A stretch of DNA of 64,000 nt, taken from the NCBI GenBank assembly GCA_964016885.1, contig OZ024741.1:68634001-68698000 (forward strand), read 5' to 3'. Source of the DNA: Eledone cirrhosa (lineage: Eukaryota). Below are positions 1 to 64,000 of the stretch, piece by piece; position 1 is the first letter of the stretch, and each line of letters begins with the position of its first letter. Under the pieces are notes generated by a model. The model saw only the letters and a list, made by a program, of their open reading frames with translations. It had not been told where the DNA came from and did not search any database. Made by a program: the position numbers and the translations under genes.

Positions 1-714
1 AATGTAATCCATATGTTGAAAATGTTGTAGGTTAAAATAAATCCTGGAAAACAATAAAACATCAAAAGGAAAACAGAGGTCATGATATAAGTTAAAACAA
101 TGAAATAAAAATTGAAGTCATTAGAAATATACTTCACTGCTTTACAATCGTTTCTAGGTGATAATAATACATCGTGCGCATATTTCGTTATTGATCTATG
201 TAGGGCTAGTTACAAAATATCAAATAAGGAATATATTTACCTACATGTATATCATCAGCCGTTGTCAAAAGCAATGAAAATTTTATTCAAAATCAATAGT
301 AAATTGAGTTCTATGACCTTATTTGGAGGTAGCTGAAGAACAAACCAATCAAATGGTTTTTTGCCATATGATGTTAAGATGAAATATAACACACTTTAGT
401 TGAGGTCACGACCCTTTGAAAGGAATGGTTGAATGGTGTTAAAAATAGAATTACTATAAAGAACCTATGAATATAAAGGAACTGTTATATTGATAGTGGA
501 ATGTAGATGGTGCAGTGAAGTTTAAAAAGGAATGTAAAAATTAAATGCTGAGTTGTGTTGTATGGAATTTTTAGGTGAATATAAATAAGTAAATATAAAA
601 TATACAGAAATAACTAGGATAAATATAGATAGGTAAAATAATGGTCATAACTAGGAAGGATAGTACATTAAAAGATGAAAATTATAATAAGATAATAAAA
701 TGTAATAATATAAT

Positions 715-892
715 ATAATTGTTTCTACTTTAGGCACAAGGCCAGCAATTACCCAGGGCATTACTGGTACTTTATTTTATCGACCCCGTAAGGATGAAAG
801 GCAAAGTCAACCTCGGCGGGATTTGAACTCAGATCGAAAAGGGACGTAACTATGCTGGAAAGCATGGCGACCGACCCTCTACCGATACTGCC
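715..892 (-). mobile_element. tRNA-derived SINE, main family of the window
   Basis: Reverse complement has B-box GAGTTCAAATCC, body GCCTTTCATCCTTACGGGGTCGATAAAATAAAGTACCAG and tail GGCCTTGTGCCTAAAGTAGAAAC; several related copies in the window. Confidence 0.85.
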
Positions 893-999
893 GGTTTAGT
901 CGCCGACGAACCAACCATGTGTTGTACTGGGTTACATGTTACCAGTAGCACTCAAGAGTGACTCGACATACATACATGCATATATACATACATATATAC

Positions 1000-2045
1000 A
1001 ACTATCCAACATTGGTGTCACTGGAAATTTGCTGCTGTGGATCAAGTGTTTCCTGTCAAACAGAACCCAACATGTTGTAGTCGAAAGAGTAAAATCCAGC
1101 GCAGCCAAAGTCAGTAGTGGTGTTCCCACTTCTTTTCATTATCTATATTAATGACATTACTGACATCATGAAGCACAGCAGCATGAACATCTTCGCAGAT
1201 GTCTATTATCCAATGGGCGGAAAAGAACAATATACTGCTGAACGAGGATAAATTTGAGTTAATCCACTTTGGAAAAGAGGATGCCCTGAAACTCCCATAC
1301 TCCCTTCCTTCAGGTGAAACTCTCATGGCATCCAACAACATCAGAGACTTGGGGGTAATTGTGGAAAACAACATAAGCTAGGCCACTCATATAAGCAGTT
1401 GACATGGCCCGCAGAATGTGTTACTGGATTCTAGTCGAGAGATATCCACACTATTATTCTTCTCTTCCCGACCACACCTTGAATACTGTTGTTCACTGTG
1501 ATCTCCCCACATGAAACAAAGTATCATGAAAATTGAAACTCCTCAAAGGTCAATCACGAAAAAAATAGATGGCATGACAGCCCTTGACTATTGGGGTCGA
1601 CTAGAAAAACTCAAACTTTATTCTCTCCAACGCCGCAGTGAGCGCTACATTATCTGCACGATGTGGAAAATATTCCATCAACATTGCCGAAATGATGTTG
1701 GCATCATCTGTAAACTACACACAAGACTTGGGTGCCGTGCTATCCGCCCACAACAAAAAACACACTCGCATCTCATAACAACAATACGGCACAATTATTT
1801 CACCTCAATTGACCCCGCTCCCTTTAACATTACACCAAAACACATTAAAAGAGATACAGACACTGTAAAGTTCAAGAAATTCTGGATAAACCTCCTACAC
1901 CCGCATATGTCTCTGTAATCAATAACTCTCTACTTGAGGGGGGGGGGGGGGCATAGTGTCCAAATCCTGATCTGAAAGACTTCGCAATGTGGTGCTATTA
2001 AGTTAGACATGACCTGCGCCAATACTGGCCGAAACCTATCAAAGT
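1000..2045 (+). pseudogene. Decayed CR1/L2-group LINE, RT and C-terminal region
   Basis: Broken frames read LLWIKCFLSNRTQHVVV..VSSGVP, WAEKNNILLNEDKF, IRDLGVIV, LEKLKLYSLQRR; stops and frameshifts; ends at (TA)n. Confidence 0.8.
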
Positions 2046-2099
2046 TGAGTTATATGTATATATATATATATATATAGTAATAATAATAAATTTGAAGAC

Positions 2100-2136
<37 letters not shown>

Positions 2137-2141
<5 letters not shown>

Positions 2142-2433
2142 GAAGGAGGTGTGGTAAGGAAGCAGATGGACCATAACGCACCAGAGTACTCAAAACTTAG
2201 AGAGTACTCAAAACTTAGGGTAGTAGAGTGGATAATAAAACAATGTATGACCCCGACGGCGGAGCTCAAGCCGTTTAGACGGCTATTTCTGGACTCAGTC
2301 CAGAAATAGCCGTCGAAACGGCTTGAGCTCTGCCGTCGAGGTTAAATATTTTCCTATTACCCACTCTACTACCCTAAGTATTCAGTACTCTGGTGCGTTA
2401 TGGTCCATGAGGTTCCTTACCACACTTCCTCCG

Positions 2434-2435
<2 letters not shown>
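2137..2435. repeat. Solo palindrome of two inverted PLE pseudo-LTR ends between (TA)n tracts
   Basis: Arms are reverse complements centred on GGACT-C-AGTCC (2291-2301); right arm matches 30041-30180. Confidence 0.85.
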
Positions 2436-2497
<62 letters not shown>

Positions 2498-3091
2498 GAC
2501 GTAAAATAAGAAAATTTTAACTTACTTACTAAAATTTTCACTCCAACTAATTAGTTTCTGTAAGGGAATAAATATAGTTACGCAACGCATCTGCATCCCC
2601 CTGCATAGAACCACAAAGGTACTAAGACATAACATATATATTTGCTAGGATGGGTATACATCTGTACACATATGTTGGTAGATATACTAATTCTCTCTCT
2701 ATATATATATAGATAGATAGAGAGATGTTATATGTATGAATCTTAATAATACAGATACATACATAAAAACACATACATACATTCATTCACATATACATAC
2801 ATACAAATACATACATACATTCATCCATACATAAGGTACACAAAATGTTAGTAGAGAAAATATATATTTATTTCATATAGAAATATCTCCTATACAACTG
2901 ATACTCTTTTATTTGGAATTGCCAGTAATGAGTGATATACAACAATGTATGATGGAGTAACTAGATCAAAATAGAAGACAGATGACGAAGTCATTAAGAA
3001 AGACTGGCACTACATGACAAAATACCTTTCACAATTAAATATAACAGTTAAATAACCATCCGGTTTCTAAACCAATCGCTAAGAAGATTAG

Positions 3092-3422
<331 letters not shown>

Positions 3423-3623
3423 TTAGTTATACTATTTATGGTTATGTAAATACAAAACCTTAAGCAGTTGTAAGTATTTTACACACACCCTAAATAGTGG
3501 TAGGCAGTAATGTATTACTACCTTATTACCAGTAAGTTAAGTAGCTCAATGTAAAAACATCAGATGATTTACAGAGCAGTTATATGAAACATAAGAATCA
3601 AAGAACTGTTCAAAACATTATTG

Positions 3624-3672
3624 TGCTTACAGCTGTTTCCTCCAAACCGAGGTTTGGATTCTTCGGAGCAAT
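3624..3672 (-). ncRNA. Variant minimal hammerhead ribozyme (inverted copy of 8308-8360)
   Basis: Reverse complement of the 8308-8360 motif. Confidence 0.65.
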
Positions 3673-5309
3673 TTATTAATGCATGGACAGTTATATGACC
3701 TCCTTTTCAGCCGAGAGACATACCAATACACATTCAAGCATTGATACATATTCAAACATTATGGGTCAACATTCATTACAGAATTTAGAGTGGCAGTACA
3801 CACTTCGAGATTACATTTATATTAATAGGTACAATCAAAAATCAAAGATATAGGTTAAAGTACAACATGAAGATAAGTGGTTATATAGTGCAAATGTTAT
3901 ATGTGTGGCACGCATGTGCGTCTTGTTTATATAGTGTGGCAGAGAGATATGTGTGGTAGAGGCACTTAGGTAGGTAAATAAGAGTGTTAGGTTGGTAGAT
4001 CTGGTGGCAAAATCTTTATATGATTGATATAGTCTGTGTGTGGAGAAATATTATAAGCATTAAAGATAGTGCAAGCATTAAAAGTGTTATAAGTATTGGA
4101 GATGCACAGCGCAGGGATGTCAAGTAATTTATGTACTTCGGCATTTTCATGGTCAAGGGAGTGTATATTTCGATTATATGCCTTTCACATAATCCACGAC
4201 AATCCAGTTAGAGATCGTAGTCTGGTGTTCTTTAGTTCGATACAGGAGGTTGTTACGTTTCGAGAAACGCCATTGAATACCGGAAGTGTGTGTGTGGCTA
4301 AGGGGAGTTAATGCATGCGGGGAGGTAACTCTGGGGTTTCTATATCTAGCCATTAAAATGTGTCCCAATATAGACCCTAAATTCTATGGTGAAGTGCACC
4401 TTCCAAGAGAGATTTTTAAAGCATAAAGTGTATTAACTATAGAGTAGTTTAACTAAGTTATGCTGAAGGTGATCATATTATTATGGTGGATTAACCCATC
4501 ATAAGGTGCTACAAATGGAAATTATAGATTATGAGCGAGGATTCTAAATTAATGATCTCTGTGGTTGTAGTCTGCTCATATGACCAGGCGCGGTGATTGC
4601 AGGATTGCTTCAGGACCCAATGATCTCTGGTAAGATCTGGGTCATCGCTTGCTACATTGGATGTCGAAAGATAATCGTCCCCAGGCAGGCCAAAGGTCAA
4701 TCCGCAGTCCTCGCGACCCCTCTCTGACCGTCAGATCATCCATATACGTACAACCCGCACGGCAGTTGCATTGCATTCACTCACTGCGCTCAGTAGCCCG
4801 GTCCTACCGGTCAACAGCGCTACTCGATTAAATCATTTTACAACTGTCTAAGGAGGGTGTTTCCTCTGCCCAACACCATCCAACCGATCAATTCATGCTC
4901 AAATTACCCTTAGAGCGGTGTAGTGCCGTTCAAGTGGGTGGATGTTGTCACACCTGCCGTAGAGGTATAAATGGGTATTTTCCCTGCGAAGGGTTCCAGA
5001 GGGATGTCGTTGTTTGTGTTATAATGGATCAGCTAGTGTCGGGTATGTAGTATAGGGTGTGTCTCTGGTGTTTGATGCTAGATGTGGTGTTAGGTTCCAG
5101 TCCGACATTGCTATATATAGGGCTTAAAGTTTTGGAAGGAATGTCTGAGGCGGTGCTGGCAAGTCGCAAACACTTCAGATTTTTTGTTAAGTAGGTTACG
5201 GTTGGAGAAGATAATATTGTGTGTCTCTAGTATACAGAGGTTACAGAATTTATTAGGTGGTTTGTACGAGGTCGCGCTGCCTATCACTTCCCATTTGAGT
5301 GTGTATGGT

Positions 5310-6869
5310 ATAATCACCTTCGAGGACCAACTATGGACACGCAAGGATACGCACAACAACTTCGACATAACCATGGGATCTAGTGACTCGGCGCAGGTCA
5401 CTGATTTGGTCGGCCTATACCTCCTCAATGAAATCCATAAAGACCTCCCTTACCTCAACGGTGGTTTGTACCGCGATGATGCACTTCTACTCATAGAATA
5501 TAAAAAATTTAATATAGAAAGAACTAGAAAACAACTGCATAAGACATTCAAAAACTTTAACCTTAGTATCACCATGGACAAAAACACTAAAAATGTTAAC
5601 TTCCTAGACGCCACTCTATACCTAGACTCAAAAATATATACACCTTTCCATAAGCCTAATGAGAAACTTATTTACGTAGATACCAAGTCTAATCACCCTA
5701 GATCAATATTAAACTCTATCTCTAAGGGGGTGTCCAATAGAATCTCTAGTCTGTCCTATGACGCAAACATATTTAGCAAAAACTCACAATATTACAATCA
5801 AGCTTTAGCTAGCTCCGGCCATAATATAGAAATTGAGTTCCTACCTAAGAAAACACATAGCTACAACATCATCTCGCACAACATGTCCATGAGGAAATCT
5901 AATAATAGGAATAGCAACCACAAGTACACCAAAGCGGAGGGTGCCACCGGAAGTAACCATTACCATGGAAACTACTGTGGGGCCTTAGGAGGAAGCAACA
6001 CACCAAACACTAAAAGCAAAAATAGAAGAAGAAATAATACATTTTTCAACCCTCCTTTCAACCTAAATGTCTCCACCAACATGCCTAGAGCTTTCTTCTC
6101 ACTACTAGATAAAAACTTCCCTCTAGGACACAAGTACCACAACCTCTTAAACAAAAACACCATTAAAATCTCATACTCTACGACGCCTAACTTAGCATAC
6201 AACATAGCTAGCAGCAATAATAGTAAAATTAGTTCTTACTTCCAACAAACAAAATCACAACGGGATGCAAACCATTTAAATACCACTGTAGCAAGCAACT
6301 ATAGCAACGGCAGTAACAATAGAAATAACACTAGTATAAGTAATAACACCAGGGTTGTCAACCCGAACACCCAAAATCCTATATCCACCACACAGACTTC
6401 CGCATTGCATTATAACCAGCGGACTAACGCACAGGATAATTGTAACTGTGGAGCTAATAGAACCTGCCCTTTAGATAAAAAATGCCTAACCAAGGATGTC
6501 ATATACTCATGCACAGTCACGACTAATAACTCTTCAGAAACCTATGTAGGCTCCACTTCTAACTGCTTCAAAATCAGATATAACTCGCACATCCACTCGT
6601 TCAAAAAGCACAGCCTAGCCAACTCCACCTCACTTTCTAGCTACATACACTATCTAAAATCTAAAATTAAACCATACACACTCAAATGGGAAGTGATAGG
6701 CAGCGCGACCTCGTACAAACCACCTAATAAATTCTGTAACCTCTGTATACTAGAGACACACAATATTATCTTCTCCAACCGTAACCTACTTAACAAAAAA
6801 TCTGAAGTGTTTGCGACTTGCCAGCACCGCCTCAGACATTCCTTCCAAAACTTTAAGCCCTATATATAG
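5310..6869 (+). CDS. PLE reverse transcriptase (5'-truncated) plus GIY-YIG endonuclease, uninterrupted frame
   Basis: FDITMGSSDSAQVTDLVG, GLYRDDAL, VNFLD, FFNPPF, CNC..CPL..CL, VIY..YVG, RYNSH, CNLCILE, LLNKKSE; the first ~42 aa of predicted ORF 5184..6869 come from the inverted arm. Confidence 0.92.
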   Translation: MITFEDQLWTRKDTHNNFDITMGSSDSAQVTDLVGLYLLNEIHKDLPYLNGGLYRDDALLLIEYKKFNIERTRKQLHKTFKNFNLSITMDKNTKNVNFLDATLYLDSKIYTPFHKPNEKLIYVDTKSNHPRSILNSISKGVSNRISSLSYDANIFSKNSQYYNQALASSGHNIEIEFLPKKTHSYNIISHNMSMRKSNNRNSNHKYTKAEGATGSNHYHGNYCGALGGSNTPNTKSKNRRRNNTFFNPPFNLNVSTNMPRAFFSLLDKNFPLGHKYHNLLNKNTIKISYSTTPNLAYNIASSNNSKISSYFQQTKSQRDANHLNTTVASNYSNGSNNRNNTSISNNTRVVNPNTQNPISTTQTSALHYNQRTNAQDNCNCGANRTCPLDKKCLTKDVIYSCTVTTNNSSETYVGSTSNCFKIRYNSHIHSFKKHSLANSTSLSSYIHYLKSKIKPYTLKWEVIGSATSYKPPNKFCNLCILETHNIIFSNRNLLNKKSEVFATCQHRLRHSFQNFKPYI

Positions 6870-8307
6870 CAATGTCGGACTGGAACCTAACACCACATCT
6901 AGCATCAAACACCAGAGACACACCCTATACTACATACCCGACACTAGCTGATCCATTATAACACAAACAACGACATCCCTCTGGAACCCTTCGCAGGGAA
7001 AATACCCATTTATACCTCTACGGCAGGTGTGACAACATCCACCCACTTGAACGGCACTACACCGCTCTAAGGGTAATTTGAGCATGAATTGATCGGTTGG
7101 ATGGTGTTGGGCAGAGGAAACACCCTCCTTAGACAGATGTAAAATGATTTAATCGAGTAGCGCTGTTGACCGGTAGGACCGGGCTGCTGAGCGCAGTGAG
7201 TGAATGCAATGCAACTGCCGTGCGGGTTGTACGTATATGGATGATCTGACGGTCAGAGAGGGGTCGCGAGGACTGCGGATTGACCTTTGGCCTGCCTGGG
7301 GACGATTATCTTTCGACATCCAATGTAGCAAGCGATGACCCAGATCTTACCAGAGATCATTGGGTCCTGAAGCAATCCTGCAATCACCGCGCCTGGTCAT
7401 ATGAGCAGACTACAACCACAGAGATCATTAATTTAGAATCCTCGCTCATCATCTATAATTTCCATTTGTAGCACCTTATGATGGGTTAATCCACCATAAT
7501 AATATGATCACCTTCAGCATAACTTAGTTAAACTACTCTATAGTTAATACACTTTATGCTTTAAAAATCTCTCTTGGAAGGTGCACTTCACCATAGAATT
7601 TAGGGTCTATATTGGGACACATTTTAATGGCTAGATATAGAAACCCCAGAGTTACCTCCCCGCATGCATTAACTCCCCTTAGCCACACACACACTTCCGG
7701 TATTCAATGGCGTTTCTCGAAACGTAACAACCTCCTGTATCGAACTAAAGAACACCAGACTACGATCTCTAACTGGATTGTCGTGGATTATGTGAAAGGC
7801 ATATAATCGAAATATACACTCCCTTGACCATGAAAATGCCGAAGTTCATGAATTACTTGACATCCCTGCGCTGTGCATCTCCAATACTTATAACACTTTT
7901 AATGCTTGCACTATCTTTAATGCTTATAATATTTCTCCACACACAGACTATATCAATCATATAAAGATTTTGCCACCAGATCTACCAACCTAACACTCTT
8001 ATTTACCTACCTAAGTGCCTCTACCACACATATCTCTCTGCCACACTATATAAACAAGACGCACATGCGTGCCACACATATAACATTTGCACTATATAAC
8101 CACTTATCTTCATGTTGTACTTTAACCTATATCTTTGATTTTTGATTGTACCTATTAATATAAATGTAATCTCGAAGTGTGTACTGCCACTCTAAATTCT
8201 GTAATGAATGTTGACCCACAATGTTTGAATATGTATCAATGCTTGAATGTGTATTGGTATGTCTCTCGGCTGAAAAGGAGGTCATATAACTGTCCATGCA
8301 TTAATAA

Positions 8308-8360
8308 ATTGCTCCGAAGAATCCAAACCTCGGTTTGGAGGAAACAGCTGTAAGCACAAT
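8308..8360 (+). ncRNA. Variant minimal type I hammerhead ribozyme in PLE 3' end
   Basis: GCT-CCGAAGA-A-TCCAAACC tc GGTTTGGA-G-GAAA-CAGCTG-TA-AGC: stems I and II, palindromic stem III, core CCGAAGA instead of CUGANGA. Confidence 0.65.
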
Positions 8361-8447
8361 AATGTTTTGAACAGTTCTTTGATTCTTATGTTTCATATAT
8401 ATATATATATAATTAAAGATCAAAAGATGGTTAAAAGAGGTCCATGT

Positions 8448-8516
8448 ATTTTATTATGCGCATTTCAAAAACAAATATTATCATGGGATGATATTTGCGT
8501 TCTCATCAGATAAAAT
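8448..8516 (-). ncRNA. Minimal type I hammerhead ribozyme, canonical core
   Basis: Minus strand ATTTTAT-CTGATGA-long stem II-GAAA-TGCGCA-TA-ATAAAAT; perfect 7 bp stem I. Confidence 0.8.
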
Positions 8517-8585
8517 ATTGTATCTGATGAGAACACAAAAATCATCCCATGATGATATTTGTTTTTGAAATGCGCATAATAAAAT
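8517..8585 (+). ncRNA. Minimal type I hammerhead ribozyme, canonical core
   Basis: CTGATGA 8524-8530, ~16 bp imperfect stem II, GAAA 8567-8570, palindromic TGCGCA, UA site. Confidence 0.75.
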
Positions 8586-8615
8586 ACATGGAACTCTTTA
8601 ACCATCTTTTGATCT

Positions 8616-8654
<39 letters not shown>

Positions 8655-8663
<9 letters not shown>

Positions 8664-8806
8664 GAAGTATATATATATACTTCGTTTATGTCTTTTTGTG
8701 AAATCATGTATTGAAACAGATATTAGGATAGGTTTGGATGGGTATGCAAGCAAGAAAATACTCGCACCCGTTGAGCTTCACTTCTCTTTTATTTTTAGTG
8801 AGATCC
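8655..8806 (-). repeat. Right arm of ~150 bp inverted repeat (partner 3092-3240)
   Basis: Reverse complement of 3092-3240 with few mismatches. Confidence 0.9.
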
Positions 8807-8852
8807 GATATTTGCATTGCTTTATTGTGCTACAATAAAACTCACCTCCTAC

Positions 8853-8889
<37 letters not shown>

Positions 8890-9080
8890 CTGCGAAACCG
8901 GTAAAGGAACCAAATAAATATATATTTTTACGAAAAAAGTCTCCAGTTGCATTTTCGATTTCATCTTTGTCCCCTATATATCCCTATACATCATACGTTA
9001 ACTATTTTCCCATTTTGTCGCTATAGTCACTTATATATTATGGAATACTGTTGGCTTCTTGCTACAATAATTTCTATACT

Positions 9081-9140
<60 letters not shown>

Positions 9141-10457
9141 AACAAAGATGAAATCTGTGAGAAAAACCACAAACCCTCCATCTCAATATGTGTATATGTA
9201 TATATATATATATAATGTAGGCCTATTCCTCCTACACACACTTAAAGAAAAATTCCCTAACCATATTTTTGGGCTTTATTGCGACGATGGTCTAATACTT
9301 TCCCATACAACTATAAGCCATAACTTAGATAGATTTAGGAAAGACTTAATAAAAACCTTTGCTCGTTTTAATCTTAAAATTACTATTGACACTAACCTTT
9401 CCAATGTAGATTTCCTAGATATAAACCTAGATTTGCCTACTGCTTCTTATAAACCATACCATAAACCTAATGAAAACTTAAAATATATAAATAAAGGCTC
9501 TTGCTATCCTCCTATAGTTTTTAAAAACCTTATCCCTAATATTAGCCGTAGGATCTCCACCCTCGCTTCCTCAGAAGCTATTTTCAATAAGGCATCCCCC
9601 TACTATAATAAAGCCCTCCAAAATAGCGGTTTTAGCGAACCGATTAAATACATACCCAACTATACTAACTCTATTAAACATAAAAACAGGAAAAGAAAAA
9701 TAATCTGGTTCACCCCCCCCCCCCCCCCCCCTACTCTCTAGCAATTAAAACTAATGTAGGCAAAAAATTCCTAGAGCTCTTTGATAAACATTTCCCTAGA
9801 ACACATAGATACTATAAGATCTTTAATAGAAACTGTGTCAAAATTAGCTACTCATGCGGTCCCCCTATTAAATCCTATATCATCAACAAAAAATCACCTA
9901 GAGAACATCAAAATTGCTCCTGTAGAATCAAAAGTGAATGCCCATTACAAGGTAAATGCAACACCAAAGCCATTGTATATGCGGCTAAAGTGACAACCAT
10001 CAGCAACAACCAACCAGCCACCAGTGAACGATATGTGGGTATGACGCAAGACAAATTCAAAACGCGTTATTACTCACATGTCGCATCCTTTCGACATCCA
10101 GAAAAAAGATTTACAACAGCTCTGACTAGCAGAATATGGGATTTGAAAGACCAAGGTATCCAATATCAATTGGATTCGTCAATTTTGAACCAATCTAAAG
10201 AATATGCAAGAGGAACAAGAAAATGCACGCTCTGTATAAATGAAAAATATTGGATTTTGCAAAACCTTAAATCACCAAAGACCTGCCTAAACACAAAGAC
10301 AGAAATTTTAACCAGTTGCCCACACATGAAATCACACCTGCTTTCCAGCTCATATAAACTTAACACACTTTCAGATACTTATCCTCCATAAGCTCTTATT
10401 ATTCTCTTTAAGACTACCTTTTCTGATTTACTTTCATTTTTAACCTTATTATTAATT

Positions 10458-10766
10458 TCATTTTTATTTTTATTTTTATTTTTATTTTTATTTTTATTTT
10501 TATTTTTATTTTTATTTTTATTTTTATTTTTATTTTTATTTTTATTTTTATTTTTATTTTTATTTTTATTTTTATTTTCATTTTCATTTTCATTTTCATT
10601 TTCATTTTTATTTTTATTTTTATTTTTATTTTTATTTTTATTTTTATTTTTATTTTTATTTTTATTTTTATTTTTATTTTTATTTTTATTTTTATTTTTA
10701 TTTTTATTTTTATTTTTATTTTTATTTTTATTTTTATTTTTATTTTTATTTTTATTTTTATTTTTA
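10458..10766. repeat. (TTTTTA)n hexamer array inside the PLE 3' region
   Basis: About 50 direct copies, a few TTTTCA variants. Confidence 0.95.
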
Positions 10767-11970
10767 CTTCACATCCACCACTAAACCCCGCCCCTTTATT
10801 CTCCGATTCACTTACCTAATATCTTCACTTTTCGCTTTTTACTTCCCTATTTTCTTCACTACCTGATTATACCGGTCACTTGCGTTTTCCACTCCAGATA
10901 TTTTATGTTATTTCACAGCTATTCTTATATTTTTTTATATTTGTACTCACTTATTCACAAGGCCGTTTTTACACCCTGTATCTATGTGTCTGAGCGTCTT
11001 TATGTGTGTATACTTTCTGTATATGTACACGAACGCCTCCGTATGTGCGCGCGCGTGCGTGTGTATATATATGTGTATGTGTGTTTTTTTTTATATCTGT
11101 GTTTTTACATCTATTTTTTTACATTCTTATTCATGTGTGCGCATGTAAGCGGGTCAACGTGCGTGAGTGTATGTATGTGTGTGTGTATGTGTGTGTGTGT
11201 ACGTACTGAATGTATGGATGTGTAAGTGTGCGTATGTATATATGTATGTATATATGTATGTATATATTTATGTGTGTGTATGTGTGTGTGAGTATACAGT
11301 CGCGTACGTACGCGTGATTAGATATACATGGGGAGAGGTGTATGTATGTATATATGTGCATCCTGTGTGTGTATGTATACTTACATACGCTTTTGTCTGC
11401 ACGTTTTGCGTGTATATATATATATTTTTTTTTTATAGATATACGTTTCTTGTAGATATATGTGTGTATGTACGCGTGTACCTTGTTTGTTTTCTTTACT
11501 TTGCAATTTTCTTTCTAAATTATTGTTCCATTTTTATAAATATATCGAGAATGATAATTTCTTTTTACTATTACACTCCCTTACCTCTTTTTCTTCCGCA
11601 TATAAGTGTACGCGCGTGTGGGTGTGTTTATACGCGTGCCTTCATATTCTTATAATGTATCTAATACCCTGTTTTTCTGTGTATCTGTCAACCGGACAGT
11701 CATGTCTGTGTCTGTAGATACTTACCCTCATATATATATTTACGCACACATTTTCACTATACACACACATTTGTACATACATACATATGTACATACATTT
11801 GTACATACATACATTTGTACATACAGACATATACACACACCTAACTATATTTCTTAAACATTTTTTTTATATGTTTTATATGTCTATTGTATTACCTTCA
11901 CCTATATTTACATAATTTTTTTTTTTTGCATTTCTTGAGGAGACTTTCCAAATATTTAACTATGTTTTAT

Positions 11971-12048
11971 ATTGCCTCGTCCGACGAACGAATGAAGACG
12001 TTTCTTTCATATTCGCCTTATTCGGGAAACCTCTGGTAATGAGGTAAT
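11971..12048 (+). ncRNA. Variant hammerhead ribozyme in PLE 3' end
   Basis: 10 bp stem I ATTGCCTCGT/ATGAGGTAAT (2 G-U pairs), core CCGACGA, A-CGAAT...ATTCG-G, GAAA, CC-TCT-GG, GUA site. Confidence 0.68.
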
Positions 12049-12157
12049 TATATTGTATTGTTGTTTTTTATACATTAAATTTTGCTCTGGCACTTACATA
12101 GAGCACTTTTCACTCCTATGACTTTTTCTGTTTTCAACGGAAACTTCAATACTTATA

Positions 12158-12188
<31 letters not shown>

Positions 12189-12282
12189 TTATATACACAC
12201 ACACACATATATATATATTTATATAAATATATATATATATATAAATATATATATATGTATATATATGTACACACATATATAT

Positions 12283-12441
<159 letters not shown>

Positions 12442-12689
12442 ACAAAACATACGGCGAAATCTATTTCTAATTTCAAACTCGTTGTTTCAAAACATACTTT
12501 TGAAACAGCGAGCAAGTTTAAAATTAGAAATAGAAGCTTTCGCCGTATTTTCTTTACTAAATAAATTTTAGCCTGATAGTGGGGGTTAGAACCTTCTAAG
12601 AAAAGGAAAAAGATGAATTTTGATGTATGTATCTCAATACGCATCTTTTTCCATTTCTTAGAGGCTTCTAACGGGCTACAATTTCTTTA

Positions 12690-12779
<90 letters not shown>

Positions 12780-13504
12780 TTCAACCAGACAACAAACAGA
12801 GGTACAAAAGTCTTAGTTTCACGCTTTATATGGTAAAAGAGAGAGAGAAATTTCGACGTGTTGGGCTTTAACCCTTCTTCGAAAGTATAAAAATAGAGAC
12901 AGGAACACAAAGGATAGATACAGAAAATAAAGATAGACCAAGTAAAGTAACAAAGGGAAACCTTAAAAAATTATTTTAAAAAGTAAAAATACAAACGAAG
13001 AACACAGAACTCCAGAGTCATTGGCCGTTGAGGTGAACTTTGGCAGTTTCGAACCCTACCAACGGTACTGCTGGTCCAGCCCGGGATCACAGCTGTCCAG
13101 TGGAGTAAGAGACCAGGAACAAAACATTAATTTATAGCAATTAAACTACAACAAATACACATAGAATTTTCTGTGACGTGAGGGAAAAGGTGTGTTGCTT
13201 CTTATAGAATGATGAAGAAAAAAGTGAGATATCGCGTTAGAAAACGTGAGCCGTTGAAATGAAGAGGAGGAGAAGAGATAACATATACGTCACATTAGTG
13301 TTGATAAACTTAAGAAAATTAACAAAGCCTAAATCTCGATTTGGGGGCATTTAAGCTAGACCGACTAAATTAAATCAATTTTACTCATATAGTTCCCCAA
13401 CGATGGGTTCTGGAATCAAGAAATAATATTAAATATTCCCAAACTTTGGAATAACCATTATTGAAAGAATTCCAATTCCGTCTTCTGGATAAGTGGAGAC
13501 ATTG

Positions 13505-14580
13505 AAGATAAAACATAGAGACCATGTTGTTACCAAGATAAAACATAGGGACCAAGATAAAACATAGGGACCAAGATAAAACATAGAGACCATGTTGTTA
13601 CCAAGATAAAACATAGGGACCAAGATAAAACATAGGGACCAAGATAAAACATAGAGACCATGTTGTTACCAAGATAAAACATAGAGACCATGTTGTTACC
13701 AAGATAAAACATAGGGACCAAGATAAAACATATAGACCATGTTATTACCAAGATAAAACATAAAGACCATGTTGTTACCATGATAAAACATATAGACCAT
13801 GTTATTACCAAGATAAAACATATAGACCATGTTATTACCAAGATAAAACATATAGACCATGTTGTTGCCAAGATAAAACATAGGGACCAAGATAAAACAT
13901 ATAGACCATATTGTTACCAAGATAAAACATAGGGACCAAGATAAAACATATAGACCATGTTGTTACCAAGATAAAACATAAAGACCATGTTGTTACCAAG
14001 ATAAAACATAAAGACCATGTTGTTGCCAAGATAAAACATATAGAACATGTTGTTGCCAAGATAAAACATAGGGACCAAGATAAAACATAGAGACCATGTT
14101 GTTACCAAGATAAAACATATAGAACATGTTGTTACCAAAATAAAACATAAAGACCATGTTGTTGCCAAGATAAAACATATAGAACATGTTGTTGCCAAGA
14201 TAAAACATAGGGACCAAGATGAAAGATAGGGACCAAGATAAAACATAGAGACCATGTTGTTACCAAGATAAAACATATAGAACATGTTGTTACCAAGATA
14301 AAACATATAGAACATGTTGTTACCAAGATAAAACATAAAGACCATGTTGTTAACAAGATAAAACATATAGACCATGTTGTTACCAAGATAAAACATAGGG
14401 ACCAAGATAAAATATAGACCATGTCGTTGCCAAGATAAAACATATAGACCATGTTGTAGCCAAGATAAAACATATAGAGCATGTTGTTGCCAAGATAAAA
14501 TATAAAGACCATGTTGTTGCCAAGATAAAATATAAAGACCATGTTGTTGCCAAGATAAAACATAAAGACCATGTTGTTTC
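13505..14580. repeat. Minisatellite: 30 bp unit ACCAAGATAAAACATAGAGACCATGTTGTT mixed with 19 bp unit ACCAAGATAAAACATAGGG
   Basis: Direct tandem copies; no unique spacers. Confidence 0.95.
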
Positions 14581-15309
14581 TAAGAGCACATGGTGATCAA
14601 TGCATTTCGTCATTGAACTACTAAATGAATATATGTCTCTCTATGTTTTAGGACAATACGGCAGGCTTATAGTGACGCTAGAAATAGCAGCAAAAATTCG
14701 TCTAAATCTACTCTACAATGAAGGTGTAGCTAATACTAATTAAGAAGTTATTTGTCTGTAATATTTAGACATTTCAATGAGATGATAAAATATACAAATA
14801 AATTGTCAACTCAGAAGTGATTAAACATTAAATTTAAGCCCAAACCTTGATTTGGCGGGATATAAGCAAGGCTGACTAAAATAAATCAGTTTTATTCATA
14901 TAGTTCCCCTCATATGTATATACATATGTATGCAAGTTAATATATATGTATATTCACTTGCATATACATATTCAATTGCATATACATACACACACACGTG
15001 TATATCTTTACATATAAATACACACACATACAAATAAAATAATATATTTATATAAAGGGTGTGTCAGCTTTCCCTTAGTCACAATGAAAGGTTCACGACC
15101 TTCATAACGATTCAGATGAATAACTAAGTCAGGGCTCTTACGAAGTCACGCTTCGTTAGTACGTTAGTTTGGTGACCTTGCTGCAGTTTCATAAATAAAA
15201 AGGAGGAGAATATAAATTACGTAATTCATATTTACACCGAAAAGTTGAAAGGTAAAGTTGACCGCATCACGACTTCAACCCGACACTATTTCAATGGTAT
15301 CCACAAGGC

Positions 15310-15360
<51 letters not shown>

Positions 15361-15664
15361 CAAACTGACAAATGTTTCTGCCGGTATAGAATTTCCACGG
15401 TTGAATTATAATTATCATAATTTAACCTGTAGGATTCAATTCGGGATCGGCATCATCAGAATTCATTAATGACCTCATTAATATTTTAGAAATAAGCACA
15501 TACATATGTCGTACTAAACGTGGTTTAAATAAATCTTAAATTTTAAACCTTGAATATATCCAACTGCATGCCACCATTGATACCTCTGAACCAAATTATA
15601 AGTATGAACATAACACTTCTCAAAATATATACCTACTGTTTTATTAATAAGAAACGTCTTTTAA

Positions 15665-15855
15665 TAATTGTTTCTACTTTAGGCACAAGGCCAGCAATTA
15701 CCCAGTGCATTACTGGTACTTTATTTAATCGACCCCGTAAGGATGAAAAGCAAAGTCAACCTCGGCGGGATTTGAACTCAGATCGTAAAGGAACGTAACT
15801 ATGCTGGAAAGCATGGCGTCCAACCCTCTACCGATACTGCCAAACCAGCGCCCTT
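15665..15855 (-). mobile_element. tRNA-derived SINE
   Basis: Near-identical to 715-892. Confidence 0.85.
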
Positions 15856-15894
15856 CTTTTAATAATGACTCTAAACTTTTAAATACGATCTTTC

Positions 15895-16280
15895 AAAACA
15901 AGATTGTCTGTAATTGTAAGTCAAAATAAGATCCTCTGTAATTGTAAGTCAAAATAAGATCCTCTGTAATTGTAAGTCAAAATAAGATCCTCTGTAATTG
16001 TAAGTCAAAGTAAGATTCTCTGTAAGTCGAAATAAGATTGTCTGTAATTGTAAGTCAAAATAAGACTCTCTGTAATTGTAAGTCAAAATAAGACTCTCTG
16101 TAATTGTAAGTCAAAATAAGACTCTCTGTAAGTCAAAATAAGATTGTCTGTAATTGTAAGTCAAAATAAGATCCTCTGTAATTGTAAGTCAAAATAAGAT
16201 TGTCTGTAATTGTAAGTCAAAATAAGATTGTCTGTAATTGTAAGTCAAAACAAGATTGTCTGTAATTGTAAGACAAAATA
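15895..16280. repeat. Minisatellite, 28 bp unit AGATCCTCTGTAATTGTAAGTCAAAATA
   Basis: About 14 tandem copies, two shortened to 22 bp. Confidence 0.95.
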
Positions 16281-18299
16281 AGATCGTCTTTAATTGTAAC
16301 ATCCTCTCTATCCACCATATTGCTCTCACAAACCTAGTCATCTCTTCATCATTGCCATACTTGAACTACTTTACAATGGCTTTTCGAAATGGTCTTTTTG
16401 AAATTTTCGGGAAACTTCTGTAAATTGTTAGCATAATAAATAATTAATGCGTGCTTTTATGTGATTAATTGTTACTATATGTGAAATATTAATAAAGCCT
16501 TTAATAAACTCTGATGATACCGATCTGGAATTGAAACCCACGGGTTATATTTTAATATTATAACCCAACAATAGAAACTCTATACTGGCAGAAACATTTG
16601 TCAGTGTGATAATACTTTCAATCTTCGGTGTTTCTGAAATTAATGTATAACAGTTCTGCGTGATCCCCACTGCATTGAGCTTTAAATCAACGGGTAAGTG
16701 AGTTTAACTACTCCAGTTAATATTATCATAAGCCTAATATTAATACAACTATTATCCGTAACAACAGTCTACCACACACATTCTCTCTCTATTTGTCTCT
16801 CTACACAACGAATGAAGTAAAGAATGATTTGCTTTTCTAAATATAATGTGTGAAATATTCTGACTTATGTTTCTATTGTTCTATCAGAGGTAGGGAGTCA
16901 TACCACTTTGTAAATGTCCAATGCAGGAACTGGCCATACTATAAATTGTGGTCCCCTGGAATTTGAAAAGATAGTTTCTTCCCTCGATTCTCCCCGTGGT
17001 GCACAACAATTCCAATAATTCTTGACACTGTTCATTCCGGTGTCCCTTTAATATAAATACTATATTTGTTTCTACTTTAGGCACAAGGCCATTATCGGGA
17101 AAATAGTCTAGTGCGTTAGAACTGATTGACTTTGATTCGATTCTGACCTACTTAATCAGACATTTCATCTGCGATGTATTTCTAACTGTTCGTAGACATG
17201 GCAGCGAACACCCTCTGTAGAACATTAGAACACTAGAACACTCTGCAAAGCAATGACGCCACAGAAACATTAGACAGATTTGAGAAATATGTGAATTGAA
17301 CGGAATTAATATTCACCACAGAAGATATAATCACTTACGCTAAACAGAAACATTTGATACAGATATGGGGCGGTGATGATTTCTTGACCCTCTTCTATCA
17401 TACAAGAGAAGTCAAAACAAGATTCTTTCAGTCAAACCGTAACAAACATCGAGGAACGTTTAAAACAACAATCAATCAGGTATAACCCATGCACACACTC
17501 TTTTGTGACATGCCTCGGAAGTTAGTGTTAGGGTTAGATTTTTCAGACTGGTATACTCGAGGTTTAGAGGAAGCAATGAGAGGTCAACTGGATAACTATA
17601 CATCAGAGATGCCTTCACCTTCGGAGAAAGCCCTACAAGAATTATGGAACACTGGTTTAGACTAGTGTGTACGCTTGAGACTACTGACAAGCAAGTAGAC
17701 CATATGTCGTAAGCAGAAACTGTACATACTATTAAGACTCCCCGAAAGACCCACAACAATAGAGCTACATTGACAAATTTGGATACGAGAAATAAAAGGC
17801 TCATCAAAAGGAATCATGTCCAGCAAAAGGCAAAAAATATTTAGTTTGTATGGGCAAGTGAACATTGTGTGAAGGCTAATGTTTTAATGTTTTCAGTGGG
17901 AAAATGTCAGGCCGTAAGATATCAAACATAAAGGATCTTGCTGTGCATAACAACGATTCAGATTCCAGCGGTGGTGTCGTACACAATGATGCTGGTCACG
18001 TAGTTGTGGGATCTGTAGCCTCAGATAAGACATGTGGCTATGAAACTCTGAAAGTCTATAAATGACATTCAAACGAGTTGATTTTAGCTGTGGTAAGAGT
18101 TTAAGAAACACCAAGTTGACGCCTTATAGTACAAAACAACTACTCCCAACCGAAGGTCGTACAAAAGTAACACTATGTTCAATAGCTGATGCAAAACACG
18201 ACTCGTCGATTTACATTGTAGAAGATAAAACTGAATTCTAGTTCGGTTGCGAAGATACCAAGGTACTTGTCATTTTGAAAATTAATCCACACAGATTAG

Positions 18300-19250
18300 A
18301 AGACGTTGTTGTCAACTACCGAGCTTCATAGAAAAGATCTCCACGAATTTGATCCCATAACTGATGAAATTGGATCATTCAATGATAAGGAAATTGAGTT
18401 TAAGATAGGTACCCATGTTACACAAGTAGTACAACGATTTTGTCCCTTCTCTCTGGCATAGAGAGAAAAAGTTGATGAACACCTAGATGGACGTTTGGCT
18501 AATAATATTGTCGAGGTACCCTCGAACTCTAAAGAAGATTTAGAAGGGTTCTCTAATTTAGTTATTACTAAGTGGGGAGACGGTAACAACATTCGCTTGA
18601 CAGTAGACATACGAGACGCAAACATATTAATCAAGCGAACACACTACACCATTCCACCAATACTTCAGATCCGCCAATCTTTAAATACTTAAAAAAACTA
18701 GATCTGAATCATGCCTTCCACCAAATGCCCCTCAATAAGCAATCAAGACACTTCACAAACTTTCGCATTCATTTTGGCATGTTCCGATTTAAGCGTCTAA
18801 TTATGGATGCCTCACTTGCGAATAAGGACTTCCACGAGAAATAACTTCGAGCCGTTTGTGATTTATCAGGGTACATGATGTACAAATAAAAGACGATACT
18901 ATCATACATGACACAGATCAACAAGATCAACATTTAAGAATAATGCTGCAAAGACTCAGTGATAAGAGTTTTACTCTGCGTAGAGACAAATTTGAATGGA
19001 ACAAATCAAAAGTGCATTATTTTGGCTACAAATTCTTACCGAAAGGCATGTCTGCGAACCCTGTCAAAGTGGCAGCAATCACCAAACTCGCTAGCCCGAA
19101 ATCGGCGGCTGAGGTGAAACATTTTATGCAAATTTGCCAATATAACATCCATTTCACCTTTCAAACAGGTGTAGAAACATTCAGCGACACGACTGCACCC
19201 CTTCAGGCCTTGTTGAAAAAAGAGCAGAGATTTGAATGGACATGAATATG
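18300..19250 (+). pseudogene. Gypsy pol reverse transcriptase remnant
   Basis: IRLTVDIRDAN, KLDLNHAFHQMPL..SRHFTNF..GMFRFKRL, LRRDKFEW..VHYFG, TAPLQALLKKEQRFEWT. Confidence 0.85.
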
Positions 19251-19631
19251 AATCAACTGTACAAAAGCTGAAATCCACCCTAACGAATGAAAAAGGGGTT
19301 GCAGCGAGAAGGTGTTAGGGGGGGATGTTGAGGCTTTGCATGTGTGTGGGGGCTGGAAGCCCCTTTAGTTTGGTAAGTTTTATAAGTCAGATTTGTACGT
19401 CTCTTAGACAGCCAGTGCGAATGCATTTGAATGAAAAAAACGAAGAAAATAAATAAAAGAAGCTTGTCAACGGATTCCCTAAAGAGATAAAAGAAAAACA
19501 AAAGAAATCAAAGAAAATGAACATAAGAAAGTCAACTTTGACAACAGTTACAAGAACAACTTCAACAGAAATGCACACTTGCATACGTACATACATACAT
19601 ACTCACACACACACACACACGCACACGCACG

Positions 19632-19722
<91 letters not shown>

Positions 19723-19964
19723 ACAGAGGCCTGCGTTAGTGTTTGATGAGGTTGAGTACCTGGTCAGCTTTCAGCCAGAGTTGTGGTATTTAATCTCCCT
19801 ATGTAATAAAATCTGGAGGCTGAATTGTCTCCGTACCCACCAAAAAACCCCCACAAATAATCATGTCAACATTCTTACACACTTTAATAATAAATGCACG
19901 TATATATACAGTTGTATAAATGCATAGCCATATACATACGTAAATGTATGTATGTATACATTGG

Positions 19965-20570
19965 TGTATACTTGGTGCTACTGGTAACATGTATCCCAGT
20001 ACAACCTGTCTCATGGTCGGGTCGTTGGCGACTAAACTGGCAACCCCACCAAGGTTTCTTGGTGAGGAGGGTGACTTTGGACATCCTGCAGGACTAAAAA
20101 CAAAACCTGTCAAAGGGCAAAGGAGCTCTTAAGAGTCAATGGCCATCCAAAATCACAGGGAGAGATGACCCCTTAGCCTTTGTCAAGGCAGAACTCTAGG
20201 AGAAAGAAAACTCTGATATAACACCTGCAACCCTGATGGTATCCAATGATTTTGACTTGTTCTTCTTTTTGGTAAATATCATCTTGGTTAAGAGAGTGGG
20301 ACTGGCTTTGTACAGTGCTTTTGCTCACTATAAAAGCTTCACGGCACAGGCATTGCTTTATATCTGGAGATCTCTCTGCACTTGCCATCACATGGTACCA
20401 TGGGCCCAGCACTGTGTGTCAATAATTGTCACAAGTGTAGTGTTTGTACCAGAGTTTTCAAGTCGCTGGCTGGACTAAAAAGTCACACTTGTTCAGCGCA
20501 TCGGTAGGGGTTCTCCTACATGGATATAAAATAGTGGCCATACTCGAAAACGAGTTGGCAGCCACCATGT
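19965..20570 (+). mobile_element. Probable LINE (RTE-like) 5' UTR fragment
   Basis: Related pieces at 890-952 (minus) and 33700-33960; CTAGGAGAA(A/G)G..AACTC motif; family assignment is tentative. Confidence 0.45.
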
Positions 20571-20730
20571 ATGTAGATTTTTATATATATATATATAAAT
20601 CTACATACATACATACATACATTTATGTATGTATATATGTATGTATATATGTAGATTTATATATATATATATAAATCTACATACATACATACATTTATGT
20701 AAGTATATATGTATGTATGTATATATGTAG

Positions 20731-20766
<36 letters not shown>

Positions 20767-20781
20767 CTACATACATACATC

Positions 20782-20858
20782 TCTAGGGCGGGTAAAATTC
20801 CCGAGATCCATGGACAAGTTCTCTCCAGCGGTCTCTGTCCATCATTATCGCTGCCATG
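20782..20858 (-). mobile_element. Short RTE-like LINE 3' end with (ATGT)n tail
   Basis: Minus strand reads IMMDRDRWRELVHG...stop, followed by ATGT repeats. Confidence 0.5.
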
Positions 20859-21099
20859 TCATACATACATACATACATACATACATACATACATACATAC
20901 ATACATACATACATACATTTACGTATGTATATATACATGCATTTATATTTAAGTGTCACACATATATATATATATATATATTATCTCTTTTCAGTCTGGT
21001 CTACCATGTTTGAGCCCCCTGTTGGAGATAGAGATAGACGTGTACCCCTCCCCCCACACACATTTCTTACTCTCTCTGTCTGTCCCGCTTTCTCTCTTC

Positions 21100-21140
<41 letters not shown>

Positions 21141-22005
21141 GACAGTGGGGAAGAAAAAATGGCTTCATTTGTGCTTTCAACAAATTTATTTTCTTCACAA
21201 AATCCAAAAAGAATTTTTTTCCGGATTAGAAAAATTTTTTTTCTTAAAATAAATTATTTTATAAATTAAGTTGTTGGTTGTTGGTTAGGTCTTAGGAGTT
21301 CTTGGTTAACGTAGGAGGTATTGTTTCGTTTTTAGAAAGACCTTTCACGCTGAGGTGCGCTTGTCAAACTGATGTGTATGTGGTGTGTTGTTCTATATAT
21401 AGGGATTTAACATGTCTGTGGCGTGGTGGCGGTTTCTTTTCTCCCCCTTTAATAAGTGCATGGGTGTAGGTGTGTTGAAAAAGTGTTAATAGCAGTAATG
21501 AGTTGAGACGGTGAGTAGGGTTGGGTGGGGAGAAATGTAGCAAGTGCGGCCTGCCCGGTCATTCTCGAAAAATTCCTTTATTCAGGGGAAAAAGCTTTTA
21601 GTATTGCTTTTGTGTTGAGAATGGTCACAGGCAAATCGCACCTGTCAAGTTTGTGAATAATTATTTTTTTTTTTTTTCCTGAAGAATTTTTCTACGTCCA
21701 TCCCAAAGTTAGTCCTTTGTTCAACACACACATATGTGCGCATATACGTACATACACACACGAGCATATGTAGGAATATATAGGCACACACCATCAATCA
21801 CACACCCATGTACAAATACATCCACATACATACACAAAAACATATAGAGATACATATAAAAACACACATACACATACGTACACACACGAATATGTACTCA
21901 TACCTCCACATGGGTATATATATATACATATATATATACATACATATATATATATATATACATACATATACACATACACACACATACACACACACATATA
22001 TATAT

Positions 22006-22102
<97 letters not shown>

Positions 22103-22464
22103 TACATACATATACATACATACATATACATACATATACACACATAAAGATACATAACTAAATATACATATATACACACATGTGTGTGTATATATATGTG
22201 TGTGTGTATAGTATTGAAGTTTGCTTGAAGCATTGTGGAATAATAAGGTAAATTTCTTTAAGTCGTTTGGAAGCCTAGACAATGCAAATGGGTAAATCTC
22301 CGGGTAACAAGATCCGGTGGTGGAGAGAGAGAGAGAGATGTAAATGGGTGTACGTTGAGATGCGTGGCGTGTATAAGACGTGTAGAGGAACGAAGGAAAG
22401 AGCGTAAAGGTTAAAAATAAAAATAACAACACGAGAGAGAGTTACCTTGGGAGAGATTTAATTG

Positions 22465-22502
22465 TCCCTATATATTTCGGATTCACATCCATCAACTGGG
22501 GA
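22465..22502 (-). ncRNA. Hammerhead-like motif with strongly variant core
   Basis: TCCC-CAGTTGAT-GGAT gtga ATCC-GAAA-TATA-TA-GGGA; copies at 24787-24820 and 33488-33522. Confidence 0.5.
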
Positions 22503-23955
22503 TTTTTTCCGGGGTGGGGAAAGGTTGTCTGTCGGAAAGGTGCGAAACGTGTCCTCCGCTCTTCGTTGTTTTGAATATCTGAGGTATTCAGCAGAGCGTG
22601 CGTGCGCGTGAAATGGGGTCGGTCAGGCAGAGGTCAGCGGCTGAAGTAGTTCTTTCAATTGTGGGAGTGGGGGGACGCTAGCTGTCAGTCCATTCTCTGC
22701 CTGTTTGTTGAATGTCACTGTGTGTGTGTGTGCGTGTGTTGTTGTCTCGCTTGAGTGTGTGTGTGTGTGCGTGTGTTGTTGCCTTGTTCCTCTGTATTGG
22801 CAGTGTAGTATGTTCGTATGGTGGAGTGCTACTGTGTTTGTGTGTGCGTGTGTTGCTGTCTCGCTTGTGTGTGTGTGCGTGTGTTGCTGCATCGTTTGTT
22901 ATATTAAACCAACCACCTCATTTCTCTTCTCTCGGATCGGTTGTTTAATTGTGGCATTAGGCGTCTGATCCAAAGTGCTTCCTTGATACGTAACGTGCCG
23001 ACGTTTCTTTCTGTCACTAGAATTGTGACAATGGGCTTTCCGTCTGTGTTGCCGCATTTGGCTATGTGTTTCCGGAAAGACGAGGCCCTGGTTTTAGTGT
23101 GTTCCTTGATCCGGATGTGCAACGGCCGGATTGTGCTAACTATATAGTATTGGTTGCACTTGTTACATTCTATCTTATACACGACGTATGTGCGTAGGCA
23201 ACAGTTCGCATGGCGCATCGGGCAGTCTCTGAGGGAGCACGCGTCAGTTGATTTCCCGGGTTTCTGGAGAGGCATCTTCGCAGGGAGGGACCCGATTGGG
23301 CAAGGTGGATGTCGAGGCCCTCCCTCCGTATAGCCTTGCGGGTAGCGTTGGTGGTATTCTCGCGCAGGTGTGGCATTTTAAGGAAGCACTTGCCTTGGGT
23401 GCCTCTCTGTCTCTTGTGTCTGGTGTCTCCTACTCTGTCTGTGAGCGAGGTAGGATACCCGTTCGTCTCCAGCACCTCGAGGAATCGCTTGGTATGAGTG
23501 ACACCACTCGCGGGATCGCTGCATCTGTTTTCGATTCGCGCGATCTCGTTCGTGATGTATCCTCTTTTAGGACTGTTAGGGAGGGCGGACTTGTAGTGGA
23601 TGAAGAAGTCCCTGCAGGCTGCCTTTCGGTAGAAGTTGCAGTGGATCCCTGCCTGTTCCGTGATGTTGATTCGGAAGTCGAGGAAGGCAAGTGATCCGTC
23701 TTCGTTGGGGTGTTCAACACTGAAGTCAATGTTCTCATCCGTGTTGTTGAACGTCTCATAGATTCTGTTCGCTGTGTCTTGGGAAGATGTGAGGATGAGG
23801 ATATCGTCCACGTACCTTGAGAAAAAGGCGACGGCGTTTGGGTGGCAGGCGTTGACTGCCTTCGCTCGAGTTTGTCCATGTAAGAGATCGCTAAAACACC
23901 CGACAGGCTTGATCCCATGGGCAGTCCTGAGGTTTGTTGGTATGTTTGGTCAAGG

Positions 23956-24386
23956 CAATACGGAGGGAGGACCTCGACATCCACCTGGCCCACTCGGGTC
24001 CCTCCCTGCGAAGAGGCTTCTCCAGGAAACCCGGGAAATCAACTGACGCCTGCTCCCTCAGAGACTGCCCGATGCGCCATGCGAACTGTTGCTTACGCAC
24101 ATACGTCGTGTATAAGATAGAATGTAACAAGTGCAACCAATACTACATAGGTAGCACAATCCGGCCGTTGCACATCCGGATCAAGGAACACACTAAAACC
24201 AGGGCCTCGTCTTTCCGGAAACACATAGCCAAATGCGGAAACAAAGACGGAAGGCCCATTGTCACAATTCTAGTGACAGAAAGAAACGTCGGCACGTTAC
24301 GTATCAAGGAAGCACTTTGGATCAAACGCCTAGGGCTACAATTAAACAACCGATCTGAGAGAAGCGAAATGAGGTGGTTGGTTTAA
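23956..24386 (+). pseudogene. Duplicated GIY-YIG endonuclease segment in the inverted arm, still open
   Basis: CSLRDCP..CC, VVYKIEC..CNQYYIGST, RIKEH, IKEA, LNNRSE. Confidence 0.85.
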
Positions 24387-25027
24387 GTTAACAAACGATG
24401 CAGCAACACACGCACACACACACAAGCGAGACAGCAACACACGCACACCACACACAGTAGCACTCCACCATACGAACATACTACACTGCCAATAGAGAGG
24501 AACAAGGCAACAACACACGCACACACACACACACTCAAGCGAGACAACAACACACGCACACACACACACAGTGACATTCAACAAACAGGCAGAGAATGGA
24601 CTGACAGCTAGCGTCACCCCACTCCCACAATTGAAAGAACTACTTCAGCCGCTGACCTCTGCCTGACCGACCCCATTTCACGCGCACGCACGCTCTGCTG
24701 AATACCTCAGATATTCAAAACAACGAAGAGCGGAGGACACGTTTCGCACCTTTCCGACAGACAACCTTTCCCCACCGCGGAAAAAATCTCCAGTTGATGG
24801 ATGTGAATCCGAAATATATTTTAAATTAAATCTCTCCCAAGGTAACTTTCTCTCGTGTTGTTATTTTTATTTTTATCCTTTACGCTCTTTCCTTCATTCC
24901 TCTACACGTCTTCCACACGCCACACATCTCAACGTATATCCACTTAGATCTCTTTCTCTCCACCACCGGATCTTGTTACCCGGAGATTTACCCATTTGCA
25001 TTGTCGAGGCTTCCAAAAGAATTAAAG

Positions 25028-25079
<52 letters not shown>

Positions 25080-25220
25080 GAAAAGTATAGAAAACATTGT
25101 AGCGAAAAGCCAACAGTATTCCATATTTGGCGTTGTTGAAAAGAGCAGTAGCCTTTGACCTGGCAATAAAAACTGGAGACAAATTCTTTCTGTACCCAAA
25201 TCAAGGCGCACACACACACA

Positions 25221-25304
<84 letters not shown>

Positions 25305-26149
25305 CGTTCTTGCGCGTTTATGTGTGTGTGTGTGTGTCTATGTATATATATAAGGGATACAGATATGGCGTTCTCACTGTCTCCAATCTTCTCAATTCAT
25401 TTGTTGCTACTAAGTATTTTATTTTGCTACGAGGTATTTTATTTTGTAAGGTACTATTTTCCCCTTGAGTTTGTGATTTCAGAGAAAGGTAACAAATTCT
25501 TCATATTTTGCATCTTTTGTATTTTGACTTTACGGTTTGAATTGTAGAATTGTCTATCCACTCAAAATATTACAACAGCTAACAGTGAAATATAGAATTT
25601 AAAAAAAAAAGCTTTTTCGACTGAGATCAAATCTTTTTTTTTTTTTCAAAATTATATAATTTGAAATAGATTGCTTTTGTTTTGGACTGAAACTTTTTTG
25701 TATTTAACTCGTGCGAGTATTTTTTAAAGATTCTAACATAACTTGATTTGGCCCAGTAATCTACTGATATCAAAATCAGTAGTATATTGAAAAATAGAAA
25801 AATAGGGTAGGGGGCGTTTCGTGATTTCGAGGGCCGAAATGGGTTGAGAACCTTTGCTTTACAGGATACAGTCTACCATAACCATTGGCCACCCGTCACT
25901 CCTTACCTTCTATAACAACCCAAGACGTAACGGACCAAATCGCATTAACAATCACCGGGTAAAGCTACTTTGTTATTAAGTATGAACCTGGGCGATTCAA
26001 TTCCTTTGACTACCAAAGCCACCATTCATTTCTTTTCAGCAACTTCTCTGGTAGAGATAGGGAGGGACTTGGAATCGAGGATGGCAGTGAATACTACACC
26101 AACACAATCATTGTTAATGACTCCCAGATGAGTTTATACTAGACATTTT

Positions 26150-26530
26150 CAAAAGGGAAACTAACAATGATAACACCTTAGCTATGCTTAAAGCTGACAT
26201 ATTGAACTGGCAATTGTTATTCCTACTAAGCTACAAGCTGATGTTATTGCTCTTGTCCACAAAGGGCACCAGAGAGGGGCAAAAACAAAACGATATCTGC
26301 GAATTAGTCTGTGGTTCACCAATATGGACAAAATGACCGAAGATGTACCAGAAGTTGTAAAGCTTGTTTAGCCGCAGCGTTTCAGCATTGCAGTAAACCA
26401 TTAAAGCCATGTTCCCTTCCAGAAAGGCCGATGCAAAATCTGAGCATGAATTTTAAATGACCTGTTGGAGGAAATTAAAGTTTGTCTTCCTGATAGATGG
26501 GTACAGCCGTTTCTCCGAAGTAGATAGTGA
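26150..26530 (+). pseudogene. Gypsy integrase N-terminal remnant (HHCC and start of core)
   Basis: IVIPTKLQADVIALVHKGHQ..KTKRYLR..LWF..SCKAC..LPERP..FVFLIDGYSRF. Confidence 0.8.
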
Positions 26531-26759
26531 CCACACTATAAATGGTGGTCTCCTGAAATTTAAAAAAGATAGTTTCTTTCACTTCCCCTTGGTGAAGAAT
26601 AATTCTCGAGATTTGAATTGGTGTACTTTCAATACACGGACTATATTATCGGAGTAATAGTCTAGTGCATCAGAACTCATTGGGTTTGATGGGATTTTGA
26701 CCTACTAAAAAAGACATTTTTGTGTGTATATATACAATAACGCTAAGGGTATGTTTATT

Positions 26760-26963
26760 TAAAACGTCAAACGCTCTATTGGTTATGTTAGGTCATATTT
26801 GCATTCGTAGTAATCATTTTATATATATTTTAAATGCATGGTACAACAAACACCTACTGCAGAAAAGTTACAACGTTAATAACCGATAGAAACACATCTA
26901 AAGAAAGTTGTAGAATAATGAAATATCCAACTGTTAACCACTATCTCCCCACCTAACATTTTA
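26760..26963 (+). repeat. Left arm of ~200 bp diverged inverted repeat (partner 34155-34365)
   Basis: GGTCATATTTGCATTCGTAGTAAT...GTTAACCACTATCTCCC is found reverse-complemented at 34155-34365. Confidence 0.85.
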
Positions 26964-26966
26964 TCT

Positions 26967-26999
<33 letters not shown>

Positions 27000-27002
<3 letters not shown>

Positions 27003-30000
27003 ATGTGCAAAATCCCGACGGCAGAGCTCAAGCCGTTTCGACGACTATTTCTGGACTAAATTAGATTTTTATCATGGTAATAAATAGCTTTTCATGGGGT
27101 AATTCCATATATGGAAAGATTGTAGTTGTCAAAAGTATTGGTCAAAATTTCTTGTACACACAATTAGATCTTTCATGGCGGTGGGTGGAGGGTGGGGATG
27201 GCTGAACTTGTCTGTAGAACAATGAGGGAGTGGGTGGAAACGGTCATGCGTTGAAAGTAAATTCTATACAGCAAATTCTAAGGATTGTGGATGAAATTAG
27301 GCAAGCTAGAAAGCAGGCGAAAAAAGAATTCTGGAGGAATCTGAGAGGGGGGAGTTATAAAATAAAAAAATTAAAAAGTTAATGAATTTAAATTAAAAAA
27401 TTAAAAAATAATAAATAAAAATAATATTGAAAAATTAAATAATAAAAAATAATAAAAAACAGTAGCGTCTAAAACAGCTGCTATATTTTTAGCTGGTATT
27501 GCGTTTTCGGCCAATGCTATATATAATTTACTGGGGTGGCGGTACTGAGGCTACAAAAGCCCGGTGGGCTGCCTCAGGTTAAGAGAAAGAGGAAAAGGAA
27601 AAGGAAGAGGAGAGGGAGCGGAAGGAAGTGAGAAGAAGAGATACAGGGAAAGAAGAAAAGAAGTACATCTACTTATGTATACTGGGGTTTCCCCTATCTT
27701 GTTCGGCAAGTGGGGAAAAGAAGGATGTTACAGCCATTGTCTACCCACCCGGGTCATGAGGGGGTTTGAGGGTGAAGTAAGTCCTACGTAATCGGTGTTT
27801 ACATGCGGTACAAGTTCGTCTTTTTTGTTTAGGAGTTGGTCATTCGTAAACAGCATTTGTATTGTTTCCTCCGAGCATAAGTTACATGAACAGCGTCCTC
27901 CCGTGTAGGAGTTAGCCCTGGAAAGTAAGGTCCAAGTAAAATGGTATGTGATGTTATTATCTTGGAGGTCCCAGATGTGCCCCGAAAGTGTAGTGGCATG
28001 TCGCCGGGCCGGGTTCCGGAATGTATGTCGGTGTTGGTAGAGCCGGGTCTTAAAGTCACGAGTGGTTAATCCTATATAGGCTTTGTTGGAGTTTTCCGTC
28101 CCCACGTTGCATTGGTAGATTACGTTACGTTCCCGGCATCTGTTGTTGAGGGGGCACGTAGATCTATCAGGGCAGTTACACCTCCTGCTCCGCTCTCCAC
28201 TAATGCCTAGGTTGTTTCTTCCTTAAGAGTTGAGTTTCTTGATGTTTGAGGAGGCGATGTTTTGTGCGAAGTTGGGTGTGGTGCTGTAGGAGAGTTTGAT
28301 AGTCTTTTTGTTGATTATGTTGTTGTAGCGGTGTTGTGGTGTAAAGTGTTTTTCGAGGAGCCTAAAAAATATTTTCCTGATTGGTGTTGCAACCTCTGCA
28401 TTGTGGGGAGCATTGAACCACGTTACGTGGCGTGAGCAGCGGCGTCGCTTGCAGGTTCCGCTAGAGGAAGCTGGGTAAAAGGAGATTTCCTCCCGAAAGT
28501 CGCTTCGCTTGAGTGCCTGTGTGTAATAAGGCGCATGTTCATCGAATATCCGCTGATTAGCGGAAAAACGAGATCTTCGGAGGGAGATGTTTTTAACCAG
28601 GTTATTGGTGATGTTTCTCGGATGTTTATAGCGGCTGTAGATGTAGTGAAGGTTGCCATTTGGTTTCCTGTATGGGTAGTGCAGATCATTTTCGAGGTTG
28701 AGGGCAACGTCCAAGAAATTGACTCGGGTTAGGGACGTCTGTAGGGTGATTTTAAATCTCCAGTCCCGGAAGAAGTTGATTAGGTGTTTACGGACCCGGT
28801 CTGTACTGATGGCGTTGTACCTTTTGAGGGTAAGGAGCCCATCGTCTCGGTACAATCCACCGCCGAATGCAGGAAACATTTCGGTGAGTTTATGTAGTGG
28901 GAATAATCGTATAAGATCGGTCACCTCCACCGAGTCGGTCGCGCCCATACTGACGTCGAAGGGGGGAGTCGGGAGCTCTCTTTATCGAATTGGAGTTGTC
29001 GAAGAGGAGGACTATCTTCCTGGCGTGGAAAATGATGTTTCTTTCCTGGTCGGTGATGGGTGTAAGTGTTTTGGCAAAGTCCAAAGCGGCCGTCAGGAGC
29101 GGTAAGGCAGTAGAGGTGTAATATCTCTCTATTTCGAACTGGATGAATTTGGTGTCCCGTTTGTCCTCGATATTGCTGAACCATGAGATGACTTCCTGGG
29201 TGCTGACCCAAAGGCTAAATCTCGCGTTTTGCTTGACGTTTGGTATGACGCGGTCTAGGATCTTTTTGATGACCCTTCGTATGTCCTACTTCGTCGGGTT
29301 TATAAGCCTCATGGATGGTTTGCGGTCGAAGTCGGATTTATGGTCCTTCAGGGTGAAGTAGGTAGTCCGTGGGTCGAGAGATTTAGTACGGTCGGCAACC
29401 TCGAGGCTGGAGGTAATTTGTTCTCCATCTAGATTTATGGCATGGATTATAGAATGGTTTACGTTCTTGTAGGTGGAGTTCAGGCTGCTCCTGATAAGTG
29501 TGTGGTATCTGTCAGGGTTGACGAAATAGAGGTTTCCAGTTTTGTCCGAATGCACCAGGATGTCGTTGTTGCTTTCATACTCCGTTATTTTGCTACGGAG
29601 TTGTTATAGGAATAGGTTGTGTCTAGGTTTGAATTTTATACCCTTGACCAGTTGGAAGACGTCATTCTCGAAGGGTGAGAGCAGAGGGTTCGGTGGGGGA
29701 GATCTGTAGGTATTGAATCCGAATCTCTCCTTGGTGTCGAAGTCCTGGTTGTCGCGGTATCTATCGTAGACGAATGTTCTACATCTCAGTCTTTTCGCAA
29801 ACAGGTCGATTTTTTGCGTGAGCATCGTAGGTAAAGTTTTCTAGGTGGAACAGGGATGTTCTTGGTGGAGAAGTCGATAGTGTGTTTTCGCATGGTAGAT
29901 ATTCCCCACCCACCGCCCTGAAAGATTTAATTGTGTTTACAAGGAATTTTGACCAATCATTTTGACAACTACAATCTTCCCATACATGGAACGACGCCTT

Positions 30001-30180
30001 GAAAAGTTCAGCTATTTATTACCGCGCTAAAATCTAATTTAGTCCAGAAATAGCCGTCGAAACGGCTTGAGCTCTGCCGTCGGTATCTTGAACATTTTCC
30101 TATTACCCACTCTTTACCCTAAGTATTTAGTACTCTGGTGCGTTATGGTCCACCTGGTTCCTTACCACACTTCCTTCGTT
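27000..30180 (-). mobile_element. Near full-length decayed Penelope-like element (Hydra-clade-like) with inverted terminal copy
   Basis: Broken ORF ~29893 to 27789: FSTKNIPVP, DKTGNLY, TLKDHK, RLINPTK, GLYRDDGL, VTWFNAP, YIGLT, CNLCSEE; 29903-30090 is an inverted copy of 27000-27190; (TA)n both sides. Confidence 0.9.
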
Positions 30181-30199
30181 ATATATATATATATATATT

Positions 30200-32340
30200 G
30201 TTATACTTGGGGAGGGTCATATTTGTGTAATATTGCCAGAATTAATAAGAGAACACACTCACTGTTTGGTTGGTTTTCGCTTTTCGCTTCTGTGTCTTTT
30301 ATATCGGTAATCTAATTTATTCGGTCCTCAATGTTGCCATTGACTAACCAACGGTCAAAAATAATACAGATACAATATAGACTCAAACACATATATATAG
30401 TTTATCAAAGTTCTTTCGTTGCACATCTGCAACATCGTCAGTGGTGCTATTGTTTCCTCCCATTGCATTGTATTTTCTACGCCATCTTTATTTAGTCTGT
30501 TTATATATTTATTTATTCGTTTATTTTATTTTGTCTTCTTTGCGCATGCGTTTGCGTGTGTGTATAGTGTTTTGTTTGATGTGTGTTCGTGATTGGGTGA
30601 CTGTGTATTGATTAATGTATTCTATCTTTACTAGTGTGTGTTTATATGTGTTTGTTGTTATTGTGCTTGTGTATTTATTTATTTATTTATCTATTTATTT
30701 ATTTATACTTCTCTTAGGTCAGTGTTGTTTGTTTGGGTGTTGTTGTTATTCCATTCATTCTTTCTGTTTAGCCTTGGCCTTCTAAGTTCTATTTCACTGG
30801 CCTCTCTGATTTGCCTATCTGCTAGGTCATTTCTATGTTTAGATATTATTTTAATTTCTATGTTCTCTATGTTACCATCGTGTTGTTGTTTGGCATGTTC
30901 GTATAGTACTGAACTGTTTTTTCGTCCTTTTAGTTCCCCCAGTGTTGGTCTGTCCTTTCACCTATGCTACGAGCTGTCTCGCCTATGTATGTTGTCATGT
31001 TTCTGCAAGTACCCTCTGTACATCTTATGCTATAGACTACGTTTCTAGTTTTACAGTTTATCCGGGAGTTTACCTTACATATGATACATTTCCTATTAGT
31101 ATAGTGGGTTTTCTTAAAAGGGTAGGTTTTGCTGATCAGGAATTTTATGGTGGTTCCTGGCTTTTCTACCACCTTAATCTTTAAGTGGGTCTTTCTCAGG
31201 GCCTTTCTACACTGGTTAGCTAATTTCCCTCCAGGGTTAGCGTCCACAAACATGACACTCTGGTATCTCTGGTTGTCGTACCATGAGGTGGCTTTCCCTA
31301 TCTTATGTCTAGCCCTATCTAAGCTATTCCATGATTTGCTCCTGTATAATGGGAAAATTCCTTTCATGTCCAGTTCTATGAGGGTCTTATACTTCTCCAT
31401 GGCTCCTTCGAATACTCTGACTCTGTCTCTTTGGTTGTAGCCAGAGAACTGCATGCGGTTGATGAAGTGTTGGATGTATCTTTCCATTTCTGTTGGGTCG
31501 CACATGCGGGACACATTCTTCCTCACTCGTACCAAATCTGCGATCAGAATATTAAACTTAGCACTACTGGACATTGCTGAGTTTTTGAGTATCAGGTATT
31601 TGGAGGCCATGGGTGAGTGGAGAATTTGGGCTCTCTCGTCTATAGTGTTAATCCAGAGTTCCGTGTCTAATACAGGTAGTCTATTATTAGGGTGTTTGGA
31701 AGGGTAGTCGATAGTTACAGTTATACTCTGGTGTATGGAATTAGCTATCTGCTGGATACTTTCCATTGTGCTACGTTCTAAATCAAACTTGTTAGTGCTC
31801 TCTAGTGGGGATGTTCTTATAACTATATCGATATCGTCTACGTAACGAGAGTTCAGGATGAGGTCTATGGAGCTCTCATCAAGGAGATCTTTAAGTCTCC
31901 TTTCCCACCATACCATAAAAAGGTTGGCAACATCACCAGCTATGCTGACGCCAATGGCTGCTCCCTCATTTTGGGTGTAGATCTTCTCGTTGAACTTGAA
32001 TATGTGGCCCTTTAGGGTAGTTTTGATACTAGCCCCTATTGCATGTGCGACCATTTTTCTTACCTGATCATTGTTTTGGGGGGTCCATATAGCTTTGGTC
32101 CAGCCAATAGACCTTCCCATGGGAGTCCTTTTAGCCATTGAGGTTATGGTGGGGGGTCTACCTCTTATGGGTCTACTGGGGCAGAAACGTCTAAGGTTAT
32201 GGCTGTCTAGGTAGTCAGTGTCGTAGGTAAGTCTAAGTAGGAGGCCCAGTTCGTCTGTGTCGACGTCGCAGAACTCTACCTCACTCTCAATGATCATCTC
32301 CACACATTTTTCCACAGCAAAATCAATGTTAATTGATGGG
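30200..32340 (-). mobile_element. 5'-truncated Penelope-like element of a third type
   Basis: ORF 30930..32369: KIYTQNEGAAIG, SRYVDDI, DYPSKHPNNRLPVLD, MQFSGY, CIIC..NC, VVYSIRC..YIGETARS; endonuclease continues after a frameshift to ~30715. Confidence 0.88.
30406..30444 (-). ncRNA. Minimal hammerhead ribozyme motif 3' of the PLE ORF
   Basis: CA-CTGACGA-T-GTTGCA gatg TGCAAC-GAAA-GAAC-TT-TG; weak stem I. Confidence 0.6.
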
Positions 32341-32734
32341 TACACACATATATATATATACACACACACATATATATATATACATATATATAGTTAGCAC
32401 CCCAAACGTTCAATTGGGAATATACTCAGGTATTTCCTAATGTTTGTTGAGTGAGTTGGAATTTGGCCTGGGTATCGCTTTTAGCTTTCTCCGATTATGT
32501 ATTTATATATTTACTCTTGGAGCAACAGATATGAACTTTTCCGATATAAGGTATGACTCTCTTTGTTTATTTTTTATATGAATATTGATTGTTTGTTCTT
32601 GTATCTCATTCTGTTATTTTGCCCGAGAAAATATCTATATGTGTCATAAAGCGATGCGCACATATAATTACTTTTTCATATCCAATTGAGTTCTTAGCAC
32701 GTGGCTTGAATTCTTGTCAGAGTTCAACGATTCA

Positions 32735-33119
32735 GAAACTGCCCGATGCGCCATACGAACTGTTGCTTACGCACATATGTCGTGTATAAGGTAGAATGTG
32801 ACAAGTGCAACCACTACTATATCGGTAGCACAATCCGGCCGCTACACATCCAGATCAAGGAGCACATCAACATCAGGGCCGGTCTTTCCGGAAACACATA
32901 AACAAATGCGGAAGCAAAGACGGAAGGCCCATTGTCACAGTGCTAGCGACAGAACGCAACGTTTGCACATTACGAATCAAAGAAGCACTTTGGATCAAAC
33001 GCCTAGAGCCACAAATAAATAACCGATCCGAAATGAGGTGGTTGGTGTAAACAAACGAGACAATAGCACACGCACACACTCACACAAGCGAGACAACAAC
33101 ACACGCACACGCACACACG

Positions 33120-33178
<59 letters not shown>

Positions 33179-33610
33179 ACACACACATACACACACACAG
33201 AAGCATTCCACCAAACAGGCAGACGAATACCACCACCATACGAATATACTACACTGCTAATACAGAAACCAGCACAGATAGATAATACACTGGACTGAGA
33301 GCTAACACCACTACACTCCCACAATTAAACGAACTAAATCGGCCGTCGACCTTTGCTTGACCGGACTTATTCCGCGCGCACGCGCGCTCTGCTGAATACC
33401 TCAGCTATTCAAAACAACGAACAGCAGAGGACAAGTATCGCTTCTCTCCGACAGATAACCCCCCCCCCCCCTCCCTCCCGGAAAACCCCCCAGTTGATGG
33501 ATGTGAATCCGAAATATAGGGACAATTAAATCTCTCCCAAGGTAACTTTAACTCGTGTTATTATTTTTATTTTTTTTACGCTCTTTCCTACGTTCTTCTA
33601 CGCACTATAC
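32735..33610 (+). mobile_element. Diverged 3' fragment/pseudo-LTR of the 22251-25030 PLE family
   Basis: Similar to 24060-24920, including the GIY-YIG remnant and the hammerhead-like motif. Confidence 0.85.
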
Positions 33611-33626
33611 ATCTCATTCTACATTC

Positions 33627-33659
<33 letters not shown>

Positions 33660-34044
33660 TGTATGTATGTATGTATGTATGTATGCATATACAAGGGGCA
33701 GAAGAACTCATAAGAATCAACGGCCATCCAAAAGTGTGTAAATATGTAAATACACATGTACATATGTGTGTATATGTGTATATACATGGGTGCATGTGTA
33801 TGTATATGCGCGGGGACATAGAAATAGTCGGGCTGGACACCCGATCGCGCGGTTAAACCACTTGGAGTGAAGGACCCCTAGCCTTTGACAGGTCATTCTT
33901 CTAGGAGAAGGCAACTCAGGAAACTGGGATAACCCCGACATAAAACCTGCGGGTCAGTAGTTGCTGATGATGTTTATCTTTTCTTCTTTTCGGGTTATAG
34001 CTACTGTCGCTCAGAGAGTGGGATTGGCTCAGTGCGATCATCAT

Positions 34045-34365
<321 letters not shown>

Positions 34366-34384
34366 ATTTGCTGTGTCCACTTAA

Positions 34385-34445
34385 AGGCGTGTGGCTTAAT
34401 GGTTCGTATATTCGACCTGTGATCGAAAGGCCGACGGTTCGATTT
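34385..34445 (+). mobile_element. tRNA-like SINE head fragment
   Basis: A-box TGGCTTAATGG and B-box GGTTCGATT, no complete cloverleaf. Confidence 0.5.
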
Positions 34446-35596
34446 ATTTCACTACTCGTAGTATAAATGATATTACCATGTGTGACATACTCTAAATGTT
34501 GCCATAATTTTCATTGTTTTTTGTCTTCTCTTGCTAATTCTTTCAGGTATAAATAATTATTTATGGTGGTAGTCGCGTCACTAATTATTATATGGAGTGA
34601 CTACCCTGCCTCAGGATCAACTGGCTCCGGATAACAAGTACTTGGAATTGGCCTATATGGAACTCCCCTCTCCTTGACTTTTAGCCGTGTCGAGAAAAGA
34701 GAAAATACGAACACGTGGTTTGCAACCTTGCCTAGAAATAAATGATGAATAGATCCAAGAAGGTGAGGAAGCAGTGAATATATTGATGTAGCTATGAAGT
34801 TGAGCCAAGGCGGAAAAGACGCTCAGCTTTTGACAAGCCAAATCTTCAATGTGGGTATCTGGTATGTTCTTACACTGATAATCTACAACAAGCAACTAAA
34901 ATTATATTATCTACAAAGGTTCTGGATAACGAGATATATAAAACATATATGAAACGTCTTTCTGCAACTTGACACCTTTACTAAGCTGCAGTACTAGGCC
35001 CATTGTGAGTACGGAGTTGAGTTGTGGAATTAAACAACATATTTCACATAAAATTATGAATTTCTTTGGTTCAAACTGTTTCATCTCTCTCATGTTCTTT
35101 AATACTCCACATCCGCTACTTCTAGTGCCAAAATACCTTGTAGCTAATCCCATTTTGTACATACTTTGTTCAAATACCTTTAGGATAAGCTATATTTCTT
35201 TTATTCTTCCTGACTAGATAAAAATAAGCGTAAGTATGGAGTTGGTAATAATTGCACATGTCTCTCGAATTTTTGTCTACGAGGCAAGATAAAGATTTTC
35301 CTTTTATGGTGAGACTGCGGTTGAAATACTACAGTACATGACGAAATATTCCTGGTTATTCATGCAGGTAATCAACAGCTTATTTTGAATTTTATCCCTA
35401 TGTAACCATGTAACCTAACTGACTTTATCAGACCAGTTTTCAGCTTCAAATGAATAGCTTCGTATCTTGAGTGCATTCTTTTCTCTCTCTTTATTTTTCT
35501 TTTCTTTTCCTCTCGTTTCCTACTATATCAAGCATTAAACTATTATATTTATCATTGTACTATGTTGTTTGCTTTATAGTTTCTGTATATGTATGC

Positions 35597-35671
<75 letters not shown>

Positions 35672-36191
35672 ATTTATGTTACGTTGTTTACCAATGGATG
35701 GAACTGGTGATTTCGATTAGTAATGATAATGATAATGCAGTAAATTAAAGCACTCGACGTTATGCAGATCATCCAATGTTGATGAGGTATCCAGTGGTTG
35801 GAGCAGGAACGGAATGAAATATTCATTAAAAAGAACAACGGAAGGCCGTACTGGAAACTTTATAATTTTAATTACACTAAATATATATATATGCAATGTT
35901 AAACAATGAAAGTATAAGAAAAAACAACGTGAAGTAGTTATTTAAGCTATTCTTTACAATCGTGTCAGAGAACCAAATTATCAATGTGGAGAATAATCAA
36001 AAGCAGTTATGCAACTTCATACCATCAACTTCGAAAAAGCATTTCTATTTTGCTGCCTATCCCCAGAAACAATACATCAAGTTTTCTTTTATTAAACAAA
36101 TGAGTAAGAACACATAGAAGGAAACATGAGAGAGAGAGAGAGTGAGATTGAGAGAGAGAGAGAGAGAGAGAGAGTGAGAGAGAGAGAGAGT

Positions 36192-36227
<36 letters not shown>

Positions 36228-36249
36228 GAGTGAGAGAGATAGAGAGTGA

Positions 36250-36297
<48 letters not shown>

Positions 36298-36810
36298 GAG
36301 AGGGGGAGAGAGCTGTAACAAGTCTTTATGGAAAGTGGTTGATAACAGTGTGCATGTGAAATAAATATTTAAAACCCGAAAAATTATATATGTATGTATA
36401 TACTCTGTCATTCTTTTACTTGGGCTTATAAATCTAAATCGGCGTATCAATACTTGATGGTTGCCAACCGTGACAGCTTGTATTTGGATGAAGCATCTTT
36501 CAATACCTGATAATTATACACCTTTGTGCACTTTATACATAAGCTAGCAATAACGGAGTAGAACGAAGTTTTGGTTGGCCTGGCTGTATAATTGTCTCAG
36601 TTCATGAATGTTAAAGACTAGTATGATGTCAACTGTATATTTATCATACAAAAAAAAGAAGAAACCCGTTTTGTCAACATGTAAGATATGTATATTTATT
36701 CTAGTGTACCAAAATAACTGACTTGGTCTCAGTGCTAAACAATAATACCTGTTTTTACATAAATACGTATCTATGTATGATGTTTATTATATATTATATA
36801 TATATATATA

Positions 36811-36895
<85 letters not shown>

Positions 36896-37312
36896 TATGT
36901 ATGTATACGTACATACATATATGTATACAGACGTACAGTAGCATGCATATATATATATATATATATATACATACAGGCACACATATATATATGTACGTAT
37001 CAGTTTAGCGAACATTTATTATAATGTTCGCTTTGTCGTTTGTAAACAAACGGACAGCCTGATTTATGCCGTACGGTGTTAAGGCAACCACGTCACCTTT
37101 TTGTTCAACACTGACACAGGAACGATGTACTAGTTTCAACGATGTACTAGTTAGCTATCGTCAGCACCGTATACCCTTCTGCCAGATGGTTGAACGTTCG
37201 AAAGTATATACTTTCCTTATGAAAATTAACGGCTGAGCAGCCTAATTTGCATATCGAGTAAGTGCCGTACTAAGAGTGAGAAATGAAATTTCGTTTCATT
37301 CTATTCTATTCC

Positions 37313-37356
<44 letters not shown>

Positions 37357-37409
37357 CTACTGAATATATATAAATATATATATATATATGTAGTGTGTGT
37401 GTGTGTGTG

Positions 37410-37473
<64 letters not shown>

Positions 37474-37697
37474 CTGTATATATATATATTTCTGAAGACA
37501 GCATATATATGTGTAGGTATCTATATTCCCTCTGATAGTTAGATCTATATGGTATACATACCAACACACACATATATATCCTAGAAACGATCGTAAAATG
37601 ATGAACTTTTTGATATAAGGAACTGTTTCTTTCTTTTTACTCATTGTTTTTATTAATTTATATATATATGTATATATATATATGCAGTGTATGTGTG

Positions 37698-37783
<86 letters not shown>

Positions 37784-37812
37784 CATATATATACATATAT
37801 ATATATACATAC

Positions 37813-37935
<123 letters not shown>

Positions 37936-38781
37936 TAAAGTTGTGCGCAAAACACCCGAAGTATACGATGCATTCATATCTGTATATTTACACTATAGAG
38001 GGTACTGAGATTGCATTAACGAGTATATATATTTACTCATTATGTATTTGGATATATATAAGTGTACATTGAAGCGATTTTCACACCTTTTTTCTCTTCA
38101 GAAAGTATATATGTATACCGCCCCAAAAAACACAAGGAAATAAGTATCTAAGGGGCTTATATAATCTATAACTTGTAGTAATAGTAATACTGAAATAGAC
38201 GTACTATTTTTCATATTATTAGTGGTTATGCAGGGATTTAATTTTAAGTTATATTTGAATTTGCACGCTAAGCCCTCGAAGTATATGAACAATTCTTATT
38301 TGTATATATGCAGTGTAAAAGTAACCGATAGGACATAAATATATATATAAATTTACACATTGAATATTTAGACATGTAAATATGACACCTATACGCATTT
38401 CCCTGTAAACTGGAAAAAAAAAAAAAAAATAATGATAAATACCTTCAATTGATTTTCAAACCTTCACCCGAGCGCTTATAATATGCAAATGTTTTCTTAG
38501 TCGTAATTTTGACGAAATACATATCTGCTGATAAGCGAAAAAGGTTTGAAAATCACTTCAATTTATTTCTTATGTTTTTATGTTACAAGGAGGTTTTACA
38601 TGTTTGTAGTTATCACCAGTAGCGTATATAAATCTATACAAAATATATTTATGTATAACAAACTTACACTGTAGGTGTTTTAAAGTGTGATCATATTACA
38701 TCTACCTCGGCATCCCTGTAAGGGTATTACAGAGAGATTTGTGTATGTTTATTTAATTTAAACACACTGATTATCATTCAC

Positions 38782-38816
<35 letters not shown>

Positions 38817-38859
38817 TATATATCGTCGCTTAACGAGTGGGGTGCAGCTCGTCAAATAG

Positions 38860-39018
38860 AACCGAGGAAACAATGTTTCCATTGGTCTTTCCAATTGCTA
38901 ATACTATCTACCGGTCGCAAATCCAGGAAGAAGGAGCAACGTAAAATAAAATGTCTTGCTCAAGGACATAACTCGTCGCCCGGTCCGGGTATCGAACTCA
39001 CAACTTCACGATTGCAAC
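38860..39018 (-). mobile_element. Fragment of a second tRNA-derived SINE family
   Basis: Minus strand GAGTTCGATACCC followed by TGTCCTTGAGCAAGACA. Confidence 0.55.
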
Positions 39019-39127
39019 ACATATAATGTTTGTCGCTTGACATTGCGGTCTCTTCGAAGAGATAGATAGATAGATAGACAGATAGATAAATAAATATGTA
39101 GATAGATAGATAGTGGATATATGCTTA

Positions 39128-39310
39128 ATAATTGTTTCTACTTTTGACACAAGTCCAGCAATTACTCCAGTACACTACTGGTACTTTATTTTATCGACCT
39201 TGTTAGGATGAAAGGCAAAGTTAACCTCGACGGGAATTGAACTCAGAACGCAAAGGGCCATCACTCTATGATGCCAAGCATGTTGTTCGACGCTCTACCG
39301 ATACTGCCGG
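39128..39310 (-). mobile_element. tRNA-derived SINE
   Basis: Diverged copy of 715-892. Confidence 0.8.
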
Positions 39311-39766
39311 TTAAAAAATGTAATTATTGTAATTGATTTAAATAAATGTAAAATGAAATACGGCAATGGTTGGAGTGACAAGAGAGAAAAGGTTAAGGAA
39401 AAACAAAGATTCAACTATCTTTACTAGAATGTTGTAATCAAGGAAATTATTCGTCATTTATAATGGGCAATATACTCGTATGCCAACACACACACACATA
39501 CACACACACACACACACATATATATATACACACATACATACACATACATACACATACATACATACATACACACACACAGACACACACACACATAAATATA
39601 TAAATATATAGTGAAGCGGTAGTAGAATCCCTAAGGCGAGTCCAACGGTTGAAACTTGAGTTTCAGAAATATTATTTTCATTCATTATATCTACTCTGCA
39701 TCTCATAATGCATCGAGCACTACCATGATTTGTGGGATTCCTGTAGACACACATACACAGACACAG

Positions 39767-39799
<33 letters not shown>

Positions 39800-40311
39800 C
39801 GGGACACATCCAGCTGCTGTTGGTAATCCTTTTATTTTTGCAACTGAATAGACTTAAACAACGTCTTGCTCAAAATGTCTTGCTCAATGGTTCTTACAAC
39901 CGCTAGACTGATCGCGAGTCGTTCAGTTTAACCACTAAGTTACGCATCTTCACTTAGTCACTAACATTACTCTAAACATCTGGAACAGTGGAATTTTGTT
40001 AGTAACAATGTCATATACATATGACAATATCTTTTGTTTCTTTATAGTACATAATAAGTCTTTAACAAAATATAAGAAAAATGAACTAAGAACTAATCTG
40101 AAAGATTGCAATTGTGTCAGTAATTAGGATGTACGTGTACGTACATCAAAATCTTTGATATTTCATAGTATCTAGTTCTCATGCTTGTACTTATCTCATA
40201 TATAGACTAAGATGAATATTGTTAGCTTGAGTGAGCTAACCACGTCAAACACGTCGTTTGATGTTAATAACTGGTTTTATAGCTAATTGTCTTTCGTAAC
40301 TACATTATATA

Positions 40312-40692
40312 GATTGGCTGTATCGGTTGAGCGTCGAATAACGTGCTTTGTAGCATAGAGTTATGGCCCTTTACGTTATGAGTTCAATTCCCGCCGAGGT
40401 TAGCTTTGCCTTTCATCCTTACGGAGACGATAAAATAAAGTACCAGTAATGCACTGGGGTAATTGCTGGCCTTGTGCCAAAAGTACAAACATTACCTAAG
40501 GCGGTGGATTGGCAGTATTAGTAGAGGGTTGGACGCCATGCTTTGCGGCGGAGAGTTATGGACTTTTACTTTCTGAGTTCAAATCCCGCCGAAGTTAGCT
40601 TTGCCTTTCATTCTTACAGGGTCGAAAAAATAAAGCACCAGTAATGCTCTGGGGGTAATTGCTGACCTTGTGCCAAAGGAAGAAACAATTAT
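40312..40692 (+). mobile_element. Two tandem tRNA-derived SINEs (40312-40495, 40498-40692)
   Basis: Each has B-box GAGTTCAA(T/A)TCC, a GCCTTTCAT body and a CCTTGTGCCAAA tail. Confidence 0.82.
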
Positions 40693-40732
40693 ATTTTTCT
40701 ACAAATTTGTAGTCATTTATAGCGTAAATTAC

Positions 40733-40875
40733 TGATTTCTAATTAAGCGACAAGGTCAGAAAATTTGGGAGAAAGGTCAAACTGTTTTAATTAATTCCAG
40801 TACTTGCCTGATACTTTATTTTACCGGCCCCGGAAGGATGAAAGGCAAAGTTGACCTCGACGGGATTTGAATCTA
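40733..40875 (-). mobile_element. Partial tRNA-derived SINE
   Basis: GGATGAAAGGCAAAGTTGACCTCGACGGGATTTGAA body. Confidence 0.7.
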
Positions 40876-40967
40876 AATAGCCAGAACAAATATCGAAATC
40901 ACTAGGTTTTTAATAACCAATTTTGCTATTTAGTTGCAAGAATATATTATTAACTAATCGATCGTAT

Positions 40968-42366
40968 AATATATATTGAAACAAAAACATATTGTAGAAA
41001 TCCTTACTATTTTATAGTAGAAATTATTATATATGTTGAAGCAACAACATATAGTAGAAATCAAGCAACAACATATAGTAGAAATCCTTATATATATTGA
41101 AGCAACAACATATAGTAGAAATCCTTATATATATTGAAGCAACAACATTTAGTAGAAATCATTATATATATTGAAGAAACAACATATAGTAGAAATCCTT
41201 ATATATATTGAAGCAACAACATATAGTAGAAATCATTATATATATTGAAGAAACAACATATAGCAGAAATCCTTATATATATTGAAGCAACAACATATAG
41301 CAGAAATCCTTATATATATTGAAGCAACAACATATAGTAGAAATCCTTATATATATTGAAGAAACAACATATAGTAGAAATCATTATATATATTGAAGCA
41401 ACAACATATAGTATAAATCCTTATATATATTGAAGCAACAACATATAGCAGAAATCCTTATATATATTGAAGCAACAACATATAGTAGAAATCCTTATAT
41501 ATATTGAAGCAACAACATATAGTAGAAATCCTTATATATATTGAAGCAACAACATATAGCAGAAATCCTTATATATATTGAAGAAACAACATACAGCAGA
41601 AATCCTTATATATATTGAAGAAACAACATACAGCAGAAATCCTTATATATATTGAAGCAACAACATACAGCAGAAATCCTTATATATATTGAAGAAACAA
41701 CATATAGTAGAAATCCTTATATATATTGAAGCAACAACATATAGTAGAAATCCTTATATATATTGAAGCAACAACATATAGTAGAAATCCTTATATATAT
41801 TGAAGAAACAACATACAGCAGAAATCCTTATATATATTGAAGCAACAACATACAGCAGAAATCCTTATATATATTGAAGCAACAACATATAGTAGAAATC
41901 CTTATATATATTGAAGAAACAACATACAGCAGAAATCCTTATATATATTGAAGCAACAACATATAGTAGAAATCCTTATATATATTGAAGCAACAACATA
42001 CAGCAGAAATCCTTATATATATTGAAGCAACAACATACAGCAGAAATCCTTATATATATTGAAGAAATAACATATAGTAGAAATCATTATATATATTGAA
42101 GCAACAACATATAGTAGAAATCCTTATATATATTGAAGCAACAACATATAGTAGAAATCCTTATATATATTGAAGCAACAACATATAGTAGAAATCCTTA
42201 TATATATTGAAGCAACAACATATAGTAGAAATCCTTATATATATTGAAGCAACAACATATAGTAGAAATCCTTATATATATTGAAGAAACAACATACAGC
42301 AGAAATCCTTATATATATTGAAGAAACAACATACAGCAGAAATCCTTATATATATTGAAGCAACAG
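40968..42366. repeat. Minisatellite, 37 bp unit ATATATATTGAAGCAACAACATATAGTAGAAATCCTT
   Basis: About 37 tandem copies with a few recurrent SNP variants. Confidence 0.97.
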
Positions 42367-42495
42367 CATCTCTCTAACGTCTGTCTTGTTTGAAAATCGT
42401 GGACAAAGCTCGACAAATCTTAACATAATTTGGCACGAAGATCCGGATTCTTTACTCCCTTTCTTCAACTCTAAGGTTCTCCTACTCATTTGCTC

Positions 42496-42619
<124 letters not shown>

Positions 42620-42776
42620 CCCTCTCTCTTTCTCTCTCTCTCTCTCTCTTTACCCTCTCCCTTTTTCATTCCATTAGTTTACCTTTCTATTTCACACTCT
42701 AACAGATATAGACGTGTATATTTAGATTCATATATATACATCACTTGTTTTTAGGTCTAGACAGATATATGCGTAT

Positions 42777-42827
42777 ATAAATTCATAAATTCATAAATTC
42801 ATAAATTCATAAATTCATAAATTCATA
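42777..42827. repeat. (ATAAATTC)n octamer repeat
   Basis: Six tandem copies. Confidence 0.9.
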
Positions 42828-42919
42828 TATCCGGATGCAAGCGTCACCCCTCTCCCTCTCTCTGTACATACATAGCTGTCTTTTTTAAATTGAACTTCTC
42901 TCGCTCTCTCAATATTTAT

Positions 42920-43138
42920 AATGATTTCTACTATAGGCACAAGGCCAGTAATTTGGGGGAAGAGGAAAGTAGATTAAATCGACCCCATAACGTTACTGGT
43001 GCTTTATTTTATCGACCCCGTAAGGATGAAAGGCAAAGTTAACTTCCGCAGGATTTGAACTCAGACCATAAAGGGACGTGGCTCTATGCTGCAAAGCATG
43101 GTGTCCGACTCTCTACCGATAATGCCAATCCGCCGCCC
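42920..43138 (-). mobile_element. tRNA-derived SINE
   Basis: Full-length copy with an extra GGGGGAAGAGG...GATTAAATCGACCCC segment. Confidence 0.82.
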
Positions 43139-43145
43139 TCTCTCA

Positions 43146-43179
<34 letters not shown>

Positions 43180-43180
<1 letters not shown>

Positions 43181-46100
43181 TTTTCTTTATTAACCACAAG
43201 GGTTTACATAAAGTAGACATTAAGGACAGTACAGGACAATACAGGACGGTACAAATGGGCATTTCTGCGTGTAAAAAAACAGCGGATGTAATAAAATAAT
43301 AAAGAAAAATTCCCCAATAGGGGGGGGAGACTTCCGAGGGACATTTGTGGAGAAAGCCCATTAAAAGACCACAGTGACCCTGACCACCAGGGCAAGTGCC
43401 CTCTCCCAGTTTTCCACCTTTAATTTACAGACACATACTCAGAGAAGGCCCATTCATTCGGGCCATACTTGCTTCTCTCACCCATCTTTCAACAAAATGC
43501 TGGGAAGAGAGCACTTCCCTCTCTACCCTGATTTTCCTTTTCAAATGAAATTTGAAAAAGTTAATCAGGGCATCACCGAAGAGGTGAGTGCTCGTCTTCA
43601 ACCCTTTCAAACGTGTCCACCATACTATCTCTTTCGCCATGGCCACCAGACAGATAAAAACTGCCTGCCCTTCCCGGCTAAAGGAAGAGGGCGGGGCAAT
43701 CCTCACGATGGACTCAGCTGATAGCTGGATCCGGCCTACACGTGACAGCAGGTGTTCGACATAAACCCACAAGTCAGCAATGCTCGGACACTGGACGAGT
43801 GCGTGAAGGACAGTTTCGTCGGACATGCCCGGCTGACGGCACCTCCATGCCTGTAAAGTTTATCCCGAACTGGCAAAGCTCCTCGGTAGCACTGCCAGGC
43901 CAGGGATTTCTGGAAGTTGTCCATAGGCCCCGGCCCGAAAGTTCTTCCGAAGAGATTGGCTAGTTGATTTTCGTCGACGCCTAGAGTTTCCCCAAGTACG
44001 TCGTCGCTCTTCCCCTCCACTAATCCTCTATAGAACGCCAAGGTGGAGTTTCCACCGATCACATTGCCCGATTGGTCGAGGGCTGTGAGCGCCTGAAGAC
44101 ATTCCAGTCTCCAAGCGCTCCCTCTCGGTCTTCACTTGACCCAGGACTGCAGCTCCGTCAATGAGACGAGCTGGGGAAAGACGTGTCTAGCAACGGAGAC
44201 CACACCTGATCACCGTCGAGGAAGAGGTGGAGATGTCGTAGCCTGAGCTCGTGTCTGCGCATCATCAGCCACGGCATTCCCAGCCCTCCACGTAGCGGGT
44301 GTTAACAGCAGATGGACCGCCTGACCATCGGAGCGCGTCCCTTCCACAAAAAGCGAAAGAGCAAACGCTCCAGCGCAGTCAGGCGGAGCTTAGGATAAGG
44401 TACGACGGTCAGGCGGTAGTAGATGACGGACACGATATACGCGTTAGACATCTCCGCTCGACCTTTCAGGGATAGCTTCCTCTCGGCCCATTTCTGGGTG
44501 AGAGAAGCCACCCTGCTCGTCACCTCGTCCCAGTTTTTGTCCGTCTGGAGATCCGGACCAAACCAGACCCCGAGCAATTTAACTGGTCCGTCCGTCCAGC
44601 GCCTGACGACGCTGTTGGACGGCATGGACCTGCCTCTCCAGGTGCCGAGCTGCAGGCCCACTGACTTTTCCTACTTGATCATTGCTCCTGTCACCGCTTC
44701 GTATTCTCTTAGTGTAGTGCCGATCGCCTCGATGTGTTTGGTTTTCGACACCACTACGGTGACATCGTCCGATATATGCTGACACGGATCTTCCGCATTC
44801 TAGTTCGCGCGGGACGCCCCTCAACGTCTCCAGTTTGTGCAGTAATGGCTCGAGAGTCAATACGTACAAGAGGGACGAGAGGGGACATCCTTGGCGGACC
44901 GAGCAGATGATGTTGAACGGTTCCGAAAGGTGACCGTTCACTCTCACCACAGAGCAGATGTCGCTCTGCATAGCAGCGATCCAGCCTCTGAAGGCGGGCC
45001 CAAACCCAGCCGCCCTCAGGACTGCCGCTAGGTAACGATGGTCCACCCTATCGAAAGCTTTCGACTGATCTAAATTTAACAACGACCCACCCGTGCCAGG
45101 TTCCATAGATACCCTCTCTACGATGTATCGCATGAGGTGGAGGTTGTCGTGGATGGATCTGTCGGGAATGGCGCATGTGTGTGCCTCTCCCACCAGACCA
45201 CCAACGACAAGCGCCAACCTCTTTGCTAGCACCTTGGCCAAAATCTTGAACTCTGTGTTTAGCAGAGTTATGGGCCTAAAATTATCTATGTTATCCCTCT
45301 TGTTCGGATCCTTTCTCAGCAGCGCCACAGCTCCTCGGCTCACAGAGCTGGGAAAATCTCCCGTTCTGTTGCCAGTTGCAGTAGACGTCCGCCAAGAGGC
45401 CCCCGAACAAGTCTGGCATCTGTACGTAAAGTTAATAGGGCAGACCATCCAAACCAGGCGATTTACCCCTTGTGCAGCTAGTCATTGCCTCCCGTACTTC
45501 AGCGGCTGTTATCGGCTTTTCGCAACACTCCGCCTCAGTGGCCGAGAGCCACCGCAGTCCGTCGAGGTAGACACTAAAGCCCATCCCTCGATCCGGCCCG
45601 CCGCTACCCCCGAACAATCGAGGGAAGTGTCGCTGAAAAGCTTTACACATTTGCCCGGGATCGAGTAGCATGCGCCCGTCGTGGTCCACCAAAGACCGGA
45701 TCGTGGCTTTGTTGCCACGATGCGCCTCCGCCACTCGGGCCCATTGAACGGCTTTCGTCCCCTCGTGTCTGAGAGCACGCACCCTAGCTCTGACAACGCA
45801 GCCTTCGTGCTTTGCATTGAAGAATTGGTCAAGGGCCAATTTCGCCGCAAGTACGTCGGTCGCGATGCCTTTGCTAAGCGCCTCGTCTAATTTTCTAACT
45901 AATTCTCCCTTTGCTCTATTTTTCTCTATTGCTACTAAACCTAATGGACTCTATTCTAATTGCTCTTTTCAGAGCAAACTACCACTTGTTGTTGACGATG
46001 GCCCCCGTCAACGCCCGCTTAACTAGTTCGCTAATCCGGTCTCTGTAGGCCTTGCGCGCTGGTAAGGACGCGTTTAGCTTCCAGTAGCCGGGTCCTCATC

Positions 46101-48997
46101 TATGAAGCCTATCTAAGTCAAGTACACAGATCACGAATTTGTGGTCCGTGTAGCTGACTATCTTGAATTGTGGACAGCCTATGCTAGACCTATCTATTTC
46201 TTTACAAAATACTCTATCTAGATATGATCTGGATGACCCTATGCGATTTGTCCAAGTCCACATTGGCACATTCGGGAAATCCAGTCGGTACCTGTCAGAC
46301 AGTTCAAAACGCCTGAGCAGGTTGGTGAGACTCTTGCACCCTCCTCCCCTATCCGCTAATTCTACATAGTCTCAGCGTGCATCTAAGATACCGTTCCAGT
46401 CGCCCACTAACACTAAAGTGCGGGACGTTCCAAGAAAGGTCTCCAGACGCCGGAAGAAATCAGGCCGCCCTGCTCCTGTCGGGGCATAGACGGCCACTAG
46501 CCTGAAAGCTTGCCCGTCTCCGCTGGTCACGTTTAGCACCACCAACTTACCTTCTGGGTCCAGGAAGATGGCCCGTATGGCGAGATCCAAACCTCTCCGA
46601 AAAAGCACAGCAACCCCTCCCCCCGATCCAGGACGGCTGGGAGATGCGTACACATCGTAGCCGCCGAAGATCGCTGCGAAGGCCCGTGCTTCGGAGATTC
46701 TGGTCTCGCTGATGGCCACTACATCTATGTTTAGTGACCTAAGGTCGTTGAGCAGGTGGCCCTGCTTCCATGACGACCCCAAGCCACGCGCATTTATGCT
46801 GCCTATTCTGAGTGAGGTCATGTTGAAATGGAGTGGAAAAGATGGGAAAGACCACTTACCTTACTTCTCGTAGAGGAAGGATGGTTTGTCCATCCTTTTC
46901 ACTGCTTGTGGCCTCCTCCGGAAGGATGTCCTTATAAATCCTCCTGGAGAGTCTTTGTCGGAAGTCTCCGATGTCTTTGGGGAATTTTTGTTTTAGTGTC
47001 GTGTACGTTTTCTGTGTGATGCGAGTGATTTGTATGTGTGGAGGCGGTGTGAACTTTTGGGTTGTTGTGTAGTCTTTTTCTGTGATGCTGGTGTTGTGTT
47101 GCATGTAGTGTGATAATTGGTTGTTGTTCAAATTTAATGCTGTGTAGTGTGTATCGTTTTGGTTGTTTTGTTTTGTTTGCGTTTGTTGTGGGTTTGTTTC
47201 TGTTACGCTTTTTGGTGACTTTTGTGGTGTTGGTGATGGTGGTGTTGGGATTAATGATGGTGATGGTGTTGGTGTTTGTGGTGATGGGGTTGGTGATGCT
47301 GGTGTGGATGGTGGCATATCTGTCTTAACTTTCTTGTTCGATAATTTATTTGTTTCCCTCTGTATTTTGTTTTTGGAGGAGGAAGGAAGAGAATTTTTTC
47401 TTTTTTGGTTTTTTTTTTCTTTTTTCCTGATACTGTTTCCCACTCCTCGTCGTCACAATCTGTCTCCAGTTGCGATAAGCCGGGGACTGGAAAATCCTCC
47501 ACAGGCGTTGGTTTTGGTTGTGGCGTGGTGGATGGAGTAGGCGCTGGTGCTAGTTCTGGGGCGTTGGTGGTGGTGGTGTTGGTTTTGCTACTGCTGCTGG
47601 GGTTGTTGCTGTTACAGTTGCTTCTGTTGTTGCTGCTACAGTTTTTGCTGCTATTTCTGCTGCTGGTGGTGTTGATGGTTGAGTCACTGGGGTGGGTAAG
47701 AGAGGTGGCCTCAACCTTTTAGCCTGAGGGCAGAAAACCCTTAGGTAGGTTCCTTCACCACAAACGACACACCTAGGTCTTCTGCCCTCGACGATTACGG
47801 TGAGGTGGCTGCCGTCAGTGAGGTCTATTACCTCTGGGATCTCCTCAATGCTTTTATGGTCCACTTGGATCAGGAGCTCCATCCCAGATCCGGACCAGTT
47901 CTCCTGCTTTTCTTTTGCTATTTCTATTATTTTGGTGTTGGCCTCGATGCCGGCGAGGACGGCAGCCATTAGCCAGGGAATTTCGATGGCCGGTGGAACG
48001 TGGGTCACCCTGATCTTCACAAGTATCTGGCCACAATAGCTTGGGATGAGTGTGAAGTCGTCACTTCTTAATAGGGCCATTGAGTGTTCTCTGGCCTCCT
48101 GTGGTGTTTCAAAGCACACGTCCACGGTTCCATACTTCTGCCCACGTCTGATGTGGGGTTTTTTTGCCCACACATGTCCCAAAGCTTTTTGGATTTGGGA
48201 CTCAGATGCCCGTTCCACTCGGCGCGATTTTATGTTTATTGTCCGATAAGACACTGTGCATAGGCGACGTTGCTCCATTTTATTAGGGGGGGGGTGAGGC
48301 TGACCCTGTACCCATCTTTCTTTACCATTCCTTTGGCTTCGTCTAATTCTTCCTGAGTTACCTGGATCGCTTCGCACGTTTTTGCTACTCTGGCAAAACT
48401 CAGGGTAGTTTTCTTAATTTCATTGTTGCTGTTGTTAATATCGTTATTTTTCCTATTGTTAATTTTAGTTTCAGTTGTGGTGGTGGTGGCGTCAGTGGTG
48501 TTCGGTGTGGAAGAGTTCATTTTGGATGAATTCATTTCGATATCATGAGTTAATTTATTTTTTTTCTTTTGTTTCTGTTGTCGCTGTGGTGGTGGTGGTA
48601 GTGGTGGCTTTAACACCTGCAGTCATTGGTAATGGCGGGAAATGAACGTCTGCCTGAGACAAATTTAAAATATTGCTACTGCTTACAATTCCAGTGTTGG
48701 CAAACGTAGCAATGTTTACAATGGTGGTGTCGGTGTGAGGTGTTGGATTGTGAGGAAGGAGTGAATCTGAGTCATCCATTATTTTTCAAAGAAAAACATT
48801 TTTTGTTTGATAATTATAAAAAGTTTAAATTTTGGGCTCAAGGTCCCAATATTTTTGAGTGTCCTTTTCAGAAATCAATGTATGTGCACTTATATATAGT
48901 TAACAATAAAAATTTTCCATAAATTGCAATTTTAAATAACTGAAAATAACAAACCTTTGCGGAGCTCACGATGATACGATTTACTAGGTAGGTCGCC
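43180..48997 (-). mobile_element. Full-length decayed Tx1-clade (L1-like) element, copy A
   Basis: Colinear with 53764-59683 from 5' GGCGACCTAC to 3' AATAAAGAAA; ORF1 (~48779-46856) and ORF2 (46821-43425) are frameshifted; (AAT)n on both sides. Confidence 0.93.
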
Positions 48998-49015
48998 AAT
49001 AATAATAATAATAAT

Positions 49016-49894
49016 GATTTCTTTATTGGCCACAAGGGCTGATACCAAGAAAAACATTACAGACAGCACAGGACGGTACAGGACGGTACGATGTGGGTTT
49101 TGTTCGTATAAAGATTTTTATTATTTATACAAGAAACGAAAAAGAAAAAAAGACATAGAAACATATATATATAAACAATAAAAATGAAAATTCAAACAAT
49201 GAAAAATTCCCCAATAGGGGGGGAAACCTCCGAGGGTTACTCGTGGCGAAAACCACACAAAAGACCACGGCCACCCTGACCACCAGGGCAAGCGCCCTCT
49301 CTCAATTTTTTCCCATTCCTCAAACTACAGACGTATATTCAGAGCGGTCCCGTTCACTCGGACCATTCTCGCTACATTCACCCACCTTTCAACAAACTTG
49401 CTAGAAGGCAGCACTTGCCTCTCCACCCTGATTTTCCTCTTCAAGTGAAACTTGAAAAAGTTAATCAGGGATTCGCCGAAGAGGAAAGTGTCTGTCTTTA
49501 ACCCTTTTAACCTTGTCTACCACACAATCAGTTTCGCCATGGCCACCAGGCAGATGAAAACCGCCTACCCTTCCTCCTCGAAGGAAGACGGCGATACCAT
49601 CTGCACAATCGACTCAGTCGAAAACCGGATCGGTCTTACACGCGACAGCCACTGTTCGACATAGCTCCACAACGAGTGCGTGCACGACGGTTTCGTCGCT
49701 CTGCGCTCATCTCGGACAGGCTCGGCTGACGGCACTTTCGTGCCTGTAGAGCTTATCTCGAAAACAGGCAAAGCTCCCCGGTAGCACTGCCAGGCCAGTG
49801 ATTTCTGGAAGTTATCCATAGGCCCTGGGCTGAAAGTTCGGAAGAGAACAAACAGCTGATTTTCTTCGACGCCCAGGATCTCCCCGAGAACGTC
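49016..49894 (-). mobile_element. 3' fragment of a more diverged Tx1 subfamily
   Basis: MDNFQKSLAWQCYRGALPV; 3' UTR with CCCCTATTGGGGAAT and AATAAAGAAATCA followed by (TTA)n. Confidence 0.88.
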
Positions 49895-52800
49895 TAATAA
49901 AAAGAACGATTAATTATGACTCCAACAATAACACCAACAACAACACCAACAACAACGCCATCAATAACAACAGCAACAACAAAAATAACAGTGGTAAAGT
50001 CGAGAACGACAATAACAAAAATAACAGCGGTAAGGTCGAGAACGACAATAACAATGACAATAACAATAGCCACAACAACAATAATGGTAGGAACAGTATC
50101 AACAAAAACAACAATAATAACAACAGCCACAATAACAGTAACAACAGCAACAGTATCAACGAAAACAACAACAACACCACCAACAACTGTACCAATGAAA
50201 ACATCAACAATGACATTGATACCTGTAACAACGATCTCAGCACCACCAGTAAGACCAGTAGCGGCAGCAATAGTGGTGCTGCTGAAAAAGGGACCACTTC
50301 TTTTGCAGGTGTCGCCCGAAATATCGAGACAGTGTTAGTCACAGAAGAGGAGATGGCAGTCGCAAGGGCTATGGTGACAAGAAGGACAAGAAGCGCCAAT
50401 AGAGTCTCCCTGAAACCTCCACCCGATTTTTTCAAGGACCAGCAGCTACGGACGGTGACTTACCGCACCGTAAGCAAAATCTCACATCGGGTGGAGAGAG
50501 CCACGGAGGCTCAAATCCAAAAGGCCTTGAGGTGCGTCTGGGCACGCAAAACCCACATCACCCGAGGCAGAAAGTACGCCACAGTAGACGTACTTTTCGC
50601 CACCCCCGAGGAAGCAAAGTCTCACTCTTTGGAAACCGTAAAGAGTGAGGAGATAGTCTTGGTGCCCTCCTACTGCGGGCAGAAAATTGCGAGGGTCAAA
50701 GTGACCTAGGTCCCACCCGACGTGCCCATACCTTGGCTGGCCGCGTCTGTCCTTGCTGGAATCGAGAACAGGTCGTCCATGCTGTAAGTAGAGAAAATAG
50801 GGAGAGAGAATTGGTCAGGTATAGGAATGCAAATGCTTATACAAACTGACCAGGAATGTATCGACGCTATTCCCGATATCATAGACATCGAAGAAGGACT
50901 CCAACTCCCTATAAGCGTAGAAGGAAGACGGTCAAAATGTTATCTCTGTGGGTCGAAGGGTCACCTCAGGACCTTTTTCCCGCAGAAGACAGCGAAAAAG
51001 AAGGCTCCTCTCCTTCCAATACCTGGTCCGCTGCTACCAAGAGCAGAGCAGGCAACCAACGCAGAAGCCCCTTCCACGGTGAATAGGAGGGAAACGTCCG
51101 TGGCACACGTACCAAGGCCACGGACAACTAAAGCAGCAGTATCAGTGGCGGCAACACCAATAGCAACATTTGAAATAGCTACACCAGCAACAAAATTGCC
51201 GAAGAGGGCTCCACTACCACCACCAACAGCTGTGGAGCACATACCCCTCCCAGACGCCACGGAATCCGACATGGAGTTTGAGGTGGGAGTGAAGTGGCAA
51301 GAAAAAAACCCCTTAGATTCACCCTCCAAAAGCGAAGGCATACAAAAAGAGGTAAAGGCAGCAAGGAAACTTCAGCAACACCACCACCATCACCATCACC
51401 ACCACAAGCACCACTGACAACAACAACCACACCACCACCACCAGCATCACCAAAAACACCAACAACGCAAACAAAACACACACACCAAACAACAACAAGA
51501 AGAAAACAGTAACAAAATCACCCCTCCCCCCAAAAAGTACACAGCCATAAACATGGCAAAAAAAGAAATCATACAATATATAAAGCAGCACACAGACATC
51601 ACAAAAAAAAATACTACACCCCACCAACACCAAGAACTCTCCCGACAAACATAAGCATCATTGAAATCTCAATAGAACAGTACAAACCTTTAAAACAAAA
51701 ATTCCCCAACGCAGTTGGAGACTTCAGAGGGTCGGTTACCAAGAGGATATACTCTGACATCCTCTTGGAAACACCCATGACCAGCGAAAGGGACGGTTCT
51801 ACTGTCCCATCACCACACGATCAAGGTAAGTGACCCTTTCTCACTTGCCCCGTTTCTCAACCAACATGGCCGTACTCAGAATAGGCAGTATAAATGCACG
51901 TGGCCTGGGGTCATCTTGGAAGCAGGGTCACCTGCTCAACGACCTCAGGTCACTAAACATAGATGCGGTGGCCATCAGTGAGACCAGAATCTCCGAAGCA
52001 CAAGCCTTCGCACCGATCTTCGGCGGCTACGATGTATACGCATCTCCCAGCCGTCCAGGATCGGGGGGAGGGGTTGCCGTCCTTTTTCGGAGAGGCTTGG
52101 ATCTCGCCATACTGGCCATCTTCCTAGACCCAAAAGGTAAGTCGGTGGTGCTGGACGTGACCGGCAGCGAAGGCAATGCTTTCAGGCTAGTAGCCGTCTA
52201 CGCCCCAACAGGGACAGAACAGCAGATTTCTTAAGACGTCTAGAGACCTTTCTTGGAACGTCCCGCTCTTTAATGTTAGTGGGCGACTGGAACGGTATCT
52301 TGGATGCACGCTGGGATTATGTGGGGCTAATGGATAGGGGAGGAGGGTGAAAGAGCCTCACCAACCTGCTCAGACGTTTTGAACTGTCTGACAGGTATCG
52401 ACTGGATCACCCGAATGTGCCAATGTGGACATGGACAAACCGTATCGGGTCATCCAGATCGTATCTCGATAGGGTATTCTGCAGAGAACTAGATAAGGCT
52501 AGTATAAGTTGTCCACAATTTAAAATAGTCGACTACACAGACCACAAATTTGTGATCTGTGAGATCGACATAGGCAGACTTCATAGAGAAGGGCCTGGTT
52601 ACTGGAAGCTGAACGCATCTTTCCCGGCGCGCAAAGCCTACAGAGACCGGATTAGCGTATTAGTTAAGCGGGCGTTGACGGGAGCGGTCGTCAACAACAG
52701 GTGGTGGTTCGCCCTGAAAAGGGCAATTAAAGTAGAGTGGATTAGGTTTAGCAAAGGAGTAGTGATAGAGGAAAATAGAGTAGAGGGAGAGCTAGTCAGA

Positions 52801-53399
52801 AAGCTAGAAGAGGCGTTTAGGACAGGCATTGTAACCGACGTGCTTGTGGCGAGACTGGCACTCGACCAATTCTTCAACGCAAAACACGAAGGCTGCGTTG
52901 TCAGAGCTAGAGCGCGTGCTCTGAAACACGAGGGTACAAAAGCCGTCCAATGGGCCCGAGTGGACACATTTGAAAGGGCTGAAGACGAGCACTTACCTAT
53001 TCGGTGATGCCCTGATTAACTTTTTCAAATTTCATTTGAAAAGGAAAATCAGGGTAGAGAGGGAAGTGCTCTCTTCCCAGCATTTTGTTGAAAGATGGGT
53101 GAGAGAAGCAAGTATGACCCGTGTGAATTGGCCTACTCTGAGTATCTGTCTGTAAATTAAAGGTGGAAAACTGGGAGAGGGTACTTGCCCTGGTGGTCAG
53201 GGTCACTGTGACCTTTTAATGGGCTTTTTCCACAAATGTCCCTCGGAAGTCTCCCCCCTATTGGGGAATCTTTCATTGTTATTTTTTATTACAACCTCTG
53301 TTTTTTTTACACGCAGAAATGCCCATTTGTACCGTCCTGTATTGTCCTGTACTGTCCTTAATGTCTACTTTATGTAAACCCTTGTGGTTAATAAAAAAC

Positions 53400-53400
<1 letters not shown>
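49895..53400 (+). mobile_element. Rearranged Tx1 copy B: decayed ORF1, APE part of ORF2, then a jump to the ORF2 end and 3' UTR
   Basis: ORF1 pieces with CYLCGSKGHLR; ORF2 MAVLRIGSINARG to KAVQWARV, joined at ~52962 to sequence equivalent to 59227 onward; RT missing. Confidence 0.9.
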
Positions 53401-53434
<34 letters not shown>

Positions 53435-53436
<2 letters not shown>

Positions 53437-53714
53437 AGTTGCATTTATCTTGCTTTATGTTCATACGAGTTATCACCAAGTCACAACCAGTGACCTCAAG
53501 AGACAACAAGGTCCGCCATGTTCAAGAAAGAACATACATATTCACACATGCATCTTTAGTGTTTAGACTTGTGATGTACTTATATTGACAGAATCTTCCT
53601 TAGTATATGGGCAGTTCCCATTAGTACTATCTTTTGTATTTCTCCTATACGCGGGTTTCCTGGGATTTGCGATAAGTAGTCATTAGACCCCTTAGGTATC
53701 ATTCCCAGAGCGCC
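53435..53714 (-). mobile_element. Short 5'-truncated R4/Dong-like 3' end
   Basis: Minus strand reads GALGMIPKG..IGEIQKIVLMGTAHILRKILSI-stop, homologous to the end of ORF 59825..61594; flanked by (TAA)n. Confidence 0.8.
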
Positions 53715-53763
<49 letters not shown>

Positions 53764-53971
53764 GGCGACCTACGTAGTAAATCGTATCATCGTGAGCTCC
53801 GCAAAGGTTTGTTATTTCCGTTTGTTAAAAATTGCCATTTATGGAAAATTTTATTGTTAACTGTTTATAAGCACACATACATTGTTTTCCGAAAAGGACA
53901 CCCAAAAAGATTGGGGCCTTGTGCCCAAAATTTTAACTTTTATTATTATCCAAAAATTTCTTTGAAAAAAA

Positions 53972-55969
53972 ATGGCTAATTCCCCTCTGCACGAAGCAGC
54001 TGAAAGCCTTCCTCACAAAATAACACCTCACACCGACACCACCATTGTAAATGTTACTACGTTTACCAACACAAAAAAATATAAGCAGTAGCAATATTTT
54101 AAATTTGTCTCAGGCAGACATTCATTTCCCGCCATTACCAATGACTGCAGGTGTTAAAGCCTCCACCACCACCACCACCGCGACAACCACCACCCCCACC
54201 ACCACCGCGACAACAGAAACAAAAGAAGAAAAAAATAAATTAACTCGTGATGTCGAAATGAAATCAAGCAAAATGGACTCTTCCGCACCAAAGACGAATG
54301 ACGTCACCACCACCACAACTGAAACAAAAATTAAGATTAACACAAATAACGATAGCAACAACAACAACAATGACATTATAAAACCGACCCTCAGTTTCGC
54401 CATCGTAGCAAAACAATTTGAAGCGTTCACGGTAACTCAAGAAGATTTAGAAAATGCCAAACAAATGGTAAAGAAAGATGGGTACAGGGTCAGCCTCACC
54501 CCCCCTCCCCACCTAATAAAATGGAACATCGGCGCCTGTGCACCGTGTCGTATAGAACAATAAATGTAAAATCGCGCCGAGTGGAACGGGCATCCGAGTC
54601 CCAAATCCAAAAAGCTTTGGGACATGTGTGGGCAAGAAAAACCCACATCAGACGTGGGCAAAAGTATGGAACCGTGGATGTGTTCTTTGAAACACCAGAG
54701 GAGGCTAGAGAATACTCCATGGCCCCATTAAAAAGTGACGACCTCACACTCGTCCCAAGCTATTGTGGCCAGAGACTCGTAAAGATCAGGGTTACCCACG
54801 TTCCACCGGCCATCGAAATTCCCTGGCTAATAGCGGCTGTCCTCGCCGGCATCGAAGCCAACGCGAAAATAATAGCAGTAGCAAAAGAAAAGCAGGAAAA
54901 CTGGTCCGGATCTGGGATGGAGCTCCTGATCCAAGCGGACCAAAAAAGCATTGAGGAGATCCCAGAGGTAATAGACCTCACTGACGGCAGCCACCTCACG
55001 GTAATTGTCGAGGGCAGAAGACCTAGGTGTGTCGTTTGTGGTGAAGGAACCCACCTAAGGGCTTTCTGCCCTCAGGCTAAAAGGTTGAGGCCACCTCTCC
55101 TACCCACCCCAGTGACACAACCATCAACACCACCAGTAGCAGAGATGGCAGCAACAACTGTAGCAGCAACAACAGAAGCAACTACAACAGCAACAACCCC
55201 AGCAACAGTAGCAAAACCAACACCACTACCACCACCAGCAAAACCAACACCACCACCACCCAACGCTTCAGAACTAGCACCAGCGCCTGCACCATCCACC
55301 ACACCACAACCAAAACTAACGGCTGTGGAGGATTTTCCACTCCCCGGCCTATCACAACTGGAGACAGATTGTGACGACGAGGAGTGGGAAACGATATCCG
55401 GAAAAAAAAAAAGAAACCAAAAAAGAAAAAATTCTCTTCCTTCCCCCTCCAAAAACAAAATACAGAGGGAAACAAATAAACTAGGAAACAAAAAAGTTAA
55501 GACAGATATGCCACCATCCACACCAGCACCACCAACCCCATCAACCAAAACACCAACACCATCACCATCATTATCCCCAGCACCACCATCACCTACACCA
55601 CAAAAGTCACCAAAATGCGAAACAGAAACAAACCCACAACAAACGCAAACAAAACAAAACAACCAAAACGATACACACTACACAGCATTAAATTTGAACA
55701 ACAAGCAATTATTACACTACATCCAACACAACACCAGCATCACAGAAAAAGACTACACAACAACCCCAAAATTCACACCACCTCCACACATACAAATCAC
55801 TCGCATCACACAGAAAACGTACATGACACTAAAACAAAAATTCCCCAAAGACATCGGAGACTTCCGACAAGCACTCTCCAGGAGGATTTATAAGGACATC
55901 CTTCCTGAGGAGGCCACAAGCAGTGAAAAGGATGGAAAAGCCGTCCTTACCCTACGAGAAGTAAGTTAG
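53972..55969 (+). pseudogene. Tx1 ORF1 (gag-like, single zinc knuckle) with two frame breaks at homopolymer runs (~54075, ~54505)
   Basis: LSFAIVAK, putative RRM-like block, CVVCGEGTHLRAFC (CX2CX4HX4C), Pro/Thr-rich region, EWETISGKKKR; 54521..55969 is open for 482 aa. Confidence 0.85.
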
Positions 55970-56002
55970 TGGTCTTTCCCATCTTTTCCACTCCTTTTCA
56001 AC

Positions 56003-59000
56003 ATGACCTCACTCAGAATAGGCAGCATAAATGCGCGTGGCTTGGGGTCGTCATGGAAGCAGGGCCACCTGCTCAACGACCTCAGGTCACTAAACATAGA
56101 TGTAGTGGCCATCAGCGAGACCAGAATCTCCGAAGCACGGGCCTTCGCACCGATCTTCGGCGGCTACGATGTGTACGCATCTCCCAGCCGTCCTGGATCG
56201 GGTGGAGGAGTTGCTGTGCTTTTTCGGAGAGGTTTGGATCTCGCCATACGGGCCATCTTCCTGGACGCAGAGGGTAAGCTGGTGGTGCTGGACGTGACCA
56301 GCGGAGACGGGCAAGCTTTCAGGCTAGTGGCCGTCTATGCCCCGACAGGAGCAGGGCGGCCTGATTTCTTCCGGCGTCTGGAGACCTTTCTTGGAACGTC
56401 CCGCTCTTTAGTGTTAGTGGGCGACTGGAACGGGATCTTAGATGCACGCTGGGACTGTGTGGGATTAGCGGATAGGGGTGGAGGGTGCAAGAGCCTCACC
56501 AACCTGCTCAGGCGTTTTGAACTGTCTGACAGGTACCGAATGGATTTCCCGAATGTGCCAATGTGGACTTGGACAAACCGCATAGGGTCATCCAGATCAT
56601 ATCTAGATAGAGTATTTTGTAGGGAAATAGATAGGTCTAGCATAGGCTGTCCACAATTCAAGATAGTCAGCTACACGGACCACAAATTCGTGACCTGTGT
56701 GCTTGACTTAGATAGGCTTCATAGACGAGGACCCGGCTACTGGAAGCTAAACGCGTCCTTACCAGCGCGCAAGGCCTACAGAGACCGGATTAGCGAACTA
56801 GTTAAGCGGGCGTTGACGGGGGCCATCGTCAACAACAAGTGGTGGTTTGCTTTGAAAAGAGCGATTAGAATAGAATCGATTAGGTTTAGTAAGGCTTTAG
56901 CAATAGAGAAAAATAGAGCAGAGGGAGAACTAGTTAGAAAATTAGACGAGGCGCTTAGCAAAGGCATTGCGACCGACGTGCTTGCGGCGAAATTGGCCCT
57001 TGACCAATTCTTCAATGCAAAGCACGAAGGCTGCGTTGTCAGAGCTAGGGTGCGTGCTCTCAGACACGAGGGGACGAAAGCCGTTCAATGGGCCCGAGTG
57101 GCGGAGGCGCGTCGTGGCAACAAAGCCACGATCCGGTCTTTGGTGGACCACGACGGGCGCATGCTACTCGATCCCGGGCAAATGTGTGAAGCTTTTCAGC
57201 GACACTTCGCTCAGCTGTTCGGGGGCAGCGGGGGGCCGGGTAGAGGGATGGACTTTAGTGTCTACCTCGACGGACTGCCGCGGCTCTCGGCCACTGAGGC
57301 GAAGTGTTGCGAAAAGCCGATAACAGCCGCTGAAGTAAGGGAGGCAATGACTGGCTGCACAAGGGGTAAATCGCCTGGTTTGGATGGTCTGCCCTATGAA
57401 CTTTACGTACAGATGCCAGACTTGTTCGGAGGCCTCTTGGCGGACGTCTACTGCAACTGGCAACAGAACGGGAGAATTCCCAGTTCTGTGAGCCGAGGAG
57501 CGGTGGCACTGCTGAGAAAGGATCCGAACAAGGGGGATAACATAGAAAATTTCCGGCCCATAACTCTGCTAAACACAGAGTTTAAGATTTTGGCCAAGGT
57601 GCTAGCAAAGAGGTTGGCGCTTGTCGTTGGTGGTCTGGTGGGAGAGGCGCAGACATGCGCCATTCCCGACAGATCCATCCACGACAACCTCCACCTCATG
57701 CGATACATCGTAGAGAGGGTAGCTAGGGAACCTGGCACGGGTGGGTCCTTGATCAATTTAGATCAGTCGAAAGCTTTCGATAGGGTGGACCATCGTTACC
57801 TAGCGGCAGTCCTGAGGGCGGCTGGCTTTGGGCCCGTCTTCAGAGGCTGGATCGCTGCCATGCACAGCGACATCTGCTCTGTGGTGAGAGTGAACGGTCA
57901 CCTGTCGGAACCGTTCAACATCATGCGCTCGGTCCGCCAAGGATATCCCCTCTCGTCCCTCTTGTACGTATTGACTCTCGAGCCATTACTGCACAAACTG
58001 GAGACGTTGAGGGGAGTCCCGCGCGAACTAGGATGCGGAAGATCCGTGTCAGCATATGCGGACGATGTCACCGTAGTGGTGTCGAACGCCAAACACATCG
58101 AGGCGATCGGCACTACACTAAGAGAATACGAAGCGGTGACAGGAGCAATGATCAACCAGGAAAAGTCAGTGGGCCTGCAGCTCGGCACCTGGAGAGGCAG
58201 GTCCATGCCGTCCAACAGCGTCGTCGGGCGCTGGACGGACGGACCGGTTAAATTGCTAGGGGTCTGGTTCGGTCCGGACCTCCAGACGGACAAAAACTGG
58301 GACGAGGTGACGAGCAGGGTGGCTTCTCTCACCCAGAAATGGGCGGAGAGGAAGCTATCCCTGAAAGGTCGAGCGGAGGTGGCTAACGCGTACATCGCGT
58401 CTGTCATCTGCTACCGCCTAACCGTCGTACCTTGTCCTAAGCCTCGCCTGACTGCGCTGGAGCGTTTGCTCTTTCGCTTTTTGTGGAAGGGACGTGCTCC
58501 GATGGTCAGGCGGTCCATCTGTTGTCAACACCCGCTACGTGGAGGGCTGGGCATGCCGTGGCTGATGATGCGCAGGCACGCGCTCAGGCTACGACATCTC
58601 CACCTCTTCCTCGACGGTGATCAGGTGTGGTCGCCGTTTGCTAGACGCGTTTTTCCCCAGCTCGTTTCCTTGACGGAGCTGCAGTCCTGGGTCAAGCGAA
58701 GACCGAGAGGGAGCGCCTGGAGACTGGAATGTCTTCAGGCGCTCACAGCCCTCGACCAATCGGGCAATGTGATCGGTGGAAACTCCACCTCGGCGTTCTA
58801 TAGAGGATTAGTGGAGGGGAAGAGCGACGACGTACTTGGGGAAACTCTAGGCGTCGACGAAAATCAACTAGCCAATCTCTTCGGAAGAACTTTCGGGCCA
58901 GGGCCTATGGACAACTTCCAGAAATCTCTGGCCTGGCAGTGCTACCGAGGAGCCTTGCCAGTTCGGGATAAACTCTACAGGCATGGAGGTGCCGTCAGCC

Positions 59001-59422
59001 GGGCATGTCCGAGATGCGCGCAGGGCGACGAAACCGTCCTGCACGCACTCGTCCAGTGTCCGAAAATTGCTGACTTGTGGGTTTATGTCGAACACCTGCT
59101 GTCGCGTTTAGGACGGATCCAGCTATCATCTGAGTCTATCGTGAGGATTGCCCCGCCCTCCTCCTTTAGCCGGGAAGGGCAGGCAGTTTTTATCTGTCTG
59201 GTGGCCATGGCGAAAGAGATAGTATGGTGGACACGTTTGAAAGGGCTGAAGACGAGCACTTACCTCTTCGGTGATGCTCTGATTGACTTTTTCAAATTTC
59301 ATTTGAAAAGGAAAATCAGAGTAGAGAAGGAAGTGCTCTCTTCCCAGCATTTTGTTGAAAGATGGGTGAGAGAAGCAAGAATGGCCCGAGTGAATGGGCC
59401 GACTCTGAGTATATATCTGTAA
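56003..59422 (+). CDS. Tx1 ORF2: APE endonuclease, reverse transcriptase, C-terminal CCHC; 1139 aa, intact
   Basis: INARGL, ISET, VYAP, GDWN, YLDR, TDH; KSPGLDG, FRPITLLN, LDQSKAFDRV, QGYPLS, YADD; CPRCAQGDETVLHALVQC. Confidence 0.96.
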   Translation: MTSLRIGSINARGLGSSWKQGHLLNDLRSLNIDVVAISETRISEARAFAPIFGGYDVYASPSRPGSGGGVAVLFRRGLDLAIRAIFLDAEGKLVVLDVTSGDGQAFRLVAVYAPTGAGRPDFFRRLETFLGTSRSLVLVGDWNGILDARWDCVGLADRGGGCKSLTNLLRRFELSDRYRMDFPNVPMWTWTNRIGSSRSYLDRVFCREIDRSSIGCPQFKIVSYTDHKFVTCVLDLDRLHRRGPGYWKLNASLPARKAYRDRISELVKRALTGAIVNNKWWFALKRAIRIESIRFSKALAIEKNRAEGELVRKLDEALSKGIATDVLAAKLALDQFFNAKHEGCVVRARVRALRHEGTKAVQWARVAEARRGNKATIRSLVDHDGRMLLDPGQMCEAFQRHFAQLFGGSGGPGRGMDFSVYLDGLPRLSATEAKCCEKPITAAEVREAMTGCTRGKSPGLDGLPYELYVQMPDLFGGLLADVYCNWQQNGRIPSSVSRGAVALLRKDPNKGDNIENFRPITLLNTEFKILAKVLAKRLALVVGGLVGEAQTCAIPDRSIHDNLHLMRYIVERVAREPGTGGSLINLDQSKAFDRVDHRYLAAVLRAAGFGPVFRGWIAAMHSDICSVVRVNGHLSEPFNIMRSVRQGYPLSSLLYVLTLEPLLHKLETLRGVPRELGCGRSVSAYADDVTVVVSNAKHIEAIGTTLREYEAVTGAMINQEKSVGLQLGTWRGRSMPSNSVVGRWTDGPVKLLGVWFGPDLQTDKNWDEVTSRVASLTQKWAERKLSLKGRAEVANAYIASVICYRLTVVPCPKPRLTALERLLFRFLWKGRAPMVRRSICCQHPLRGGLGMPWLMMRRHALRLRHLHLFLDGDQVWSPFARRVFPQLVSLTELQSWVKRRPRGSAWRLECLQALTALDQSGNVIGGNSTSAFYRGLVEGKSDDVLGETLGVDENQLANLFGRTFGPGPMDNFQKSLAWQCYRGALPVRDKLYRHGGAVSRACPRCAQGDETVLHALVQCPKIADLWVYVEHLLSRLGRIQLSSESIVRIAPPSSFSREGQAVFICLVAMAKEIVWWTRLKGLKTSTYLFGDALIDFFKFHLKRKIRVEKEVLSSQHFVERWVREARMARVNGPTLSIYL

Positions 59423-59682
59423 ACTAAAGGTGGAAAACTGGGAGAGGGCACTTGCCTTGGTGGTCAGGGTCATTGTGGCTTTTTACTGGGCTTTCTCCAC
59501 AAATGTCCCTCCGAAGTCTCCCCCCTATTGGGGAATTTTTCATTGTTATTTTCATTGTTATTTTTGTTACATCCTCTGTTTTTGTTTTTTTACACGCAGA
59601 AATGCCCATTTGTACCGTCCTGCATTGTCCTGCACTGTCCTTAATGTCTACTTTATGTAAACCCTTGTGGTTAATAAAGAAA

Positions 59683-59735
<53 letters not shown>

Positions 59736-59750
59736 GTTATTATTATTATT

Positions 59751-61630
59751 CCTTGAATCTCAGTCATTGATGTTGGTTAACTGGAAAGTCCGTTGGATTG
59801 AATATCAAGCCACTACCTGCAGCCTCAGATATTCAGGACGTATCGGAGGGTTCTTGCTGTTCCAAGCAAGCATGCCTTTTGAAGCGTTCCAAAAAGCGTG
59901 AAGGGGCCGATTTTCTTTAACCATCCCTGGAAACCTTTGGAGATAGTCCCCAGTGCGCCTATGACAATCGGGATCACTTTGACTTCATGGCAGTTCCAAA
60001 TCCTTTTCACCTCCCACTTTAGGTCCTGGTATCGGTTAATTTTCTCCCTCTCCTTCTCTTGCACTCTCGTGTCGAACGGGCAGGCCACATCCACAATCAG
60101 GCACGATCTTTTTTCTTTGTCCACAACCACCAGGTCAGGTCTATTGTGTTCCAGTTTTTTGTCCGTCTGTATCCTAAAATCCCACAGCACCTTCACCTGA
60201 CTGTTCTCCATCACTGCCTCTGGCCTATGCTCATACCATTTCTCAGAATGTGGTAGATTGTTTACTTTGCACAGGTGCCAGTGGATCACCCTGCCCATCA
60301 CATCGTGTCTCCAGCCCTTATAGTGGGTCTGGGCTAGGTGTTTACACTCGGACACAATGTGAGCCACAGTCTCCTCTCTCTCTCCACAGATCCTGCACAG
60401 TGGGCTAGCCTCCTCCTTGTAGATATGGTGCTTCAACCACTTCGTTTTGAGGGCCTGCTCCTGCGCAGCCATTAGCATTCCTTCTGTAGCCTTTTTGAGG
60501 TCTCCTCTTCTCAACCAGTTCCATGTCTGTGGATCTCTAAATTCAGTTTTCTCAAAGAAGGTACTATGAAGGGATTTTCCCTTAAGGCTGCTCTTCCTCC
60601 TTGATGTTATTTCCTCCTTGGACATCCCCTGGCCTACTGTCCCCTCCTTCAGTACAGTTCTGAGCATTGGCTCCTTACTATAGGTCACGTATTTGTATAG
60701 GTTGTTTTTCTCCATCTGAACACAGTCCTCTATGCTGATAAGACCTCTTCCACCCTCAGATCTCCTTAGATAGAGTCTATCGACATCACTCCTCTTGTGG
60801 AACATGTTGTAGATAGTCAATAGCTTCCTAGTCTTCCTATCCATTTCTTTTTGTTCAGCAACATTCCATCTCAGAATTCCCGCACTGTACCTAATAATAG
60901 ACACAGCTCGGGAATTTACTGCGCTTATGGCATTTCTGCTGTTCAGATGTGACTTCAATACGCTCCTTACTCTCCGAATGTATTCAGTTCTTAACAATTC
61001 CTTCATTTTTTTGTTCTTTATGCCATCAGCCTCCAGAACGCCCAAATACTTGTATCCTTCCTCAGAGTCAATTTCCTTTATCATCTCACCTGTTGGTATC
61101 TGGATCCCGTTACTTCTGCTCAACCTACCCCTCTTCATCACAATGACTCCACATTTACCAATACCAAACTGCATACATATATCACTGCTGAAAATACGGA
61201 CAGTGTCAACAAGCACATCCAACTCCTTCTCACTTTTCCCGAAGAGCTTAAGATCGTCCATGAAGAGGAGGTGATTGATGGTAAGCTCTCCCCTTCCCAA
61301 CTTGTATCCTGCTCTCACTTTTCGCAGCATAATGGTCAAGGGCATCAGGGCAAGGACAAACAACAGAGGGGACAGGCTATCTCCCTGGAAGATAACTCTC
61401 TTGATCTTCACGCTTCCCAAGGATACTCCAGTTGATGTCAACTCTGTCTCCCAGGACCCCATACTCCTGCCCAGCAACTGTCTGATGTTATCCGCCACCC
61501 TGAAGACCTCCAGGCTTTTGGTGATCCAGGAATGAGGCACCATGTCAAATGCCTTTCTGTAGTCTATCCATCCCATGGCAAGATCCCATGGCAAGATCTG
61601 TGTGTCTCCTCCTGCAATTCCCCATTACCA
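59751..61630 (-). mobile_element. 5'-truncated R4/Dong-clade non-LTR retrotransposon
   Basis: RT plus restriction-like endonuclease ORF, short 3' UTR, (TAA)n on both sides on its sense strand. Confidence 0.9.
59825..61594 (-). CDS. R4/Dong RT (partial), CCHC and RLE endonuclease; 589 aa open frame
   Basis: WIDYRKAFDMVPH, FQGDSLSP, LFMDDLKL, CRICGEREETVAHIVSEC, RHD, RPDLVVVD..DVACP..EKINRY. Confidence 0.92.
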   Translation of the reverse strand: MPWDLAMGWIDYRKAFDMVPHSWITKSLEVFRVADNIRQLLGRSMGSWETELTSTGVSLGSVKIKRVIFQGDSLSPLLFVLALMPLTIMLRKVRAGYKLGRGELTINHLLFMDDLKLFGKSEKELDVLVDTVRIFSSDICMQFGIGKCGVIVMKRGRLSRSNGIQIPTGEMIKEIDSEEGYKYLGVLEADGIKNKKMKELLRTEYIRRVRSVLKSHLNSRNAISAVNSRAVSIIRYSAGILRWNVAEQKEMDRKTRKLLTIYNMFHKRSDVDRLYLRRSEGGRGLISIEDCVQMEKNNLYKYVTYSKEPMLRTVLKEGTVGQGMSKEEITSRRKSSLKGKSLHSTFFEKTEFRDPQTWNWLRRGDLKKATEGMLMAAQEQALKTKWLKHHIYKEEASPLCRICGEREETVAHIVSECKHLAQTHYKGWRHDVMGRVIHWHLCKVNNLPHSEKWYEHRPEAVMENSQVKVLWDFRIQTDKKLEHNRPDLVVVDKEKRSCLIVDVACPFDTRVQEKEREKINRYQDLKWEVKRIWNCHEVKVIPIVIGALGTISKGFQGWLKKIGPFTLFGTLQKACLLGTARTLRYVLNI

Positions 61631-61658
61631 TATTATTATTATTATTATTATTATTATT

Positions 61659-64000
61659 GAATGCCATGGTTGACGGAGGCTCGGCTCTGTAAGGTATAGT
61701 AATTTTTAACCGTTAAAACAATTGTAAATTGTTTAAAACTTGAACCAAATTGTTGATAAAGACACCCTCCTCCTCGTGAGAGGGGTCTTTCTGTCCGTTA
61801 TTTGGCCCTTCGGGGCTAAATAACCAGTTATTGGGGTTTTGTACCCAATATTCATTTTAAACAAAAAACAACATGGCTACGAAAAAGAAATTTCATACGT
61901 CACTCCCACTCATTCCGTCTTCTTCTTCCTCAATCATCACTACAGCAGAGAGAAGATTGTCTCTCTCCCTCCCTTCTTTAAATGTGTCTCTCTCCCTCCC
62001 TTCTCTTTCGCAAGTGACGAAAGAAAAGAAAAGTCTCGTGCAAAGCGTGCAAAGTTTCTCCACGACGACGACGACAGCGACGAAACAGGTCTGCGGGAAA
62101 TACGAAAACCCAGTTCATTCGTCTGACGTCAGGAATAATAGCAGTAGCAGCCGTAATAACAACAGCAACAGTGACAATGAAAACAACAGTAGCAGCCGCA
62201 ACAGCATCACCAGCAGCATAAACAACAACAGCATTAGCAGCAGCAACACCAACAACAACCACAGCAACAGCGGCGGAGGCAGTAGTCGTAGTACCTGCAG
62301 CAACAACAAAAGTACCAGCAGCTCTGATGACAACAACAACAGCAGAGAAAAACCAATCTCATTTGCAGGTATTGCGAAAAACTTGGAAACAATCCTCATA
62401 ACAAATGAGGAATTAGAGGAAGCGAAGAAGATGGTTACAAAGAACGGACACCGAGCAATCTGCAAGGCAGCGGAAAAATTTTTCGAAACCCAAGAGCACT
62501 GTACGGTCACGTACCGTACAGTAAGTACAAAATCCCGTAGGGTGGAAAGAGCCACAGAGGCCCAAATACAAAAAGCCTTGGGGTCTGTGTGGCAGCGGAA
62601 AACGCACATCACCCGAGGCAAAAAATATGCCACCGTAGACGTACTTTTTGCCACACCCCAGGAGGCAAAGGCCCAATCAGTAGTGACCCTAAGGAGCGAG
62701 GAAATGGTGTTGGTGCCCTCCTACTGTGGGCAAAAAATTGTGAGGGTCAAACTAACCCACGTCCCCCCCGGAATGACCCCTTCTTGGCTGGCCGCGTCTG
62801 TCCTCGTCGGAATCGAGGACAAAACAACTGTACTGCAAGTACAGAAAAAAGTAAGAGAAGATTGGGTCGGCTCCTCCATTGAGATGCTAATCCAAACCAA
62901 CCAGGAGTGCATCGAAGCTATCCCGGATGTGATAGACTTCGATAACGGCACTCAACTGCCCATAAGTGTTGAGGGCAAACGCCCGAAATGCTTTCGCTGT
63001 GGATCGAAGACTCACCTCAGGGCCTTCTGCAACGAGAAGACCCTGAGAAAGGAGAAAACCCCCCTCCTTCCGAATCCGGCTCCACGGCTACCAGCAACAG
63101 GACAAGCGGCAACCAGGAACGATAGGTCCGTGGCACCCATACCCACTCCACGGAAATCAAAAACAGCAGCAGCAGTGGAAATATTAACAACAACAACAGC
63201 AATACCAAATGCAGCTGCAACAGAGACTCCAGTGCAAACATCACCAACAACAAGTGAAAGAGTGGAGCTGGTACCCCTCCCCGACCTCACAGAATCAGAC
63301 ATGGAGTGTGAGGTGGGAGAGGGATGGCAAAAGGTCGTAAGAAGGCACAAACGCAGAAGCAGCGCATCGTCGCCTTTGAAAAGGGAGGAAAGAAATGAGA
63401 AAAGGGTAAAGTCTACTGCAAAGAGACCCACAGCAGCAACAACACCAACACCATCACCACCCACACTAGCACCACCATCACCACCGCCAACAACACCTTT
63501 AACACCACCACCACAAGCACCAACATCGCAAACACAACAACAAAACACACACACCCAGCAACAACGACAAGAAAATAGTAGAACCACACCCCACCCCCAG
63601 AAAAACAAATGCACGGCAATAAATACACACAACAAGAAACTAATGACTTACATAATTGAACACACAGACATTTCACAACAGGACTACATAATACCAGCAC
63701 CAATCAAAACGCCAACTAACATAAGACTGCTAAAAATAGCACAGAAACAATACACAAATATTAAAACGAAATTCCCCAACGCAGTTGGTGATTTCAGGGA
63801 CCTAGGAGGAACCATCAATCGAAGAGTATACTCAGACATTCTCTTAGAAGAGCCGACGACCAGCCGAAGGGACGATTCAACGGTCCCTTCACCAGACGAT
63901 CAAGTGAAAAGGGATGTAAAAACCATCCCTCCTCTACCAAAAGTACGGTAAGTGGTCTTTCCCATCTTTTCCACTCTATTTTAAACATGACCTCACTCAG
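61659..64000 (+). mobile_element. 5' part of Tx1 copy D (distinct 5' UTR and ORF1), running off the window
   Basis: Starts right after (TAT)n; intact ORF1; ORF2 start ATGACCTCACTCAG at 63987. Confidence 0.92.
61873..63951 (+). CDS. Tx1 ORF1 gag-like nucleic-acid-binding protein; 692 aa, intact
   Basis: Ser/Asn-rich N-terminus, ISFAGIAK, RRVERATEAQIQKALG block shared with the other ORF1s, CFRCGSKTHLRAFC knuckle, WQKVVRRHKRR. Confidence 0.9.
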   Translation: MATKKKFHTSLPLIPSSSSSIITTAERRLSLSLPSLNVSLSLPSLSQVTKEKKSLVQSVQSFSTTTTTATKQVCGKYENPVHSSDVRNNSSSSRNNNSNSDNENNSSSRNSITSSINNNSISSSNTNNNHSNSGGGSSRSTCSNNKSTSSSDDNNNSREKPISFAGIAKNLETILITNEELEEAKKMVTKNGHRAICKAAEKFFETQEHCTVTYRTVSTKSRRVERATEAQIQKALGSVWQRKTHITRGKKYATVDVLFATPQEAKAQSVVTLRSEEMVLVPSYCGQKIVRVKLTHVPPGMTPSWLAASVLVGIEDKTTVLQVQKKVREDWVGSSIEMLIQTNQECIEAIPDVIDFDNGTQLPISVEGKRPKCFRCGSKTHLRAFCNEKTLRKEKTPLLPNPAPRLPATGQAATRNDRSVAPIPTPRKSKTAAAVEILTTTTAIPNAAATETPVQTSPTTSERVELVPLPDLTESDMECEVGEGWQKVVRRHKRRSSASSPLKREERNEKRVKSTAKRPTAATTPTPSPPTLAPPSPPPTTPLTPPPQAPTSQTQQQNTHTQQQRQENSRTTPHPQKNKCTAINTHNKKLMTYIIEHTDISQQDYIIPAPIKTPTNIRLLKIAQKQYTNIKTKFPNAVGDFRDLGGTINRRVYSDILLEEPTTSRRDDSTVPSPDDQVKRDVKTIPPLPKVR

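Follow-up and report, generated by a model that had tools for sequence, protein, structure and literature searches.

What causes retrotransposons to pile up end to end, with a tract of the trinucleotide repeat (ATT)n at almost every junction? The question arises from the last 21 kb of the 64-kb stretch of DNA analysed here (the window), where a reading of the sequence alone had seen a stack of retrotransposons and proposed a TTA-specific Tx1 lineage. The answer that we regard as probable is that a young L1/Tx1-like LINE family with an APE-type endonuclease would enter (ATT)n through a nick at ATAAT^R and through an RNA, ending in (AUU)n, that primes on runs of the repeat.

Composition of the stack

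The window contains only six (ATT/AAT) tracts of at least four units, and each of them was confirmed to lie exactly at the end of one element or of two (Table 1). None occurs in the first 42.9 kb, despite 38 dinucleotide tracts of at least 10 units, and no L1/Tx1-like or Dong-like coding remnant was found in this part. The stack is made up of four L1/Tx1-like LINE copies (A to D), a fifth cut by the window end (F) and two Dong/R4-like pieces whose orientation is opposite to that of the LINE copies. Not every element is thus Tx1-like, E and the 279-base piece being the exceptions; the latter fills the interval between two tracts, which is not empty. All six tracts exist as they had been placed, but the boundary between B and C, which are arranged head-to-head, is without one. 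The stack also goes past the coordinates first given for it, with a SINE before its start and at least 19 kb of similar DNA after the window end.

Table 1. Elements and repeat tracts at the end of the window
Feature	Position	Strand	Description
SINE copy	42923..43139	-	directly downstream (minus strand) of the repeat tail of A; flanking duplication ATTAT[T/AA]ATATTGAGAGAG
(AAT)10	43149..43179	+	pure repeat 43150-43179; (ATT)n on the minus strand, tail of A
Copy A	43180..48997	-	full-length D-type LINE, 92% identical to D; ORF1 and ORF2 split over several frames
(AAT)6	48998..49015		5' flank of A and tail of B (minus-strand reading)
Copy B	49016..49894	-	5'-truncated 3' end, related subfamily; 76% identity to D positions 5066-5921
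Boundary of B and C	~49895-49916		no trinucleotide tract
Copy C	49895..53399	+	related subfamily; ORF1 protein 37% identical to D, ORF2 start DNA 79%; internal breakpoint ~52960 (jump from D position 3338 to 5464)
(ATT)11	53401..53435		pure repeat 53402-53434; tail of C
Dong/R4-like fragment	53436..53714	-	5'-truncated, 279 bases; 47% protein identity to last 45 residues of E
(ATT)16	53715..53763		pure repeat 53716-53763; immediately 5' of D, register ATT|GGCGACC
Copy D	53764..59684	+	5,921-base LINE with ORF1 and ORF2 frames
ORF1 frame of D	54422-55969		CX2CX4HX4C knuckle
ORF2 frame of D	55970-59422		APE endonuclease, RT, zf-RVT
(ATT)17+4	59685..59750		common to 3' ends of D (plus) and E (minus)
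Copy E	59751..61630	-	5'-truncated Dong/R4-like LINE; RT, CCHC motif, restriction-like endonuclease
(ATT)9	61631..61658		pure repeat 61632-61658; between truncated 5' end of E and complete 5' end of F
Copy F	61659..64000	+	F-type LINE, 5' end GAATGCCATGG; ORF1 43% identical to that of D

The ORF2 of D matches the Pfam domains Exo_endo_phos (residues 33-221, 8.9e-14), RVT_1 (522-765, 6.8e-28) and zf-RVT (985-1037, 6.7e-08), and an AATAAA lies 8 bases upstream of the element end. As had been noted, the LINE copies have no poly(A): their end, TTAATAAAGAAA[A/T]C or, as also given for the family, AATAAAGAAA[T/A]C, is followed by ATT repeats, and the repeat directly precedes A, D and F, whose 5' ends are complete. 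Copy F continues for 3,667 bases past the window, and in this outer part its ORF2 and 3' end match those of D at 99.6% identity. To judge from its sequence, the F-type LINE is young; its copies are 98-99.8% alike and both frames are open in 8 of 21.

Copy E aligns with solved R2 proteins over the RT (3.6e-16), a CCHC stretch (residues 408-433) and an endonuclease stretch (residues 488-560, RPDLVV...VDV...K), which places it among the LINEs bearing a restriction-like endonuclease (RLE), R4 and R2 not being separated by a tree. In its family (9,620 matches to a 22-base 3' motif), an (AAT)n-type tract comes next at 30 of 30 3' ends and (TAA)n lies upstream of 13 of 15 truncated 5' ends. Dong-like elements occupy the tracts of the L1/Tx1-like family in reverse orientation, and the sequence of the 279-base piece was also found after LINE tails at L036, L053 and eight loci of a second sample.

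Repeat flanks across the genome

Mostly non-TTA 5' flanks had been named as the observation that would reduce the repeat to a mere tail. The reverse proved to be the case. Genome-wide, four perfect in-register ATT units precede 1537 of 1692 complete D-type 5' ends and 2394 of 2505 F-type ones, that is 3931 of 4197 together (91-96%), with the single register ATT|G. Like the 6,580 matches to the 3'-end motif of the LINE family and the other motif counts, these are exact matches and therefore lower bounds, biased towards young copies. Among the sampled loci, most of which lie within the initial 56 Mb of a single contig, (ATT)n lies upstream of all 65 distinct full-length copies looked at, 44 of D-type and 21 of F-type, and of 6/6 further ones chosen for a non-tract 3' flank. 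At the sampled 3' ends ATT comes next in 88 of 90, a tract in 84 and at least three perfect units in 72. The repeat is (ATT)n on the strand of the element in all, the copies being in one orientation.

Tracts cover only ~0.1% of sampled DNA. In background DNA their units (0 tracts in 42.9 kb, 4 short ones in 66.6 kb) are far outnumbered by lone ATTAT/ATAAT pentamers, of which there are 175 in 42.9 kb; yet a lone ATTAT comes after just 52 LINE 3' ends in the whole genome, compared with the 6,580 matches to the 3'-end motif, which speaks for a preference for tracts.

Target site and origin of the tracts

The first nick can be approached through the visible target-site duplications. An insertion in a ~47-base satellite monomer, for which empty neighbours allow a comparison, carries the duplication ATTAT on its flanks and has no long tail. 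Independent truncated copies at non-tract sites show duplications of 5-18 bases beginning ATTAT in 13 of 22 cases, mostly with C before, and no clear duplication in the other 9; since these 22 were picked by a pattern requiring ATTAT, they show that ATTAT is part of the target, not how often. Duplications beginning in this way make a bottom-strand nick at 5'-ATAAT^R (Y^ATTAT on the top strand) likely. At L187 and L191 the first nicks were apparently made at non-ATTAT sites. The recognised motif appears to be the pentamer ATTAT, together with a strong preference for runs of ATTAT. The proposal of a TTA-specific lineage survives in that the L1/Tx1-like copies do lie in (TTA)n in one orientation, with ATTAT in the target according to the duplications; it needs amending as to the motif, and two of the stacked pieces are Dong/R4-like instead.

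Could the tracts be made by the element itself? On this explanation, which we consider unlikely, the target is the pentamer ATTAT anywhere, the flanking repeats are carried as an (AUU)n leader and a tail, and tract specificity is largely self-made. The register is indeed suggestive, as full-length junctions are all ATT|G while truncated copies within tracts show all three. Moreover, only 10 of 26 independent 5'-truncated copies have at least three ATT units upstream, well below the proportion in the Dong-like family. The other 16 are preceded by unique DNA (4), a directly abutting truncated Dong-like element (3), other microsatellites (4), short or degenerate ATT runs (3) or a Dong-like element lying the same way round, with its (AAT)n tail (1); the one copy left is the lone-ATTAT insertion in the satellite. 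Yet a truncated copy cannot carry the leader, and 10 of 26 is far above the background coverage by tracts. The perfect 55-base duplication at L187 has (ATT)5 in its downstream copy and (ATT)14 upstream, 9 more units than the duplicated target holds, and F-type copies tend to have a longer tract downstream than upstream, both as expected of repeats supplied by the element; against this, duplication-bearing insertions show no extra ATT units between the element end and the duplication, in a set selected for this. None of 8 full-length copies whose outer flanks are unique shows a duplication of unique sequence beyond the two tracts, and the targets must therefore have been at least as long as a duplication. 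Finally, about one third of the 5' tracts belong to a preceding element, as the tail of a LINE (18/64) or SINE (7/64). The 5' flanks of full-length copies are nevertheless weaker evidence of targeting than had been assumed: because of the fixed register and the low proportion of truncated copies with upstream repeat, the proximal 5' repeat of full-length copies probably came with the full-length cDNA or was annealed through it.

The SINE family (64,542 exact matches to a 26-base head motif) also lends something to the idea of self-made tracts: its duplications are ATTAT-initiated, and ~20 of 22 copies sit at lone, non-tract sites. For the nick motif of the targeting explanation it counts too, as dispersed copies have 7-17 base duplications beginning ATTA in 15 of 22. 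Its link to the LINE is weak, since the similarity of its 3' end to B was equalled by 4 of 500 shuffles and that to D was not above shuffles.

A stack of this kind might also owe most of its growth to unequal crossing-over between similar copies and to tandem or segmental duplication, rather than to repeated targeted insertion. Some observations favour this: a 7,984-base unit (56017-64000, consisting of part of ORF2, (ATT)n, E, (ATT)9 and the 5' part of F) is repeated right after the window at 99.6-100% identity, L115 and L116 have a non-element flank in common, and L057 and L058 are a single insertion copied within the satellite. As the main source of the stack we nonetheless hold duplication to be quite improbable. 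Copies A, B, C and D are only 76-92% identical and differ in subfamily and orientation, and outer flanks differ among thousands of copies. Array neighbours are 98.8-99.4% alike, no closer than dispersed copies (97.9-99.8%), which argues for independent insertions.

All copies here terminate in ATT units, and microsatellite tails do occur among LINEs, but a mere 3' tail from reverse transcription, with no target preference and a stack formed by chance nesting, is extremely improbable given the repeat at the 5' flank of 3931/4197 complete copies, duplications that begin ATTAT on both sides and the occupation of all (ATT/AAT) tracts in the window and none of the 38 dinucleotide tracts; the 5' flanks and the visible duplications likewise led us to reject membership of a tail-only LINE class, which has arbitrary 5' flanks and duplications.

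Targeted insertion into (ATT)n may then be pictured as follows. The endonuclease would nick the bottom strand at 5'-ATAAT^R, placing the first nick just 5' of ATTAT on the top-strand map. The family RNA is predicted to end in (AUU)n and would prime best on a run of such units, cDNA synthesis starting with an ...ATAAT-3' primer paired to the AUU repeats. The position of AATAAA 8 bases before the element end suggests that these AUU repeats are the transcript of the downstream tract. For its joining, the 5' end of a full-length cDNA would rely on (AAT)n that was synthesised on an (AUU)n leader and pairs with the (ATT)n of the target, which would explain the fixed register of full-length copies. 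Every insertion would give one strand (ATT)n and the other (AAT)n, and so renew the landing site for the L1/Tx1-like and Dong-like families alike, allowing stacks and head-to-tail trains to grow. More tentatively, and with some doubt, we can imagine two unrelated machineries, one APE-type and L1/Tx1-like, the other RLE-type and Dong-like, working on the two strands of one repeat and rebuilding each other's site. The L1/Tx1-like family would carry the repeat at both its own ends, its full-length cDNA being integrated by homology both 5' and 3', and the outcome would be a self-propagating 'reef' of 20-40 kb stacks and trains.

Relation to known target-specific LINEs

The ORF2 of the D/F family carries an APE-type endonuclease on its N-terminal side, then an RT and, towards the C-terminus, a zinc-binding motif, as in the Tx1 clade; this architecture is common to L1 proper and does not separate the two. 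Two hints as to Tx1 are indirect: among named proteins the best relative comes from a coral and bears the label 'Transposon TX1 uncharacterized 149 kDa protein' (306 bits), and human L1 ORF2p scores 178 bits, in a different search. The family is accordingly called L1/Tx1-like here. It has the Tx1 habit, common if not strictly defining, of using one repeated target in a fixed orientation, and also the trait of microsatellite-specific LINEs, with the repeat on both sides in one orientation (65/65 upstream, 84/90 downstream). The closest solved relative is human LINE-1 ORF2p (9k6g, 8uw3, 8sxt; E = 2e-51), over residues 15-866, which include endonuclease and RT. In L1 an A/T-rich run precedes the nick, which falls at a T^R step (TTTT^A), and the nick proposed here would be of the same kind. 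Human LINE-1, however, ends in poly(A) and inserts genome-wide, whereas the D/F family ends in ATT units and is found almost only in (ATT)n.

Repeat-seeking is already known for such elements. Kibi, Koshi and crocodilian Tx1 families target (TC)n, (TTC)n, (TTCC)n and (TTTC)n in fishes and crocodilians (PMC4494074, PMC3812793). They share with the D/F family the two ORFs of an L1-group LINE, an APE-type endonuclease, the single orientation and a repeat flanking complete copies on both sides; the differences are the (ATT)n target in an octopod-like genome and the minimal ATTAT site suggested by the duplications. The papers searched, as distinct from the Repbase and Dfam libraries, contain no description of a (TTA)n-targeting L1/Tx1 element.

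The same double-stranded repeat is the target of Dong (R4 clade), known (TAA)n-specific LINEs that include DongBg of a snail (PMC3812793), and Dong-R4 families are abundant in Octopus vulgaris (PMC13282606); E and the 279-base piece are of this kind. Dong has a restriction-like endonuclease after the RT and reads (TAA)n, whereas the D/F family has an N-terminal APE endonuclease and reads (TTA)n, hence the opposite orientations. Two LINE families facing opposite ways on one repeat are also described for TRAS1 and SART1 of Bombyx mori (PMC7265360). There, targeting of the repeat is determined by the endonuclease, which recognises ~10-12 bases of it; insertion requires about three repeat units, and RNA sequence resembling the repeat is able to pair with the bottom strand once this has been nicked. 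TRAS1 and SART1, however, both belong to the R1 clade, with APE endonucleases, poly(A) tails and (TTAGG)n as their target; in the present case the endonucleases of the partners are unrelated, the target is an interstitial trinucleotide repeat and poly(A) is absent.

Target-specific LINEs are natural models of how an endonuclease and an RNA template jointly choose an integration site, and starting points for site-directed gene insertion tools. In this context the D/F family is attractive for its motif (ATTAT), which is very short and well defined and is strongly preferred in runs, and for its young copies, which number in the thousands and in many cases have open frames. An unrelated family of the RLE type, using the repeat from its other strand, provides a ready comparison. 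The D/F family also sheds light on the origin of large blocks composed only of transposable elements, and of many (ATT)n microsatellites, in octopod genomes, whose repeat annotation and assembly should allow for stacks of repeat-targeting LINEs.

Elements and ATT tracts of the stack

The sequence-only reading had proposed a TTA-repeat-specific Tx1 family from a stack of retrotransposons that begins at 43149 and, as we find, goes on for at least 19 kb past the window end. All six trinucleotide tracts on which this was based are present, and the 64-kb window has no other (ATT/AAT) tract of at least four units. The claim that such a tract lies at every boundary with nothing between the elements holds for these six, but not for the junction of copies B and C (~49895–49916), which has no tract, and the interval taken to be empty between two of the tracts contains a further element fragment. 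Read on their own strand, the L1/Tx1-like LINE copies (A, B, C, D and F) are bounded on either side by (ATT)n and the Dong/R4-like pieces (E and the fragment) by (TAA)n. The first 42.9 kb of the window contain 38 dinucleotide tracts of at least 10 units, no (ATT/AAT) tract of at least four units and no remnant of the LINE elements of the stack. Since tracts and remnants are both absent there, the association of these elements with a single repeat type is not due to chance. The four other tandem arrays of the window are not associated with the LINE stack, and Rfam gave no match at E ≤ 0.1 within 42600–64000.

Features of the window, and SINE-head arrays elsewhere in the genome (window positions unless a contig is named)
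Feature	Position	Strand	Description
ATT/AAT tracts	43149–43179; 48998–49015; 53401–53434; 53715–53763; 59684–59750; 61631–61658		
SINE	42923–43139	minus	
Copy A		minus	full-length, 92% identity to D, reading frames broken
Copy B		minus	879-base 3′ end, related subfamily
Copy C		plus	another subfamily; internal deletion
Dong-like fragment	53436–53714	minus	279 bases, matches C-terminus of E
Copy D		plus	5,921 bases
Copy E		minus	1,880 bases
Copy F		plus	interrupted by window end
10-base unit repeats	43223–43253; 49068–49089; 53328–53358; 59617–59641		
Tandem array	10427–10766		(TTTATT)57
Tandem array	13505–14585		30/60/188-base array
Tandem array	15893–16299		28-base unit x15
Tandem array	41063–42369		37-base unit x35, 95% match
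SINE-head arrays (L146–L153)	contig C1, ~1.67 Mb and ~1.98 Mb; others near 7.2 Mb and 10.32 Mb		

Two 5′ variants of an L1-group LINE

The ORF2 frame of copy D comprises 1,150 codons with an APE endonuclease, a reverse transcriptase (RT) and a zf-RVT motif, and its residues 15–866 align with human L1 ORF2p (E = 2e-51). A CX2CX4HX4C knuckle is present within the ORF1 frame of D, for which no solved relative was found at E ≤ 1; weak Pfam matches to MBD lay under the curated cut-off and were disregarded. The Protein Atlas returned only generic endonuclease/RT clusters, none with a clade name. Among named proteins the nearest comes from an octopod (69% identity), and the best named relative is a coral protein labelled ‘Transposon TX1’. 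These elements are members of the L1 group, either of Tx1 or of L1 proper.

The D-type and F-type variants, named after copies D and F, differ in the 5′ UTR and in ORF1 (43% protein identity), while ORF2 and the 3′ end are nearly alike. At the sampled loci L061–L120 the 5′ UTRs of the two types are unrelated and the common ORF2 and 3′ end (96–99% identity) begins at about D position 2159. A third ORF1 type occurs in copy C and in locus L081. The occurrence of unrelated 5′ ends on a common ORF2 suggests that the 5′ module has been exchanged among lineages. Close to the other end of the element, about 35 bases before its 3′ end, there are two to three repeats of a 10-base unit that reads GTCCTG[C/T]A[C/T]T on the strand of the element; this unit is conserved in the D/A/C subfamily and also in that of B (76% identity), and may act as a recognition element of the 3′ UTR.

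Probable insertion into ATT runs

The tabulation of 5′ flanks that the sequence-only reading had proposed was run on the 3.0-Gb assembly, with 5′ and 3′ ends located by exact motif. Directly after four perfect ATT units we found 1,537 of the 1,692 exact matches to the D-type 5′ end, in the register ATT|GGCGACC, and likewise 2,394 of the 2,505 F-type matches. Individual inspection covered 44 D-type and 21 F-type complete copies, 65 distinct ones in all. They stem from the list of 5′-motif places (the first 30) and from that of 3′-motif places (60 of the 63 that come next), with three places in already sampled arrays omitted and six copies common to both samples counted once. All 65 have (ATT)n upstream, with a median of ~15 units. 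On its far side, this tract is bordered by the 3′ end of a further LINE copy in 18/64 cases and by a SINE 3′ end in 7/64 (duplicates removed; L084 not scored). The 3′-end motif has 6,580 matches genome-wide; among 90 inspected 3′ junctions, 88 start with ATT, the repeat goes on as a tract in 84, and three or more perfect units were counted in 72. Past the downstream tract there is usually another member of this set of elements, either the 5′ end of a D-type copy, an F-type copy or the SINE, or a Dong-like 3′ end in reverse complement.

The upstream flanks of complete copies are weaker as proof of targeting than these numbers might suggest. The register ATT|G is found in 91–96% of complete copies, while the truncated copies that lie within tracts occur in each of the three registers, and this fixed register points to repeat units contained in, or paired by, the full-length cDNA. 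Locus L187 fits the same idea: it has a perfect 55-base duplication (a SINE 3′ part plus (ATT)5), with nine extra ATT units between the upstream copy of this duplication and the LINE 5′ end. The duplications at L187 and L191, two complete F-type insertions, are unusually long (55 and ~30 bases); the first nick there appears to lie within another element (a SINE body or a LINE 3′ end), and the 5′ junction lies in the next downstream (ATT)n run. The claim of targeting therefore rests on the truncated copies, on the duplications and on the absence of outer duplications.

We tallied 26 independent 5′-truncated copies, after exclusion of L077, L081, L093, L118 and L040 as rearranged, internally deleted or belonging to a third subfamily. 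Upstream of them lie at least three ATT units in 10, short or degenerate ATT runs in three, other microsatellites in four and unique DNA in four; three abut a truncated Dong-like element directly, one follows the (AAT)n tail of a Dong-like element in the same orientation, and one is inserted at a lone ATTAT, a pentamer outside any run, in a satellite. This last copy, in a satellite of ~47-base monomers, has ATTAT on each side and no long tail when compared with the empty neighbours ctctcATTATatagctg. A pattern search for a LINE end followed by a lone ATTAT gave only 52 places genome-wide, the first 30 of which represent 22 independent truncated copies. Duplications of 5–18 bases that start with ATTAT right after the last base of the element were found in 13 of the 22, and the base preceding ATTAT is mostly C in these. 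Since the set was chosen by ATTAT, it shows that ATTAT belongs to the target and not how general this is; the generality of the ATT target comes from the 88/90 unselected 3′ junctions. As an independent line of evidence, the SINE (64,542 matches genome-wide) shows 7–17 base duplications starting with ATTA in 15/22 dispersed copies, and the duplication at the window copy reads ATTAT[T/AA]ATATTGAGAGAG. We infer a first nick immediately 5′ of ATTAT in top-strand terms, i.e. at 5′-ATAAT^R on the bottom strand. The second nick is not sequence-specific, since the duplications of truncated LINEs and SINEs end at arbitrary sequences.

Would the pentamer suffice as a target? Lone ATTAT/ATAAT pentamers are frequent (175 in 42.9 kb), and background (ATT/AAT) tracts are rare, with none in the same 42.9 kb and four of 4–6 units in 66.6 kb. 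Only 1–2 of 22 SINE copies lie within a tract, as pentamer targeting would predict. Unlike this expectation, ~93% of LINE 3′ ends are in tracts and only ~1% at a lone pentamer. Furthermore, in the eight complete copies whose outer flanks are unique, no duplication of unique sequence is seen beyond the two tracts, so that their targets were runs at least one duplication long. The LINE thus favours runs by something more than the pentamer. The most economical idea would be that an RNA ending in (AUU)n pairs with the (AAT)n primer strand, which would lead to a preference for runs; RNA cleavage from the AATAAA located 8 bases before the end of the element would occur within the downstream tract. 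Another short repeated element, ending in ...GCACTGTACACAAT(A)ATTTC followed by (ATT)n, was observed at L014, L015, L126 and L144, and it explains three of the four short background tracts near SINE copies (two direct, one reverse-complement).

The 3′ end of B resembles that of a SINE copy with a score reached by 4 of 500 shuffles, while the similarity between D and the SINE was not above shuffles; a SINE–LINE partnership via the 3′ end is a possibility. The head of the SINE has also given rise to a satellite: its initial 45 bases (AGGGCGGTGGATTGGCAG...CCATGCT) occur in long tandem arrays with 45-, 90- and 135-base spacing.

Growth of the stacks and the Dong-like partner

Twelve complete F-type copies have pairwise identities of 97.9–99.8%. 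Both frames are open in 8/21 F-type copies and ORF2 in 13/21; ORF2 is open in only 1/19 D-type copies. Neighbours in one five-copy array (contig C1, 55.42–55.45 Mb) are no more alike than dispersed F-type copies, which rules out recent tandem duplication there and argues that such head-to-tail trains arose by repeated insertions. Part of the stack in the window is nevertheless a recent segmental duplication. A 7,984-base unit (56017–64000), composed of ORF2 and 3′ end, (ATT)n, E, (ATT)9 and the F 5′ part, recurs at once in the next 7,983 bases (L154, 1–7983) with 99.6–100% identity (E 100%, F 5′ part 99.96%, ORF2 part 99.65%). The probable cause is recent unequal crossing-over between D and F within their ORF2 regions, which are near-identical.

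The microsatellites known as targets of Tx1-type elements are (TC)n, (TTC)n, (TTCC)n and (TTTC)n (PMC4494074), and (TAA)n is a target known for Dong only (PMC3812793). Full-text literature searches, Repbase and Dfam aside, gave no L1/Tx1 element targeting (TTA)n or (TAA)n.

Copy E aligns with solved R2 proteins over the RT, a CCHC motif and a restriction-like endonuclease. The 22-base 3′ motif of its family has 9,620 matches; an (AAT)n-type tract comes after each of the 30 sampled 3′ ends, and (TAA)n precedes 13/15 truncated 5′ ends. This flank pattern corresponds to the classical Dong habit (PMC3812793). At L048 and L101 the repeat on one strand changes from (AAT)n straight to (ATT)n; L048 is also an exception to opposite polarity, with a Dong-like element and a truncated LINE in the same orientation. 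Two 5′-truncated elements can also meet head to head without a repeat, as at the B/C junction; at L100, L106 and L110 a truncated LINE directly adjoins a truncated reverse-complement Dong-like element. Such junctions may represent the joining of two cDNAs, each primed on a different strand of the same break, a geometry that agrees with the three LINE/Dong pairs but not with B/C.

In Octopus vulgaris, Dong-R4 and L1-Tx1 families are both given as recently active (PMC13282606). Two LINE families inserting in opposite directions into one repeat are described for TRAS1 and SART1 in (TTAGG)n (PMC7265360). Both of those are APE-type, whereas here the endonucleases of the two partners are unrelated.
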